Assembly (NCBI GenBank): GCA_044892505.1
Contig: CM097882.1
Location: 260,338,001-260,402,000, forward strand
Source: Schmidtea nova
Lineage: Eukaryota
Length of the DNA: 64,000 nucleotides
Reading direction: 5' to 3'
Shown here: positions 1-64,000 of the stretch, in pieces
How positions within the stretch are numbered: the first letter of the stretch is position 1
How the letters are laid out: each line of letters opens with the position of its first letter
Made by a program: the position numbers and the translations under genes
The notes under the pieces: generated by a model
What the model was told of the DNA's origin: nothing
Seen by the model: the letters and a program-made list of their open reading frames with translations, nothing else
Databases searched by the model: none

Positions 1-175
1 TCAATATGCACATCGTTAATGGATGATCAATAACTAATTGAAATACAGGTAAGCACAAATTCTTATTAATAACATATGAGTGAATGATGTAGTATGAGGA
101 ATGGTGGGTATGATGGATGCATGTAGAGTTGACGACCCAGACTAGGCCAAAAACTAATTTAATACCGTAATTCAG

Positions 176-742
176 ATGATACCGAAAAGAAGATTGCGAC
201 TATTGCGAGCTCAGTCGCGGAAATCAACATTCTTAGATGTTAATGCAATCCCAGAAACAATTAGGAAGGCAGCGGAACGCCATCTCAGGGCGTGGAATCG
301 TAGTCACATAGATGCAAACGTGCGATCGGTGACATCCTCATTCAATACACGGATTCGGTGGGAAGGTGACCCATCGTGGCCGGCGTCTCCGAGCGTTCAG
401 ACACCGAGACAACAAAGATGATTCATACAGTTCGAGGACAAGCAGGCCAAACCCTGATGGGTACTTTCATTCAACTCCATGTCTGGTCTGGAATTCCGTC
501 AGTTGGGCTACAACTTGTTGGAACAACCGAGGTGTTTTCACGCCGGCGAGCTCCATCCTTATCTCAATGCTCCCGGAAATAGGGATATGAATCAACAGCA
601 GTGGAGAGAAGGAACGCGATTGTGGGAGGTGTTTACCTTCCGGGATGGACTCTGTTGGGATCCCTGTCCAGAAATCTATCAAGCCGATGGCAAGGGACTA
701 GCGAATCGAGCCTATGACCAGGAACTAGTCGAATTTCTGTGA
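176..742 (+). pseudogene. ORF A family (unknown protein), two internal TGA stops
   Basis: Track ORFs 176..421 and 479..742 share one frame. P*WVLSFNSMSGLEFRQLGYNLLEQPRCFHAGEL...LWEVFTFRDGLCWDPCPEIYQADG aligns with 38329-38676 PRWILSFSRIPANEFHQLDYILLGMPRRFYGSEL...IWEIFLYSSRLCWTPNPDLYQTNG. Confidence 0.75.
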
Positions 743-1012
743 AGATCTGCAACATTGTCATGCTAAACTGCTTGCATTTCGTAAATAATAAATAAATGTC
801 TTGTCAATTGTGTTGTTGATGGAATGCATGAGATGAAAAAGGGGTGTGATGCCGCTAAACTGATTGATGACTTTGGGAGTAGAACCTAGTTACAAAGAAA
901 CGGTCAATTATGATGAGACATAAAAAGAGGAAATGAGCCAGATAGGCGGAACCGTGGATGAATAGAACACACTAATCCACCCATATTTTTTAGATGTGTG
1001 CAGCGAAAACTC

Positions 1013-1549
1013 ATGACTACCGAGCAGAGGCAAAGGAATTCCTAAAGAGTCAAGGCTCTCGAAAGTCGGTTAAGGCAGTTGGATGCCGAGTACCAGTTGA
1101 TAAAGACGACTTGGTTCCACCCGGAGCGAGTAAAGAGCATCCAACAAGCCAGGTATCGTGCTGAATGAACGGCGGAAGAGCAGGCGCGAGAGACAGCAGC
1201 TGTCAAATTAGAGTTGGGCAATTACTTGCGGGCGTCTACCAAGGAGTTCACTGAGCAACAATTACGACCGCTCATACGAACCAGTACCTTCGATCGATGG
1301 GTACAGTCTACTAGCGTCTCGATGGGCGTGCAGACTGATATGAATTTAAGTCCGAGTTCAGACACCCCAGAAAGTGCTCAGAAAGCAGAAAGATTTAAGC
1401 GTACTAAACGAAGGAATCGGTTAGGCGCTAAAAGGCGGCGAGAAAGAAAGGAATATGCAGAACGGATCGGAATAGAAGTAGATCTTCTGAGCGGATTAAC
1501 CGAGAAGCAACTTCTGGCCGTCATCGACCCTACTGTGTTGTTAAATTGA
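1013..1549 (+). pseudogene. ORF B family (coiled-coil N-half, basic C-tail), internal TAA and TGA
   Basis: TTWFHPERVK...VKLELGNYLRASTKEFTEQQLRPLIRTSTFDRW matches the ORF B motif in 3469, 5499 and 39164; AATAAA at the stop. Confidence 0.75.
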
Positions 1550-2522
1550 ATAAATGTATTGTAGTTAAAATGTATCTTTACGAATGAATGTGGAACGAAT
1601 AATGATTTAACTAAAGGAAGGGGTGAGTATATTCAATTCATTTAAATGCCAAATGGACATGAGAAATCTAAATCAACCCTAGACTTAACTAATTTAAATA
1701 AATGTGAGGGACCGGAATAAAACCACACAAACCTTCTATCGGTAGTGGTGAACCCGTGAATAAATAAGGGAATAGTAACAGCAAGGTTGCTCACCTGCCT
1801 TATCATTTCACAACGTTGATACAGTTCCAACATGATGAGTAGTTAGGGATACATCATGGGTATCAGTGGGGGAAAGCGTTTATGTTGGCGAGGTTACCCT
1901 AACCAATAAAATCAAGTATAACCTCTGTTGTATATCTAACCTACAAACCAGCAGTAATAATAACAATAATAATATAATTTTCGCTTAATTATTTTTTTTT
2001 ACTTAATGTATTTTTCTAATTAAAGAAAATTATGTTTTCAATTAAAATATTTCTTTATTTGTTTTGGCATTTTAATGCCTTTTTTTAATGCCCGTCTATT
2101 TCATTTATTTATTAGGCCATTAAGTGCTTATTTATTTTCTTAATTGGCAGTTTAATGCCTTTCAATTGACAGTTAACTGCCTTTAATTTATGGAGAAAAT
2201 TTTCCCATTTAAAGGGAATTCCAAGTAATTTTTCTATTTTTTTAACTTTACTTTTAAAATTTAATTTGTAGAATTCGGTGATTTATTAAACTTTATTTTT
2301 GAAAATTAATTTATAGAATTCGATGATTTATTGAAGGATTTTTAAAACATTATTTAGATTTATGATGTTAAAGGTAATAATTTTAATTATATTAAATTTG
2401 AATAAATAATTTTTATGGTGATAATGCATATAATACTTGTAAGAATTAAAAACTAAAACTAACACTCTCGATTATCAATGATTTGAGCGAATACTAGAAT
2501 AAGGAAATTTGAGGGACCCTGT

Positions 2523-3023
2523 TTGTATGTTATATCTAGTATTATTTTCGTATTTTTAGTAACAAGCATGTTCCACACTGGATTACAATTTCGGGGTACC
2601 AGAGGAGAGTCGGCCACCTACAATATATCTATTGCAAATCTGGACGTTTACAATAATTATTTGGTTATGCATATGCCGCTCAAAAATATCCCAACGGAGC
2701 TGGCCCGTGAAATCCTCCATGAGCACCGAGAGGAATTCGAGAAAATCGGCGCTGTCCCTCCTTTTAATTTATTCTGAGACAGCCCGGCAGACATCATATG
2801 GCATGCAGCAAGGAGTGGCCGATCGACGTGGATCACCACTTCTGGCCTAATGCAACAAAATCCCACTGAAATTCCAGGGAGGTTCCAAATATATTATAAA
2901 GGCAAAATTCCCCAGGCAGAATTTCTGGGCCCGGGACGATTCGTGTTCGCTCCCGCGCCAACACCAAGCCCTACCGACTCTCCATTCAGCCCCTCGACGT
3001 TGAGTGAATCAGAAGAAAACTAG
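2523..3023 (+). pseudogene. ORF A family, one internal TGA at a conserved Trp position
   Basis: Frame continues past the stop at 2775-2777: PLKNIPTELAREI...PPFNLF*DSPADIIW...FQIYYKGKIPQAEF aligns with 27887 SLKELPPPILRTI...CPFSIWDTGRDRVLY...SRVIYWGHIPQGDL. Confidence 0.7.
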
Positions 3024-3468
3024 TGATGTGGAAATTATTGAGAACTAATTTTCGATTTGTTTTGTTTGTGTAGTTCGTTAAATTTTATGTTTAGTTGTTA
3101 TTTCATTGTTGTTGATAAATTAAGTGTTTAGTGTAGATATGTAAGATAATTACAGTAATTGGTAATTCACTATAAACACGAATGAATAACTTGGTAAAAC
3201 AATAAATAACAAAGATAGTAATCTAAAATAGGTATGAATAAACTTAGTTTTTGTAAAATAATAAATAAAGGAAAAAGTAGACTATACTAAACAGGCACAG
3301 GTTAGACGGGTCTGCCAAAGAAAGGCCGTGGAAGGTGATTGATAAAAAGTAGAGTAGTTTATACGAACCGAGTTGGAGTTGTGTAAGATTATCCGTATTA
3401 CTGTTAGATAGAATCATATAGTTAGAATTTTCTTTCATTACAAAGAAAGCTAGGGCTATAAACGAAAA

Positions 3469-3879
3469 ATGTCAGGACAGCTGAGGAGGAGGATTATCGA
3501 CATCGAGAATAGTTATTTTTCTCCTGCCGAGATGAAACAAGTAAATGACCGATTGCTGAGAGCGACACAAGTGATCCAATATCAGAAGAGAGAAATAGAC
3601 GCATTAAAAATCGAATTGAAAAATTGCCAATCGATCATAACTGAAAGATTTATAGATGGGATTCTGCGGGATTTGATTCGCCCAATAACGCTAGAAAAAT
3701 GGTTCTCCACACCGGACAAATCGGAAAATGCAGTCATAGAGGCGACGACGACAGCCCAGCCGCCAAAACGGAAGAGAAGAAAATCCCATTCGCAACGACG
3801 TCACCAAATGAAGCTGAAGTTGGAAACCGAAGCGAATAAAGTAACTATCGGGATGGACATCAACCGATCGAATCCGTGA
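3469..3879 (+). CDS. ORF B family protein, 136 aa, open
   Basis: SYFSPAEMK...LKIELKNCQSIITERFIDGILRDLIRPITLEKWF, basic tail PPKRKRRK. Confidence 0.65.
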   Translation: MSGQLRRRIIDIENSYFSPAEMKQVNDRLLRATQVIQYQKREIDALKIELKNCQSIITERFIDGILRDLIRPITLEKWFSTPDKSENAVIEATTTAQPPKRKRRKSHSQRRHQMKLKLETEANKVTIGMDINRSNP

Positions 3880-4501
3880 AAGTCTCAGATATCTTGTGTA
3901 TTAAAATTGTAATGTAATAAGGACGAATATATGTATAGTAATTCCGCGTTGTTTTCTTGAATAAGGTTCTCTGATAACTAAATAAACAATAACTATAGTT
4001 GTACATGACTAAAATGTAGGGAATAAAAGCCAATAAATGCTAAAAAGAGATCTACCAAAATGTAAACTTGCGATTTAGTGCAGAGAAGGGTTGAAATTAG
4101 AAACGGCCAGCGAACACCCGAAAGAGTGACCGGTGATGGGTGAGTGATAGTGTTGGGCCCACCAAGTGGTCTAAAACCAACAAAATAACAGTACAATTAA
4201 AACAACAAATGAAAATAATAAATACAAAAAACATAGAAAAATCGGAATTAAAAATCGGAATAAAATAATAAATAATAATAAATAAATTAACAGCAAAGAG
4301 AAAATTCGAAATTTACATTAGAACAAGCAGCGAGGGAGCCTGAAACAGAAAAATAAAGAATTTTATACAAGTAAAAGTGCAATTAATTGATTAATTACTT
4401 TGAAAATCAGGACCACCCAGCGAGAAACCTGAACCGGAAATAAAATAATATTTACAATAAAATAAAATAATAGACAGGTTTTGATGGACGGCCTGATCCT
4501 G

Positions 4502-4539
4502 ATTGGTCAATCTGACCAGCCAGATCAGTATAAATACCG
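4502..4539 (+). promoter_or_regulatory. CCAAT (ATTGG) plus TATA box TATAAATACCG inside E3
   Basis: Same TATAAATACCG at 46862 and 54824, TAAATACCGATC at 26723, and ATTGG...TATATAAG at 35972-36005, each upstream of family coding segments. Confidence 0.55.
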
Positions 4540-5025
4540 ATCCGAAAATCATAATTAGAGAAAATATTTTTGAGACTTAGACTTTGCTTAGAGCCTTAGT
4601 TTAAGCCTTTCTGTGAAAACATTTTACAGCATTTCGAGCGAAAATTCCGAACATTTATTTTGCGAGCAGAACATTAACTTAACGAATTGGAACAGTAAAT
4701 TTTATTTTGATTGATTAATTTATGTACCCATGATTTTATCATTATAATCTTATTCTATGTTTTGATTTTATCTTTATGCATTTAATTTATTTTAACTCAT
4801 GTGTATAGTTATGCTTCCTCGACTGTTCACGCGGCGAGGGAGCCAAAGTCGACGTCGTGGAGCCTAACGGTTTCACACGGCGGTTTCACCTTTTTATAAT
4901 TTTGTCACATTTCGATATTTAGGATGATTGCAATTTATGAATTTTATGATTATAGTTTTCAAATTTTGGTTGCACCTAGGATGAATCGGCACAAGTAGAG
5001 GGTATTATTATTATTAGGAAATACC

Positions 5026-5360
5026 ATGCGTCAGGAGGCATCCCGAAGGTCTAAGGTACCTTCCACCCAACATATTTTCGGCCATGCGAATTATTATTCC
5101 AAGGGACGAATAAGTTTATCAGTAAAGGGTCAAAAAATTTCACGATACGACAATGCGTCCAGGAGTCCCACACAACTAATACACTGGGACACATCCCCCG
5201 AAGCGAATTCAATAAATTGGGGCTTCGCTCATTTCTGCGCTCACGATCTTTCGGAAAGGAATATGGAATCGATCACCCAAAGTTCTCGCTGGAAAGACTA
5301 CGCCAATTAGCCATAAACAAGGAACTTCATATAAATTTTAAAAATATGAACGTTAAATAG
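5026..5360 (+). pseudogene. ORF A family, frameshifted
   Basis: GLRYLPPNIFSAMR (shifted frame) and TQLIHWDTSPEANSINW correspond to ORF A motifs LKxxP and (F/I)xWD. Confidence 0.5.
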
Positions 5361-5498
5361 TCGAATTGAATTTCCTTGATCATAATAAATTCTGTTAAAT
5401 GCGATTCATTTATTTTGTTTATTTTCCTCATGTTGCACAATAATTCATTTTAAATCGTGACTAAAATAAAGAATTTCAATTCATTAAAAATTTGCAGA

Positions 5499-6092
5499 AT
5501 GGATTCCGCATCACCACAGCAGAAAGAAATCGATAAATTATGGAGGATTCGAAGGGCTCAGGACAAAGAACTGGCCCAAACAAAAGTACAGTTGGCAAAA
5601 GCGGAGGCACAATTAGCTCATCTGCGTAAGAGTTGGTTTGCTCCTGTGCGGATGAAAGACCAGATAACTAAAACCGAGCGGGCTCAGAAAACAGCGGAAG
5701 ACTATAAAATGGAGTGGGAGGCAACTAAGATAGAGTTGCGGAAATGTCTCCACTCAGTGACGGCCTCGTATATAGAACGGGAACTAAGAGCGCAAATCAG
5801 ATCGGTGGCCTATCAGGGGTGGATCACCGAGGAAAAATCAGTGAGCTCAATCGGCACGGATGTCGAAGGCCTAATCGAGACTACTGTAGAAAACCCACAA
5901 CCAGTTACTGTGAGTGCTCCCTCAATCAGCGCATACCAAAAACGCAAGCGAATCGGCCAGAAGCTCAGAAGGCAGAGGAAACTCTTCGCCCAAAGATTAC
6001 AAGATCAGGTCGACAAGTTAGCCAATTTATCGGAAGCAGAACTGTTAGCCGAGATCTTTCCTCCAGAGGGGAATTTCGCCCACATGTTATGA
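5499..6092 (+). CDS. ORF B family protein, 197 aa, intact
   Basis: ATG at 5499 preceded by TTTGCAG. KSWFAPVRMK...TKIELRKCLHSVTASYIERELRAQIRSVAYQGW; basic tail QKRKRIGQKLRRQRK; AATAAA just downstream. Confidence 0.75.
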   Translation: MDSASPQQKEIDKLWRIRRAQDKELAQTKVQLAKAEAQLAHLRKSWFAPVRMKDQITKTERAQKTAEDYKMEWEATKIELRKCLHSVTASYIERELRAQIRSVAYQGWITEEKSVSSIGTDVEGLIETTVENPQPVTVSAPSISAYQKRKRIGQKLRRQRKLFAQRLQDQVDKLANLSEAELLAEIFPPEGNFAHML

Positions 6093-7276
6093 CAATAAAA
6101 TAGGCTATCATCCGTGTTGACATCTTTGTTATTTCTTAGTGTAAAGTTTTATTAATAATTAAAATAACTGAAACGTAATAATTGTACCCGACATAGGTTT
6201 TAAAGGCCACATAATTAATTCATAAAAAATGCTAACATTCGTAAATAGGTAAATAGAGTACAACATAGCTTTGTGAAAATAAACGATAAGTGCTGTAAAA
6301 TATAACAATAAATCTTTTGTGAAAGAGGCGTAAGTCCTTCTAACGGCAGCAATGGACCCGTAAACATAAATGAGGAGTAGTTCTAGCAATAGAGCTCACC
6401 TGCCCATCATTGTTTAACTCACCTAGCGCATCACCAACTTGGTTATCAAGGGAAATAATCGAGGGCGCTCGAGTGAGCAGAGTAAATATTTATGTATGAT
6501 CATGGATGGGGAATCCCTAGTCATCAGTAGCATTTTTTTAATCTAACCCCTCCGTGAACCCAGTAATAGTATGAATGAGACCTTCTATCGATTAAGCTAG
6601 AACCCGAACGATGCGACAAGTCAGGAGTAGTTCTTGTGAAGGAACTCACCTGCTGACTTGCGATCGGCTGTTATGCACATTAACAACGTGAATGAGTAGG
6701 GTAAATCACGGGTGCATGAACAGTAAAGCTTTTATGTGTGTGTTGGACCCTAGAGAGCAAGGAAGTGTATTTTAGTAATAGAAATTTCAGTGAGTTTAAA
6801 GAGTCAGGAAGTAAATTTGGGTTTTGATTTTGATTTTTCCACAACACACCAACAATATATTTAAAAATAATTATTTTTTGTTTTAGTTTTAATTAGTTAT
6901 TATTTAGTTATTTTTTTGTAATTATCATTATTACCATTATTACTTACATTATTACTATTATTTTTATTATTTCTAGAAGATTTAGTTTGCATTCAACATG
7001 AATGGTGGTGCTCCAAGGTAAAATACATTAATTTCAAGTTTATTTAGAAATGTAACCTAATATTTTAGTTTATTATAATAATACACATTGATATGTTTTT
7101 GACTGAGGATTTTTGGTAATAATTAATTTACACACATTTTATGATTTTAGACGTTTCTGGAAATTTTCTTTTCTGTTTCTACCGACATTTGCGAAAATTT
7201 TCCCAATTTCGTCATTGGTTTTAAACGAATTGGTCTATCACTCTAATTAGCTATTCACATTGGTAATAATATATAG

Positions 7277-7278
<2 letters not shown>

Positions 7279-7344
<66 letters not shown>
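7279..7344. repeat. (TA)n microsatellite
   Basis: Direct read; similar runs at ~11049-11124 and ~45903-45952. Confidence 0.95.
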
Positions 7345-7350
<6 letters not shown>

Positions 7351-7904
7351 AGGTTTGAAAAAAGTTGAAGGTTTTTGATCCTTTGAAAGTCTAGGGCCCA
7401 CTATAAACATTCGATGGTATGACCTTTGTATAGACCTGTCAAAGACATTCCGAATGATACATAGGTTATAAGGGTTGACCTTAGGAAATTAAAATGTTGA
7501 CCTTGAAAACGATGAGTCATTGGGGAGTCGTAATGTGAGTCATCGGGGTATGTCTTTGTTATGAGTCATCGATGAGTAATATGTCTTTGTTCCAGACTCC
7601 ACACTTCTACTTACTATATGATGAGCAAAAAAATAATTTAATGAATATGACGAACACAATATATTATCTGATAGATATGACAAATATATACGCTAGCGAC
7701 AAAAATACGTGATCACTAACGGAGCCACTTCGCACAATGCATCAAATCGCTTAAGGGGTAATTTACCCAAAAATGGTGCTTTAATATTGAGAATAAATAA
7801 TAAATTTTAACACGATGTTTACAACGAATTTTGAATTATCGAAACGTGGCAAGCGAACGCCGATGGCACTTTTAAGGTAGTAATTTTTATATATTTACAG
7901 AATT

Positions 7905-8682
7905 ACAGTCTCCATTCCCAATTCATCAACGGAGTAAATCAAGCAGCGGTATACTTCCTGTTACATGATAAGGTAAGAATAAGTTACAATAGTTTTGTAC
8001 CATACTTCAAAAATCTTATTCGAACTGCATCATTAAAAAATTCTAACCAATTTCAAGTCAGCAGCCATGGGAAAATTCATTGATGAATATTCAGATGCAT
8101 TAGTAACAGACTGTTATTTCCATCTCAATCAGAGTATTTTGCAGAAGGTGAATGAACTTGGAATGAAGTCAGCTTACGACAGCTTTGATATACTGCGTGA
8201 AAGTATTTGATGTTTATTGTCACTTGCATATGTCCGGTTGATGATGTAGCTGATTCATTCGACTTGTTAACAGAACAAACGACAGATCACGAAAAAATGT
8301 ACGAACTTTTATAATATTTCGAGCAATCTACAAATAGAAGTCGACGACTTCGAGACAGAGGCAATATTTATGGCTTAGTTGCATTTCCAATTCCGATCTG
8401 GAATCAATGTGAATTTGCTTGAGATAGAATCGCACAAATGACAAACATTATCGAAGGCTAAAATCAAGGACTTCAGTCACTATTCTTGTGCAATCATTCT
8501 TCAATGTTTTTGTTGGTTGAAGAGCTGGAGAAATATTGTCAAAAACAAAAAGCAGCATTCGTTCAAGGAGTTACTGGAATCCAAGAAATTGGCGTCAAGA
8601 AATATCGTAACTTGGTGAGAAGAGTCAGACATGCGAATGTGTTGATATATCTTCGCGCAATTGAGAAATTATCACACGATTA
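7905..8682 (+). mobile_element. Degenerate MULE/Mutator-type transposase fragment
   Basis: Multi-frame remnants: CYFHLNQSILQKVNELGMK, SLAYVPVDDVADSFDLL, FPIPIWNQ...TNIIEG*NQGL, HSSMFLLVEEL. Confidence 0.7.
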
Positions 8683-8894
8683 AATTACTAGAGATATTTG
8701 TATTTTATAATATAATTAGGTTTACATGACTATTTTTAATAAAAAAACTGTTATTATTTTATCAAATTTAGTTTTTTATTATTGCATTTTATAATTAAAT
8801 TTTATAATTTTATTTTATAATTATTATATTTTATTATAATATTTTTATTATTTTTCCCATTACTGATACAAGACCAATACTATCTGGTTCTCGC

Positions 8895-8924
8895 AGCCTG
8901 TCGCTGGCTGTCATTGAAATACTT
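8895..8924 (-). pseudogene. Hsp70 micro-fragment (YFNDSQRQA)
   Basis: [13 protein letters not shown] matches the canonical Hsp70 [18 protein letters not shown] motif. Confidence 0.65.
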
Positions 8925-9141
8925 TGGAACTGTAAATGCACGATATTGTTGGCTTCCTCGACTTGTTAATGGAGTGAATCCTAGCATAAAGAAATGCAAA
9001 CATGGAAATGGAACCATGTTAAAAGCTAATTCTCTCAAATCAGCATTCAATTGACCAGGGAATCTCAAGCATGTTGTTACTCCACTCATTGTAGCGCTTA
9101 CCGAATGATTCAAATCCCCGTAAGTTAGAGTTGTCAATTTC
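8925..9141 (-). pseudogene. TUBB: Beta-tubulin internal fragment (~72 codons, no introns)
   Basis: [72 protein letters not shown]. Confidence 0.95.
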
Positions 9142-9440
9142 ATTACATCTATTCTCGCTTGTGTAAATTTCTCTAATTCAATCAGACATTTGATTCGTCG
9201 GAGTTTGGTTTCTTTCATCGCAATCGGGACTATATTGGATTGCTGAATCGCAATCCATGGGTGCATCGGAATATTTACCAAGTTTCATTAATGAAAAGGC
9301 ACGATTTGAATAACATAACGACATTAATAGCGGGAATTTACTCCTATTCATATTCAAAGATTCAGTATATCTATCGAATGCACCACAATAATCTCGTTTT
9401 TACGAGTTCATTTCCAATTTTATGAAGACCGACAATTGTT
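9142..9440 (-). pseudogene. TPR-repeat protein fragment (co-chaperone type), frameshifted
   Basis: GNELVK/DYCGAFDRYTESL...[50 protein letters not shown] reads as three consecutive TPR units. Confidence 0.7.
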
Positions 9441-9449
9441 TTTACTCGA

Positions 9450-11043
9450 TTCTTCACAGGCCAGCCGAAGAAATTATAAAAATACTTCCTTTGAGTAATA
9501 GCACGGTGAAAAGAAGAATTGACGAAATGGCAGAAGATGTTGAAAATTCTTTATGCGAATATTTAAAAAATTCTAAATTTTCAATTCAACTGGATGAATC
9601 AACTCTTCCCAATAATGAGTCAATTCTATTATCTTTCGTGAGGTTTGTGAAAGAAGAAAAAGTTTATGAAGAACTATTATTTGTAAAGAGTTTAAAAACC
9701 GATACTAGAGGGATAACAGTTTTTAATGTTTTAAAAAGTTTTTTAGTTGAAAAAAATATTCCTTTTACCAATATCTTATCTGTGGCAACGGACGGTGCAC
9801 CAGCAATGACTGGTCACTACAAAGGGTTTGTGGCTCACTTAAAGGAGGAGGTTCCGGGTGTAATCTTCGTGCATTGTGTGATCCATCGTCAGCACTTGGT
9901 TGCTAAAAATCTCTCTGAGCGCTTGCATACATCCCTTAATTTTGTAGTAGGCGATCAATAAAATTAGAAGTAAAGCTTCAAATGACAGATTATTTGGTCA
10001 GTTGTGTAAAGAAAATGATGAAGATTTTAATCGCCTGTTACATACAGAAGTTCGATGGTTGTCGAAAGGTGAATGTTTAACGCGATTTTTTAACTTATTT
10101 GATTCTATTGTTCAATTTTTTGAAGAAAAAGATAGTCAATTACGAATTAATTTAATCGAGTTCAAAAACGATATTGCATATTTAACTGATTTGTATAAAA
10201 TGTACAATGAAGTTAATTTACAACTACAAGGTGAAGAATTGAATCTAATTAAAACAAAAAGTGTTATTGGTTCGTTTTTGGGAAAATTGCTTATTTTCAA
10301 GCGGAACTTTGAGCAGAAAAATTTCAGAGATTTCCAGAGCTTATATTTTTTATCCCCATCAATCAAAGAAAAAGATTTACTTTGCTATCGCCAACACCTG
10401 GATGTTCTTTATATTGACTTTAAAAAACGATTTGAAGATATTATAACTATGAATATCCCAGATTAGGTATTAGACCCCTTTCATATGATTACACTTCAGA
10501 GGCATCAGATTTAGATGTGGAGCTTCTAGAACTCACAACAAATGAGGAACTTAAGTTCAAATTTAAAAAAGGGTACCAACAATTTTGACTGCAAAAACCA
10601 GTAGCAATATTATATCCAAGACTTTGGAAAATAGTTCAAAAACTTCTGATAGCATTTCCTTCCTCTTATTTGGCCGAAAGAGGATTTAGTGTAGTAACAG
10701 CTCTGTTTTCAAAAAGAAGAAGTCGAATACAAATTACTAAGTGTGGAGATTTAAGACTTTTTTTAACAAATTTTGAACCGAATATTAAAAAATTTATTGA
10801 AATGCACCAAGCTCATCCTTCGCATTAAATAATAATTTTTAATTTAGGTCTATTATTTTTATGTTCAAATTTAAAGAATTTTCATGTATAATGTTCTTTT
10901 TTTAATTAAGTTAATTTTTAAAATGTAAAGGTTAATCGGCAAAGTGATAAAGTTGGTTGTTAAAATTTAAAATTTGACTGGTACAGCATTCAATTTGGTT
11001 ATAAAAAAATAAAAATTTGCGTGGAAAATCTTGTAAATGAAAA

Positions 11044-11127
<84 letters not shown>

Positions 11128-11199
11128 ACAAAAAAGTTAGGGGCGGTAAAAAAAATTTCTGAAAGTGGGCGGTGGCCTAAAAAAGATTGGGAAACGCTG
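9450..11199 (+). mobile_element. hAT Buster/Charlie-type transposon, 5'-truncated, with right TIR
   Basis: PLSNSTVKRRIDEM, FSIQLDEST, TDGAPAM, HCVIHRQHL, HTEVRWLSKG, FPSSYLAERGFS, HQAHPSH* (10828). End TTGGGAAACGCTG followed by GCCTACAT (NNNTANNN target type). Confidence 0.9.
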
Positions 11200-11299
11200 G
11201 CCTACATTGATAAATATATTTTTAATATGAAAATATATATTTTAATTTTCTTTTAACAAACCATTAATTAAAATAATATTGTTAAGAAATATTTATAGA

Positions 11300-12046
11300 A
11301 ATTTAAATATCTCTGTCCCTATAAATGAATTCAAGCAAGAATGAAAATATTTGTGAAAACGAATCAGAGGATTAGGAAGCGTATATGATGAGATCAAACG
11401 CAAAAAATACAAGTTTAATTGTATTCCATCATTCGTGATTCGTCCTTGTCGGATAGAAAGTCGCTGTCAAAAGACGGTTGGAGATATTTTGAAATAATAC
11501 AAAGCGAATCATCTGTGTGGCAGATAAGGAAATGGATCGCAAAAATTGCAAAGATGGTTTGGTTCCGGAGACGGGACGCAAACCATTTTGAATGGTTTGT
11601 CTATTCCTGCTGTAAGAATACTACAATCACAGACAATATTTTGGGGAAAAAATCACTGGTTATAAAAGAAAATTTAAATGGAGCAAAAGACTTCTCTAAA
11701 GGATGGGCGGCTCACTTCAAATCCAGAAGTAAAACGTTAAGTGCCCATTCTTTTTAGATAAAACCAACCTCCATAAACTTGGTTACTCACTTATATTTTA
11801 TTTATTTTTATATATCCATTTTTTATGTTTCTATATTTGTAAGAAATAAGTTTTTTTGTTGTATTGCTATAAAAAATATTTTAAAAAATTAAGTGACAAA
11901 ATACCTGAACATTTTTTTAATTTTCTACCCGTTTTCCCCTAACCTTGTAAGCGGTTCTGTTCCGATAATATGTCGAAAGTACCGAACCAAATTCAACTGC
12001 TCTACTTTGATGGAACGCATACCCCGCGTTAAGCGGTGTCTTACTG
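11300..12046 (+). mobile_element. pogo/Tigger deletion derivative (CENP-B HTH remnant, right TIR)
   Basis: ITDNILGKKSL...FSKGWAAHFKSR; terminus CCGCGTTAAGCGGTGTCTTACTG|TA. Confidence 0.7.
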
Positions 12047-13106
12047 TACTATTATTTATTTTGATTTTATATAATGCGAATTAATATTTAATTTTTCATA
12101 ATACCAATTAAACTAGCTTCGCTATTTAATTATCAATCAATGATGAGATCACTCGGACTTTTGGTTCCTATTGTTCTGATCATTCATATAATTATTAGAA
12201 TGAAAATGAAAGAGACCCTCATTACTGAATAAACATATACTATTCCAATCATAGCATCCTATGTCATTTACAGATCTCATAGAATCGAATTCTTAGCTAA
12301 ACTTTGAGCCAAGACTCTTGCTTGCGGTATGAATGCGGTGAACACAAAGATTGGCAGAGTTAAGAAACTCTGTCCATGGCAAATATTGTGTTTTCGGCAA
12401 TATATCGAAGATAGTTTAGTGATAATGAGTCCAAATTTATTCCGTACTCCGTTGTTTTGTTAAGTAATATGTATTTTGTCAAGATTGAATTCGTGGAATG
12501 CTTTGATAAATTCATTGCTTTGGATTTATGCGAATATTGTTTATGAACCCATGAGTATTGATGATTTCTGATAACAGGAAACACGGAAAATGATGGGATA
12601 TATTGTCGATGGCGTCACATCTATTAGCCCTACGTTGGTTAAACTCGAGAAGAACATGGAGAATTGTAATCTATATATCATCCTGGTCCGTGAATACATT
12701 GTCAATATGTTATATACTGAATGAATCTATTTTAAACATTTTCTTTTGATATTACATATATATTTGTTGAATAACCGTTTTATAGGAAACATACTACGAT
12801 TGGGATCAAGCAAACTGGTTTTATGATTGCATTGCCATCCAAATAAATACGCTAGAATTAAAAACAGTTGTTTTCTAGACTCACAGTTGAAGAGGCCATC
12901 TCAGTGATAAATAAGAGACTTTTCCATTTCGAAGAGAACAATAAGAAATTGATGACAAAAAACCATGTGTTAGAACGATGATTGGAGAAGTTTGACAAAA
13001 GTTGTAGTTATGAAATGTGCCAATATTATAATAATAATATTGTTTTAATATTAACAATTAAAAAAACAGTTGAGCGTTGTTTTTAAATATAAATATAATT
13101 TGTATT

Positions 13107-14315
13107 ATGAGTGAACAGACTTTTACTGGCGACCACGCAAAAGTGGAAACAATTCAAGCAGTTACAAGACAACAACGGAAACTCATCTTAGAGTCACTTC
13201 CGAAACAAGCACGAGATATCCTGAATTTTAATGTCAGGAAATTCAATGGAAGAAATACAGCAGAAGCAGAACTGTGGATGAAAGATATCGAAGATTGGCT
13301 TATGATGAACGAGTTGAGTCTAGTAAGCATTTTTGATTTATTATTGTCAGAAGAAGCTGGTATATTATGAAAGGATTATAAAATTCCAAATATTACCGAT
13401 AAAGAGGCAAAAGAATGGTTCAGTGACACATTCACAAAGAAAAAGTCGATCACTGATAGAATATGTGATTTAGCAAGAGTTGAACAAGAAAAAAATGAAA
13501 GATTTGCAACTTTTGAAATTAGAGTAAAAAAATTACTTGATGATATCTTCGATTGTGGATTATCCAGAGAAGAAATTGTGAGAAATATTGTTACCAATAG
13601 GGTCCACAATGAACGTTTAAAGGAGAATTTTGTTTCTAATGCCAAAATGTCAAGAGAAGAAATGCGAACATTAGCAAAGGTATTTGAATCAAACGATATC
13701 ACGGAAAGAAACGTGCGTATTGAAGAAATTCAAGCAGTGGATAGAAGGTCATATGCAAATGCGGTTCGAGAACGAAATACTCAGTGGGAGCATAAAAACA
13801 AACCAAAAGCAATAGTTCAAAATAACAGAGTATTTGAACCAAACCATCAGCGCAATATAACATATCAAGATAAACAATTTAATAGTAGTAAACCTATATC
13901 AGAAGATCAGAGAGACAGAAAAACGAATGAATATGAAGAAAGAAGACAATTACCAACCGTATCGATGAAGCATACTGCAAGGAGACTTTATAATAGATGT
14001 TGTGGATTGCCAGAGCCGAAAGAAGAGAAGTTGAAACCAGGCCAGTGTTTCTGTTGCGGGGAGAGCAATCATTTACGATTTCAGTGTCCTTTGAAAGATA
14101 GATGCTTGATTTGTGGCAAAACCGGACACACGTTTAGAGACTGCAATGTGATTAAGAAGAATTTCGAAAGGAAACAACACCAAGTATATTGTATACACGA
14201 TGAAGAACAAGATGATTCAGAAATAATTAATGAACCCCTTTTACATGATGTAGAGTATCAAAAAAACCAACGCGACCCTGTCGTACACATTTCGTCGGTG
14301 GGGTCGAGTCAATAG
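13107..14315 (+). CDS. gag: G1 gag (one premature TGA at 13368; two CCHC zinc knuckles)
   Basis: CFCCGESNHLRFQC and CLICGKTGHTFRDC. The G2 paralog has TGG at the stop position. Confidence 0.85.
14261..14306 (+). promoter_or_regulatory. -1 ribosomal frameshift signal (A AAA AAC plus hairpin)
   Basis: Heptamer is in gag phase; stem CGACCC(14273-78)/GGGTCG(14301-06) is extendable by G-U pairs; the -1 frame is open into pol. Confidence 0.75.
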
Positions 14316-14341
14316 GACAATCAAGAAATCGAAATGGAGTT

Positions 14342-17300
14342 ATGAAGGATGTGATGTATATGAAGGAAGATGGTAGGAATTGGAGTAGAATTATTCTAAA
14401 TGAAGTAGAACTTGATATGTTGTGGGATTCTGGTGCGTCAATTAGCGTAATAAGTGAAGATTATTGGAAACGTATTGGTTGTCCACCATTGATAAGTAGC
14501 AAAATAGTTTTGAGTGGTGTATTTTCGAAAGAAAATGAAATGCCATTAGGAAGTATAAAGGTTAATGCGAAATGGAACAAAAAGTCTAAAAATCTTGATA
14601 TTGTTGTTGTGAAGAAGATATGTCCAGATTTCATAGGCGGTGTTGACACCATGAAGCAGTTCGGTCTAGAATTGAAAGAGGTAAATAATATTGAAGCTTC
14701 GTTAACAAAATTAACATTCACAAATGAAGAGAGAAGAGATAAGGCTCTACAATATATTAAATGCGGGAATAATTCATCACTAGGTAATATTATTTCAGAC
14801 TTTAGTGATATTTTCATGGCATCGCGATTCGATCTTGGACATACACGTTTAATAGAACACGAAATAAAAACAACAGGACCACCGATATTACAGAATCCAC
14901 GCAGACAACCAATGCACTTAGAAACGAAAATTGACGAATTAGTATCAAACTTATTGGAAGCAGGCGTTATTAGAAGATGCCAGAGTCCTTGGAATTCACC
15001 TTTAGTGATTGTTGGAAAGAAGGATGGTTCGATCCGCATGTGTTTGGATTTTCGAAGATTGAATTCAGTAACGGAAAAATTTTCGTTTCCAATGCCCGAT
15101 ATGCAGTTATTACTGGATTGTTTAAGTAAATCAAAGATATTTACAGCAATTGATCTAGGACAAGCGTACTACCAAGTCGAATTGCAGAAGGATTCACAAA
15201 ATAAGACGGCGTTTAGTACTAAGGAAGGACAATTCTGTTTTAATCGTCTACCATTTGGGTTATCGACGGCACCAGCAACTTTTCAAAGATTAATGCATAA
15301 AATACTGGAAGGGCTTATTTTCAAAGGAGTTGTTGTATATCTGGATGATATACTAGTTTACGCAGAAAATCAAAGTGATCACGATAAACTGTTGTTGGAG
15401 GTATTTACACGGATAAGAAACACAGGCTTGAGAATTAACCCGGAAAAGTGCTCGTTCAATAAGGCGGAAATCAACTTTATTGGCCATACCGTCAGTGGTG
15501 AAGGTGTTCAGACAAATAAAACAAAAATAAGCGAAATTGAAAATGCTGCAGTACCAGAATGTGTATCACAACTCAGGGCGTTTTTAGGACTCACAAACTA
15601 TTACCGTCGATTTATAAAAAATTATGCAAAGATTGCAGCACCGTTATACGCAGCAACATCAGGTGGTGAAAAGAAAGTTATATGGTCAGAAGAATGTAAC
15701 ATTAGTTTTAATAACTTAAAGAAGGCGTTATGTGAAGCACCGATTTTAGAATTTCCGAGATCAGATCGAAAGTTTATCATTGATACAGATGCAAGTTTCG
15801 GAGCTGTAGGAGCAGTATTAAGCCAGATTAATGAAGAAGGCAGGGAAGTCGTCATAGCATACGCATCAAGACATCTGACGACTCACGAAATGGGTTATTG
15901 TGTAACAAGAAAAGAATTATTAGCACTCCATGAGTTCATTGTATATTTCAAACAGTATTTATATGGTAAAGAATTCGTCGCAAGAACCGATCACAAAGCT
16001 TTAACGTTCATGAAAAACACAAAGAAACCAATTAGCCCTCAATTTCAAACTTGGATGGCTAATTTATCGGAGTATAATTTCGAGTTACAGTACAGAAAAG
16101 GAGAAGATCATGGAAATGCTGATGGCTTATCTAGAATAAAAAATAACTTGTGCAGTCAATGCCAAACGAAACATAATGACGCAAAAGAAAAAAAATCGAA
16201 GATAAGATATATAAATAGTTTACAAGAAAATCCAAATATTTTAGAAATTATCAGAGTTAAGCAAATGGAAGACGCAAATTTAAGAGAACTTATAAAATAT
16301 TTGAAAGATGAGATTGGTCAGGTTCCAAACTTTGTGGAACAAAGTTATTTTTTCAAACATATAAAAGAACTGCAGATAAACGAAGGTTTGTTATCAATTG
16401 AAATATCTAACAAAATAGTTGTTATAGTTCCAGAGAATTACACGGAAACTTTGGTTAATTTTATGCATAAAGAATTATGTCATTTAGGTAGCAAGAAAAC
16501 GGGAAGTTATATGAAAGATTTTTTTTATTGGCCTAATATGAATCAGGATATCAAAGAGATTATCAATAAATGCCAAATTTGTGCCAAGAGGAAAATAGAA
16601 CAAGGAAGAACAAAGGAGATTTTATTACCAAGAACAGGGGAACGATTCCTTCAGCAGCTCGTTGTTGACGTTGCGTATATGGAAAAGACGAAAGGGAATA
16701 AAAAATATGTGATTGTAATTATAGATAGATTTAGTAAACTTGTGAGTTTAACGGCAACTTCAAAACAAGACGAAAACACAATCGTTAATGTAATTTTGAA
16801 TAACTGGATATACCGATATGGAAAGCCAGAAAGCATACTGACAGATAGAGGTCGGGTTTTTGAAGGAACAATAATTCGAGAATGGATGAACAAGTTTGGG
16901 ATAAAGCAAGAGTTTAGTTCACCTTACCAACATCAATCTAATGGTTTGGCAGAACGTACTATAAGAACAGTTAGAGATATGATGAGTACATCTTTGAAAG
17001 GAGAACGTAAAGAAAATAATTGGGCCGAGATATTACCGAGAATTGAATTTTGTCTCAATGCGACGAAACAAAGTACAACAAATTTCTCATCTTTTGAAAT
17101 AGTCTACGGTAGGAAAATTAATTTGTTTTCTAGTCCAGGATATGTACAGCAAATGAAAGATGAGGTACTACATACGACAAAATCAAATTTAGATAAAGCC
17201 GCTACTTCTATGCAAGAAAGAGACATAAACAAACGAGGAACAAGGCTTTTCAAGGTGGGAGAGAGAGTATTAGTAAGAATTGAGCCAAACAAACGGAAAA

Positions 17301-17429
17301 AAATGGCGAACAGTACGAAGGACCTTTTGAAATTTTAAAATTCTTGTCACCAAGACAAGTAGCACTACAATTCCAAAACTCAGTAAAGACGAGACGAATC
17401 GAATGGTTGAAGAGATGGAAATCAAATTG
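14342..17429 (+). CDS. pol: G1 pol (PR-RT-RNaseH-IN)
   Basis: LWDSGASIS, YLDDIL, DTDAS, HKELCH...CQIC, TDRG, SNGLAER. A 1-nt loss in an A-run near 17295 shifts the GPF tail (QYEGPFEIL...IEWLKRWKSN*). Confidence 0.95.
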
Positions 17430-18661
17430 AAGAGGGGAAAGTTATGAAATGTGCCAATATTATAATAATAATATTGTTTTAATATTAACAATTAAAAAAA
17501 CAGTTGAGCGTTGTTTTTAAATATAAATATAATTTGTATTATGAGTGAACAGACTTTTACTGTTGTCATTCAATAGAGGCAGTGCGGTTTTGTTAGAATA
17601 ATATGACGAAACCATATAACCAAATTCAACTGCTCATGAAACAGAGTGAAAATGACTCAATCAAACGGGTGCATTGCAACTCACAATCCGGGAAATGGAT
17701 AGTGAGATTGACCAGCTGAGGATATAAAATTGGCTTACAGCAGATATATGCCATCTCAACTCCACGCAATTGTCAGAATTATTTCTCAAAGAGAAGAAGT
17801 ACATACTACAACAATGACAAAGAGGTAAAAGCTCGACAAGACAGAGCAAGTGCGCAATAAACACCGACTCCTTGGTCATTTAAAATTAATCTTATATTAC
17901 TAATTTTTGTTTTCTTGCGCATGTCTGACAACTAAGTGAATGATGATATATTGAATGTAATAATAGGTTAAATTTTAATTTGTTTTATTTTATTAGATAT
18001 TTCTAATTTTTATTATTACAATCTTATTTAAAAATAATCTTAAGTAATGAATTAATAGTAAATAGTGTTACAATAATTAAATAATTAGAATCATGAGATA
18101 AGCGAGGTTTTCCGAAAGATTAAAATTAACCATTAAAAGAGATAACGATATTAGTAGTTCGAATAAGAATAAATATACGAGTAAATGAGTGTATATTGTT
18201 AACAGAAATTTATATATTTTTTTATAGAAATGGAAAGAGCTCGGGCAAATAAATGACAAACTAACAAGATTTGAGGCAAATAACGAAAGACTGAAAATTT
18301 TGAATTCTATTGTATTTCTTTTTTTAATGTTTATTTTTGTTTATTTTAATGTTCTCGTGCGTACTCGTTATTAAACTAATAAATATTCTATTAATTTCAT
18401 TATCTTGGTTAATATCGAAATTAAATTTAGAATTTTTAGATTTTACTCATGGGTTTTGAGCCAGAGTATTTGACATGTATTATTTAAATAAATTCTCAAG
18501 GAATGTAAAGTTCCTATAATTAGAAGAAGAAACAATGGAACCAAAAGAATGAATGGACCTGCATTTCTCTTGGCGGCCCTTGAACCCATTGCGATATTTT
18601 GTCAATTATAGTTCTGGAAAGCGCGTTCACTTTGCAAGTATCTACCCTTTTGTTACATTAA

Positions 18662-18836
18662 CAACGTTGGTTTGCAACGTTGGTTTGCAACGTTGGTTTG
18701 CAACGTTGGTTTGCAACGTTGGTTTGCAACGTTGGTTTGCAACGTTGGTTTGCAACGTTGGTTTGCAACGTTGGTTTGCAACGTTGGTTTGCAACGTTGG
18801 TTTGCAACGTTGGTTTGTAACGTTGGTTTGCAACTG
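18662..18836. repeat. 13-bp minisatellite (GCAACGTTGGTTT) x ~13 inside a module C copy
   Basis: Direct read; left flank 18560-18665 aligns with 58390-58510. Confidence 0.9.
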
Positions 18837-20169
18837 GTAAATACGTGTGTTAACAAATGAATTTAAATTTGATTATCACTGACCTCGTTTCTTTTTTTTA
18901 CGTTTCACAATATTTCCTTTGCCAAGATGCGTTTCTTTTCTTAGACCGTAACTGGCGATTCTGCTGTTTTTGTCTCTCTTTTATATAAAATTTTTGAGAA
19001 TTGATTTATTTGTTTTTTTCGTTAAAATGGTAAATTGCCCGTTAAAGGCCATTAAACCGTCAATTTTTAAACTCAAAATACCAGTTTACCTTCTGAGACA
19101 ATTAAAATGCTAACTGCCATTTGCCTTCTGTCTGTAACATTAATTTTCAAGGCAATTAACTTGTCACATCGGGATTTCCTCATCGCTAGGGTTCTCTATC
19201 GGCTCTGGTTTTGCGTTAGCTCAGGCTTTCCATTAGCCAATGAATTCTTAATTAATATTTTAATATTTTAATTATTTCTTTCTGGGGACCCCCATTGATT
19301 TTATTTTTATATATTTGAATTCATCTCATTAATCGGCATACACCCATACCAATTTCCCCCCCCATATGTTGATTTTGAATTTTATTAATTTTTTAATTAA
19401 TGTTTTTGTACTTTAATTAATTTGTAGATTTTTGTGTTTTTATTAATTTCTATTTAATTTTTTAACAGTAGTAAGGTTCTTTGAAACATTGACGATCATC
19501 TTTCAATGTTTCGATACATACATCTGAGTTGCATATCTTATTTGTACTGAGTTGTACTTTATTTGGTCAACTCTCTTAATTCCCAATAAGGCATTTTTCA
19601 TATTTTTGCTAGTCTTTTAAATGTTTTTGAATTTTATCTAATTCATTTTCGGCTTCAATGTCTCTTGCTTGGATTAAAAACTTGTTTTGAACTTTTCCCA
19701 TTTGGTATTCATTGCTTAGTATCGACTTTTTTCACTGTTGGTAATATTTCACCATTTTCTCATACTGGTTTCATGTATCTTTCTTGTTTTCTTCGTATGC
19801 TATTTTCCACAATTGCGCTAGTAGTTATAATGATATTTTCATTTTTTGTTCACGTGTGAAATTTCTCAATGTTTTCTCGTAATTTACCGTAATTTTCAAT
19901 ATTTTCCTTTGTGTTTGTAGTTGATTTTCGAACACCTATTACAGTTCCTCTTTGATTTCCATTGACGCCATGTGTTCTTTGATTTAAATTTCTAACTTTT
20001 CTCGCATCAGTTCTATTTTTTCGTTTTCTGCAATACGATCCATTTGGTTTTTCCTTTTTGGTATCTCAATTCCATTCATTTAAGTAATTTTAAGGGTTCA
20101 TTTCAAAATTTTATATATTATTTTATTTATAATTTTATCAATTCACGAAAACTAGCGTATAAAAAATAA

Positions 20170-20824
20170 AAGAGATTCCACGAGAATTTTTACCACATAA
20201 AACAAGAGAAGTTGAATCATATTTGTTTGGCTTTACAGGTAAAATAACAATGACATCATGTCCCTAAAAAATCCTAAGCTGTGGTTCTCATTTCAAGCAT
20301 GCATCACGATAGCAGGACCGTTCCTGATCAGCATTATAAGCCGGAGATGATCACATTTTATAATAAAACAAAAGTCGGAGTTGACGCCTTGGACCAAAAA
20401 TGTGCCAACTTCTCGGTTGCCAGGGCTACTCGACGATGGCCCATTGTGATATTTTACGCTATGCTTAACATTACAGGTGTAAACAGTAAAATTCTTCATG
20501 ATTCAATATCTGGAAAGACTATAAAACGACCAAACTACTTTCGCGGGCTTGGCATAGAATTATGCCTACCGTACGCTCGAGAAGCGAATTCATTATGAAA
20601 AAATACCTAGGCAATTGCGTATGATGATATCAATGGTGGTCAAAGTGCCGCTGCTTGAAAGATCTGTTCCAGCTGTTACTAATGCTGCATCTAAAAGAAA
20701 GCGTTACAGCATTTGCCCATATAAAAAAGATCGGAAAATCAACAGTGTTTGTTCTTCTTGTAAAAATTCGATTTGCAACACATGCTCAATTATTGTATGT
20801 CCAAAATGTTTAGATAGCAAGTGA
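20170..20824 (+). mobile_element. piggyBac transposase C-terminal fragment with cysteine-rich domain
   Basis: VVLISSMHH, KPEMITFYNKTKVGVDALDQ, TRRWP, C-terminal CSSCKNSICNTC...CPKC. Confidence 0.9.
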
Positions 20825-20901
20825 TTGTATATCATTTAATTGCAAAATATATCTCTTTTAATAAATAGTGTGTTTTATTTCTGTTAGAAGAATGAAGAGT
20901 A

Positions 20902-23900
20902 TCCATATAATAATTACGCTCATCACTGATTCACTGACTGATTCTATAACGCTCGCTGATTGGTTGATTCTAACACTATGATATCTTTTTGATATCTTTA
21001 TGATATCTTTTTATCTTTACTCTCATTATCTCATTATCTATTATCAATACATTTTTCATAAATGTATGGGTAGGTTTAATTTTTTACTTCATTGTTTATT
21101 TTTTTAGATTTTCAGTTTTTTGAAGATGTCATCAGCATCATTTGTTAGATGCACGACGAAGAATTCTCGAATCCATATCATTATCAATTTTTTAAAAATA
21201 TTTTCCAACATGGTTATGAGCATATTTTCTTTATAATTGGGTATATTTGTGATTAGATCTGCATTGTTTTCCAAATCCAGTTAAATTAAATATAATTTTT
21301 ATTCGAAACCTCTTATATTGTGCCTAAAATTTTATGTATTTCTAACATATTCGTTGTTTTTTACAAATTTGTTTGAATGGTATTATTTGAATAGTTTGAA
21401 TGATTGTGTATCAGAATTTAATTTTATCTATTTTATCTGTATCAATCGTTACTAAATAAAATATGTCTTTTACAGTTGTCACAAATATGGATGAAACTCC
21501 TGCTTCCAGGAAGCGTCGTTTGGCAAATGAAAGACAGAAGAGATGGCTTGCAAATCAAAGCCAGGAATCACGTGCAAAAATTCGTTCTTTAGATAACATG
21601 GCTCATCAAGAACGCATTGCTCAAATGACACCTGAAAATCTAGCGGTTTTTCATGCCTCTCATGCTGATTCTCAACAACGATACATAGAAGGAATGTCTT
21701 CCCAACAATTAATTGCTCATCGAGCCGTTCACGCTGAATCTCAACAGCAATATGTCGACAGATTAACGCCTCAACAGTTGCAAGATCTTCGCACTTCCAA
21801 CTTGGCTTCTCAACAACATCGCATTGCACAAATGTCAGCAGAGCAATTGATTGCTCACCGTGTCGCTCATGCTGAATCTCAACGACGATACATAGAAGGA
21901 ATGTCTTCCCAACAATTAATTGCTCATCGAGCCGTTCACGCTGAGTCTCAACAGCAATATGTCGACAGATTAACGCCTCAACAATTGCAAGATCTTCGCA
22001 CTTCCAACTTGGCTTCTCAACAACATCGCATTGCACAAATGTCATCAGAGCAATTGATTGCTCACCGTGCCACTCATGCTGAATCACAGCAACAATATAT
22101 TGAAAGACTTACACCTCAACAATTAGAAGCGCAAAGAGAAGCTAATATTGCTTCACATCAATTGGCTCATGAACGGCAAATTCAGGCGATTCGCAACGAA
22201 GCAATTAATTTTGTAGAAGCTCGCGTTGATGAACATAGTTGTGGACTGCTAAATCATGTCTGTAAATTTTGTGATGCAAAACATTTCAAAGATGAGCGTC
22301 CATCTGATGGAAATTTTACGTCGTGTTGCCGAAAAGGAAAAATAAAACTGCCAAAACCAACGAGCGTAGACGGAGATATATTAGAGTATCCTTCATTTCT
22401 ACAAAGCATGCTATCAGATCCAGACAATCCGCAGTATAGTCATTTCCGAGATCAGATTCGTTCATACAATAATTCGTTGTCATTCGCGTCAATGGGTGCC
22501 AAAATTGTCGATTTACCGGGTCGTGGTCCGTACGTTTTTAAGATCAATGGTCAAACGCATCACAAAACATCACACATACAACCGATAAATAATGAAACTC
22601 CTCAATATGCCCAACTTTACGTCCTCGATTCAACGCAAGCAACAGATATTCGTCAAAATCATCCTGCTAATGATCAGTGCCGTCGAGAATTGATCGTTTT
22701 TTTCGAGAAAATAATAGAATCGCGACAAGTTATATGCTTATGCATGAGATCGAAGCAAGAGAAACCGAAGAAGCAGCTCAATCAGGACTACAAATTCCAG
22801 TCGTCAGCATGGCGTTGCGTCGTGATAGACAATCGGATCAGCGTCGATATAACGCACCAACATCCAATGAAATCGCAATGATTTTTGTAAATGAAGATGG
22901 CGAGCCGCCGTTCGAGCGTGACATTCACATTTATCCAAAAAATCCGCAAGATCCAAATCACTACTTTATCAATCTCCACATTCTTTCACCAAATATGGAT
23001 CCGATGACCTACTCAATTCTTTTTCCTTATGGAGAGCCAGGCTGGCAACCAAATTGGCAATGCGATTCATACGAAGGTGCTCAATTGAATAGAGTTCGCA
23101 CTAACATTAGCATGTTGCAATTCAAATGTGCCTTAACGTCGATTCGCGATAGTCAATTTAATCCTATCATCAACGCTGGAAAATTGACACAACAATGGTT
23201 GGTTGATTCATATCTGCAAGTAGAGGCCAACAATTTGAATTATATTAAACAGAAACAACAACGTCTTCGAGCTGAACAATATTCTGGACTTTCAGATCAT
23301 ATGGCTAATTTAGCACAAGAATCGAATCTAGCACCTGGTGTTTCAGTCATTCTTCCTTCGAGCTTTGAAGGATCACCGCAAAACATGCGTGAGCGATGTT
23401 GCGATTCCATGTCAATTTTTTCAAAATGGGGTGCTTCGGATTTATTCATCACATTTACTCCAAATCCGAAATACAAAGAAATTACCGAAAATTTGCGTCG
23501 TGGTGAACAAGTGAGTGACAGACCTGATTTGGTTGCACGAGCTTTCAAAATCAAACTTGATTCATTGATTGATGATTTGACAAAGAATGGTATTTTCGGA
23601 AAGTCAATTGCTTATGTTTATTCGATTGAATTTCAAAAGCGTGGTCTACCACATGCTCATATTCTGATTACACTTGCGGCAGAGCATAAATTTACAACAG
23701 CTCAAAGGATTGACGAAATTGTCTCTGCCGAAATACCATCACAAGAAAGCAATCCACGTCTGAGAGAAATCGTGTTGCGATGCATGATGCACGGCCCGTG
23801 TGGCCCAAGATTTCCAAACGCGCCATGCATGTCTGATGGAAAATGTTCGAAAAACTTTCCAAAACAATTCAATGACTCTACATCTCCAAATGTTAATGGC

Positions 23901-26246
23901 TATCCATCCTACCGACGTCGATCAACTGAGCAAGCAGAAGTCAGAGGTGTACAAATGGACAGTCGAAATGTTGTGCCTTACAACCCATATTTAGCACTTA
24001 AGTACAACGCCCACATAAACGTCGAAGTCTGCACATCTCTTCGCGCCATCAAATATATGTATACATATTCAAGGGATTCGACTGCGCTAATGTTGCCATA
24101 ACATCGAATGGAGAGCCAGAATTGAGATACAATGAGATCACTAATTTTATAAACTGTCGATATGTGAGTGCACCAGAAGCAATTTGGCGTTTACGAGAAT
24201 ACCCCATGCACGATCGATCTCACAGTGTGATGAGACTTCCAGTCCATTTACCGAATCAGCAAAGAGTCATGTTTCAAGAAGGACATGAAGAAGAAGCATT
24301 ATTAAGAGCACAAACAGGATCAACTAAGTTTCAATCGTGGTTCAAACTCAATGAAAATGACATGAATGCTCGACAATATCTATACACTGAAATCCCTCAT
24401 CACTACGTATTTTCAAAGGGAAATTGGCAAGTACGCAAGCGAGCCGGTGAAAAAGTTGTCGCAAGAATGTATACAGTTGGAGTGAAGGATGAAGAGCGTT
24501 TCTATTTGAGAATTTTATTGCTACACGTACGTGGTGCTACGAGTTTTGAATCGTTGAGAACAGTAGATGGCGTTGTTCAAGATTCTTTCAAAAGTGCAGC
24601 TGCAGCGAGAGGCTTGCTTGAATCTGATGATGAATGGAATAACTGTTTAATAGATGGCGCCATATATTTAATGCCTAAACAATTAAGAGAAATGTTCGCA
24701 TATATTTGTTGTTTTTGTCAGCCTTCTCGACCTCTCACGTTATGGCAAAATCACGTTGCTGATTTCATACTTGACTACTTGAGAAATGATCCAGAAGATG
24801 TCGCGATCAACAAAGCTCTTCATGACATTAACTCAATTCTTAAGCAGCATGGATTATCGTGTGGAAGTATTGGCTTGCCAATACCAACAGGACACGCTCA
24901 TGTCAACGATGATCAGACATTTGACATTTTGGAAGAGGATCAAGATGCTGAAGAACGAATGTCAAAACTTAATGAGAAACAATTCGATGCATTTAATCAA
25001 ATCATAAGAACAATTCACAGTCCAAATTTAAGAACTCGATGTTTTTATGTTGATGGTCCAGGTGGCTCTGGCAAAACATATCTTTATGAGACACTTTTAG
25101 CATGCCTTCGAGGTCGAGGAGAAATCGCATTAGCATTTGCCACAACTGGAATTGCATCAACATTACTCAAGGGTGGAAGGACAGTTCATAGTGGCTTCAA
25201 ATTGCCTGTGCCATTGCTTGATACGTCTGTCTCATCTATGCGACTGAATTCACCTGAAGCTGAAAATTTCAGAAACGCCTCTCTTATTTTGATTGATGAG
25301 ATCACAACGTTTATGAAAAATGGATTACGTTGCATCGACAAGCTACTGAAAGAAATAATGAACAACAAAGCGAGTTTTGGTGGCAAAACAATTGTTGTAG
25401 GTGGAGATTTTCGACAGACGCTTCCAGTCGTTTCCCGAGGCATACGTACAGATATTATTGAATGCTGTATTAAATCGAGTCCATTATGGAATGATTTTGA
25501 ACAACTTACTCTATCGACAAACATGCGAAGTGAAGGTCAAAATGAGCATAACGATTGAGCATAACTGTTGAATTTTTAAATGAGCAAACTCCATCAGGCA
25601 TGCCTCCTCATGTATTATTGCTAAAGAAAGGTGTCGTTATCATGCTGCTGAGAAATTTAAACCCCAAAAAAGGACTGTGCAACGGAACTCGATTGATTGT
25701 GGAAGATCCAGGACGAAATTTAATTAGAGCAAGAATCATTTCCACATGCAATCGCAATGATATTGTTTTAATTCCTAGAATTGATCTCGCTCCAGCTGAC
25801 ACAACATTACCATTCATATTAAAACGCCGCCAATTCCCGATAATTCCCGCGTACGCTATAACAATAAACAAGGCACAGGGCCAGTCATTCGATCATGTTG
25901 GCATTCATTTGGAGACTGCAGTATTTTCGCACGGTCAATTGTATGTGGCTTTATCACGATCAAGAGTTGCAAGCCAAGTGAAAGTGTTCATTGAATCAAA
26001 TCCACGGCAAGGAAATTTATTGAATGACGAGAGACAATTCACACGCAATGTAGTTTTTCAAGAAGTTCTTCAATAAAAACAATTTTTTTGTCAATTTTTT
26101 TTTCATTCCATATATATAACAGAAATAATTTTCAAATTGCTTAAGAATACAAGAAATTGAATTTTTAATAAATATTTAGTATGTCAAACTGTTCATTTAT
26201 TTTATGATTTGTCAACGGGCGCCTTAGGCGCCTTGCAATTAACTAG
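20902..26246 (+). mobile_element. Full-length Helitron (RepHel disrupted)
   Basis: A|TC 5' end, 3' hairpin GGCGCCTTAGGCGCC and CTAG|T end; no TSD. Confidence 0.93.
21463..26076 (+). pseudogene. Helitron Rep/PIF1-like helicase, two frameshifts plus an internal deletion near 25555
   Basis: FITFT, EFQKRGLPHAHIL, GPGGSGKT, GGDFRQ, TINKAQGQS, GQLYVALSR. Confidence 0.93.
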
Positions 26247-27886
26247 TTAAAAATAATAAAATTAAAATATTATAAAATAGGGATAGACAAGTTTAGGACA
26301 AATATACATATAGACAAAGATAACAATGATCGTCAATGCAATCCAATATCAAACAAGTGATCCAAATATGACTTTATGGAAATTGAATTTCAACATTTTA
26401 TTTTTTACAGTGATGACAATTAATGTGATTATTTTGATTTTTATATATTTACGGGATAATTTTATTTATTTTTTTTGTTATTTTCTTTCATAAATAAATA
26501 TAATAATAGTAACAATTTTAAAGGGACCTTTTTAATTTTAAAACGCTAGTTGTTAATATGTAAATATTTTCAAAAAAAAAGAAAAATAGTATTGAAAAAA
26601 CTGACATTATATTTCAATAAATTCACCAACGACATACGAGGGATACTTAGGTGTGTACAATTTATATACAAGCCACTAATTAAAGTAAGGATCGTAAAAA
26701 TATATATGTGTGTATATATAAATAAATACCGATCGTACACCCAATTCCTGAACTAAATCGATTAATTGACATGATATGGCGAGATAAGACCTTGAGATTA
26801 GTGCTGTTAAATCGATAACTACAGTATTTCACCACTGTACTTAATCCACCAAATTGGTGAGTAGATCACCATCGACCTTTGTAGACCGGAATTTAATTTA
26901 GCAGAGTATTCTTTATTTTGAGTATTCCTGATAGCTGTAGATAGTGAAGGCTAACGTTAATCATCAGTAACCCAACACTTGTATTTACTATGTTTCTATT
27001 GTTAGTGTTCTGGTCATTTTGAACTTCGTCTGTCGTTCGTAAATCTTGTAGAATTGGAATCAAGGCTAGTTATTTTAATTAGTTATTTAATTAATCAATT
27101 TCTTTTCTAAATGCTTCCTATATTTAAACTTCCTCGTCTAAAAAGTATGTTACATAATTTAGTTCCTTGCTTAATTGTTCGTTACTTATTTCTAATTCTC
27201 TTGTCTTTTATAGGTTCTTAAGCTTTTCGATTTTTTATTAAATTTTCTGTTTTCATTGAAGGTAACCGGATTAAACAGAACATAAAAGAACCGAACATGT
27301 AAAAACAAAACATGAAAAAAACAGAACAGTGCAAAAACAGAACTATGATAAAACAGAAAAATATTAATTTATGGAATTAATTACCGTACTTTTCATAAAA
27401 TAGTAAATTTTTGGGGGGATACTATTTATAGAAAATTTTCAAATTAAATTCGTGATTTTTTTGATAACGTATTTTATTTAAGGTAAACTCACTTACTCAT
27501 AAACAAACACCGACAAAATGGTTTTGGCGATATATTTCATTAAATTAGTGAATAATTAAATTTAGCAGAGTATTCCTGACGTTTATTTAGAATACTCCTG
27601 ATCGCTGTAGATAGTGCAGGCTAACGTTGAGTTTTAATTTAAATTATTCTGATCGCTGTATATAGCGACAGTGTTTAGAACCATATGAAATCAATAAATG
27701 TTAATTTTCCTCAAGAAAAATCCTACCCAAATTATGACGCAGACTCATCCTAATTAGTACCCATTTGCTAACATTACAATCCCCAACGATATCCCCTCAT
27801 CGCCTTAAATCGGACCCGAAACTTACGACCTGGGACAAATATTTGGGGATGAATTCACATTACTCAGACTGGGTACATGTTATAAT

Positions 27887-28366
27887 TTGTCTAAAACAGA
27901 TGGAAAAGATGTCAATCGAAACATTCGTAGCATCTCAAAGGAGGGCGCCACTTCAATCGAATTCTCGACAACAAAAGCCATCAAAAGTCTAAAGGAACTA
28001 CCACCTCCGATTTTACGAACCATTAATGCTCAGATGTATAAGTGGAGACGAGCCTTCCGAGAAAAATGTCCATTCTCCATCTGGGATACCGGACGAGACC
28101 GGGTGTTGTACCAAGGGGGCCCGGGATGTCCAAATTCGGCCAATCAATGCTACTCGCCGAAATTTGGACGTATGATCGTAATAAATAATGGCCCCGATCA
28201 GAAACCTTCAAGAGTGATTTATTGGGGGCACATCCCACAGGGCGACCTCGCCGATTTAGGGCTAAACCTTTTCACGTCGCCACGTTCTCTTGGGAAAGGT
28301 CATGAGAAACACATGCCCGATTTCTCTCTGACGAGGATCCGACAAGCACCGACAAGCACCGATTAA
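27887..28366 (+). CDS. ORF A family protein (>=159 aa open)
   Basis: Carries all three ORF A motifs (LKELP, FSIWD, HIPQGDL); family promoter motif at 26723. Confidence 0.6.
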   Translation: MSKTDGKDVNRNIRSISKEGATSIEFSTTKAIKSLKELPPPILRTINAQMYKWRRAFREKCPFSIWDTGRDRVLYQGGPGCPNSANQCYSPKFGRMIVINNGPDQKPSRVIYWGHIPQGDLADLGLNLFTSPRSLGKGHEKHMPDFSLTRIRQAPTSTD

Positions 28367-29098
28367 GCACCGAGTGCTTCTATTTACAAATCAAAATGCA
28401 CAATTTGTGCAAAACAAACTAAAAGGCACTTAGTGCCGATTAAGAAAAGCACATAATGTGCAAACAAGAAAAGCAATTAGTGCTTTAATAAATAAATTTT
28501 TTAATAATTTTGTAAAATTCTAAATTTAATAATTGATTTAATTAAGTATAATATTTTAATTAAAATTTTTAGTTAATTATAAATTGTATAATTAAACTGA
28601 AATTTGTAATTAACAATGTATAATAGTTTCACTTAAAAATTCGCAGATTGTTATATAAAAAAATGGTGATTATACTATAAACAAAATCGTATAATATTGT
28701 CATTTTTAAGACATTAGAAATCATAAATTAATTAAAGAAATATTATAATAATTAAAACAAAAAATTAATATAACTTGTGATGTATAAGTGTTAATTAAGT
28801 GTAGATAACCGAAATTTTTAACCTCAGGGATGCTGGGAAAAGGTTTGATACCAAAAATAGTAACTACGTATTGTACTTTAAATTAATGGAAAATTTCGCT
28901 GAGTAAACAACATATTGGATAGACAGAGTGTGTTGACACTCTAAATTGGGTGTCAACAAAAATTTGGTATATAAGCAGACTGATTTTTCAGTCAAACCAC
29001 CCAAAAAATTATTGCGATTAAATCACAGTTGTTATCTGCTAGTGAATTAGATTTTAAAATCGAGCATACAATATACCGAGCTCAGGAAACTGCAAGCA

Positions 29099-29725
29099 TC
29101 TACCATACAATAATTACGCTCATCACTGATTCACTGACTGATTCACTGACTGATTCTGTAACGCAAGTAAAGTGAAGGTGCTTATTGAATCGAGAAACAT
29201 TTAGGATAAAAGGCGAAAGATTATATGGAAACATTTAGGATAAAAGGCGAAAGATTATATGGAAACATTTAGGATAAAAGGCGAAAGATTATAGAGAAAC
29301 ATAGGGAGACATTTAGGATAAAAGACGAAAGATTATATGGAAACATTTAGGATAAAAGGCGAAAGATTATAGGGCAACGTTTAGGATAATAGTAATTGTA
29401 AGGTAATTGTGAGGCGCATAAGGCGCCAGTTGACAAATAATAAAATAAATGAACAATTTGATGTACGAAATTTTTATTAAAAATTAAATTTCTTTTATTC
29501 TTAAGCAATTGAAAATTATTTCTGTTATATATATGGAATGGCAAAAAAAATTGTTTTTATTGAAGAACGTCTTGAAAAACTACATTCCGTGTGAATTGTC
29601 TTTGATCATTCAAAGATTTCCTTGCTGTGGATTCGATTCAATAAGCATCTTCACTTGACTTGCAACTCTTGATTAATTTTTAATTTGCAAAATAAACTTT
29701 TATGATTTGTCAACGGGCGCCTTAG
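29099..29725 (+). mobile_element. Non-autonomous Helitron related to 20902-26246
   Basis: Shared 5' sequence TC...AATAATTACGCTCATCACTGATTCACTGACTGATT; 34-bp tandem unit x ~5; inverted copy of the 3' terminus at 29400-29672; plus-strand 3' end runs into the gap. Confidence 0.8.
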
Positions 29726-30097
29726 NNNNNNNNNNNNNNNNNNNNNNNNNNNNNNNNNNNNNNNNNNNNNNNNNNNNNNNNNNNNNNNNNNNNNNNNNNN
29801 NNNNNNNNNNNNNNNNNNNNNNNNNNNNNNNNNNNNNNNNNNNNNNNNNNNNNNNNNNNNNNNNNNNNNNNNNNNNNNNNNNNNNNNTTTTTCACCTTTG
29901 ATCTTTTTTTATTATTATTATCAATAATTCTCATAATGACTATAGATCAAAATTTATTTTTATAAACAATAACACAATATTTCGGCACAGCCTTTATCAA
30001 GTGTGTATTTCTATCGTTATATTTACTTAATCCTAAATAGTAGCCTTAATTATTTTTTTAATATTTTATAATGATTTTATTGGATGAAAAATTTATT

Positions 30098-30860
30098 TTA
30101 ATTTTTTTGTGCGAATTGAATGTTGATGGACGGTTTGTATTTTTTTATGAAAAAAGTCTCGGAAGCTAATCTTTGTAATGAATTTTTGAATCCCTCTTGT
30201 AGAATCTGGCATTTTGTTTCTTCTATAGATGGAATTGTTTTATGTACTTTCTCCCAGTGTTCGTAATAATTACTGGTTTTGATTTTAGTGTGTTCATTAA
30301 GTCGGGTGCGAAAAGTTCTATGTGTTTCTCCTATGTAAGTAGCGTCACATTTTTGGCAAGAAAGTTTATATACTATATTTTTGGAAAAGCAAAAGCATCG
30401 GGTTGTGGAACGGCAAAGACATTTATGTTTGGAGATGTTGGAAATTGGTGGCTTTCGGAGTTGTGATTTTAACGGTGCGGAGGTTATGAACGTTGGACGG
30501 ATGTGGATAGGCAAATCTGTTTGATTAAAAATGTTGGTGATTTTGTTGGCTGTAGTGTCATTTAGGAAAGGTAATCTTAGATATGTTGTGTGTTTGTTAT
30601 TGTTATTGTGTTTCTGGCGTTTTCTATTGTTGCGTTTATTGTGGTATGGTTCGTTAAGGAAGTGTTTCTTTACAAAGTCTTCAGGGTATCCATTTTGGAG
30701 GAATCGTATTTTGAAGTTTTCTAATGTTTCTTGTATTTTGTTTGCGTCTGAACAGTTTCTTATGGCTCTTTTTCTTTCTCCTATTACTAATAGAAGAAAT
30801 ACACACTTGATAAAGGCTGTGCCGAAATATTGTGTTATTGTTTATAAAAATAAATTTTGA
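30098..30860 (-). mobile_element. Penelope-like retroelement 3' fragment (RT C-terminus plus GIY-YIG endonuclease)
   Basis: KRAIRNCS...FLQNGYP; NIVYKLSCQKCDATYIGETHRTFRTRLNEH; ETFFIKKYKPSIN. Confidence 0.85.
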
Positions 30861-31899
30861 TCTATAATCAGCATTATGNNNNNNNNNNNNNNNNNNNNNN
30901 NNNNNNNNNNNNNNNNNNNNNNNNNNNNNNNNNNNNNNNNNNNNNNNNNNNNNNNNNNNNNNNNNNNNNNNNNNNNNNNNNNNNNNNNNNNNNNNNNNNN
31001 NNNNNNNATAGATTGTGAGGTAATTGTTATTTTTATAAATTTGTAATAGTTATAAATAAATAAAGTTTTTGAAAAGAACCAGTCTTGTTTTTTATTTTTA
31101 TAAAAAACATCAAGTTGTGATTCTCGGAACCTCAGCATCTAAATCGCTATCCTTAAACAAAATAAAAATTAATTTTATGGGAGGGTCAGAGAGACCCTTG
31201 AATAGTAATCTGTAAAATTTATTTTGAGTAGTAACGAAGGGTTAATTAAAAATAAATACTTTTCCTGAACTAAATCGATTAATTGACATGATAAGGCGAG
31301 ATGTATCTGTTTTCTTTACAAATTATTTACAAAGATCTTTATTTGGTTTAATTATTTATCGGCCTAACGAAATGAAAAAGTGCGAAATATAAGATTAAAA
31401 TTTATTTTATGATTTTGGAAGATGCTTTTCAGTGCATGATGATGTAAATTATGATGAAATAAATGCTACTTTGAATGAAAATATAATGAACGATAATAAT
31501 ATATTCAGAATAATTGTTGATGAAATAGTTGAACATTTCGAATCCGTTGAATTTCAAATGAATTATACCATAAAATTATAACTGAAGCTGAATCAAATAT
31601 GATAATATCAGATGAGTAAATATCGAAGGAATTTTTCAATTGGATAATTTTAAAGATGACATCATATCACACAATTCTACCAAATAATAATGGTTACAAT
31701 TACATGCTTAAAGTGTTTTTAAACTGTTCAGTATTTTAATAAATTCGTCGAAATTTAAAATAGAAACAGATTTTTTTGAATAATTTAAATGAGATCTCTG
31801 TATGTTTGATTATGTACAAAATACGTTACAAACATTAAATATAAATATAAATAGCGTTGTGTGTTAAAGTACAAACAAAACAAATTCAAATTTTGGGGG

Positions 31900-32400
31900 A
31901 AATAATTCATTATTAACACATTGACGGATACTAGATAAATGTATCACGTTGTGAACTTCGTTTTGACAGCTATAGACGCAAGTGTCCGCCAGCGCGTTAA
32001 CTAATTTAAAAAATGCAAATGAAAATTTTTTGAAAAGCAATTGTCATGCGAATATTCTATATAAGTCTTTGAAACAATCATTAAGCAATCTAAATGGTGA
32101 TGTTGAAAATATAATTTTTAATGTATATTTTAATTTTTCTATTTTTGCAAAACGAAGAGATAAAAGTAATATAATTTTGTGGCTTCTGCGATATTCAGTT
32201 TAAGGAATTTCTTCGCCATATAACAACAAGATGGTTGATTTTATCGCAGGCCACAGATAGAATTATTTTAACATTATATTAGCAATAAAATAGCACATCT
32301 TAGTGAGGAATTGCCAAAACAAATGCTGTAAATTTTGGATATAACAAATAATAATATATCACCAAAAATTATTGGCTGTTTAAAATCGCTAATTTGTCTT
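31900..32400 (+). mobile_element. Degenerate hAT transposase fragment
   Basis: NCHANIL...FSIFAKRR and, in a shifted frame, LRHITTRWL. Confidence 0.6.
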
Positions 32401-32559
32401 TAGTTTTTAAAATTATAAGATATAATTAAAGTTATTGAGGAGCTCAATTTAAAATCAATAATAACTGATCTAAAAGTGAATTGTTTATTTGAAGAGAAGC
32501 TTGGCGGGGAAAAAAATATTCATTTGTTAAAGCTTGATGAGAGGAAAAGCCCACCGTTA

Positions 32560-33110
32560 ACCTCTGAATATCCTTTATTTCAGAATATTGATCATGGTGA
32601 TTTCTGCTGGCCACTTCCGTAATTCCATATATCCTTGAATTGAAATGGCTAATTTTTTATCTTGGGGCCAGATATACATTTTTGACTATTTTCCTATAGT
32701 AGTTTGTTATAGCTATCGATAAAGGAGTCATTTTTCTTGTTTCCGAACTGACATACTCTGCGTCAACGAACAATATTCTGTTGCGAACTTCTTCGAGATT
32801 CATTTCTTTCCTAACAAATGAAAGTTTTCTTTTCAACATTTCTTCTGAAATCTGCATCAATGTTGAATCATGTTCCTCTGTTGGCAGCATACACTGTCTC
32901 TCATTTCGTTCGTTCTCTATTCTCGTTTCCAAAACAATGATAGTCTCTTCGTTCGCTGCGCGTATGGGTTTTGCCATAATTTTTATTTTGAATTTTTCAA
33001 GAAGATAATTTCTTTAATTCCATTCACGGTTTGATGATATGCTCTTTTGATGACATGCAGGTAATATTCTTCTTTACTGGATATCTGAACTTCATCAGTT
33101 AATTTCATTC
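32560..33110 (-). pseudogene. DEDDh (REX4/ISG20-like) exonuclease-like fragment
   Basis: ILFVDAEYVS...PLSIAITNYYRKIVKNVYLAPR*KISHFNSRIYGITE resembles the ExoI motif and following beta-strand/GIT segment. Confidence 0.5.
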
Positions 33111-33834
33111 CCATTTGTCGGTGTAGTTTAAGCATCTAGATTTTTATTTTTCAATCATCTATTCTTAAATAATAATGTTAAAATGTTAAAATAGTACTAC
33201 TACGTTATCAAAATTGCATGCAAATTAATCATGTCTTACTACACAAATGTTTCTACATAGATGAATCTAAGGTCTCGAAGGCTCGGATCGAATGGTAGAA
33301 GGTCTGGATGTTTTTATTGATTCGTATAACACAATAGCGACGAGAATGGAGAGAAATATTGTTATACTAATGATAGTTATTAATAATATCACACATAATT
33401 TCTTTGTCATTGCTTAATAGTGTTGGGCCAGCCGAAATTAGTTGGAAACTACAACTAAATAAAATAATAAAGAAAGAAATTGAATTAGTTAATAATAAAT
33501 TACCCGACATTAGTAAGGAATCAAGAAATAAAATAAAATAACACGAGAAATAATTAGGGCAAGATTTTCCTATAGGCTAACTAGGCTTCATCCTAGGGCC
33601 TCATGATCATAGCAAAATTAAAATGTACATCTAGGTATTAATTAAAATATTGAAGGAAAGTTCCAACTTTTTTGATTATTGTGTAACCCTTCAAGTTCAA
33701 CAATTTAACAACAATTCAACAACATTTCTTAATTCAAATTACTATTTTATTTTTATTTATAAATAATAAATAATTAACTTTTTTAATGCGCAAAAATTAA
33801 TAATTCAAATATTTTATTAGAGATTCTAATCAAA

Positions 33835-34073
33835 GAATGAATAAAAGATTTGAAAGTGGCGCTTGAAAAAGCAAAAAGATGCTTCAATAATTAGAGATAA
33901 AGAAGCTAGCATCGATAACTACTTAAATGCATGTTCCAACTAGTGCCGTGTTTTTTGCTTTGTTTGTAAACTTTTTCCAAACACTGCATCTTATGCAACA
34001 GCATTAACTTCTGAAGAGTTTAATGATTGGAAAAACCCAGCTATCATTCAATCTCATGAAAATTCGGAAAATC
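33835..34073 (+). mobile_element. hAT N-terminal TTF-type zinc-finger remnant
   Basis: MNKRFESGA*KSKK and FNDWKNPAIIQSHENSENH; ends at the 34078 element terminus. Confidence 0.55.
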
Positions 34074-34077
34074 ATAG

Positions 34078-35700
34078 TGTTGGGTTGTTGATCGTCAATA
34101 TGACCTTGACGTTGCTACGGCTCACATCAACAACTCAACACATAAAACATTACATTAACCATCTTGTTGCCCGTCACAATGTAACGTTGGTAATGCAACA
34201 AATGGGTGGGTATTCGCAATCAGTGAGCGTCGAAAATTCGAAATTATGATTGACCGAATATCTCCTGGGTCCAAGGCTACCGACAGAAGATTTAATGCCA
34301 ATTTTGTCCCTTCCTACATGATTTATCTATAAGCATTCAATAATGTTTTAATCGGAATTTCCAAATAAATAATCTACATCAATATAAGTTTATTATTGCA
34401 TCAAAATAACCCATTTTCCCACATCAAAATATCAACAATTCATGCAAGGATCCATTTACGATGCACATAGCACAAGAACAAACAGAATGGAATCAATAAA
34501 ATCATACGTACAAGGAGTATTAAAGTTCTTTGGGTTTTCGAGATGCTTTTGTACCTTACTGTTACTGAATTTTCGATTTTTCCGATCAAAATCTAAAGCG
34601 TAATAAAATCAATTATTTCAATCAGTTTCTACACATTACATTATCAAAGAAAACAAGCATAATTGCATTTTTAGTTAATTCCCAAGCTCATACGCAAACA
34701 TATCATCACAACTCAATTCGGGGATCAATTATTCCTTTAGAAAATAACTATATTTGGGACTATTCAATTGCCATTATTTAGACCCGAATTTTTATTATTC
34801 TCGTGATTTCTTCAAATTATTCTGTTTTAATATTTAAAATTTAAGTACATTTCATTTATATACTAGTCATATTGTCTATCTTGTTTTAAAACTTATATTT
34901 AAATTTTTTCAAAATTTAATGTTAAGAATTTAAATCATCGCCGAGGCCTTAGTAACGACTTTGATTCAGTAAAACTTTCCTCTTACAGTTTTTAGTCATC
35001 GAATTTTGGGGTTTTTAACATGATTTAATTTTTTAATATCAATTTAAAATTTTTCTATCAAATTAAATTAAACAAGAACTCAACAAGAAAATTTTGTTAT
35101 TATTGAAATATTTTATAATAATCTTGTTTAAAATTGCGATAATTTTAGTTTCTTATCGATCTACACTTGCAATCCAATTGGCTGTTTTATTTTATATGGT
35201 TTTTCAATATAATATTGATTTTAAATGTAATTCAGATTTTTGAATTTCCCATTAACTATCAGGTAAATTTGATGATTTTTCATTTTGTTTGTTTTATTCT
35301 TGAGTTTACAGTTAGCATAATCTATAACCAATTCGAACCATTCACTAGCAACTGTATCAGGCTCAACTATTAATGCTTTTTACGATTTCTCATTAATAGT
35401 AAGTTACTTAAGTATTCCAATTTTTTATGCTTCTATCTCTCTCCCAGTGAACATCTATACCATCATTCGTCTGCAACCTCCTTACCCTGAAGACTCCTGG
35501 ATTTATCAATTTCGTGAATTCGCGTTGGAGATTTTTTTTCGCAATTAACTATCTATCGATTCTGGAATTTTATTATTTGTAAATCCTACAATGCAAGAAA
35601 ATTCGCTCATCAATCAGAAAGATTTCCCACCGATCGAGGAGACCTGAGTTCAACACTCGCACTACACTTCATCTGGACTCTGATTTGCAAATAAAAAAAT
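34078..35700 (-). mobile_element. Unclassified TG...CA element copy (minus strand, right end plus ORF A remnant)
   Basis: 34078-34325 is a close inverted match of 58380-58609, with patchy homology to ~35030/57950. Ends CCCAACA. DRWEIFLIDERIF at ~35600-35635 matches the ORF A WE(I/V)F motif. Confidence 0.75.
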
Positions 35701-35739
35701 TGTTTTGTTGTCTCGGATTTTTAGCAAATTTTAATTTAA

Positions 35740-37700
35740 TGTTGGCCAGGGGAAAATTTTTCTCCTTTGATAGCGTAACTATGGGAAATTGATAATATTG
35801 TAAACAAAGGTGAATTATATAAATCTCCAAGTTGATTGATCCGGCGGTTGGACTTCCGCTACAGGGAAATTTTTACTTCGTTAGTTAATGTGAAACTCGT
35901 TTTACTCTTTTCGATCAAGATTTTCTAATATACTGAGTGATGCGAAAATTTCTGACTGACTGAAAATTTTGATTGGCTGAGACAGCCACGAAAAAAGTAT
36001 ATAAGTAGACACTAAATTCAATGTTAAAAAGGTCATTTTTACCTTAAGGCATTGTACTTAGCAATTTTGTTGAAATTTGTGAATTGAATCTTGTACTTCA
36101 AATCGAACGAAGAAAATAAAGGTATCAGTTGTTGTTATTATGTGTTGTTAATTATAAATTTGATTAACCCCTCATGGTATTGTTGTTTAAAAATCAATAA
36201 GGACATGTCCCGACGATCTTGCGATCTGATGGGCGATAATTGGCCTCCCGACCCGACACTCTCTGAAGTGTTAGGCAGTGCGGCGTACTAGCGCTAAATA
36301 CGGCAGGGGTAAGGGATTGCACATAGGATAAACAAGAATGATTTCCGAGAACAATAAATTCAGTATTTTCACTTAGGATGTTAAAGGACCGACTGAGTAG
36401 TACTAGTATTTGATAAGTTAAAAGATGTTTTTATTCTACAGAGTATAGTGGACCCAATTTGTGACGACAAATAAGGGACACTAACATAATGATCCAGTGT
36501 AAGGAAAGTGAGGCACATTTGAAGTCGTTCACTTGCATCAAGTTATTACTGAGATTACAAAAGGGAATACCATCGAAGGATATTCAAATATGCGGACAAT
36601 AAGTCCGAATTATAAAACCATCGACACGTCGTTGAACAATCATTTTTCTATGGAGCGACAACCGACCACGTGCAGTGAGGTAGTGCAATAGTATCGTCGA
36701 ACAACAGCAGCTCAAAAATTTAAGATGAGGTAGGAAATTTGCGGTAGGAAATTTAAGGTCGTTCTCCAAGTAATAATTAATACCGTCTTTTTCCGAAAAC
36801 AAGACACTGTCTTATTTTCTTTTTTAGTCCAAAATACGCAGTAGGTCTTATTTTCGGGGGAAAGACAAAATATAAGTATAAGCTGGCGACCGGATCCAAC
36901 TCTGCATTTTTTCTCATTTCCTTGGTCCACCAGTTGACACAAGTAATTGTAGTCTGCACGCCATTTACGAACCATACGAAGATCCAGCATCTTCTCTTTA
37001 CAGAATGCTACAAGATTTTTACCTTGTGAGTCTTCCACAATTTCTTTTTTGTACTCGAGAGAATAGCCTTTTTGTTTTGTACTCATTTTAATTGGGATTA
37101 AAAATTATTTGCTAAAGTAAATAAAATCTATATGAGGAATTAATCAGAATTGCAGAGCCAAAATTAATAAAAATAGTATGCCTCATTTTTGCTCAATGTA
37201 TATTGCTGCTTTATGCTGTATTTTATAGAAAATTTTCAAGAATTTATTTTAAACGAACTGCAGCTGTAAATAATTAATTTCTTTAAATATTTTGTCTTAA
37301 ACTTAATTTAAATATGAGTATTGGTAAACCTTGACATATAATTTCTTATAATAGATTAATAGATTTATAATAATAGATTTATAATAGATTTATAATAGAT
37401 TAATAGCTTAAATAGCTTAATAATAGCTTAATTTTCTAACAAATTCTTTCAGTAACGTTAGTTAACTATGGCTTATTTTCGAGGGGATGTCTTATTTTAC
37501 AAAACGTTAAGAAAATTAAGCTAGGGCTTATTTTCAAAGGAGGTCTTATTTTCAGAAAAAGACGGTAGATTGTCGACCGTCAAACGATTGAACGAACATT
37601 CCCCGTGAAGAGATTTCATCAGCATAGCATGATATTCACATCAACACCGTGAGAGAGGGACTCGCCATATGTTTTTGCCATCCATCTAAAATATTGAGAC
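35740..37700 (+). mobile_element. Unclassified TG...CA element copy (left end, promoter, degenerate ORF A split by a MITE)
   Basis: TGTTGGCC start; ATTGG/TATA at 35972-36005; ATG segment ending GG|GTAAG; LQKGIP...IFLWSD and IPREE/FHQHSMIFTSTP match ORF A motifs. Confidence 0.5.
36783..37565 (-). mobile_element. pogo-family internal-deletion element retaining the N-terminal DNA-binding domain
   Basis: 23-bp TIRs (21/23 match, CCGTCTTTTTC[CT]GAAAA[CT]AAGAC), TA TSD; MSTKQKGYSLEYKKEIV...VRKW...RVGSGR. Confidence 0.85.
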
Positions 37701-38089
37701 CAAGTAGTATGATGTAGAATGCACAAATAAATGAATGAGTAATTTCTAATAATTAACGACGATTGTATGTTGGAAAAATCGACGGCACTGAATAAAAGCA
37801 ACAATACAATCGTAAATCAATTTTTGCGCTCGATTGATGAGGCGGATTTAATTTCTAATCTACACAGCCGTGTCTTACCTCAACGGACAGTCTGTAGCGG
37901 AACAACGGGTGAGAAAGAAAATTGATCCGATTTTCCCATGTACTGAGATTTTCGTGCCATGCCAACAGCTGTCGACAGTCGACTTGTGAATAAAAATTCT
38001 AGAAATCATTTCTATAAAAGTCGTCATTAACAAACTCGTGTTTTAGAAAGAAGAATCCAATTCGAAAATCCTCGCTAGAAGACCGGATC

Positions 38090-38676
38090 ATGAATATCTA
38101 TAAAACTACTATGTGTACAAGTGAACTTGCACGTTACCAGGAAACCGAAGCCATACGTCCAACCGTTTATTATCAAAACGGAAGGATCAACCGACCAGGA
38201 ATCTGGGCTCTGAAGCACGCCCCTTCCGACGTTCTTTATGACATTCACCTCCAGGCGAAAAACGGAGAAATGAATTCAAAAGGAAAGCACATTTCGGAAT
38301 GTGGTAAAATCTCTATGAAGAGCTACATTTGAAGGAGGGCCTTTATGGCCTGAAACTCATAGTATTAATATGCCACGATGACAAAACAATACCACGCTGG
38401 ATCCTTTCTTTCTCTCGGATCCCAGCCAATGAATTTCACCAATTAGACTACATCCTCCTCGGTATGCCTAGGCGATTCTATGGCAGTGAACTGCAAGAGT
38501 TCTGCAATCTACCACTCCCAATGCCAGAAGATTGGCGCAATTCATCCGAGTGAGTCCAGAGCGTACAGATATGGGAGATTTTTCTGTACAGTTCACGACT
38601 CTGTTGGACCCCCAATCCAGACTTATACCAGACAAACGGGACCCTGAAACAGGAATCCGAAATATATCAGGAATGA
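38090..38676 (+). pseudogene. ORF A family, one frameshift and one stop
   Basis: Clear homolog of 176-742 (see that alignment); ALKHAP motif. Confidence 0.75.
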
Positions 38677-39163
38677 TCTCTTCAGAACCACAGTCCAGCG
38701 AGTCGAGATTAACAAGTCTACATCCTGTCGCCAAATCAAAACATGAATTACTTTACGATATTGTCCAAACTTTATATGTTCTATCCTGATATTTGATTTT
38801 TATTTTTAATTAAATACATTTGGTTTTAGTTTGTGTGCGGAATTTTGATTGATGTCTGAATGGAATTGTATGAATGAGGGAGGTCTGAGGGTGAAAGCGA
38901 CTTACCCGAAACATGTATGTCAGAACGATATGATGAGTGAAATTTCCGGCGGCGAAAGTTGGTATAAAGGCACATTGCCTGAATCGATATCAGATAATTA
39001 AGTTGTTCCCAGGAAGGAAAATAAGCTAAGGGGAAAGTAATGCGCCAGTAGCGTAAATGTTGCCACTTTAAAAGTGCTATGTAATTTCCAAAAATTTCCA
39101 AATAGATCATATTAAACAAACGATCGATTCAACTAACAAGCGAAACTACAGAGACACATCACA

Positions 39164-39412
39164 TTGTTAGAAGGGAAAATAAACAGGCAGGCGCTCGAAA
39201 TCGAGGAGTTAAGGCAAACGTGGTTTAGCCCGGCCGCAATGAAAGAGGTGCTAAAGAGTAAAGATAGAACGAAACGAGCCTTCGGCGAACAGACCGCGAA
39301 TTTGTCGGCCACTAAATTGGAATTATACCGCTGCCTGAGATCGATCTCAGACGACTTTATAACCAGATATCTGAAAGATCAATACGTTCGAACGTTGGAC
39401 GCCGTCACGTAA
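39164..39412 (+). pseudogene. ORF B family, C-terminally truncated
   Basis: QTWFSPAAMK...TKLELYRCLRSISDDFITRYLKDQ. Confidence 0.7.
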
Positions 39413-40532
39413 TTAATTAAACGCAAACTGAGGAAGTACTGCCTGCAGCGAGAACCGAGAAAAAAATTAAATTAAATTTACGTATAGAGGGTTGCTATTA
39501 TTAGTTAACACTTTGGCAGACAATTACCACAAATGCAGTCAGATTAGATTATATTTTCAGATACATTACTGCATTTGCAGACATTAAAAAATTGTATTCA
39601 TACTTTCATGTCTCAAATACAGACTAATTTTATATTCAAATAAATATTAGTAGATAATTTCTGTAGCTATAAGTCATGCATTTTTATGTCAAAAATTAAT
39701 AATTTGAAAAAGCTTCTGTAAAAATAATATTCTTTTATAGAACAATTTTATTTAAAAATTACCTTTAATGTGAAAGTATTTATAGGATAGAATATATACA
39801 CTAATTATTAAAAATAAAATATGTACTTTTTCAAAAATTTCTCCTTTAAAACATTAAACATTATCCTATAACTTAATTGCATCATTTTTCTATATTATCG
39901 TAGTTAATTTTTGGTTTAATTTATATTTTAGAATAATTCTTACGCTAACATATATATATATAATCAAACAAATCCTTAAAAAATTACAGAAAACTATAAG
40001 AAAAAGCTATAAATAAAATTAGCATTTTTATTAAAAATATAATCATCTGAAATAGATCAAAAAAAAGCTCCAATTATGTATACGTTAATTTTGTTTAGTT
40101 ATCATTAATAAACAAATTTAATAAAAAATAACTTACTTCACTTAAAATGTTATAGTGCTTTGTAATTTAAATGTTTAATTTTAATGTATACATATATAAA
40201 TATATATTTATTTTTTTTAAACAAAGTTATTTAAATAAAGCTGCATTTAATATATAACAAAGTAATTTAAATAAAGTAGCAATTAATATTTATCCGGAAA
40301 GGAACTTTATTCTAAATTTTTTTATCTATCTATCTATCTATCTCTTTATATATACCGTATAAAGATGAGCAGAATTTCCTATAATATAAAATTAAATTAC
40401 ACTATAGAAATTCCAAACACTCATCTGTGTGTTATCGGTGTGCTAACATTGATTAACATTTTTTATTATGTGGTAGACAAAAAGGATAGAATAATTTTGT
40501 AAACCACAAAAGGAATTATATAGAAAAAACTG

Positions 40533-43500
40533 AGTAATGTAATGATTATTAAAAAACAATGTTGTTTAAATAATCAACAAGAACGAGTTGTTTTTAAAAA
40601 TAAATATTATTATTCTTGATGTCTGATATTAAGATAGTTACTGGCAACCACGCCGAAATTAACGCAGTTAAAACACGTAGCCAAGATAAGAAATCGGCAA
40701 GAGATGTTTTACCAAAGAAGGCTCAAGAAATCTTAGATGTTGAAATTCGTAGATACGATGGAAGATGCGCTAAGGAAGCAGAAAAATGGATTAAAGCGAT
40801 CGATGATTGGATTATAAGAAATGATCTAAAACGGACGGAAGCTTTTGATTTGTTCTTATCGGAAGAAGCGTCAATCTTGTGGAAGAATGTCAAAACCGAA
40901 GACACATCAGAGGATGATGCTAGAGAATGGTTTATAGAAACATTCACTATAAAAAAAGTCAATATTAGATAAAATCAAGGATCTTGCAACTATCAGACAA
41001 GATGACAACGAATGTTTTGCTACTTTCGAGATTCGAGTTCTCAAAATTGTGGAAGAAGTTTTATATTCAGGATTGTCAAAGGAAGAAATTGTAAGTGAGA
41101 TTATTATGCACAGAGTGAGAGATAAAAGATTAAAAGAGGTACTTACGACGAAACCTAAGATGGATCACAAAGAGAGAAGTGATTTAGCAAAAATTTATGA
41201 GAAACAGAGGACAGATCTGAAGAAATTTTGGCAGTGAAGCCAATGTCATATGCGGAAAAATTCAAAGAAGGTCTAAGGAATCGAGAGGAATTGGAGAGAG
41301 GAAAGCAAAGACTATATATACGAAAAGAACCCAGAAGTTTCGAAAACAAAGTAGAATACGGAAGATATGGACAACCAGAGTCCCAAAGATGGAAAGGACA
41401 GCAGACGGGTGAAAAGAAGATGCTAACTGTATCTCTGAAACATATAGCCAAACGGTTATACAACAGACATATGGGGTTACCAGAACCAAGGCCATGCGAA
41501 CTCAAATCAGGTCAATGTTTTTGTTGCGGAGAAGAAGGACATAGGCGTTTTGAATGTCATTTAAAGGATAAATGCTTGATTTGCGGGAAGAACGGACACA
41601 ATTTTAGAAATTGTAACCTGAATGGACGACGAGGTTACAACACCAACGTCAAGAAGATATCATGTATACACGAAGAAACGGAGGATCGCAGATATAAATG
41701 AAGAAATTCGAAATGACAGGAGAAGAAGCATGAAGTATCAGACGAGCGATGGAAGAAAATGGAGTAAGATGGTTATTAATACGGTTGAAGTAGAAATGTT
41801 ATGGGATTCGGGGGCATCAATATCAGTGATGAATGAAGAAACATGGATAAACATCGGAAAACCGAGGTTAGATGCAAGAGATATGTCGATCTGTGGCGTT
41901 TTTCCAGGAAGTAAAAGACCACTGGGACGTACGATGATAGAGGCGAAATGGAACCAAAAACAGAGGAACATATGTATTGTTGTTATGAGGGATATTTGAC
42001 CAGGATTTATTGGTGGAGTAGATACAATGAAAGCGTTCGGCATACAACTGATGGAAGTGAAAAGTATTGAAGACAATGAAATCAAGACAAACATCAACGA
42101 CAAAGACCGACTATTAAAAGCGAAAACAGACTTGCTGAAAGAGGAAAATATCGAGCTCAAGAAATTAATCACGGATTTTGCTTGAATATTTATGGCAAAC
42201 AAATTCGATTTAGGATATACCACGACGGTAGTACATAAAATTAAAACGACTGGTAATCCTGTGATGCAATATCCACGACGACAACCGATGCATCTGGAAC
42301 GGAAGGTAGATGACTTAATACAAAAGTTAGTAGAAGCAAGGGTGATCAGGCGATGTCAGGGTCCATGGAACGCACCATTAGTCATAGTAGGAAAGAAAGA
42401 CGGATCGATCAGAATGTGTGCGGATTATCGGAGTCTAAATAGTCTGACAGAGAAGGAATCTTTTCCGATGCCGAATATCACACAGGTACTGGATTGCTTG
42501 GCCGGAGCGAAGTTTTTCTCATCATTGGATCTGGGTCAAGCATATTATCAAGTGGCATTGGCAGCAAAGTCACAGGTGAAAACCGCGTTTAGTACGAAAA
42601 GCGGGCAGTTCTGTTTTGAGCGATTACCGTTCAGATTGACAACAGCTCCAGCTACATTTCAGAGATTCATGAATACTATGTTAGAAGGTATTCTTTTTAA
42701 TGGGACGGTGGTATATTTAGATGACATCCTCATATACCGGAAGGATAAATCGGAACATGACAGCCGGCTAAAAGAAGTTTTTGAAAGAATCAAAGGTACT
42801 GGCGTGAAGATAAATTCGGAAAAAATGTAAGATCTACAAGGATAAGTTAATATTTTTAGGGCATACCGTGAGTGAGTTCGGTATTCAAACTAACGAAAAA
42901 AAGATACGGGTGATTAAGGAAACTACAAGATCAAAATGTGCGAAACAACTACGCTCATTTTTGGGACTGACGAATTATTATCGAAGATTTGTCAAAGATT
43001 ATGCGTGTCTGGCATCACCACTATATGCAGCAACAACGGGGTGTGATAAGACCTTACAATGGTCTCAAAAATGTGAAACAAGTTTCGAGAATTTAAAAGA
43101 AGCCCTGATGAAAACATCTATACTGGATTACCCTAGGATGGACAGGGTATTTGTCTTAGATACGGATGCTTGTTTTGAAGCGGTAGGTGCTGTTCTGAGT
43201 CAAATCACAGAGGAAGGTAAAGAAGTAGTAATTGCGTATGAGCCGAGACACCTCACATTACACGAAAAAGGGTATTGTGTGACCAGAAAGGAATTGCTTG
43301 CATTGCATGAGTATGTTACTTATTTTCGTCAATACTTATATGGGAAGGAGTTCATAGCGAGAACCGACCACAAGGCGCTTGTATTTATGAATACGACAAA
43401 GAAAGCGATAAGTCCACAATTCCAAACATGGATGGTGAACTTATCAGAATATAATTTTAAATTGCAGTATCGGAAAGGAGTAGAACATGGGAATGCCGAT

Positions 43501-44923
43501 AGATTGTCGAGAATTGGAGGAATATTGTGCGCACAATGTCAAACACAACACGAAGAGCCGAAGAAGGAAAGAGCTAGGGTACGATATATTAATTCGATAC
43601 AAAAAACTGGCACCATGATGAAAATTATGGAAGAACAAAAGAAGGACAAGGGGTTTCAAGGAGAAAGGAATTATATCAATGAATTTTTGAATGAGGAAGA
43701 AGATTTTTTCAAGAAATCTTTCCTATATGCTCACAAAGACAGATTGAAGATCAACGGTGACCTAATTACCGTAGAGAGAGAATCCAATGATTTAGTAGCA
43801 GTTCCAGAGAGCCATCAAAAACAACTGGTTAAGAAGATTCATGAAGAATTATGCCATGTGGGGGGAAAAAAATTTTTCATTACATGGAAAATAGTTTTTT
43901 CTGGCCAAAGATGTGTGAAACAGTAAGACACGTTGTAAAAGAATGTAGTATATGTGCGAGAAGGAAAATAGATCAAGGAAGAACGAAAGAACTTTTTATT
44001 CCACGCGGAAGTATTGAGTTTCTGGAACAAATTGTAGTTGATGTAGCACACATGGAAAAGACAAGGTCCGGAAAGAGATATGTGGTTGTCATAATAGATC
44101 GGTTCAGTAAATTAGTATGCCTAACTGCGACAGAGAAGCAAGACGAAATGACGATATTCCGAATTATACTTCAAAATTGGATTTATAAATATGGAAAGCC
44201 AGAAAGTATTCTTTCAGACAGAGGGAAAAATTTTGAAGGCAGATATATGAAAGAGAAATTCGAAGTTTTAGGGATTCGTCAAGAATTCTCAGCACCATAT
44301 CAACATCAATCAAATGGATTGGTAGAAAGAGTAATTCGCACGATGAGAGATCTACTGGTGACTTCAATTCTTAGTAACAACAGGTGATATGAATGGTGCG
44401 AGATACTTCCAAGCGTGGAATTCAGTATCAATACGACGTTTCAAAGCGCAATTAAATATTCGCCATTTGAGATTGTGTATGGACGGAAAGTGTCACTTCG
44501 TGCCAATGGACAAGGATCAGAGATCAAAGGCCAAAGAGTTGATGAGAAAGTAGTTCAGAATGCTAAGTTAGCGGCGGATAGAATGAGAATTTTAGAAAAA
44601 GATCGAAGAGGTAAACGTTCTTTTGAAGTGGGGGAGGAAGTATTGGTTCGACGGGAGCCACACAGAAGGAATAAGAATGACATACAATACGATGGACCAT
44701 ATAAGATTGTTAGATTTTTGTCAGAACACCAGGTCGAGCTACAATTTCCGGATGCTAGACGACCGAGACGGATAGAGTGGCTGAAGAGATGGCATCAAAG
44801 TTGAGGAGGGGAAAGTAATGTAATGATTATTAAAAAACAATGTTGTTTAAATAATCAACAAGAGCGAGTTGTTTTTAAAAATAAATATTATTATTCTTGA
44901 TGTCTGATATTAAGATAGTTACT
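40533..44923 (+). mobile_element. Ty3/gypsy LTR retrotransposon G2 (paralog of G1, multiply disrupted)
   Basis: 110-bp LTRs (40533-40642, 44814-44923; 1 mismatch), TSD AACTG, PBS TGGCAACCACGC, PPT GAGGAGGGGAA; gag-pol with stops and frameshifts. Confidence 0.96.
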
Positions 44924-45354
44924 AACTGAATGCAAACTTTTAATGAATGCAAATCTAATCAATCACTAGCATCCAATAATAAATCTTACACACACAAAAA
45001 AGTTGATATTTTCTTCATTTTAATTATTTTTTATCGATTTTTAAAATGAAATTAAAAGCAAAATCATTGAAAAAAAATATATTTCAACAGAGCATATTGT
45101 AAGATTTATTTTTCATTTAATAAATAAATAAATCTTTTATAGGAAATCCGATAATTCTGAAGACTTCACGTTAAGCTTTCGGGGAAATGACCAGCCTAAT
45201 TTGTAAAAATTATTTTTTTTAATATATCATTAAATCAAAATCTTTATAGAATATCATTTAATAAAGGGTATACAAGTTCTACAGGGCTTGGTTTGGAAAG
45301 AAAAACTAGAAAAAAAGTAGGTTTTATTGGTTAAAATTTTAAAAATGTTATATT

Positions 45355-45560
45355 GTAACAGAATTTCAGAAGCTGACAAAGTAAAAATCGTGAATGCCAT
45401 GGAAAATGGGGAGGATTATTTTCGATTTGTCAGACTGTTAGGAATTACTAAAAACACAAAAAAAGCAATAGTAGTTAAGTATAAAAAATTTGGCTTTCTA
45501 TCATAAGGGAAAATCGGTTGCAGCAAATCAAAAATTTCCGAAAAAATGGAAACAAACTGT
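45355..45560 (+). mobile_element. Tc1/IS630-type transposase HTH remnant
   Basis: ISEADKVKIVNAMENGEDYFRFVRLLGI...IVVKYKKFG...KISEK. Confidence 0.5.
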
Positions 45561-45900
45561 TAAATTATGTAGATTAATGAATTAGAAAAAGATGGATACA
45601 AAAATCTCAAAAATTATATCCAAAAAGCATATTCATCGCTTTTTTCCCAAAATTCTGCAAAAAATAGATATCTTTGGAGATTAATGTTATTAATGTAATA
45701 AAATAATAAATTTAAATAAAAATATAAATTTTTCTTACTTTATTCGAATATAAATCCTTTTTTTATGTTGATAAATTACTAAAAGTCATATTTTAATGAT
45801 AAATTTAAGTAAATTTCTTACTTAATACAAAGAAAATTCATGAGTAATCATGAATTCGCACACCAACTAGCATTATAGAAGATGCTAGTCATCGTTATAC

Positions 45901-45957
<57 letters not shown>

Positions 45958-46199
45958 ATAAGGGTTGATAAATAAATAGAAAATTAAATTAAAAAGCACA
46001 AAAACTATTTGCAAAATCGATAAAATTAATAATTTTTAATTTAACAATTTACAAAATTAAAAATAAAGATTTAGAGGGGAAACTGGTATGGGAGGATACT
46101 AAATGATGAGACGAATTCAAATATGGGTATATAAAATTAAAAGGGGCCCCAGAAGAATATATTAAGTTAAAACAAACTAATTAATAATAATTAATTACC

Positions 46200-47560
46200 A
46201 AATGAAAAGCCCGACCTAGTGGGAAGCTCAAGCGATGAAGGAAACGCGGGGTATCAACAAATTCAGATAATTAGGGAAATAAATTGATTAATGGAGGAGT
46301 GGCTCTGGGCAAAAGCGAAAATCAAACTTAGCGGCAACTTCAAATTTAATTAACGGACTGAAGGCTTAATTAAGGCACGACAGGTCTAAGCGACAGATCT
46401 CTATAAATGGGGAAGCCAGATTTGCCGTACTCTCCAAGTGGTCGAAGACGAATTTTGAAGTTATAAATCGAGTGAACTATTAGAAGTGAGAGATGGAAAC
46501 TCTAAGAGAAAAATAAAGGTAGTATTCAGATTTACTCTAAGATTGTTGAGTGTATTGGAAAACAATTTAAAAAATAAAGATTATTGTGTTGGATTTTATT
46601 CATTGTTTTGGGAAAAAATTGAGATTTGTTTAAATAAAGTGGTAATACAGCAGATAGAGAGTGTGCAAAAGATAAACTTAAAATTCTATAAGTTAAAACA
46701 CCAAGTAAAACACAGTAACCACAAAAGTTTTATAAAAATTTTATACAAAACTACTAATTTAATTTTGCTTAAAATTAATAAATTTAATTTTGGGAGAATC
46801 GAAAATTCCTTCTAGAACAATTTGCTTGAATACATCATCGAGAACATAAGACAAAACCTGATATAAATACCGCGATCAAAATGAAATATATCAGAATTTG
46901 GAAATTGCCAACTTGGTGAACTCTTGAGAGGCAATTCCCTACACAAATCTTTGAACATCAGAAAGCCAATTGAGAACCGAATCAATATTACGAAGGTCAT
47001 TTCCTAATATTTACTTTTGCAGACGACGGACGAATTAAACGTCAATAAAGAAAATTAACCCAACAAGAAGATTCAGCACAAGTTCTTGCGATCGATATCA
47101 AGTAGATTGCGCTATTGGAATGACAAAATATGCCCTCAAATGTAAGGATTTTTTGATTATGCGCGCATGAGTAGATGGGTCATGCCCCTTGATAACTCAG
47201 TAGAGGTATTTTGGCTCATTTTATTTTTTTTGTTGTTTTGTTATTGTTATGTTCATATACTTAAATTTATTGTTAAATAATTATATTTTCTTTTTGATAT
47301 TAATCGTTGTTACTCGCGTCACAATTCCTCATAAAAATAACCATAATCCTTAGAAAATATTATATTGGCATTATATTAAATAAAAAATTCTTTTTTTCTT
47401 TGCTTCCATACATTATTACGTCAGTCCGGTGCTATGTGCTGTACTGACGGAAGTAGCTTAGGTAGATCACTGTTCAGTTGAGGCCCATCAACCAGCCAGT
47501 CCATATTTTTACCTGAGGTGAGGCCCACACACACTAGTGAACTAGCTTAGTAGTTTGAAT
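46200..47560 (+). mobile_element. 5' fragment of the unclassified element family (promoter, ATG mini-exon, intron, exon 2)
   Basis: 46780-46880 aligns with 54740-54845. Exon 47182-47205|GT...AG|47425 is in frame to CCTDGSSLGRSL...QSIF, which aligns with 55349-55430 with synonymous changes. Confidence 0.55.
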
Positions 47561-48889
47561 TGACATATCAACAATTTACAATGTTTACATTATCTTATGC
47601 TAATAAAAAATCTATTTAACTTTCAATTTTATATTATTGCAATAGAAGATTTATTTAGATTTTAATTCTGTCTTATTCTAATGAAAAATTTATACAAAAT
47701 TATGTCTTATTTTATGCTAAAGAATATTCATTTGAATTTTAGTCAAAATTGTTTTTTATAAAATTTATTTAGATTTTAATTGATATGATAAAAATCTTGA
47801 TTTATCATTATTTAATTTTCCACAAAAAAATTCACTCCTAAAAATATTAAATTTAAAATGTTTTTCAGTCATTACCATTCCCCTTACCGAAACTAAGTAT
47901 ATATATTCATAAAAATTCAAAATCAAACATATTACTTATAAAATTTTTAATTTCATAACATCCTATAACAGTGACTAGCTCACTATTCATGATAACCTAT
48001 AATATTAATTAGCTTCTTGCAATTTATAACATCCTATAACATTAGTTATTTTGTCTGCAACTGTAGTGGTCTAAAAGGTCGATATTGAAGCTTTTCTCAA
48101 AATATTAAAGGAACTGGTTAAATCTTAATTCAGTTTTGGAAAAAAAGAGAGAAACAAACAAATTTATTAATCAAATTCAGTTACATACAATTTGAACGAT
48201 GCGATAAATTCCCAATTCCAAATCAATAAATCAAATCCACAATTATTAAAATGTATCATTTGATAGAATGCCTCAATTCTACTCTTTGATTACTCCTAAC
48301 GGTAACGACATTGTTAGATACATTTTTCAAATTGATTACATTGAAAAAACACTTTATAAATTGGTATAATTGTGTGTTAACATTTCTTTTTGATTTGATT
48401 TAATATTTTTCTTTTGGAATACTTTCGACTTGGACATTTTTCAGTGGTTTTTTTATTTCAATTTATGTTTAAAATAAATACTTGGAATTGAAATTGTAAT
48501 TTTATTTTTTTTGAATGTTAATTAAACAAAGCAACATGTCTAGTTTAAAAGATTTAAATATAAATTCATGTATATTTCTTTTGATATTGGCAGTATTTTG
48601 TGGGGGTTTTGGTGGATGAATTATTCCTCAAGAAAATTGGAATATTTTAATTCTTGAAACAAAAGTTGTACAAATGATTGGATGGTTTCTTGTTAGAACA
48701 GCAATTCCAATTGTATAAAATGTTCTTTTTGGCTTTCTTGGGATTTTGCGAGCATCCAGATATTGTGTGATATCATGCACAATAGTTCTAACTATTAGTG
48801 GAGCATTGCTGTTCGTTTGCAATAATCGATTGGAAGATACGGTGATAGGTCATTTGAAAAAGGAATACAGTCATAATGCTGCACCAAAA

Positions 48890-49606
48890 ATGGTGTCAGA
48901 AGAAAACATCAATGGTCAATCTTCAAGTCAAGATGAAAATCAAACATTTCGCCTCAAAGTTTCACAACAGCCAGCAAGAATGAATAATTATTTTCAATTA
49001 AACTCATCTAACTATAATAATGCAAATACGCTTAGTCAAATCGAAGTCGTTAAGCAAATAGCAGCTACAATGCAACCACTATCATTTCCTATGCATTTAA
49101 TCTATCGACAAAATCAATCGTCAATTCCCATAATTTCAACCCCAGCGCAAGTAAATTGAAACTCTTAAATAGATTGTACGCAAATGGTAAAAATGCCAAC
49201 CAGTTCACAAGACTCAGCCACTAACATTCGACAGGCTTTGTATTTAATAAAACAGAACTTAATCTTTAAAAGCGATTACTCCGAACACGTTTACAATCAT
49301 ATATCAGATGCCTGCAAGTCTACAGCTCCTAATCAGTCTTTAATCGTTAACAACTCAACGAATAGTAGTCTGTCAGCAATAACAATAAGTTTATCTCCAG
49401 CCGCTTCACAGAATCAAAATTCTACAGTTTTTTCAATGAGTAACATCGACGTTCAAACATTAGAAGCGATAAATCGATCGATTTCTCAGCAGAATCCAAA
49501 ACCAATAAATTCAATGCCAGTAAATCCCAATTTTTTTCTCATTCAAGCGGATTCCAAAGTCGCTCAACAGTTGATTAATGGCTCCTCGCACAACGTCGGG
49601 TGTTAA
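48890..49606 (+). other. Q/N/S-rich coding-like segment, probably a host gene fragment
   Basis: Two same-frame ORFs of low-complexity sequence separated by a short stop-containing gap; no recognisable domain. Confidence 0.3.
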
Positions 49607-49714
49607 TTCACAGGGATACATGTCAATTGTTCAAACATCGGAAGCAACACAAATCAACATGAAAAATAGCAATAACATCAAATGTATCGTAATTTTTTCA
49701 CCAGCTCCATCGAA

Positions 49715-50305
49715 AATGAAAAGATCAGTTCTTATACGTAAATCATCAGGACATTGTTGTATAAAGTCAAAAAACAGATATCCATGTGGAATTTTAGTTG
49801 CATCTTGAAATGAATCAAGTAAAGATTTTCTATCATTAGGGTAAGCTTGTCTTGCAAGAAAATCAATAATTGTTACATCTCGTAAGTTTTTGAATATAAC
49901 CAAATATTGTACATTTAAATTCCAGGTTCTATGACTACCCCCTTGATAGAATAAATTTTGAGTAATGAAAATAACTGTAACACGCAAGTGTCTACTAATT
50001 TTTGTAAATATATTGTTGAAATCTTTTTCTTTATTGGCTTCCTGATACAAATCATCGACAATTATAACATCACCATGTTGTAATCTAGATGACCAATTTT
50101 TGTCAAAACCTTTTATAATAGTCATTTTTAATTTACAAGACTGATCCTGAGTCAATACATGTTCTTCATCAGCTCCCCGATGCCAATAAATTTTATTGAA
50201 TTTTGATTTAAACATTTTTTATTGTAATAATTCACATACAAACAAGGTTTTCCCACTCCCGCTGGGTCCTACTATTTGATATACGGCATCATTTCTTAAT
50301 TCCAT
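49715..50305 (-). pseudogene. Polinton/adintovirus A32-type packaging ATPase (one premature TAA)
   Basis: Upstream of the track ORF: MELRNDAVYQIVGPSGSGKT (Walker A); then IIVDD (Walker B), SRH, ITQNLF, GYLFFD, LRIRTDLF. Confidence 0.88.
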
Positions 50306-50361
50306 TTTTAATTAATTAATTAATTAATTAATATTGTTTATATTTGTTTAATTAATCAAAA

Positions 50362-50796
50362 ATGTTGAGCAACATCAATTATAAAGGTAAATGTTTAGTT
50401 CCCGGCATGATATTCCCGAGTGGTAAACCGAAACAAGTTGTTGACAGAAGCGGCAAGTACCCCATCATCTTCTTCAAATCTGGCAAGTGTCGGGTATTGG
50501 GATGCAAACAACCGTTAAAGTTTGGGGATTTGAAATTCAATATTAAAAATTTAGAGATTCAATTAATTACCGTGACTGTTGATATCGGCAAATTTATTAA
50601 TTTATACGAATTACAAAAGAAATGTCGTTGTTGGTTCGAACCAGAAATATTCCCTGCATTACGTCTACAGAAATTTGATCCAGGATGTGTCAATGTCTTT
50701 GGCAGCGGAAAAGTTGTTATATTTGGAATAAAAACTTTGGATTTTAAAAATTATGTGGAGAATATAATTAATGAAATAAATATATTAATTAATTAA
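50362..50796 (+). CDS. Divergent TBP-fold (TATA-binding-protein-like) protein, 144 aa, intronless
   Basis: IIFFKSGKCRVLGCK (repeat 1); IQLITVTVDIG...INLYEL, FEPEIFPAL, VNVFGSGKVVIFGIK (repeat 2). Confidence 0.8.
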   Translation: MLSNINYKGKCLVPGMIFPSGKPKQVVDRSGKYPIIFFKSGKCRVLGCKQPLKFGDLKFNIKNLEIQLITVTVDIGKFINLYELQKKCRCWFEPEIFPALRLQKFDPGCVNVFGSGKVVIFGIKTLDFKNYVENIINEINILIN

Positions 50797-50901
50797 ATAA
50801 ATTTTGTTTGTATTAATTGTTAGTCATTGATTGTGAAAATTTGAAAATGTCTAAAAGTAAGAGTATTTTTATTTTTATGTTAATTTATTCTTTTAGTTTA
50901 T

Positions 50902-51228
50902 TTGCTCGAAGTACTTCTCAAGAAAATTCAAGACTTATACCCAAAGATTAAAAATAATCTCGATTATTGTGCCCCTGAGTTGTTGGTACATAAAATATAC
51001 CAATATACAGGGATCAATATCGAGGAGTTGCTTGAAATGCACTCTGATATGGTACTTGGGGCTGGAGTCAAGTGCGTTGAAAATTGCATTGTTTGTAAGG
51101 AATCAATGCGTGTTTCATGCACCAATGGATGTGCTTGTTGCCACGATTTTAAAAGACAACAATCTGTGCATATCTTGGTTGCTGAAATAAGAAAGGCATC
51201 CTATGATGACCTTTACAATTCAAATTGA
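50902..51228 (+). CDS. Small Cys-rich ORF of the Polinton-like remnant
   Basis: CIVC...C...CACCH; located between the TBP-like gene and PolB. Confidence 0.4.
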   Translation: MLEVLLKKIQDLYPKIKNNLDYCAPELLVHKIYQYTGINIEELLEMHSDMVLGAGVKCVENCIVCKESMRVSCTNGCACCHDFKRQQSVHILVAEIRKASYDDLYNSN

Positions 51229-51289
51229 TTGCCTAAGATTTATTTAAATAAAGATTTATTTTTAAAATTGTGTTTTTTATTGTTTTTAT

Positions 51290-51843
51290 ATCGTAATGAA
51301 TTCAACTGCGAGATTGGTATAGTCGCTGGTGATACAGATTCTTTCTTCTTGGAAGTTAAGAATTGTAAGTTGGATATTCTTTTGTCTGCTATGGTTAGGG
51401 ATAGGTTATTAGATACTTCGAATTATGACTCAAATCATACCTTTTACTCGAAAAACCTAGATTCCGTCATTGGTAAATTCAAAGACGAGAATAAAGGATT
51501 CAAGTATGATGAGTGGGTGTTTATTAGGCCAAAGTGTTACAGTCTTTTAGGTGATGAAGAGTGCATTAAGGCTAAGGGTATAACATTGAAGGATACTAAA
51601 CTGAATCATCAGTCGTATCTGGATTGTTATAATGATAATTTAATAGTTTCTGTTGATCAGTCGAGAATTGTTAGTAAGAATCATCAACTCTTTACTAATA
51701 AATCTTCTAAGATTGCCTTGTCTAATCTTGACGACAAAAGTCTTTGGGTGGGAAAAAATGTTAGTCTTGCTTATGGACATTATAAGGGAATTGATGTGGT
51801 TATGGGGGTGCGTGAAGATGCTGCTGATGAACAATTTGTCTGA
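51290..51843 (+). pseudogene. Protein-primed DNA polymerase B C-terminal fragment (Polinton type)
   Basis: GDTDSFF, LDTSNY, IGKFKDE, RPKCYS, KAKGI, KIALS. Confidence 0.9.
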
Positions 51844-52549
51844 AGATGAGAAGATTTTATTTTAAATAAAGTTTTATTTTTTAAAATATTTTGTGTTTTT
51901 GTTGTTTTTCTAGTTATTATTACTTTTTATTGTTGAGCGTTAAATTCTGATTATTTATATGTAACAGTTCTAGAATTTTAACCATTTTTAACCAAATAAG
52001 GTTTTTTCATGTTAAATTTATCGGAGAAGACCAATTTTTCGTGTTTTTACTTTTTGACCCTTTTATGTTCGCCATTGAATTCTCATTAGATTGGTAAAAA
52101 AAATTTAAATCTGAGCATTTTTGAAAGTTTTGGAAAATATTTTGAAAAAAAATTAATTTATTTTATATTTCTTGTAAGAATTATGAAAAAATAAAGAAAA
52201 ATTAATAAATTTCAGTGTTATGTCATCAATTGCGTAAGAAATAAGGGGCTATACAATTTTTAAGGTTTTATAAAATTATGTAATATATGAAGTATTATGT
52301 AATAATCACGAATGATTACGAAATATATAAATTATTACGTGTTTCATATGTATTATGTGAATCATTGCGTTAAAATTACGTTATATAAAGTATTATGTAA
52401 TGATTACATGATATAAAAGGTATTATGTAACATATAAAGTATTATGTAAATACTGTGTAATATATAAAGTATTGCGTAATTTCTTATAAACTGTATAGTT
52501 ATTACTTAATATATACAGTTTAGGGATAAATGGCTTGTGCTAGACCGCT

Positions 52550-54314
52550 CACTATCCCCTACTAACGACAGTGAAAATTTCTAAATATGAAAGATGTGCC
52601 AATGAATTATCAGTAAGTGTCAGCGGAAAATTACGGTTTATGGAACCGATAACCCTAATATTGCATGAGGAGCAAGTCAAACCGAATTTTTTACAATGTA
52701 ATCGATTATTAGCTTCATTATATAGTCTGGCACAGGATTCGTGGATAGCAATGCAAGATTACTGAAGAGAAAGAACGCCAGACAAATTGGAATTGACAAA
52801 TTTAGAATACTTAATAAATTTTACATCAATGAAAAAAATGGTACAAATGGGTTTATATGCGAGCGAAGACATTGAAGAAGCCCAAAGAAATTTGTTATTT
52901 CCGTCAAAAAGGAACATGTGATTTCAGAAATGATTGATACGATATTGACAAATGGAGAATATTTGCTGACATCTGACCATTTTTAAACGAGATACTTACA
53001 AAACGATGGAAAATATTTGGGGTAAATTTATTTTTCTTGGACAAGCATGTGCAGGATTTATTGGCATCGAGATAATTGCAGTACAGTAAAGGTAATAATA
53101 TCGCAAGTATTATCAGCTCATAGAATATATACAATTTCCGGATGGTCATGGGAAATAATTTAGGCTGTATTCCATTTTTGGCTAGATTTTTCATTACAAG
53201 TCATCAATACAAAGAAATGGCAAATATAAGGGTACAATGGAAAAATTATCAAAGACGTGAAGAATCACGATGCGACTCGGAGAATAAAAATCATGGCTGT
53301 AATAATGATAACAATGGGAGTAGATCAGAGCAGAAATCTTTTCGAAGGAGTATAATAAAAAGTAGAATAGAACTCAAATCTAGGTTGTTACTTGAATCAA
53401 TGTCAAAACTAACTGGAATTGTTAATATTTTTCAATGGTATACACCGACATATATACCAACAGCTGCAGTATACCAAAGTGAAAAATAGAGAGAAATGAA
53501 GCCAGTTGATGAGATTTAAGTCGAATTAGAAAAGATTGAACCATCAAGTGCCGAAATTGAAAGAAAAAATATGTTTGGTTTACCTTGAAGTAACGCATTT
53601 TTGACAATGGAATTGGGAGGAAAACAAGCTCGGACAGTTTAATAAACAGTAAGTTGAAGCATTGTTGGATTCAAGCTCAATTCACAGCATCGTATCAGAG
53701 AGTTTCTTAACGAGACATGATAAAGCCATAAACAAAAATTATTAAATATATGACCCATAACGTATTAAATATTATTGGGAAATTAGAAGTCAAGTTGAAT
53801 ATTGGAAATCAGAAGTAACGTTAATGAGAAAAGCCCTGTCAAATGTTTGATTGACATGTACATCATGGAAAAATTACAAGGAATCTCACTTGACTTAAAA
53901 CGGGAAAATTAATAAAAAGGCAGACTGATAATGTAGTACATGAAACAGGATAAGTCTTTTTAAATCAAACCATGGAAGTACTACCAAAAAGTGAATTAAT
54001 ATACTATGCCAATGCAGGTAATATTTCCGAATCCGAGTGCATTTTTGAACCAAATCAAAAATTAATAGAAAAGTACGACGTACCTATGTGTGACGAAATA
54101 GTGAAAATTAAAGACAAAACCGTGCCAGCGAGAATAGTTAATTGCACCACAAAATCTATTCAGGTGAAACCCAAAACAAAGTTGGGGAAACTGACAACTT
54201 TGAAAGAGGAAGAAGCACAAAAACAGCCTAGAATTATCAAGATATATAAAGAACCTCAAATGACAAGTGACGATTTAACAGAGGCACAAAAACAAGAATT
54301 TGCTGCATTATTAA
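52550..54314 (+). mobile_element. Degenerate gypsy G3, gag-protease part
   Basis: Heavily disrupted gag/PR-like frames ending LTEAQKQEFAALL, which continues in frame at 58614. Confidence 0.55.
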
Positions 54315-54318
54315 GGGT

Positions 54319-55241
54319 TGCTGGGCCAAAACTGCAAATTGTTTAAATGAAGCGGTAACACAACAAGTAGAGAGCGCGCAAGACTCTAATCTAAAGTCCT
54401 TTAATCAAAACATCAAGGAAAAAACAAAATGGTTAAAAGAAGCATGTCTAAAAAGCTAGAATAGACAAAAAACACATCGAATATGCACGTGGAGAACGCA
54501 TTCATGATATTAAACCTCGGTTGTGGAAATTTAGCATGTTTGTAAAAGGAAGATTACGATTATATCTTAAAAATTCGGAAAAAAATAAAAGAAAATAATT
54601 TTGATCGAAATTGCAACAAATTAAATCAAATTAGAATAAACTTTGATTCAAAAGTAAAATTTTGGATTAAAAAGAAATTATTTAAAGTTTTATGAAAATT
54701 TGATGTAAAATTATTAATTTAGTTTTGCGGAAAATTGTTGAAATTAATTTCGAGAAAATAAGAAACTCCTTCTAGAACAATTTGTTTTAATACCTCAATG
54801 GAAATAAAAATGCAGAATATTTATATAAATACCGCCATCAAAATGGAGAGAATAAGCAGAATGCTATTTTGCAAAAGATTTGCGGAGGAATTTTGTTGCT
54901 AAAAATTTTGAGGTTTTTAGCAGGGAAATTTTAACAAAGAATCTCTTACTACTAATATACCAGTGTGACTCTACCAGAATATTACGAAAGAAGATTATTT
55001 GTGATCGTGAATCGAATTATTCGTAAGAAACTTGATTTTGATTCCTAATTATAAAGGCCCGCGAAATCATGCCCTCGCTACCCGGCCTAGGTATTTTTCC
55101 TTATTTTAACCTTATTTTATATGTTAGTATATGATATTTTATGTATTCTTTTATGAAAATTATAATTTTTATATTTAAACTTTTATTAAATTTCGTCACA
55201 TTTTCTCATAAACTAATATCATTTTATTGTTATTTATCATA

Positions 55242-55272
<31 letters not shown>

Positions 55273-58200
55273 TTATATTTTTATATATATTTATATTTTT
55301 TTATGTATTTCATTAAAACCATTTCCATATCCTCTGACATCCGTTCAGGCCTCGTGCCGAACTGATGGAAGTAGCCTGAGCGGATCGTTGGTTCGATTTG
55401 TAATCGATCAGTCCATTTTTCCAACTCAAGGTGACACGCCCAAACATCCATGATCACTTCATCCCAACTGGGGAACAGTGGCTTGGCCAAGGGCAAGGTT
55501 TTTCATATTAAGGATCATCAATTTATATTAATGTATTTTTATCTGAATTATATTTTACAACATACAGTAAATTAAAATTTTATATTTTGATGAAAATCAA
55601 CGTTAATTCGTCCAATATTACCTTTATTTCCATCAAACTTATTAGTATAAAACACATAGCTCGTTATTCGCCTTCGCATTCGTAAAAACCTTTTTATCTC
55701 CTCAGAACTTATGAGCCAAATGGAGGTTGAAATTATGAAAATTGTTAAAAACAGATGCTCAAAGATCAATATAATTATTTAGATCACGACCGAAGAAGTG
55801 AATAATTATCGATTTATAAAATATCAAACCTCACAGAATTATAAAATTATAAAATTACAAAAATTTGTTCAAAAACAGCTCAAGTTAAAAAATGTATTAT
55901 TATATTAAAAATTTTATCATTTTAAAAATTTGAAATTTGAAATTTCGTAGGAAAATTTACAATCCTTAAAATATAAAAATTAGAATTCCAAAATTTATAT
56001 TATAAAAATTTGAAATTTTATTATTAAATAACTCTTATAAATTTATAAATTTAAAATCTGTAGAAGAAGTTGTAAAATTATTATTATTATCTTAATATTT
56101 TATATATAAATATATATTATTTTATAAAATACCCCCCGCGATATCACAAGATCATAATACATCCCTATTTGCAAAACCTTACATCCATTTCATTCATTAC
56201 TAACATCCATATGTAATACCATACAAAAATTCATTCAAACATCAACACACATACTATATCGTTTCACTCAATAGTACCTATCTGCATCAAAACCAATAAG
56301 ATACACACCCAAAAAATTCATTTAACAACATGTGTCTGCATCATACATCCAGATATACTGCACAAGCACCCACTTCATCTCGTCGGACAATTAATATTTC
56401 ACACAACATACCATCTCACATACCATCACATACAATCATAACAATAGGATATTGTCTCAAGTCTATAATAGTATACATACACACCAATTTACACTCACTA
56501 CATCTCACCTCACCAAACCACAACAAAACACAACAACCCATTTGGAAAATTTCATTTTAAATCACAACACCCATATTCACAATTAATCAAATCTATAATC
56601 ACATTTGTACTCATCATTTCACTCATTAAGATCTAAATAGTATAATGCTATATAGTATAATGCCTTCAGAAAAACCAATACCAAAATTCTAGCTCATCTA
56701 TAATTGAGATCTAGGTAGTCATTGCACTTATTGACATTCTATTGCCTTAATCTGTTTTTTATACNNNNNNNNNNNNNNNNNNNNNNNNNNNNNNNNNNNN
56801 NNNNNNNNNNNNNNNNNNNNNNNNNNNNNNNNNNNNNNNNNNNNNNNNNNNNNNNNNNNNNNNNNNNNNNNNNNNNNNNNNNNNNNNNNNNNNNNTATTA
56901 AGATCATTCTAGTGTGCTGCCATACTTAGGAAAGTTGATTAATGAGGTGATAACTGCTAATTTCGCAACAATTACTTCGTAAATTACCCAATTCTAACCC
57001 TATCCCTTAACCTCACTGTAAACTCATCCATATCATAGTTCCTGTCCCATTACATTGAACTTGTCAACAATTAATGAGGGAAGTATTGACATCCAACTTT
57101 ATGTAATTGGAAATTCCAACTCAATATACCAACAGGCAAATGAATACTACTATCCTGAATATTATAAATTATGGAAAAATTATGGAAAAACGAAAGACAC
57201 AAAACCATATAAAATATGTATTATTTTCATTAAAAAACGAGCACAATCAATTACACAACAATTTTTGCTTTACCAGTAGCAACTCCCAAAATTGCTTGTC
57301 TGTGGAATTATTTCCGAAATAATAGTCTGGCGTGGATTTTCTGAAGTAGACCACCAAGTATTTTTACAGCATAATAATAATTTCCATCATTTGACAATGA
57401 CTGAGAAAAATTCCAACTCAGATTTATTACGTAGATTGATGACCCGTTTGTTTTTCTGTTGGGGGTAGTTGAAGTTGAGCTGAATTATATTAAATGAAGA
57501 TAAAGCTTAAATTGGTTGATTCACCTTACGTAGTAACCGAATAAACCTGCCCAAAATGATGAAGGAAATTGAGAATAAGCTGTTTTTTCTAAACAATAGG
57601 AGAGATAAATAAGGCGAGGAATCCAAAGATGACTTACCCTTAATAATTTTTCCAGTTGAAATTTGGAAAATCTACATCGTAGAAATAGCTGGATAAAACA
57701 ACTAATCAATAAGTGACTATTAGAAATTAAATCGCATATTAGAAATTAGGGAATAGAAATTAATAATTCTTGAATTTCATCTATAGAGTTATTAAAAAGT
57801 TAAAATTCCCGGTTTAAAAGGGTAAAGGAATGAGGGAAAACCAAGTTTTATTATATAAAATTAAAAACATTAAATCCTTGCATTGACATATATGAAAATT
57901 TCAAGACCTAACGACCCAAGTTATTTCTGTTGATGTTAAGTATAACCGTTGCCGTTGTCAAGGCCTCGGCGAGAATTCAAATGTTATAATTATCGGATTT
58001 TTAATAAAAATGTAATTAAAATCCTAAAGCAAGATAGACATTAGGTATAGGGATAAGTAAAATTTAGTTAAATTTACTGACACAAAAATATAAAAATTTA
58101 AAAAATCTGGAAAATAATAAAAGTTTAGTTAAAATGAACAGTAGAAATCGAATACCCCGAATACATGTGTTGATAAAAGATTATTCAATCCCTGAATTGA

Positions 58201-58609
58201 GTTTGTGATGATATGTTTGAGCACGAGCTTGCGAAAAAAATGAATGTGAGGAAACTCCTGTGTTTTGAGACAATACTGTGTATACTGATTGATTGGGCCA
58301 AATTAAAAGATTTTTATCGATAAAATTATTTCATTTTGCTAATGTAAATTTGATATCTGCAGTTAAATTGTCGAAAGAGGGACAAAATGGGCATTAAACC
58401 TATCGGTAGCCCTTAGACCCAGGAGATATTCGGTCAATCATAGTTTCGAATTTTCGACGCTCACTGATTGCGAATACCCACCAATTTGTTGCATTACCAA
58501 CGTTACATTGTGACGGGCAACAAAATGGTTATTCTAATGTTTTATGTGTTGAGTTGTTTATGTGAGCCATAGCAACGTCAAGGTCGTATTGACGATCAAC
58601 AACCCACCA
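54319..58609 (+). mobile_element. Unclassified TG...CA element copy (4291 bp incl. gap) inserted in G3 pol
   Basis: GGGT|TGCTGGGCC ... CAACCCACCA|GGAT; removing it and one 4-bp copy restores ALLRIY*NAFAKHEYDLG. Contains the TATAAATACCG promoter and module C. Confidence 0.75.
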
Positions 58610-58613
58610 GGAT

Positions 58614-59850
58614 ATATTAAAATGCATTTGCGAAACATGAGTACGATCTAGGAGTCACTTTGATAATCGAACACGAGATACCATTTCTTGATGAAACTCC
58701 GATAAAAATACAACCGTATAGAATATCATATAAACATCAAGAGGAAAGTGATCTGCAAATTAAATCAATGAAAAAGTTTAAAATAATACGAGATAGTTTA
58801 TCACCATTCTCATCATCAATAGCAGTACTAATAAAGAAATATGATGAATTGGGATTTTGTGGGGATTATCAAAATTTAAACCAAGTTTCAAGGAAAAACA
58901 CATATCTTATCCAGAAATATTTGATCAGGCGTGAGAAGTACAGTTCTTTACAGTAATTGATCTTAATAAAGGATATAACCAATTTAAAGTCAAAAAGGAA
59001 GACAAGAGAAAAACTGCATTTTCAGATGGTAAAGGACTGTATGAATTCAATGTGCTACAATTTGGCTTAATCGGAGTACCTGCTACATTCAGAGAGAGAG
59101 AGATGAATTTTGTTTTGCGTGATATACCACATGCATTAGTCTATATTGATGATATAATAATATTTTCAAACCGTTTTCAGGAGCACTTAAAAGAAGTGGA
59201 AATAGTGTTTAAACGACTATTAGAAGCCAATCTAAAAATAAAACCTTCAAAATGTCAATGGGGAAAGTCAGAAGTTGTTTATGTAGGACATATTATTTCA
59301 TGACGAGAGTTACAACCAAATCCAGAAAATGTTGAAAAGATTAAAAAATACCCAATCCTCAAAGATGCAGATACAGTCAGACAATTTCATAAAGGATATT
59401 TTGCATGTAGCACAACTTTTTAATATCTTGCTAAAAAAGCAGACCAGATCCAAATAGGCAACAGCATTTGATAAATTATACTGATGACGGATGCAAACAA
59501 TTTCGCATTAGAGGCAGTACTGGAACAGCAAGAAGAAGGTTAGAAAGATCACATAATCGCTCATGCAAGCCGTTCATTAAAACCAAATGAAAAAATATTA
59601 TTCTACAATTGAAAAAGAAACCCTCGCATTAGTGTATCGGATAACTAACTTTCGACAATATTTAGTTGGAAGAAAGTTTGTTGTATTTACGGATCATATT
59701 CCATTACAATGGTTAATGAATTCAGCAAGAGATTCAGCAAGCAAGCTAATTAAATGGTCAATAGTACGATTTGGAAATTAAGTACCGCAGAGGGAAGTCG
59801 AGTGCTAATGCCGATGCAATGTCGAGAATCCCTGAGGAAAATATTATTCA
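58614..59850 (+). mobile_element. Degenerate gypsy G3, RT-RNaseH part
   Basis: IEHEI, SPFSS, QFGLIGVPATF, YIDDII, TDANNFAL, YLVGRKFVVFTDH. Confidence 0.85.
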
Positions 59851-60672
59851 GAATGAAGTAAATTATGAAAATAACATATTTATGGCAATTAAAACTGCAA
59901 ATAATATGAAAGAACTACAAAATGATCAAAAAGAAAGTGATTAGTTGGGAGAAAGTTTGTTACAATGACTATATATACAGATAAAACAAGGTTCCGCTAC
60001 TGGATGAAAATACCAGATTCAAGGTCGAATTAAAATACTATTAAAAATAGGACTATTTTCTCATAATAACAGTTGGAAAAATAACAATAAAAGTACAATA
60101 AGCCGGTCTAATATAGGAAGTTCAAATAATTTTTATTGCAAAACAACAACAAAAACTTTGTCAGTCCTATATACGAGCAATATTATTATTGCAACTTGCA
60201 TTTTTCTCTTTGAAATGTTCCATATTGAGGGTGAAATACCAGCTAGCCTTTTATTGGTCAATTTCATTTCGGAGGATTTGAGCAGAAATGTCAGTCAATA
60301 ATTGTGTGAGAATCAATAAGCAGCTTTGTCAATATTGAGTAATTAGCAGGACTCAATTAAATTTCAAATTCTAAAATAAAGTCATGACAACCGTTTATTA
60401 CTGCATGGACTTGAAAATTGCGTAAAAACAAATCCAAAACCGAATAAATATTACAACACAAATGGACATTAGAATCTTCAAATCTATATAATCATTATTA
60501 ATAGAACAACAATGTAATGGTCAGTAATAAAAGGACTAATGATAAAAGCAATCGATCTAGTCACATAAAACAAACCTAAATTGTCACAGAGAAATCAAAA
60601 GAAGTCATTTATTTTGAAATTCAAAATGAAATCATTATTATTTACAAAAAAAATGCCCCAGATGAAATCAAT

Positions 60673-62610
60673 CTATGCCAATGTTTCCTCTTCTGATTTG
60701 ACAACAACTCTCTTTATTATGTTTAGTATTACAGTTCTCTTTTCATCAATTTCTTTTTTTTTGAACCAATCTGCGAGACTGACAGTGAAATATTCGAAAG
60801 AGAAAGTTTTGATTGGTTTCTGAAATAGAAAAAAGATATTTTAATAAATCAACAAATAAAAATTAATAAAAACGACCAATAAAAAAATTCATTAATAAAA
60901 ACGACCAATAAAAATTAACTAATAAAAAAATTCAATAAAAATTAACCAATAAAAATTAACCAATAAAAAAATCCAATAAAAATTAACCAATAAAAAAATT
61001 CAATAAAAATAGACCAATAAAAATTAACTAATAAAAAAATTCAATAAAAATTAACCAATAAAAAAATTCAATAAAAATAGACCAATAAAACTCACCTGAA
61101 AAAAACATTCCAAATAATGAAGCAAATAAATTCCACAATCAAAGAAATTTTTCTGTTGTGGAACTTTCGGTAAATATCCTCTTACTGTCGATTTATCAAA
61201 TATCAATTTGCCGTCATTTTTCAATCGTTTTACATCCCACTCCGATTTTAAATAGTCTCTAATGATATTGACTTTATCAGTCCTACGTTGCAGCGACAAT
61301 GAATCAAGAACGAGAATACACGGCATCGGATTCAATTGTGGGTCTTCGGCTTTCAACTTTGCCAATTTCTCTTGACGAAACTTGGTAGCGAATTCGGTTT
61401 TATTTTCCGGAATAAAAGACATTTGAGCAACTGCTGATTTATTCAACAATTGGTTGTAGTCAATCATCCCGGCCATCCAAGGAAAACAGACAATCACGAG
61501 AAACCAATGCTGATTTTCAATAACTGGAATAATGATAAAATCCTTATCGAATATGTCAACGTTTTTCGTCCATTTAGAAACGCGTTCGTGTCGAATTTTC
61601 GAATCATCTAATTTACAATTATCTGTCGACCGCCCAATAAGCTTTGTATTGAAAAAACAATTGAAAATGTGAGTTCTTTGTCGTTGATTTTCCGTCATAA
61701 TCTCATTAAAAATATACGCGATGTAGAGATTGATAATGTTGTCATTAACGTAAACATAAGGCTTCAAGCACCGAAAATCCGACGATGTGATCTCAATACT
61801 GTGACTGTGTTTCGGTGAATAAACGTATTTGGATTCCGATGATTTGGACCTAGTTTTCTTTTGTAAATCGCAATTTATATCGTCTTTCAACTTTTTGTTC
61901 GATGATAAATTAAATGAAAAATCTTCTTTTTTTCTTTTACAAGAACTTTTAGGTGATTTTTGTATTGTCAGTGCATTTGATTCATTGGAACTTGGTTGAA
62001 TGTTGTCGTTTTTAAACAAATATCTTGTCCAATCGTAGATAAATTCATTTTCACTGCAATCATGTTTGTACATAGTCGAACAAAATGAGTTGTATAATTC
62101 TTTATTCATTGTAGTGATTTTCGTGGAATACGTCTTCATTTTTAGTAAACACTTGATTATTTGTATGTAATCTTTATTAGATTTAAAATCCAAACAAAAC
62201 CAGATTCGTTTTATGAATAACATTTCATTGGTGTTGTGTTGAGATTCTTTCAATGAAATCATAATCAAACAATTTTTTTGGTTATAGTGAATCGATAAAA
62301 CTTCCTCGGATGGCAATGTCGTTGATATTGACATATTAGACTTTAAACTTTTAAAACAATCAAAGGTTATTCCAGTTATGGAGATTTTGAGGAATTTATC
62401 TTTAGGAATTAAAATATGTTTCGAGCTAAAACAAACATATTTCAATGGTAGACTTAGAAGTTGTGGATTTCTTGATTCAATGCTAAATGCTATTTGTTTC
62501 TAAAATGAAACAAAGAGATATTAATTTCAAATTTTAAATAAATGTTAAAATTTACTCGAACTTCAGATTGTTTATTGCTATACCAAAGTAAACCAGGATC
62601 ACTCATTAAA
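60673..62610 (-). CDS. SENP6/7: SENP6/SENP7-type (Ulp2-like) SUMO protease, spliced; 5' start uncertain
   Basis: YVNDNIINLY, RVSKWTKNVDIF, QHWFLVIVCFP, PCILVLDSL, PQQKNFFDCG. Introns 60820-61095 and 62500-62555 (GT-AG, phase 0) give ...FFQ|KPIKTF...LADWF...EKRTVI. Confidence 0.9.
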
Positions 62611-63723
62611 TAAAACTATTGATAATGAAACACTTAATAAAAACAGATAGTAAAAATTTAGATATTAAAATTTAATTTGAAAAAAATATACAATATTTAA
62701 ACAAATTTTTGTTTTGATAGTTTGTTAATCATTATTTCATAATGATTTTATTGAAAATAAATATTGAAATATTATTTATATTAAAAAAAATTTTCTAACA
62801 AAAATTAATTTTTTCAAAATTTTTAAATAAGTAATTTATATTATTAAAATATTGACACAAAAGGTAACTGATGAAAACTTTTTTGAAAATAAAATAATTT
62901 ATAATGTACTCGTTTCTATTTAAAAATTTGATGTTAATTGGGGTTTAACAGTAAAATCTTATATTTAATTTCAATTTTTACAATAATTCCAAAATGTACT
63001 AATTTTGATGTGTTTATATTCTGCTTCGTAATAAGTTCCCTCATTTATTTCAATTACTCAAGCTATTTAACTTATTTATTTATTTTATAATATTTAAATT
63101 TTTAAATTTTTAAATAATTTGTTGAGTTTTTAAAATAATATGGGTAGTATAAGAAAATTTAAACGAAAATTCATAATGGTATAATTTAAATTTTCAACGC
63201 AACACTATATTCAATGTTATTTAATAGGTTATCATCTACTGAATTACTTAAGGTATTTAAAATATTTAATTATTTTATAATTGATAAGCTGGTAGAAGTG
63301 AAATTAATTATTTGTTTATGCATAAAAAATACAAACGCATCACAATAAGATAGTTAAAAATGGAATACACAAAATGTATAGTACAAGCTCAAAATATTAG
63401 CATACGAACCGCATTTCATAAGATGATCGAGGTATAGATAAAACGATAGAAAATAGACATTTTAGAAGAGAAGTCAAAATTGGATTGCAGGTCAAATTTA
63501 CATACAAAGGACCTCGTGTGAATTGAGTGGGGAAGACCATTGTTTTTATATTAAATAAGAAAAAGTATGATTGAAGATAAAATTAGTATTAAAATAAAAA
63601 GAATAATTTATTAAAAATTATAATATAAATCCCCATTGAAATATCGTTAAAATAACAGAGATTGAATTAAAATTAGATTTAGAATAGACAAGTGGTTTGC
63701 AAACATTTTCCAGTCTAGACATA

Positions 63724-63950
63724 TGGTGGGTAATTTGGTAAGCGCGAAAACTAATTACTATGGCTCCATTTCAATAACCTCGCATATAAACATTGAATAA
63801 CCGTATGGTTGTTCTCTACAGTGTGACATTGGTATTGCAACAAGAAAGTGACTGTCAAATTAATTGAAACTATAATTGACCGAATTTTGCGGGTGGGTTT
63901 ATAGGCGACCGATAGCAGTAATCGTAATTTTGATTCCATCCAGTCGCCGT
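63724..63950 (-). mobile_element. Module C and right terminus of another TG...CA element copy
   Basis: Aligns with 34078-34325 (GAAACTATAATTGACCGAAT, GAGCCATAG); ends ACCCACCA at 63724 on the minus strand. Confidence 0.65.
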
Positions 63951-64000
63951 TTCTCACTATTGAACAAAAAAGCAAAGTTTCAAAGAATTTTACAGTTTGT

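Follow-up and report, generated by a model that had tools for sequence, protein, structure and literature searches.

The window, by which we mean the whole stretch of 64,000 nucleotides of Schmidtea nova DNA analysed here, contains five copies of an open reading frame, ORF A, all on the forward strand. Copy 1 (176..741) has 187 codons with two internal stops and an acceptor-like TTCAG|ATG in front. Copy 2 (2568..3023) has one internal stop, copy 3 (4981..5360) contains stops and frameshifts, copy 4 (27900..28366, A4 clade) carries one frameshift near its start, and copy 5 (38090..38676) is disrupted by frameshifts and stops; all five copies are thus broken. A search profile for ORF A, made without any window-derived locus from 110 natural copies in other parts of the genome, matches the window at 149-763 (E 7e-97), 2550-3017 (E 1e-37), 5184-5336 (E 6e-05, a score that comes from the C-terminal part of copy 3 only), 27938-28363 (E 5e-56) and 38365-38685 (E 9e-25). 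The sole further match below E 3 is found at 41667-41846 with E 2.9, and the reversed window, used as control, gives no ORF A profile match.

An earlier note on this DNA, made from the letters alone, had counted about seven copies. Those at 176, 2568, about 5000, 27900 and 38090 stand, while the two placed at about 35600 on the reverse strand and at 36440-37700 have no profile match. The former is an unrelated repeat inserted in an LTR. The latter also lacks a tblastx match and consists of the spacer from the LTR 7 promoter to the copy at 38090 plus a TIR element (36781-37567) within the LTR 7 remnant. Two ORF A paralogs within LTR 7 are likewise rejected, as the relatives of this LTR give no support for them. 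The motifs that the note saw in common between the copies at 176 and 38090 are confirmed (36% over 91 aa, E 1e-16). The five copies belong to three clades. Profile-profile comparison links A1 with A4 (probability 80%, E 1e-5) and A2 with A4 (95%, E 1.5e-8), and gives no direct link between A1 and A2 (E 0.07). That the copies resemble each other as protein and not as DNA holds within the window, but not elsewhere in the genome, where DNA relatives at 80-95% identity are found.

Each of the five copies lies inside a decayed LTR of ~2.4-3.6 kb. Solo LTR 1 (A1 clade, forward strand, about 3.2 kb) starts with TGTTGGG at contig position 260336749, some 1,250 bp upstream of the window, covers 1..1953 of the window, ends with CCAGCA at 1953 and shows the 4-bp target duplication GTAA. 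The 3' part of LTR 2 (A2 clade, 1958..6854, forward) ends with CACCAACA at 6854; its 5' end was not located. It is interrupted by the nested solo LTR 3 (A4 clade, 4151..6565, forward), which has TG..CA ends, the 4-bp target duplication ATAG and promoter signals, an inverted CCAAT box and a TATA box, at 4499-4535. Copy 4 sits in a truncated forward-strand LTR remnant with homology from about 27592. The LTR 7 remnant (A1 clade, 33421..39412, forward) starts at 33421-33554 and holds other inserted repeats up to 35963, followed by CCAAT/TATA signals at about 35970-36003 and a donor-like AAAG|GTA at about 36121; its 3' end was not found.

A second reading frame on the same strand, ORF B, follows ORF A in four of the five cases, with copy 4 as the exception. 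ORF B copy 1 (994..1549) has a frameshift and stops, TTTTAG|ATG in front and AATAAA at its stop. Copies 2 (3469..3879, 136 aa) and 3 (5499..6092, 197 aa) are open frames, and a remnant (39137..39412) lies behind ORF A copy 5. Neither ORF B nor the LTR boundaries appear in the earlier note. The same gene order prevails beyond the window: ORF B stands on the downstream side of ORF A in 26 of 29, 21 of 24 and 21 of 24 loci. The ORF B protein is a coiled coil of long helices with a basic tail, a median pI of 10.2, an Arg/Lys-rich helix and, in most clades, a Leu-rich C-terminus; ORF A has neither an Arg-rich helix nor a Leu-rich export-type signal of this kind. A profile search for ORF B homologs passed none of 4863 candidates, PDB returned designed coiled coils as the only matches, the predicted model (pTM 0.31) has no fold match, and the ESM Atlas gave no usable match.

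Both genes lie downstream of the LTR TATA box and upstream of an RNA structure of ~180 nt near the LTR 3' end. In the window this structure is located on the forward strand at 1728..1905 in LTR 1, at 6332..6520 in LTR 3 and at 6577..6756 in LTR 2. In its alignment 87.6% of cells are paired and both sides change in 26 of 34 pairs. The covariation score is reached by none of 500 shuffles, which ignore relatedness and are set against a structure drawn from the same sequences. Single-sequence folding is weak (z-scores -0.5 and -1.1), and Rfam holds nothing credible for this element. At the other end of the LTR stand an inverted CCAAT box and a TATA box, and most A1-clade copies have a conserved donor, AAAG|GTA, some 120 nt farther on. 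An acceptor-like signal precedes an early start codon in 22 of 45 A frames, compared to 45 of 550 upstream ATGs, so that half of the A frames are missed, and in 33 of 42 B frames, compared to 43 of 436. AATAAA is found behind 38 of 50 A frames and 36 of 40 B frames, with a background of 25%. For a young LTR, four runs of unrecorded type contain no GT-AG joint among the eight listed, which is evidence neither for nor against splicing.

From these sequence signals we predict an expression layout that we consider probable, with an LTR promoter, alternative splicing to A or B and separate poly(A) signals. A promoter about 400 nt into the LTR would yield a short non-coding exon with either ORF A or ORF B as its splicing partner, and each of the two genes would end at a poly(A) signal of its own. 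With splicing and poly(A) signals predicted separately for the two genes, any LTR, solo LTRs included, could express A or B.

The LTRs of the ORF A/B type number hundreds to thousands in the genome. Among 30 LTR 3' ends, one continues into a primer-binding site (PBS), and the flanks of the remaining ones contain one pair only with a common flank from the LTR end. The junction of LTR end and PBS occurs 172 times in the genome, compared to zero times for the control. The PBS complement stands behind a T-loop motif 1106 times, with tandem arrays among the occurrences listed; we take the corresponding tRNA to be tRNA-Pro. When five PBS-linked sites were followed, a second LTR was reached within the fetched stretch at two. 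Four elements of 25-46 kb elsewhere in the genome, of the A1 and A2 clades, carry A and B in both LTRs, and their paired LTRs are 99.1-99.9% identical. Sizes include 29.5 kb, about 25 kb, and 46 kb with nested insertions. TG..CA ends with a 4-bp target duplication are present in all four, as well as a conserved, only partly purine motif just before the 3' LTR. Other solo LTRs with both ends visible show the same ends and duplication in two of three cases, the third having one mismatch. For the A4 clade, the sole pair tested turned out to be two unrelated LTRs at 72%, not a full element.

The ORF A of the 29.5-kb A1-clade element aligns with copy 1 of the window at 38% identity over 184 aa without gaps. 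The interior of this element encodes RING, reverse transcriptase (RT), RNase H, integrase, ankyrin and TRAF/MATH domains. RT, RNase H and integrase follow in this order, and zf-CCHC and a Monjiviricetes fusion glycoprotein share one frame. The scanned A2-clade element gave no RT, RNase H or integrase match. The env-like fusion glycoprotein PF24664, placed between gag and protease/pol, is found in both scanned elements (E 9e-69 and 2e-76), and ankyrin, MATH/TRAF and RING cargo is detected in both clades. Burro elements (Burro/GYPSM1 of dugesiid planarians) are very abundant in planarian genomes. Section 7 of PMC6431247 describes them with thousands of copies of about 25-30 kb, a gag zinc knuckle, protease, RT, RNase H and integrase, an env-like fusion glycoprotein that stands in frame between gag and pol, and ankyrin, MATH/TRAF and RING cargo. 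The domain content of the A1-clade element matches this description, by which we identify it as Burro-type. Differences are that the BIR and BCL2-like domains of Burro gave no Pfam match at E<=0.01 in the subset of ORFs scanned here, and that the section 7 text mentions no LTR ORFs, splice signals or structured RNA.

Past purifying selection on ORF A, as proposed in the earlier note, is supported by dN/dS of 0.16-0.30 at dS 0.3-1.5 (pairwise NG86, on non-independent pairs chosen by protein similarity and open frames). The ratio is 0.27 in frame versus 1.15 and 1.20 in the shifted frames. In the closest pairs it climbs to 0.5-0.6, which together with the fact that most copies are broken fits repeats that are dead on insertion. 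The same two observations speak against ORF A as a host multigene family or a non-autonomous element unrelated to Burro. Such an origin would account for most copies standing alone with unique flanks. It is contradicted by near-identical paired copies that enclose Burro interiors and come with a PBS and with target duplications of 4 bp, is refuted for the A1 and A2 clades, and is overall extremely improbable. The free-standing family of few copies that the note had in mind is likewise not what we find. The LTRs of giant Burro-type Ty3/gypsy elements carry two orphan genes, of which ORF A comes first; it is an accessory gene of a giant retrotransposon and is present in hundreds to thousands of copies. 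We regard it as nearly certain that ORF A lies in the LTR, is linked to Burro interiors, precedes ORF B, has been under purifying selection between element lineages, and decays once inserted, which leaves solo LTRs such as those of the window.

The absence of any known domain from ORF A, stated in the note, holds in the Pfam, PDB, representative-library, Atlas and fold comparisons, and no gag, env or other known viral domain reclassifies it. Within near lengths only, a single-protein homolog search passed none of 11 candidates and a 75-sequence profile none of 1945. The lone match in a library of 1.84 billion representatives (E 7e-5) is an artefact from a tandem-repeat sequence. The best PDB sequence match has E 0.024, Pfam gave none at cut-off for the 75 members (best E about 0.001), the ESM Atlas gave no usable match, and none of three pattern matches in viral contigs was confirmed. 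The predicted model is a compact alpha/beta domain (pLDDT 77, pTM 0.74). Foldseek returned nothing at E<=0.001 from PDB or BFVD, and the best VIA match among 48,161 chains has Z 3.0 and rmsd 4.4 over 95 residues. The lack of a structural match for this model is no proof of a new fold. A compact domain in an element with env, for which particles are plausible, could be needed in a viral-like cycle as a structural protein, as one associated with the particle, or as an enzyme. However, ORF A lies outside the polyprotein and matches no capsid, matrix or other viral fold, and the alignment contains zero invariant residues, which argues against an enzyme; we regard this role as highly improbable.

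Between clades, ORF A identity to the A1 reference is 10-17%. The pI spans 4.4 to 11.3 and a basic N-terminus is confined to particular clades, so that nucleic-acid binding is less likely as a role common to all. One LTR, common to two PBS-linked copies (L088, L089), has the promoter and the RNA element and is without the A/B block, and we conclude that the A/B genes are dispensable in cis. Fast divergence under purifying selection resembles an arms race, and with dispensability in cis it would suit a counter-silencing protein that acts against host piRNA or heterochromatin control of Burro and not in RNA processing. In planarians, SMEDWI-2 silences Burro1, according to a passage of PMC8532177. 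We nevertheless consider counter-silencing rather unlikely, as ORF A has no homology to known suppressors and this role accounts neither for its constant association with ORF B nor for the conservation of the RNA element.

Trans-acting regulation of the element's own full-length RNA by ORF A and ORF B is the reading to which we give an even chance. By analogy, the two proteins might be made early, as parts of a switch like that of Tat/Rev or Tax/Rex, which we regard as quite possible. The basic ORF B would bind structured RNA at the LTR 3' end, and ORF A could serve as cofactor or as transcriptional activator. In this way genomic RNA of 25-30 kb could read past the splicing and polyadenylation signals in the LTR at its 5' end. 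More speculatively, the Burro LTR may be a self-contained two-gene unit with a new-fold ORF A and a predicted Rev-like basic coiled-coil ORF B. It is equally tentative that both act on an undescribed, putatively pseudoknotted RNA with a U1-like anti-splice-site motif, and that this forms an independently evolved circuit of the complex-retrovirus type in an invertebrate gypsy element, with output from thousands of solo LTRs in the genome of an animal that regenerates.

The MMTV superantigen, HIV nef and foamy-virus tas/bel2 are accessory genes within or overlapping the LTR that are expressed by splicing. They are located in U3 or just upstream and are read from the 3' LTR only. A and B share with them the coding sequence in the LTR and, as predicted, spliced expression. 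In contrast, the TATA box precedes A and B, each LTR is predicted to form a self-contained unit, and no sequence similarity to these genes was found. Rec is a homolog of Rev/Rex and an exporter of unspliced RNA (as stated in part of PMC7615088). Oligomerisation-type helices, the Arg/Lys-rich helix, the Leu-rich C-terminus in most clades and a conserved structured RNA nearby in the LTR give ORF B a possible resemblance to Rev, Rex and Rec, with binding and export putative for ORF B. It differs by having no sequence or fold match to them, and ORF A has no counterpart in these systems. The Ogre/Tat plant retrotransposons also combine LTRs of several kb with additional ORFs of unknown function; section 7 of PMC6431247 places these ORFs in the internal region, unlike A and B in the LTR.

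Burro carries several cargo genes of the IAP, BCL2 and TRAF type, and ORF A could manipulate host pathways such as apoptosis or ubiquitin signalling in a similar way. One Burro element, Burro1, is said second-hand in a passage of PMC13465017 to help stem cells and regeneration, its IAP region being credited with stem-cell protection. Burro cargo consists, however, of recognisable host captures in the interior, whereas ORF A lies in the LTR and has no host homolog or fold match, which makes such a function improbable.

Two orphan genes and an RNA structure within the LTRs would explain LTR length. They also pose the question of how a 25-30 kb RNA escapes splicing and polyadenylation within the LTR at its 5' end. 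Solo LTRs, usually inert in coding terms, could express proteins from many loci, since the LTR promoter lies ahead of A and B. ORFs in Burro LTRs are not described in the literature covered; Grohme 2018 and Lee 2026 lie outside this coverage, and prior annotation is possible. If Burro papers already annotate the A and B ORFs, what is new reduces to the RNA element, the arrangement of splice signals and the evidence for selection. The reasonably confident ORF A model without structural match makes this protein a target for structure determination. As a minor observation, DUF3024 appears as a sub-threshold Pfam match in 4 of the 75 ORF A members.

Transposon debris fills the window, which comes from a 1.25-Gb assembly (G000) of ~30% GC with three very large contigs. 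An earlier note on this DNA claimed about seven copies of ORF A, one of two orphan genes carried in the LTRs. The motifs common to the copies at 176 and 38090 are borne out by six-frame comparison, with 36% across 91 aa at E 1e-16; weaker links within the window join 176 to 27998 and 5187 to 28226. A profile built from 110 copies, all from outside the window, recovers five copies, at 176, 2568, ~5000, 27900 and 38090, with zero matches in the reversed window as control. The two other proposed copies do not stand: ~35600(-) is the interior of an unrelated repeat, and 36440-37700 consists of spacer DNA and a TIR element at 36781-37567. This element, presumably a Tc1/pogo-type MITE, measures ~790 bp, has TA ends and terminal inverted repeats of ~25 bp, and is inserted in LTR 7 (start at 33421). 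The tree places the five copies in three clades, A1 (176, 38090), A4 (27900, ~5000) and A2 (2568), with the two short window rows on long branches; profile comparison links A1 to A4 and A2 to A4. The second family, ORF B, lies downstream of four of the five copies.

Past purifying selection, also proposed in the earlier note, is supported. For naturally open ORF A frames, pairwise dN/dS is 0.23-0.30 at dS 0.3-0.7 and 0.16-0.24 at dS 0.7-1.5, and reaches 0.5-0.6 in the few closest pairs. Over 94 pairs, which are non-independent and picked by protein similarity, dN/dS is 0.27 in frame versus 1.15 and 1.20 when the frame is shifted, and the ORF B values are 0.17-0.31. The pattern is as predicted if active lineages are under selection and copies decay neutrally once inserted. 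ORF A encodes 165-190 aa with zero invariant residues, and its model shows a beta-rich domain after an initial helix (pLDDT 77, pTM 0.74). In line with the first reading, no known domain was recognised in it: no sequence homolog was found in any library tried, and the fold search gave no Foldseek match (best VIA Z 3.0). The ORF B protein is basic and helical, one of its helices being rich in Arg/Lys; no homologs were found.

DNA homology around copy 1 ends sharply on both sides, delimiting a 3.2-kb unit that begins TGTTGGG, ends CCAGCA/CCAACA and has a target duplication of 4 bp. LTR 3 (4151-6565) sits inside LTR 2 (end at 6854). One of 30 LTR 3' ends runs on into TAAATTTGGGGGCTC; the others have unrelated flanks, one duplicated pair excepted. 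The junction of LTR end and TAAATTTGGGGGCTC occurs 172 times versus 0 for the control, and the continuation is complementary to a sequence, presumably of tRNA-Pro, that follows a tRNA T-loop motif in 1106 places genome-wide. A tandem array with a 308-bp period at G000:C1:459.61-459.66 Mb is built of a tRNA-like 3' end complementary to this primer-binding site (PBS). Genome searches with four window copies scored the best 150 of 3869, 3648, 1594 and 2897 candidates, all 150 significant each time; because the match sets may overlap and candidate numbers are not copy counts, we place the family at hundreds at least and likely thousands.

Two of five LTR-PBS junctions pursued lead to complete elements with LTR pairs 99.7% and 99.1% identical and open A and B frames in each LTR. 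For the other three no second LTR was found within the retrieved stretch; one of these sites has the same interior at 82-91% with a short ORF-less LTR. Two A2-clade pairs delimit 25-kb elements with LTRs 99.8-99.9% identical, and 4-bp duplications flank all four paired elements. An A4-clade pair was rejected as one element, the two LTRs being unrelated. In the 29.5-kb element a RING ORF and a long frame, which joins a CCHC knuckle to a Monjiviricetes-type fusion glycoprotein, are followed by RT, RNase H, integrase, ankyrin repeats and a RING-TRAF-MATH ORF; stops and frameshifts break the long frame. Judged by this layout it is of Burro/GYPSM1 type, with the env likewise placed between gag and pol (PMC6431247). 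The A2-clade element carries gag, env, protease, ankyrin and TRAF and is likely non-autonomous, since its seven scanned frames gave no match to RT, RNase H or integrase. Young 25-kb Burro-like elements at L172-L177 (G000:C2:64.52 Mb, C1:88.35 Mb) hold gag, env, protease, ankyrin and TRAF and likely form a non-autonomous env-bearing family, the one member scanned having no RT, RNase H or integrase match.

The LTR has an inverted CCAAT box and TATA ~370-400 nt from its 5' end, and an AAAG|GTA donor is conserved ~120 nt further in most A1-clade copies. In 22 of 45 A frames and 33 of 42 B frames an early ATG has an acceptor-like signal before it, versus 8-10% of upstream ATGs, and AATAAA is found after 38 of 50 A frames and 36 of 40 B frames versus a 25% background. 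From these signals A and B are predicted to lie downstream of the LTR promoter as alternative last exons, in contrast to comparable retroviral LTR genes, which sit in U3. B is downstream of A in 68 of 77 loci. Among 20 PBS-linked loci, A occurs within 1.5 kb in 16, B in 16 and neither in 3. Two of these three share an LTR that lacks the entire block and keeps promoter and 3' element, so A and B are not required in cis. The PBS-linked LTRs without the block are L088, L089 and L084, two of them related and roughly 1.6 kb long, one ~0.5 kb. A second conserved GC-rich, hairpin-like stretch, ~100-200 nt past the predicted donor (L102:3970-4103), is also kept in ORF-less LTRs and has relatives at window ~36230-36330 and ~4810-4880.

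The last ~250 nt of the LTR are far better conserved than the ORFs (87% versus ~69% DNA identity). They contain a structure of ~180 nt that combines a pseudoknot with a GNRA-capped stem and another hairpin, at window 1728-1905, 6332-6520 and 6577-6756, with 137 matches across the compared genome loci and the window. Both sides change in 26 of 34 pairs, and 87.6% of cells pair versus 36-46% with partners slid. The structure, which has no Rfam match, is common to LTR clades with as little as 10-17% identity between their ORF A proteins. Its near-invariant CUYACCUG is presumably similar to the 5' end of U1 or, read on the opposite strand, to a splice donor. The element may serve in export, packaging or splicing control, or be a catalytic RNA.

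A genomic RNA of 25-30 kb starting in the LTR would have to get past one donor, two acceptors and two poly(A) signals ahead of the primer-binding site. In complex retroviruses a comparable problem is met by early regulators made from spliced RNA, acting with a structured element in cis (Rec/Rev/Rex; PMC7615088). With these obstacles and that solution in mind, the role we tentatively favour for A and B is to regulate, in trans, the element's own RNA, for ORF A on the basis of position, pairing and selection. That they would instead counter silencing is ranked below RNA regulation and seems unlikely; that they would manipulate the host, ranked below it too, we hold to be slightly more doubtful still. 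Subject to the primary Burro accounts, the element type is known and the LTR-borne two-gene cassette with its RNA structure apparently undescribed. To our knowledge, the Burro type has been described from planarians only, which makes a dugesiid flatworm the likely host.

Other features share the window. Two ordinary small gypsy-like elements at 13006-17562 and 40533-44923, with LTRs of 123 bp (100% identical) and 110 bp (99%), have no ORF A or B match inside. Frames at 21460-26076 with a 69/207-bp internal repeat are presumably Helitron-like Rep/helicase. We take 49631-51843 to be Polinton/Maverick-like fragments (packaging ATPase, DNA polymerase B, TBP-like frame); they have longer relatives in L077-L081 and L105-L106 and are often nested with Burro copies. 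A hAT-like transposase remnant (9392-10466), a beta-tubulin-like fragment (8880-9284(-)) and a Ulp1/SENP-like protease frame (61051-62499) are likewise presumed.

Follow-up and report, generated by a model that had tools for sequence, protein, structure and literature searches.

The locus raises the question of what carries a small helical protein with a basic tail (ORF B) in four copies within a 64,000-nucleotide stretch of Schmidtea nova DNA (the window), and what the protein might do there. The original prediction that all four copies lie downstream of a second frame (ORF A) is borne out: a profile search of the window returns exactly four ORF B matches, all on the + strand (1019-1543, 3463-3897, 5499-6062 and 39137-39382; E 1e-24 to 1e-72), with ORF A homologues upstream at 158-652, 2565-3026, 5184-5345 and 38362-38547. 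The first three copies lie in solo or nested long terminal repeats (LTRs) of three lineages and the fourth is a fragment. The features are:

1..1953, +, 3' part of a solo LTR, lineage 1; the LTR (~3.2 kb) begins 1,252 nt before the window and has a 4-bp target site duplication (TSD), GTAA
158..742, +, ORF A, lineage 1, disrupted by stops
994..1549, +, ORF B, lineage 1, disrupted by an in-frame stop and, towards its 5' end, a shift of frame
1770..1798, +, central part of the conserved structured element close to the 3' end of the lineage 1 LTR
2515..4150, +, LTR of lineage 2, left part
2565..3026, +, ORF A, lineage 2, broken
3469..3879, +, ORF B, lineage 2, open, 136 aa; starts some codons downstream of most relatives' start
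4151..6565, +, solo LTR, lineage 3, nested in the lineage 2 LTR; ends TGTTGGG...CCCAGTA
4499..4538, +, CCAAT (ATTGG) and TATA promoter motif, ~350-380 nt into the lineage 3 LTR
5184..5345, +, ORF A 3' remnant, lineage 3
5491..5497, +, candidate 3' splice acceptor TTTGCAG, 1 nt ahead of the lineage 3 ORF B ATG
5499..6092, +, ORF B, lineage 3, intact, 197 aa
6094..6099, +, AATAAA after lineage 3 ORF B
6330..6500, +, conserved element with compensatory base pairing at the lineage 3 LTR 3' end, preceded by a donor-like GTAAGT
6570..6854, +, LTR of lineage 2, right part, terminating in CACCAACA
27968..28363, +, isolated ORF A fragment, the fifth ORF A in the window, not followed by an ORF B
38362..38547, +, ORF A remnant, lineage 4
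39137..39412, +, ORF B fragment, lineage 4, 3'-truncated

Two copies are intact, as had been claimed (the open frames 3469-3879 and 5499-6092). The proposed start at ATG 1013 falls away, that frame having stops at codons 11 and 52; the start homologous to that of intact relatives is ATG 994, in a different frame. Nor is 39164 a start: its codon is a TTG inside a 91-codon open stretch that lacks an ATG start and stops short of the basic tail. LTR termini were looked for near this lineage 4 fragment and none was found. The lineage 3 solo LTR is flanked by the TSD ATAG (4147-4150 / 6566-6569), the empty-site joint 4147>6567 of its insertion was observed, and it is ~630 nt shorter than its relatives, the difference lying within ORF A.

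ORF A and ORF B are, with near certainty, a gene cassette within the LTRs of giant Burro-type Gypsy gag-env-pol retrotransposons. The host LTRs are roughly 3-3.6 kb long with TG...CA termini and a 4-bp target duplication; 19 copies were examined and a matching 4-bp TSD is present in 12 of the 16 that have both ends located, two of the remaining four being 3' LTRs that adjoin internal sequence. Paired LTRs with TG...CA ends and a short TSD, the mark of a Gypsy LTR retrotransposon, bound full elements of ~25-29 kb, in which the LTR pairs are 97.7-99.9% identical and both contain ORF B; young full-length elements have ORF A as well as ORF B in the 5' and 3' LTR alike. The primer binding site (PBS) follows the 5' LTR, is complementary to the 3' ends of genomic tRNA-Pro(TGG), and was found in 643 exact LTR-PBS junctions. 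Internal domains comprise gag, CCHC, fusion env, PR, RT, RNase H, integrase, ankyrin, RING and TRAF/MATH. The pol order PR-RT-RH-IN is present in one ORF B carrier (element p), and no RT was found in the frames examined of elements m, n and o. The env-like fusion domain between gag and pol matches PF24664 (E 4e-77 to 5e-50). Ankyrin and TRAF/MATH cargo, a Burro hallmark, was detected; Pfam reported no BIR or BCL2-like domain in the subset of element frames scanned.

These elements share with Burro / GYPSM1, the giant Gypsy elements of dugesiid planarians as described in the available text of PMC6431247, a gag with CCHC knuckles, the env-like fusion domain between gag and pol and PR-RT-RH-IN, and also ankyrin, TRAF/MATH, multi-kb LTRs and very high copy number. 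As differences, the elements here measure ~25-29 kb, and that text lists accessory ORFs and domains and, in the part available, names no genes inside the LTR. No paper on ORFs in Burro LTRs was found in the literature searched; the main Burro papers may annotate such ORFs. Penelope/Terminon, Helitron and tandem-array identities were dropped because LTR ends, TSDs, a PBS and gag-pol were found. A PBS search using a guessed short spacer gave matches mostly to chance flanks and was discarded. The original prediction did not recognise the unit as the LTR of a giant Gypsy element.

Is the frame maintained as a protein? Self-comparison of the window (blastn) finds no DNA match between the ORF B lineages, whose proteins are 25-32% identical in pairwise comparison; the protein has stayed conserved past the point at which the DNA can be aligned. 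In-frame dN/dS is 0.08-0.23, versus 0.61-1.92 in the +1/+2 frames, for sets that were selected as open frames and in which many distant pairs are saturated, indicating strong purifying selection. Constraint is strongest in the basic block (0.04) and weakest in the linker (0.24). It is thus very improbable that the ORF B frames are non-functional or belong to an ordinary host family unlinked to the element. Stops in many genomic copies point that way, ORF B being intact in 12 of 20 ORF-B-bearing LTRs of an unselected sample; solo LTRs are expected to decay in this way once inserted. Neutral evolution is contradicted by frame-specific dN/dS far below 1 in three lineages, and an unlinked host family by the strict location of ORF B within LTRs.

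The signals around the frame suggest a message of its own. The TTTGCAG acceptor reported ahead of the 5499 ATG is present, and in lineage 1 an acceptor AG lies immediately 5' of ATG 994. A YAG is found ≤2 nt from the ORF B ATG in 26/26 and 11/12 copies of two lineages (background 7%) and ≤15 nt from it in 16/19 copies of the third (background 32%). AATAAA, claimed behind all three full-length copies, comes straight after the stop in two of them, at 1549 and 6094; the 3469 copy has its closest one ~100 nt off, at 3981. It occurs ≤45 nt from the ORF B stop in 34 of 57 copies against a background of 13%. CCAAT and TATA followed by a donor-like site are present in seven of nine LTRs (GTAAAT near 4695 in the lineage 3 LTR), and the cassette is located downstream of this promoter motif; the promoter-bearing 5' part of the window's lineage 2 LTR was not found. 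Purifying selection, the conserved acceptor and AATAAA and the LTR linkage together support the earlier idea of a separately spliced, polyadenylated accessory gene of a mobile element, as a prediction from sequence. Four runs of unspecified kind gave no clean GT-AG joint into ORF B; their reads cover U3, introns and ORFs alike, and they were not taken as evidence on expression.

Because the LTR promoter lies ahead of both ORFs, a solo LTR would be a gene unit complete in itself, and solo-LTR recombination would leave these selected genes whole. The arrangement also requires either that the R/U5 region spans several kilobases or that poly(A) control is unusual. A short-R model (AATAAA beside the leader donor) suits lineage 1 and not lineage 2. 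The structured element at the LTR 3' end shows two-sided changes in 12 of 26 pairs (covariation 0.46 versus 0.20 shuffled) and is also kept in ORF-less LTRs; Rfam gave just four weak matches on the window, located elsewhere in it.

The AlphaFold model of lineage 3 ORF B predicts helices at 6-45, 49-96 and 143-175, in agreement with the helical N-half and basic tail proposed originally; the arginine-rich basic segment has 9 K/R in 17 residues. With a pTM of 0.29, no tertiary fold is resolved. Lineage 2 ORF B is without the C-terminal helix. Pfam has no family above threshold for ORF A or ORF B. A word-indexed protein search, among near lengths only, matched 0/5,074, 0/3,278 and 0/1,133 candidates; when 1.84 billion representatives were scanned in full with HMMER, the sole match was a repetitive, Ser/Lys/Arg-rich protein of 2,652 aa that aligned over the basic block only, and it was rejected as compositional. 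The ESM Atlas gave a best value of 0.84 for ORF B and none for ORF A, metagenome contigs 0/261 matches, and PDB sequences best E-values of 0.2 and 0.52 (no match at E≤0.001). In fold searches, ORF B against the PDB reached a best E of 7.7 (nothing at E≤0.001), ORF A a best Z of 3.0 (rmsd 4.7, 99 aligned), and ORF A against viral folds had none at E≤0.001. Such blanks do not prove a new fold.

From its sequence features, the LTR-embedded accessory cassette most likely encodes a trans-acting regulator; we infer a regulator or RNP factor for ORF B, as first proposed. Our preferred version, to which we give a little less than an even chance, is that ORF B is a nuclear protein that binds RNA, is translated from a short spliced transcript of the LTR and acts in trans on the RNA of its own element. 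Transcription by Pol II would begin ~400 nt inside an LTR of any kind (5', 3' or solo), the acceptor ahead of the ORF B ATG would be joined to a short leader exon, and the message would terminate past the ORF B stop. The long N-terminal helices would oligomerise, while the Arg/Lys helix would bind RNA and confer nuclear import. The likeliest target would be intron-retaining genomic RNA, possibly via the structured element that every LTR retains at its 3' end; once bound, this RNA could escape splicing or early polyadenylation and be exported, a role equivalent to that of Rev and CERV, although the searches of PDB sequences and folds gave no homologue at E≤0.001.

The basic helices also fit DNA binding or a plain NLS. 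ORF B, perhaps together with ORF A, might be a transcriptional trans-activator or anti-silencing factor on LTR DNA or chromatin, comparable to foamy-virus Tas, the product of a second small transcription unit; we regard this as unlikely, if a serious candidate. The combination of a dimer-type helix with a basic one would be suited to DNA binding, lineage 2 ORF A has a Ser/Pro-rich, acidic tail at its C-terminus, and the cassette lies directly beneath the LTR promoter. In bZIP proteins the basic region comes first, followed by the zipper; the ORF B basic block has the opposite order, C-terminal to long helices and behind a disordered linker. The blank Pfam result also argues against this reading, and the 3' structured element is common to the lineages whereas their U3 sequences are strongly divergent. 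In its favour, from the available text of the sources cited, planarian LTR elements are silenced by PIWI (PMC8532177), and Tas/Bet provide a viral precedent (PMC3798896).

The distribution of the cassette bears on the action in trans that the RNA-binding reading entails. About two-thirds of the sampled LTRs contain ORF B, which suggests thousands of copies genome-wide, leftover solo LTRs included. Some recently moved elements have neither ORF, so the cassette is dispensable in cis. Near-identical LTR pairs occur both in RT-bearing elements without A/B and in RT-less elements with A/B, as sharing in trans predicts; the recent movement of cassette-less elements is just as compatible with a dispensable factor. 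On starred branches, ORF-less and ORF-bearing LTRs are set apart by at least three label changes, and the cassette has therefore been lost repeatedly or U5 segments recombine. Either history would suit an accessory protein that is optional, modulates the host or associates with the particle, as the apoptosis- and ubiquitin-related cargo may, and does not act directly on the nucleic acid of the element, and Burro elements are described as rich in host-directed cargo (PMC6431247, available text). We consider this distinctly improbable: the strongest constraint is on the Arg/Lys block, other cargo is internal, and eight ORF-less elements yielded no internal copy of ORF B.

Taken jointly, and rather speculatively, Burro-type LTRs might be self-contained two-gene regulatory modules, every solo LTR a complete transcription unit, with roughly two thousand copies of a hitherto unannotated nuclear regulator still intact, supporting in trans a consortium of incomplete elements (some with RT but no cassette, some with the cassette but no RT, others gag-only) and maybe expressed in host cells at gene-family scale. 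LTRs are usually regarded as non-coding and solo LTRs as dead ends, and unannotated LTR genes in thousands of copies are also relevant to gene annotation. Work cited in the available text of PMC13465017 reports that Burro1 supports the survival of stem cells and regeneration, and an unannotated Burro-type regulator in thousands of copies would therefore matter to planarian biology.

Among known systems, CERV of the C. elegans Gypsy element Cer1 is the precedent for a spliced export factor and, with HIV Rev, resembles ORF B as a small LTR-retroelement accessory protein with a spliced message, an acceptor ahead of the ATG and a proposed handling of unspliced RNA (PMC10309623, available text); for ORF B the splicing is predicted and the RNA handling conjectural. 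CERV differs in being internally encoded, 517 aa long and equipped with a Cys finger (PMC10309623, same text), whereas ORF B lies wholly within the LTR; no sequence match between ORF B and CERV or Rev was found. The test for a Rev-type leucine-rich export signal was negative, the pattern after the basic block being not above shuffles (11/12 vs 10.3, 4/22 vs 7.9, 3/26 vs 20.9). Foamy-virus tas/bel2 likewise form a tandem pair of small regulatory ORFs expressed from short transcripts of their own (predicted for ORF A/B), but they use an internal promoter in env (PMC3798896, available text), whereas ORF A/B are downstream of the LTR's own TATA. Unlike tas/bel2, ORF A/B are duplicated with each LTR. 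MMTV sag, HIV nef and the Ogre extra ORFs share with the cassette a position in or beside a long LTR. The genes sag and nef are located in U3, upstream of the LTR promoter. The Ogre ORFs are internal, according to the available text of PMC6431247, whereas ORF A/B are in the LTR downstream of the promoter. ORF B is a testable candidate for RNA regulation in giant intron-bearing planarian elements.

Searching the window with a profile derived from 35 open copies yields four ORF B matches and no others, at 1013 (lineage 1), 3469 (lineage 2), 5499 (lineage 3) and 39164 (a lineage 4 fragment). Each has a match to its upstream neighbour ORF A before it, and the original prediction of four homologous copies, two of them intact, is borne out, with open frames at 3469 and 5499. 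The copy placed at 1013 is broken and its start homologous to that of its relatives lies at 994, while the 39164 fragment has neither an ATG start nor a tail. The AATAAA expected after each of the three full-length copies directly abuts the stop in two but is ~100 nt away in the third. A fifth ORF A, a fragment at 27968-28363, stands alone, accompanied by neither ORF B nor LTR termini.

The four window proteins were compared with the 1.25-Gb host genome (three large contigs), with at least 150 matches scored for each, from 9,531, 8,105, 7,940 and 7,151 first-look candidates. Within the 5499 lineage, copies are alike over ~3.1 kb and diverge beyond; the shared unit starts with TGTTGGG and finishes with CCCAGCA, and 12 of the 16 copies with both ends found (19 examined) carry a matching 4-bp target duplication (TSD). 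The unit that holds ORF A and ORF B is an LTR. Two such units are delimited in the window:

1-1953, end part of a solo LTR, TSD GTAA
4151-6565, another solo LTR, TSD ATAG, inserted into a lineage-2 LTR

In contigs of public runs the 4151-6565 insertion site is seen empty (4147>6567). Around the 39164 copy, the search for LTR termini found none.

ORF B is a gene kept by purifying selection. Of 80 open copies 72 were distinct, and 64 were analysed once mis-called starts and lineage-4 rows had been set aside; many distant pairs were saturated and left out of dN/dS. In frame, pairs from three lineages have dN/dS of 0.08-0.23, and the shifted sense frames give 0.61-1.92; these values speak against the neutral evolution that, together with missing transcripts, would have refuted the original prediction. 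The antisense frame sharing third positions gives 0.15-0.36, the expected shadow. Lineage 3 (26 copies, 89 pairs) shows the tightest constraint in the basic block (0.04) and the loosest in the linker (0.24). For ORF A, dN/dS is 0.21-0.23. Stops are frequent among genomic ORF B copies, which fits decay after insertion.

The AlphaFold model of ORF B (mean pLDDT 77.5, pTM only 0.29) has long helices interrupted at WFxP, disorder in the linker (114-139) and two further helices, one basic and one short and C-terminal; that of ORF A is a small alpha/beta domain (pLDDT 68, pTM 0.64). No sequence, domain, structure, fold or metagenome search gave a credible homologue of either protein.

Following the internal sequence adjoining some LTRs led to full-length giant Gypsy elements of ~25-29 kb (d, m, n, o and p) with ORF B in both LTRs. 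The LTRs of d are 97.7% identical (TSD TTTA) and the 3,572-bp LTRs of m 99.9%. Internal frames of these elements comprise gag, CCHC knuckles, a mononegavirus-type fusion glycoprotein, protease, RT, RNase H, integrase, ankyrin and RING domains; a TRAF/MATH domain comes from a related element. This content agrees with the published description of planarian Burro elements (PMC6431247), and the elements agree with the gag-env-pol order reported in Platyhelminthes (PMC13524379); on these grounds the host is probably a planarian. Burro elements are already known; the literature searched, which did not include the two principal Burro papers, describes no LTR-embedded genes for them, and an earlier annotation is possible. 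The primer-binding site (PBS) matches tRNA-Pro, with 643 exact LTR-PBS junctions. The tRNA-Pro(TGG) motif has 899 matches genome-wide, and a large tRNA-Pro(TGG) tandem array of 308-bp period runs from G000:C1:459609706 onward. Another array (G000:C2:344123185-344155782, ~1.7-kb period) consists of coiled-coil sequence from the 3' internal region of the giant element. A deletion that takes ORF A and spares ORF B (L199:2516-4442 and element p) shortens the 5' LTR of p internally and also occurs as a contig joint in one run.

Among PBS-defined 5' LTRs, the first 30 include 19 with ORF B in sense orientation within 1.5 kb (antisense 0/30; one downstream control stretch also matched), a further one with a C-terminal fragment, and 10 that lack ORF B. 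The LTR 3'-end motif occurs 5,968 times in the genome. Among its first 30 matches, 21 have an ORF B match, but in one case the match is that of a neighbouring LTR; of the remaining 20, ORF B is intact in 12 (four near-identical). Genome-wide totals of ~4,000 carriers and ~2,000 intact copies are only an extrapolation, because all 30 sampled LTRs come from one chromosome end.

Sequence motifs outline a predicted transcription unit for ORF B. CCAAT and TATA motifs lie 340-405 nt into the LTR in 7/9 LTRs examined, followed within 200 nt by a donor-like site; ORF A and ORF B are downstream and would therefore belong to R or U5, not to U3. A YAG stands ≤2 nt before the ORF B ATG in 26/26 lineage-3 and 11/12 lineage-1 copies (background 7%), and ≤15 nt before it in 16/19 lineage-2 copies (background 32%). 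An AATAAA lies ≤45 nt past the stop in 18/26, 8/12 and 8/19 copies of lineages 3, 1 and 2 (background 13%). ORF B is best read as a putative RNA-binding regulator that would act in trans on intron-retaining RNA of the element, a role that would be analogous to that of CERV and Rev (PMC10309623); a test for an export signal was negative, and for this reason ORF B is not filed in that family. A close rival reading makes it a Tas-like activator or an anti-silencing factor (PMC3798896; PMC8532177).

Eight of the ten elements whose PBS-defined LTR lacks ORF B were followed, five gag-only and three RT-bearing; neither ORF occurs anywhere in 20-30 kb, and the LTR pairs are 99.6-100% identical in the seven with both LTRs in range. 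The cassette is dispensable in cis. Optional host-directed cargo ranks third, behind the putative RNA-binding regulator and the activator or anti-silencing factor. The ORF-less state, mapped on a tree built from LTR 3' ends, takes three or more changes on branches with good support, which would mean repeated loss or recombination. No RT was found in the frames examined of cassette-bearing m, n and o. Young partial elements form a consortium, RT-less with LTR ORFs (L199-L207: m, n, o), RT-bearing without them (L272-L279: 220, 225, 226) and gag-only (L262-L271, L280-L281), which suggests mutual complementation.

A structured multi-helix element at the LTR 3' end is kept in all aligned lineages, ORF-less LTRs included, with two-sided changes in 12/26 pairs (17 sequences, whose relatedness inflates such counts). 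This conserved, covarying element lies in the window at:

1740-1900, structured LTR 3' element
6330-6500, structured LTR 3' element
6590-6760, structured LTR 3' element

It has no match in Rfam and could be an element for packaging or priming, a response element, or else an unassigned structured RNA.

Elsewhere the window holds two small ordinary Gypsy elements, 13006-17562 (123-bp LTRs, identical; 998-aa pol frame) and 40533-44923 (110-bp LTRs), and a Helitron Rep-helicase split over several frames (21463-26076). ATPase-like and polymerase-like fragments at 49631-51843 resemble Polinton by eye, with no Pfam match, and between them lies a TBP-domain ORF (50362-50796, Pfam E 1.5e-12). A fragment at 8880-9266 (-) is, by eye, like beta-tubulin fused to an Hsp70-like motif (Pfam none at 1e-5); 61051-62334 (-) is a 427-aa Ulp1/SENP-type protease frame.

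Follow-up and report, generated by a model that had tools for sequence, protein, structure and literature searches.

Dugesiid planarians harbor giant gypsy-like LTR retrotransposons known as Burro/GYPSM1 (Jurka 2007; Grohme et al. 2018, via PMC6431247). Their published internal regions reach up to 25 kb, and big frames of 4,873 and 5,140 aa have been described (PMC6431247). The section on Burro in the text of that paper makes no mention of genes in the LTRs, and no description of ORFs in Burro LTRs was found in the literature searched, which lay outside the primary Burro papers and Repbase. Burro1 IAP is reported to help regeneration (Lee et al. 2026, via PMC13465017) and Burro proteins to affect planarian stem cells. 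In work on flatworm gypsy elements and ta-TRIM, solo LTRs are described as giving short transcripts that run from U3/R to the R/U5 limit (PMC4558846).

The window is the whole stretch of 64,000 nt analyzed here, and its features are listed in Table 1. E3 is almost certainly a solo LTR whose relatives flank 29–30-kb Burro-type gypsy elements, and which likely arose by LTR–LTR recombination in one inserted element. The system that bears E3 has the Burro architecture, judged by published descriptions of these elements.

Table 1. Coordinates of E3, its parts, and the other LTR copies in the window
Feature	Position	Strand	Basis
Left TSD, ATAG	4147..4150	+	sequence flank; single ATAG in empty-site relatives
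Right TSD, ATAG	6566..6569	+	sequence flank; single ATAG in empty-site relatives
E3, family-1 solo LTR, 2,415 bp, with an internal deletion and TA in place of the terminal CA	4151..6565	+	matches to related LTRs
U3-like A-rich part of E3	4151..4560	+	right boundary inferred from TATA position
CCAAT (ATTGG) box and TATA box, predicted promoter in E3	4501..4534	+	motif pair
GC-rich double hairpin in E3	4813..4895	+	fold z = −3.73 for 4805–4900
Deletion junction in E3	5158..5162	+	~720–750 bp absent relative to nearest copies
ORF A 3′ remnant in E3	5184..5342	+	codons 106–158 of 159-aa homologue
ORF B in E3, 197 aa, unbroken	5499..6092	+	predicted long helices and conserved Arg/Lys-rich helix
Module C of E3, candidate conserved structured RNA element, LTR 3′ end	6328..6563	+	covariation
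Family-2 LTR, 5′-truncated, E3 inserted within	2505..6854	+	end sequence as in 3,572-bp LTRs of element K
ORF A of family-2 host LTR	2568–3020	+	
ORF B of family-2 host LTR	3469–3879	+	
Module C of family-2 host LTR	6577–6784	+	
Family-4 solo LTR, 3′ part, TSD GTAA	1..1953	+	whole LTR 3,205 bp, start 1,252 nt before window
ORF A of family-4 LTR (weak)	188–538	+	
ORF B of family-4 LTR (one stop)	1058–1531	+	
Module C of family-4 LTR	~1732–1900	+	
Family-3 LTR	54319..58609	+	matches ends and inner parts of element F3's 5,506-bp LTRs
Another family-3 LTR, 3′ part	34078..35224	−	match to family-3 LTR
ORF A homologue of further LTR remnant	27911..28363	+	52% identity to P0001; profile iE 6e-49
ORF B fragment of further LTR remnant	39152..39382	+	profile iE 8.8e-15

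A sequence-only reading of this DNA had placed ATAG on both sides of E3. Both copies are present, and the empty site with a single ATAG was found in two sequences (L122, L123) that are relatives of the host LTR interrupted by E3. Comparison of E3 with genome copies gave 61 matches among 40 scored candidates, the best at 89–94% identity. The A-rich 5′ part, the CCAAT/TATA pair, ORF B, and module C described by that reading are all there, and E3 contains no RT, integrase, or transposase, as it had said. Its 3′ end, CCCA(A/C)CA, has to be corrected: E3 ends in CCCAGTA and its relatives in CCCAGCA. Regarding the genes, ORF B is whole, with a CAG one base ahead of the ATG and an AATAAA directly past the stop, whereas ORF A is a 3′ remnant only, because ~720–750 bp are missing at the junction. 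This deletion took the start and the first two thirds of ORF A; the remnant has 53% identity to P0001 (profile iE 1.5e-17). The GC-rich double hairpin was present in three of the seven LTRs scanned, namely family-1 A, E3, and an E3 relative.

E3 is a single repeat in self-comparison, without two LTRs around a non-coding internal part. TRIM and LARD were ruled out for E3, since it is a single repeat rather than an LTR pair. A motif scan of the 64,000-nt window found no primer-site motif.

The search for copies paired around gag-pol, which the earlier reading had proposed as a check, revealed elements of 29–30 kb. Relatives of E3 form paired LTRs of ~3.1 kb around them, 97.7–99.97% identical within a pair. 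All five same-strand end-motif pairs that were picked proved to be complete elements (29.6–30.3 kb, LTRs 99.4–99.97% identical), and element G, with E3-type ends, is 28.9 kb long with LTRs 97.7% identical. Total length in the six family-1 elements was 28.9–30.3 kb, with an internal region of 23.4 kb in element A. Positions 1–752 and 2178–2413 of E3 match both LTRs of elements A–E; its DNA identity is 70–86% to these LTRs and 84–89% at the ends to G. An E3 relative, 90% identical, sits after Burro 3′ ORFs, and the genomic loci examined included no complete element from the 90% subfamily to which E3 itself belongs. Reproducibility of the TSDs, another proposed check, was good, with exact 4-bp duplications in 8 of 8 paired elements and in 9 of the 13 single copies with both ends recognized (16 loci examined).

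Some candidates were rejected. What looked like an LTR pair at C1:436.83/436.86 Mb proved to be a segmental duplication that takes in the flanks; elements I and J consist of truncated or interrupted 5′ parts.

The LTR 3′ end motif had 841 exact genomic matches, of which 117 had the primer site directly behind them. This site, 5 nt behind the 5′ LTR, is the 18-nt complement of a genomic tRNA-Pro(TGG) with CCA added. Assuming as many 5′ as 3′ LTRs, most of the ends (~600 of 841) belong to single copies that have a TSD of their own, and a tandem array of E3-type starts occurs at C1:449.07–449.09 Mb. Such a distribution would suit MITE-, TRIM-, or Ginger-like passengers, independent and non-autonomous, each moving as a unit by itself. 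We consider this highly improbable, given that the single copies lack a primer site of their own, that their terminal inverted similarity is only ~7 bp, and that ORF B is interrupted by a stop or a frame break at 12 of the 16 E3-type loci; as a main explanation it is refuted because the same repeats stand in pairs as the LTRs of complete elements, which have a primer site and pol. The imperfect ~7-bp inverted ends and the paired direct repeats around gag-pol also ruled out Ginger or a DNA transposon. One suggestion of the sequence-only reading, a non-autonomous passenger of a gypsy integrase, is not supported for E3, whose repeats flank complete elements, and the other, very long gene-encoding solo LTRs of a gypsy integrase, gains support from the paired LTRs.

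The complete elements resemble Burro in total length (~30 kb), in an internal region of ~23 kb, and in a single giant frame that comprises Gag, three CCHC knuckles, and an Env-like fusion protein in frame before PR (PMC6431247). RT-RH-IN followed by ankyrin repeats, as well as MATH, RING, and (in family 3) BIR accessory domains, are further likenesses (PMC6431247). In unbroken copies the Gag-Env-PR-RT-RH-IN-ankyrin frame has 5,492 aa in A, longer than the published frames, and 5,488 aa in B. Pfam matches on element A were zf-CCHC, Monjiviricetes fusion, RVP, RVT_1, RNase H, integrase, and ankyrin; in the big frame PF24664 (E 1.7e-70) lies upstream of RVP, and there are three CCHC motifs. RING and TRAF/MATH occur in separate ORFs, and the TRAF-like ORF matched MATH_2 (E 6.5e-21); unlike in Burro, MATH here belongs to this TRAF-like ORF, which is complete and follows the big frame. 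Family 3 had a BIR match (E 2.9e-15) and a weak SUMO-like match (E 0.006). In element A, Pfam/phmmer did not detect BIR, BCL2, SUMO-like, or dUTPase-like domains, for which several published matches came from HHpred, and phmmer gave no match between the non-enzymatic polyprotein parts and PDB sequences. Ahead of the 3′ LTR, where a polypurine tract was sought, there is a G-rich motif that is conserved in three families and is not a plain purine run. The earlier guess of a giant flatworm gypsy element was therefore right as to the Burro architecture; since this element type is already known, the claim of an unrecognized mobile element family falls, the same repeats flanking complete Burro-architecture elements.

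At least four LTR families, diverged from one another, account for the parts that recur in the window. Most of the places listed by the sequence-only reading match these families; the exceptions are position 33421, which has the terminal motif only, and 35700–37800, which had no match to any of the genomic loci compared. The family-3 LTR at 54319..58609 is flanked by GGGT/GGAT, with one mismatch, and further family-3 matches are found at 46729–47531, 18565–18668, and 63755–63918 (−). The system had been described as old and diversified. Some families, however, have young copies, with LTR pairs 99.4–100% identical, so that age describes only a part of the system.

It is customary to regard LTRs as non-coding, whereas here two selected genes lie downstream of a predicted promoter, together with a candidate RNA structure that is new. 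Both genes of the LTR, ORF A and ORF B, are orphans under purifying selection. Omega for ORF B was 0.16 in family 1 (22 copies) and 0.20 in family 2 (16 copies), and for ORF A 0.20 (13 copies) and 0.19 (5 copies), respectively; with shifted reading frames as a control, the median omega was above 1 in all bins but one. Across families the LTR-encoded proteins are only 25–36% identical, and the ORF of the family-3 LTR has no match to the ORF B profile (bits below shuffles). Neither ORF has a Pfam family at useful E or a homologue in a set of 5.8 billion proteins (near-length proteins only), and the ORF A profile found no homologue among 1.84 billion representatives. Atlas matches for both were all under 0.9, and the ORF A model (pLDDT 69) had no fold match (Foldseek E above 0.2, VIA best Z 3.1).

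ORF B is predicted to be a coiled coil with a conserved arginine-rich helix. Its model (pTM 0.30) has long helices, with a predicted helix at 141–174, and its basic stretch holds 9–11 R/K per 15 residues in 22 of 22 family-1 copies and 6–8 in 16 of 16 family-2 copies. That ORF B is unbroken in E3, and that Burro1 IAP is reported to help regeneration (PMC13465017), would agree with solo-LTR genes domesticated to serve the host. This is very unlikely: E3 lacks most of ORF A, most old E3-type copies are broken, as counted above, and among the best 150 ORF B matches without stops, 145 come from a young, largely paired subfamily. Selection of the LTR genes would rather act in the replicating lineage, with decay in old solo copies.

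It is covariation that makes module C, at the LTR 3′ end, a candidate for a conserved RNA structure. Of 27 predicted pairs, 17 showed two-sided change; the pattern used to select the copies included one side of the core (CTCACCTG). In the alignment 95.8% of cells were paired, compared with 36–44% when slid; these cells are not independent events because the covariation stems largely from differences among few families. Single-sequence folding was weak (z −1.7 and −1.1). Rfam gave no module C match at E up to 1 in L081:1700–7400, nor at the gathering score in four sources; a relationship to a known ribozyme or cis element may still exist.

A CCAAT/TATA pair is located at LTR position ~340–410 in families 1, 2, and 4; the family-3 LTR has no such promoter at this position. 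The first 400 nt of the LTR are the second most conserved part among three subfamilies. These motifs suggest that transcription would start ~410 nt into the LTR, which would place ORF A, ORF B, and module C in a long R/U5 (~2.7 kb), as the first parts of the element RNA. Motifs also suggest that a short leader may be spliced to an acceptor beside each ATG and that the AATAAA behind ORF B may end short LTR-only mRNAs. A YAG lies ≤3 nt from the ATG in 22 of 22 family-1 ORF B and 9 of 13 family-1 ORF A copies. Near the ATG, four elements together have it at 14 of their 24 ORFs, versus 17 of 260 non-coding ATGs, counts that are not independent because the ORFs are partly homologous. The pattern is weak in family 2 (2/16 within 3 nt, 11/16 within 8 nt) and occurs at one of six ORFs of element K. 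AATAAA is common throughout these AT-rich LTRs. No GT..AG joints appeared among the contigs shown from four runs, whose kind is undefined, a result that is neutral on expression.

In element A the ORFs are consecutive, with gaps of ~75–185 nt, mostly a YAG before the ATG, and an AATAAA soon after the previous stop. Flatworms use SL trans-splicing, and it is conceivable, if doubtful, that the accessory ORFs, including the two of the LTR, form an operon-like chain resolved by spliced-leader trans-splicing and not by leader-exon cis-splicing. A conserved GT donor-like motif ~170–190 nt behind the TATA box, kept in four family-1 LTRs, fits cis-splicing instead.

The HIV nef and MMTV sag genes precede the start site, within U3. 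A similar U3 location is conceivable for ORF A and ORF B, which would then be made from the 3′ LTR by a spliced subgenomic RNA, with the start near module C. The LTR ORFs do extend the accessory-ORF chain at the internal 3′ end with the same acceptor layout, and the ~2.7-kb strong-stop DNA of the alternative would be very long. However, a single CCAAT/TATA pair was found, at LTR position 340–410 in three families and inside the conserved 400-nt block, which makes this arrangement unlikely.

With a start at that CCAAT/TATA pair, the ORF B protein would most likely have a nuclear role and target the RNA of the element itself, in read-through or export of the 27-kb genomic RNA, and module C would be a likely binding or packaging/priming signal. 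From the Arg-rich motif alone, we infer that the LTR genes and module C may be a Rev/Tat-like regulatory module of a complex-retrovirus-like element; the motif could also be a plain nuclear localization signal. Only tentatively, and with more doubt than confidence, do we propose that the Burro-type LTR is a self-contained early unit, with a short U3, a multi-kb R with two selected regulatory genes, and a new structured RNA that ORF B would bind to switch from short LTR-only mRNAs to the 27-kb genomic RNA. If so, the solo LTRs, numbering in the hundreds, would each amount to a two-gene cassette ready for use. These parts bear on the expression, export, and priming of a 27-kb retroelement RNA that carries about eight separate ORFs, and in annotation hundreds of solo LTRs will be called host orphan genes.

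Flatworm gypsy solo LTRs and ta-TRIM share with this system solo LTRs with 4-bp TSDs; protein coding is not reported for those LTRs in the passages of PMC4558846 compared, while the LTRs here, of 3.1–5.5 kb, contain selected ORFs. The Ogre/Tat elements of plants also have multi-kilobase LTRs and extra ORFs of unknown function, but these ORFs are described in the internal region, and there is no Env in frame (PMC6431247). With complex retroviruses (nef, sag; Rev/Rex/Rem, Tat) the likeness is that of protein genes in the terminal repeat, which differ from nef and sag in their place behind the predicted promoter. No likeness in sequence or fold was found. The LTR genes are like Rev/Rex/Rem/Tat in having a small basic protein with an Arg-rich helix and, next to it, a putative structured RNA whose features include an asymmetric loop and mismatched purines; if the early unit proposed above is real, a Rev/Tat-like circuit would have evolved independently in an invertebrate gypsy lineage.

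Our results showed that E3 is very probably a solo LTR with real genes. The proposal that it was a very long solo LTR encoding its own genes was borne out by related repeats that pair around elements of 29.6–30.3 kb. An 18-nt motif from the LTR 3′ end had 841 exact matches in the genome (1.25 Gb, 283 contigs) and its reversed control had none; if 5′ and 3′ LTRs are assumed to be equally numerous, about 600 of these ends would be solo LTRs. In 117 of the 841 matches the motif was directly followed by TAAATTTGGGGG, and the 18 nt starting 5 nt behind the LTR were complementary to the 3′ end of genomic tRNA-Pro(TGG) with CCA added. From 100 listed places of the motif, five same-strand pairs 26.5–27.1 kb apart were chosen, and all five were complete elements of that size (A–E), with LTRs of 3.1–3.2 kb that were 99.4–99.97% identical. 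The paired copies around gag-pol expected under the LTR model were thus found in A–E, and also in a further element, G.

A single unbroken frame spanned 5,492 aa in A and 5,488 aa in B; in C, D, and E it was broken by stops or frameshifts. Pfam placed in the frame of A, in this order, CCHC knuckles, a Monjiviricetes-type fusion glycoprotein (E 1.7e-70), protease, RT, RNase H, integrase, and ankyrin repeats. Upstream lies a RING ORF; the downstream ORFs are one of TRAF-like RING-zf-MATH type, one with a coiled coil, and one with a hydrophobic stretch. When TSDs were tabulated, exact 4-bp duplications flanked all eight paired elements and 9 of the 13 single copies that were recognised at both ends (16 loci examined); three more of the 13 had one mismatch, and in one the left flank was internal sequence. 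Integration was by a gypsy-type element, with a 4-bp TSD and a tRNA-Pro primer site.

Just before the 3′ LTR, elements A, G, K (family 2), and F3 (family 3) had a conserved GC-rich motif in place of a plain polypurine tract, so plus-strand priming may be atypical. The tRNA-Pro(TGG) pattern had 1,106 matches genome-wide, and contig C1 holds a large tandem array of these genes from 459.61 Mb (L160; period 308 bp).

The target-site duplication read at E3 is real, because relatives of the interrupted sequence (L122, L123) have a single ATAG at the insertion place. A genome search with E3 gave 61 matches among 40 candidates scored out of 4,850. Its best matches (89–94% identical) have the 3′ end CCCAGCA and break at E3 position 1008–1012, which indicates that about 720–750 bp are missing from E3. 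Identity to the LTRs of A–E was 70–86% in DNA and 68% in ORF B amino acids; judged by sequence, E3 is of a sister subfamily. G has ends of the E3 type, the gene order of A, and an LTR pair with 97.7% identity. In addition, a relative that shares 90% identity with E3 sits directly after the last two internal ORFs. Solo LTRs form by LTR–LTR recombination, and E3, which stands alone, would have arisen in this way. ATAG recurs as the TSD of K, L042, and L049. On C1 (449071567–449093205), 14 E3-type LTR starts lie in tandem at ~1.7-kb spacing, an LTR fragment turned satellite.

Features located in the window
Positions	Strand	Feature	Remarks
4151–6565	+	E3, family-1 solo LTR	5′ end TGTTGGG, 3′ end CCCAGTA; ATAG at both flanks
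ends at 1953		Family-4 solo LTR	3,205 bp; TSD GTAA
54319–58609; 34078 onward		Family-3 LTR matches	Match to 5,506-bp family-3 LTRs
13006–17562		Ordinary gypsy element	123-bp identical direct repeats; 998-aa pol ORF
40533–44923		Decayed relative of the 13006–17562 element	
21463–26076		Frameshifted ORFs, look like Helitron Rep-helicase	Recognised by eye
49631–51843		ORF fragments resembling Polinton/Maverick-type ATPase, TBP-like protein, and DNA polymerase B	By eye
61051–62334	−	427-aa ORF resembling SENP/Ulp-type SUMO protease	By eye

E3 is inserted within a second-family LTR. The recurrence of its parts in the window, as listed in the sequence-only reading, held for this host LTR, the family-4 LTR, and both family-3 matches, and was unconfirmed at 33421 and 35700–37800. 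K has paired LTRs of 3,572 bp (99.9% identical) with an ORF A of 167 aa and an ORF B of 144 aa, whose aligned parts share 25% and 36% identity, respectively, with family 1; RT-RH was 91% identical between the two families. The big frame of K (L152–L154, C2:64.520–64.545 Mb) lacks the RT-integrase part, and K itself is inserted in a family-1 element, within the polyprotein gene. F3 (C2 ~410.536–410.563 Mb; L105–L107, L159) measures 27.2 kb; its two 5,506-bp LTRs are 100% identical, and its TSD is ATAT. It has no RT or integrase but retains some ten accessory ORFs (RING, TRAF-like, BIR-RING IAP, ankyrin); it is a non-autonomous carrier of apoptosis/ubiquitin genes that moved very recently. Nesting of Burro-type LTRs and elements within each other is seen repeatedly (window 2505–6854, 33421–39470; K, F3).

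Both LTR genes are under selection. In the fetched loci the frame was unbroken in 49 copies of ORF B and 24 of ORF A, of which 38 and 18 near-full-length ones were used. Codon models gave omega values of 0.16 (family 1) and 0.20 (family 2) for ORF B, and 0.20 and 0.19 for ORF A. Pairwise medians were 0.05–0.23 at dS >0.3, against medians >1 in shifted-frame controls apart from one bin, and one at 0.99. Third positions held 52–65% of differences, and picking unbroken copies biases toward open frames, not toward third-position codon bias. No stop occurred in 145 of the best 150 matches to young ORF B, whereas ORF B had a stop or break in 12 of 16 E3-type loci; the sequences thus indicate that selection acted in the replicating lineage. 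Sequence and profile searches, and for ORF A also a fold search, detected no relative of either protein. ORF A is predicted to form a small alpha/beta domain of mixed type (pLDDT 69), and ORF B to combine long helices with a disordered linker and a basic helix, whose motif was kept in 38/38 copies.

Module C has a covarying structure. Among 30 copies <90% alike, taken from 101, it folds into two multi-stem hairpins with two-sided changes in 17 of 27 pairs, a count inflated by relatedness among copies; 95.8% of cells were paired, against 36–44% in slid controls. The one-sided changes, U-A/U-G, speak for the sense strand. In the first hairpin, a G-G opposition and a 1x3 loop are retained, flanked by covarying stems; the 3′ side of this core belonged to the pattern by which copies were selected. 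Rfam gave no match to module C.

In families 1, 2, and 4, CCAAT and TATA boxes stand ~20–30 nt apart at LTR position 340–410, upstream of both ORFs; family 3 lacks the pair there. In family 1, YAG lies ≤3 nt from the ATG in 22/22 ORF B and 9/13 ORF A copies; for family-2 ORF B it does so in 2/16, and within ≤8 nt in 11/16. YAG stood ≤3 nt from the ATG in 14/24 ORFs of A, K, F3, and a further element, M, vs 17/260 non-coding ATGs; this count leaves out two F3 ORFs, two K ORFs, and most M ORFs, and its homologous members are not independent. In 18/22 family-1 copies AATAAA occurs ≤60 nt after ORF B, the hexamer being common in these LTRs. Transcription would start at ~410 in the LTR, with splicing to acceptors at the ORF ATGs; poly(A) behind ORF B would give a long R, a layout that these motifs make fairly probable. 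ORF B might be a nuclear RNA-binding regulator working through module C. Such a role, which would resemble that of Rev/Tat, is rather doubtful.

In the literature searched, which included passages of PMC8532177, PMC11410931, PMC13238120, PMC10558129, PMC13465017, and PMC4558846, genes within the LTRs of Burro elements were nowhere described; figures or supplements of Grohme 2018 and Lee 2026 may annotate LTR genes. A pro-regenerative Burro1 IAP is attributed to Lee et al. (2026) in PMC13465017. In element A, no BIR, BCL2, SUMO-like, or dUTPase-like part was detected; BIR is present in family 3. Burro/GYPSM1 elements exceed 30 kb and have one frame of ~5,000 aa in which Env is placed between Gag and Pol, as well as ankyrin, MATH, and BIR (PMC6431247). 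Apart from the four parts not detected in A, the family-1 elements share every structural feature tested, the likeness being drawn from architecture, not from Burro-1 to -4 sequence. This architecture also suggests a planarian host. E3 had been taken for a member of an unrecognised family; its relatives flank elements of Burro/GYPSM1 architecture, so the element type is already known and E3 is a variant of the Burro-type kind.

Follow-up and report, generated by a model that had tools for sequence, protein, structure and literature searches.

TBP and TFIIB are a DNA-dependent pair. On the TBP side, the contacts with TFIIB are made by two Glu of a loop in the C lobe, and the patch that binds TFIIA, TAF1, Mot1 and Brf1 is found mainly on helix H2 of the N lobe (PMC7221094). 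The TBPs of large viruses are reported to have diverged at the TFIIB-contact Glu and to be often accompanied by a TFIIB of the virus itself (PMC7221094). As described in the available portions of PMC12529657, ORF24 of KSHV is a large multi-domain protein which belongs to a six-protein complex, binds the polymerase directly and does not employ TFIIB in the conventional manner; the late genes of beta- and gamma-herpesviruses carry a variant TATA word, TATTWAA, and the early genes keep host-type promoters (PMC12529657).

For Polintons, the element and TBP are brought together by a legend label in Fig. 5 of PMC8502044 (also in the preprint), in the part that deals with non-animal datasets, and no analysis accompanies it in the available portions of that source. 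TBP and TATA receive no mention in the available text of PMC6431247, PMC11161782 and PMC12220804, or in the available supplements of PMC8502044 and PMC11131425. Beyond this label, no description of a conserved mini-TBP paired with a promoter word was found in the accessible literature on Polintons, of which subscription papers, Repbase notes, figures and bioRxiv supplements may hold more.

The window, which is the whole 64-kb stretch of DNA analysed here, contains what the first-pass annotation had called a Polinton/adintovirus-type remnant with its own TBP-like gene, a description borne out by the TBP fold of the product and by the linkage of its relatives to Polinton genes in the same genome and in metagenome loci. 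The features of the locus are:

48700..49720, no strand: dispersed repeat unrelated to the Polinton (40/40 scored matches, hence at least 40 copies)
49717..52563, no strand: right-end remnant of a family A Polinton/Maverick, 89% identical to the terminal 2.9 kb of a full 15.5-kb element
49717..50305, minus strand: gene for an A32-type packaging ATPase, disrupted by an in-frame stop (codon 29) and by the loss of about ten codons at its 3' end
50336..50342, minus strand: TATAAAC word, candidate late core promoter, ~37 bases ahead of the ATPase start codon
50362..50796, plus strand: miniature TBP-like gene, 144 aa, intronless (from the ORF, Pfam, predicted fold and conservation)
50847..51228, plus strand: orf127, a conserved gene with invariant His/Cys residues, 3' of the TBP-like gene
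51288..52563, no strand: terminal inverted repeat (TIR), ~1.3 kb, from TIR alignments
51288..51843, plus strand: 3' end of pPolB (motif C onward), duplicated within the TIR, from the ORF and comparison with whole copies

The remnant finishes at the terminus of family A, at 52563 and not at 51843 where its end had been placed, and no left end of a family A copy was seen in the 64-kb window or in the 10 kb before it. All 29 of the other fetched loci align to the window from one common point, ~49717, and the match to the dispersed repeat extends over the remnant's first 4 bases and stops there. The fusion to this repeat at ~49717 is the junction that cut the window copy and truncated its ATPase gene, and the copy, which belongs to an older subfamily, is a dead fragment. 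The TBP-like gene had been placed between a packaging ATPase and PolB; the ATPase, divergent on the minus strand, does lie on one side, but on the other side orf127 intervenes before the PolB piece. In the same way, the neighbours had been considered broken, which is correct for the ATPase but not for the PolB piece, this being normal content of the TIR. As to the rest of the window, two Gln/Asn/Ser-rich open frames are located inside the dispersed repeat at 48719-49606 and display no Pfam match, and a 482-codon frame at 61051-62499(-) carries a Ulp1 domain (Peptidase_C48, E 6.8e-28). We take the frames at 21460-26076 to be Helitron-like Rep/helicase, the regions at 13371-17338 and 41201-44804 to be Gypsy-like gag-pol, and 9392-10466 to be a hAT-like transposase remnant.

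Whole copies of family A measure ~15.5 kb, with TIR alignments of 1.2-1.7 kb and AG...CT ends, and clear 6-bp target duplications were found in 4 of the 9 loci examined. They encode an integrase (rve, E 2.7e-8, with a weak chromodomain), whose gene shows an apparent 46-base GT-AG intron in the sequence and is absent from the window remnant, an adenain-type protease (Peptidase_C5, E 1.6e-5), a pX-like protein, the TBP-like gene and orf127. The ATPase of another copy matches Pox_A32 in Pfam at E 2.1e-6, and the pPolB of a whole copy matches DNA_pol_B_2 at E 6.8e-31 once its Asn-rich N terminus is excluded, the full ORF giving no match. ORFs of 409 aa and 340/348 aa are conserved at the place expected for capsid genes and gave no Pfam, PHROG or PDB sequence match; by size and position, we take these three ORFs to be the major (MCP) and minor capsid genes. 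An element with pPolB, integrase, ATPase, protease, long TIRs and 6-bp duplications is a Polinton/Maverick.

The full pPolB gene (~1300 codons), of which the window contains the 3' end alone, is found at the opposite end of the whole copies. One and the same PolB peptide is found within frames of 198 codons and as the last part of those of ~1300 codons, and the piece at 51288-51843 has no in-frame start codon ahead of motif C; the family A TIR has expanded to take in the 3' ~185 codons of pPolB. The idea of a decayed PolB gene was rejected, these codons being a regular part of the family A TIR. Between the window and young copies this untranslatable piece displays a dN/dS of ~0.2, as expected if the two TIRs were homogenised during replication. 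The family B TIR ends before reaching the polymerase gene. The pPolB of the family, as seen at L169:940-4857(-), contains an insert resembling endonuclease VII and, close to the N terminus, a long tract of Asn residues. A tandem array at G000:C1:569597074-569630675 (L032-L036) repeats a unit of 8295 bp, which consists of a deleted family A element, from the TIR to a minor capsid gene, and an unrelated 632-aa ORF.

The gene at 50362-50796(+) is, as had been annotated, an intronless 144-aa ORF with two FxSGK...G.K repeats and EPEIFP. Its product matches Pfam PF00352 (TBP) over residues 64-137 at E 1.5e-12, above the curated cut-off, and all 35 matches listed in the PDB sequence search are TBPs or TBP fusions, the best at E 1.6e-10. 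An AlphaFold2 model built on a 14-sequence alignment reached a pLDDT of 91.7; both lobes have their strands, but the first 80 residues are free of helix. Structure searches with this model agree with the TBP fold that had been proposed: Foldseek against the PDB gave 44 matches at E<=0.001, every one listed being a TBP, and VIA aligned all 144 residues to human TBP (Z 12.1, rmsd 2.7), the first unrelated chain standing at Z 6.8. The 144-aa protein, as modelled, has the two-lobed TBP saddle fold. Its identity to cellular and archaeal TBPs is 24-27%, and its length is 144 vs ~180 residues (PDB 7egb_P, 2z8u, 1cdw). The first repeat is indeed shortened, since N4 and F38 are 34 residues apart (34-64 in the family, median 38) compared to 47 in cellular TBP, and F38 and Q67 are 29 apart (family median 30) compared to 42; the second lobe has a normal length. 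According to both model and sequence, the N-lobe helices H1/H2 are absent, and the protein is 13 residues short at the place of H2.

Conservation was next counted among 49 relatives of the window protein. Three of the four DNA-intercalating Phe are kept, namely F38 (47/49), F97 (49/49) and F113 (49/49), but the one of the first repeat is gone, with PxxF there in 4/50, and the usual symmetric kink may therefore not form. N4 of cellular TBP is also kept and, judging from the alignment, the TFIIB-contact Glu-x-Glu loop is retained as E93-P94-E95 (E93 48/49, E95 47/49). No member of the TFIIB family was seen among the 13 element ORFs or the 50 neighbouring ORFs scanned. The protein departs from a canonical TBP in two features, the set of four intercalating Phe and the basic patch of N-lobe H2. 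Furthermore, Val, Val, Thr, Asn, Ile and Leu of cellular TBP are replaced by Asn6, Arg44, Met46, Ser68, Arg101 and Asn111, which are near-invariant in the family (R44 47/49, M46 49/49, S68 48/49, R101 44/49, N111 49/49). These positions presumably face the DNA, as in known TBP structures, and a face that is rebuilt yet fixed suggests that the target, too, is different and fixed. In the window copy, positions 46 and 68 are both Leu, where 49/49 and 48/49 relatives share another residue.

In the genome from which the window comes, the TBP-like gene gave at least 150 matches, all full length and with 92-100% identity. Two further families of the same genome (68% and 58% identical) keep the order ATPase, TBP-like gene, orf127 seen in family A, and 15 of the 15 loci fetched there with a distant ATPase query carry the TBP-like gene. 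Metagenome data yielded 67 loci, a few of the weakest being cellular-type TBPs; a Polinton core gene is also present in 29 of the 67, and in 19 of the 25 that reach at least 3 kb. Outside the genome of origin, 13 proteins were found at 41-76% identity, and clustering at 50% identity gave 56 clusters at E<=1e-30. Gene order around the TBP-like gene varies among elements, the gene being often beside ATPase or protease genes. Searching viral contigs with the ATPase alignment or the major capsid candidate gave no match, and searching them with the TBP-like profile returned one giant-virus-like contig. Between the families of the genome, the dN of the TBP-like gene is 0.22-0.38 for a dS from 1.05 to saturated. 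Hence, the gene is under purifying selection, and it is a standard, ancestral cargo of one Polinton/Maverick lineage. Other cargo found near it varies (L079, L092, L103, L109, L125, L129) and includes a dual-specificity phosphatase, a ubiquitin-conjugating enzyme, an LRR protein, a RING finger, a PLA2-like domain, KilA-N and a C2H2 finger.

In a FastTree phylogeny of 58 sequences and 162 columns, in which branches are long, the Polinton-linked proteins fall into a single clade (support 0.95) that excludes the host TBP-family genes. The clade adjoins unlabelled archaeal-looking sequences, but with such long branches no donor is claimed. The near-full-length proteins of L135 and L145 stand at its base, those of L125 and L129, with both helices kept, come next, and the minimal forms are nested. 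The first-pass annotation was right in considering the protein too diverged to be the host TBP: the host genes (L147-L150) are separate in the genome and in the tree, and a host TBP or a retrocopy of it was rejected on these grounds. Host TBP shares 87% identity with the TBPs of molluscs and other lophotrochozoans. The host family consists of four genes, i.e. a canonical one (L147), a second with an inverted partial duplicate (L148/L151) and two strongly diverged paralogues (L149, L150), one of them intronless.

The conserved gene orf127 lies 3' of the TBP-like gene in all three families of the genome, and a short GT-AG intron within it is likely at 50857-50896, judging from the sequence. The gene has no Pfam match, and the model of its product (pLDDT 65) has no fold match; such a weak model without a fold match gives no support for a TFIIB-like partner. 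Relatives of orf127 were found only in loci of the genome of origin and in none of the metagenome loci, where the neighbours vary.

In order to compare promoters, matches starting near the N terminus were retained, their start codons were inferred, the 70 bases upstream were taken and near-duplicates were dropped. The word TATAAAC was first picked by eye and then counted against shuffles. Of 16 elements, 13 have it ~35 bp ahead of the ATPase gene, against a mean of 0.45 and a maximum of 3 in shuffles and none on the reverse strand; in 11 of these 13 it lies at -32 to -37, within non-coding sequence. It also precedes the ATPase in 29/29 other family A loci. Ahead of the MCP gene it is found in 9/10 (shuffle mean 0.13). 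The shorter ATAAAC precedes the minor capsid gene in 8/9 and a 135-aa gene in 7/8, and is weaker ahead of the integrase (5/10) and the protease (3/5). Upstream of the TBP-like gene itself TATAAAC occurs in 1/39; there, an ordinary TATAAA[ATG] is found in 14/39 (shuffle mean 5.5, max 12) and TCA(T/C)(A/T)ATT near the start in 22/39 (shuffle mean 0.87). The word ahead of MCP falls in coding DNA and is read ATA AAC in 10/10, and both codons are rare in the element (ATA 46/213 Ile codons, AAC 37/226 Asn codons). Across the whole elements of the genome TATAAAC is not enriched, with 27 occurrences vs 22.9 expected; the signal is positional.

L135 and L145 have TBP-like proteins with a different DNA face, the changes lying at positions 44, 46, 101 and 111. 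In these two elements TATAAAC is ahead of none of the ORFs (0/14 in L135, 0/15 in L145), and CGTAAGA is ahead of 5/14 ORFs in L135 and of 4/15 in L145, in the latter four times at -35/-36; CGTAAGA is absent ahead of the ATPase in both. In L139, L141 and L143 neither TATAAAC nor CGTAAGA was found. Since L135 and L145 are sisters, this co-variation of face and word counts as one independent contrast. L135 also encodes a PC4 coactivator near its near-full-length TBP-like gene. We take TATAAAC to be one base off the canonical TATA box and ATAAACA to fit the forkhead consensus, so that a host factor may read the word. TATAAAC could also be general to Polintons, the elements counted being all carriers of the gene.

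Taken together, these results argue for the TBP-like protein being probably an element-encoded factor for late promoters, working like herpesvirus ORF24. Host TBP/TFIID would first transcribe the TBP-like gene. Its product would then bind the minor groove of TATAAAC through the rebuilt, more polar face (N6, R44, M46, S68, R101, N111) and bend the DNA, and the kept acidic Glu-Pro-Glu loop would recruit host TFIIB, hence host RNA polymerase II; since TFIIB is not used conventionally by KSHV ORF24, this recruitment step could differ. The protein, having no N-lobe helices, would escape control by TFIIA, TAF1 and Mot1/BTAF1, and the packaging, capsid and integrase genes would thereby get a private second wave of transcription. 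Binding, recruitment and timing are what we infer from the fold, the residues, the selection, the linkage and the positions of the words. A stronger form of the proposal is a two-step programme with a private promoter code, in which a minimal TBP, free of N-lobe regulators, docks TFIIB and reads TATAAAC, and in which face and word have changed together across the lineage, to CGTAAGA in the other branch; we hold it more tentatively, at somewhat below an even chance. If true, this protein would be smaller than any other natural TBP known, and no transcription switch of their own would have been described for Polintons before.

The first-pass annotation had left a choice between a transcription factor and a decoy. 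A decoy or repressor would bind TATA DNA or soak up TFIIB unproductively and so damp host or early element transcription, TATAAAC being read by host TBP or a forkhead factor. The kept Glu-Pro-Glu loop, the lost N-lobe helices and the missing Phe would also suit such a dominant-negative protein, and TATAAAC is TATA-like. However, a decoy has no need for a novel invariant polar DNA face, the word changes together with the face in L135/L145, and the TBP-like gene itself avoids TATAAAC (1/39). Given the promoter word, the transcription factor fits better and the decoy, which we regard as unlikely, less well. Slightly less likely again is a reader of TATAAAC which brings the polymerase by another route, with an element partner such as orf127 or PC4, as in the herpesvirus late complex. 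KSHV ORF24 does work within a viral complex (PMC12529657), orf127 follows the TBP-like gene in all three families of the genome and a PC4 gene is nearby in L135, but the restriction of orf127 relatives to loci of that genome and the retention of E93 and E95 (48/49 and 47/49) speak against this route.

A role outside transcription, as an architectural DNA bender for replication, integration or packaging at the AT-rich ends, appears improbable. It would agree with the very AT-rich TIRs and spacers and with the frequent position of the gene beside ATPase or protease genes, yet this position varies among elements, the TFIIB-contact Glu pair is kept and the word stands at promoter distance. As for the window copy alone, its intact ORF among broken neighbours had been noted with a hint of selective retention, and a stop-free ORF adjoining a broken ATPase could be taken for a domesticated host gene kept while the element decayed. 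Compared with two young copies, however, its dN is 0.030, equal to that of the ATPase (0.032-0.037), an open frame of this kind survives 10-22 random substitutions in 58-31% of cases, the private changes at 46 and 68 affect two near-invariant DNA-face positions, and at least 149 other full-length copies exist. The hint of special retention is therefore not supported, and domestication is largely refuted by the same data and very improbable.

With a factor and a promoter word specified, the reading as an element-encoded late-promoter factor makes the switching-on of virion genes of Polintons in animals testable by means of one small protein and short oligonucleotides. If true, small integrating DNA viruses would have reached the same late-gene solution as herpesviruses, a natural minimal TBP would separate TFIIB recruitment from TFIIA/TAF1/Mot1 control, and matched protein-word pairs would be available for the study of how TBP specificity changes. 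Moreover, with at least 150 full-length copies in one animal genome, it may be asked whether host promoters are within reach of the protein.

With regard to known systems, the elements are like Polintons/Mavericks and adintoviruses as described in part in PMC8502044, with pPolB, rve integrase, A32 ATPase, adenain protease, a pX-like gene, long TIRs and 6-bp target duplications. The protein resembles cellular and archaeal TBP in its two-lobed saddle and in keeping N4, F38, F97, F113 and Glu-Pro-Glu; unlike cellular TBP, it is missing the N-lobe helices and the first-repeat Phe, and hydrophobic positions of the DNA face are now invariant Asn, Arg, Met and Ser. It shares a viral TBP fold and an eroded N-lobe regulator surface with the TBP-like proteins of Nucleocytoviricota (PMC7221094), and 16 BFVD matches were obtained at E<=0.001. 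In contrast to those TBPs it keeps the Glu pair, no TFIIB gene was seen in the elements, and its carriers are integrating elements of ~15 kb. Finally, it is like the herpesvirus vTBPs (ORF24/BcRF1/UL87) in having a virus-type TBP fold, a polar DNA face and a variant TATA word ahead of what would here be late genes (PMC12529657), but it is a bare 144-aa TBP core with no polymerase-binding N-terminal domain and with the TFIIB-contact residues kept. BcRF1- and UL87-type entries are weak fold matches (E 0.006-0.1); the resemblance to herpesvirus vTBPs is an analogy and not family membership.
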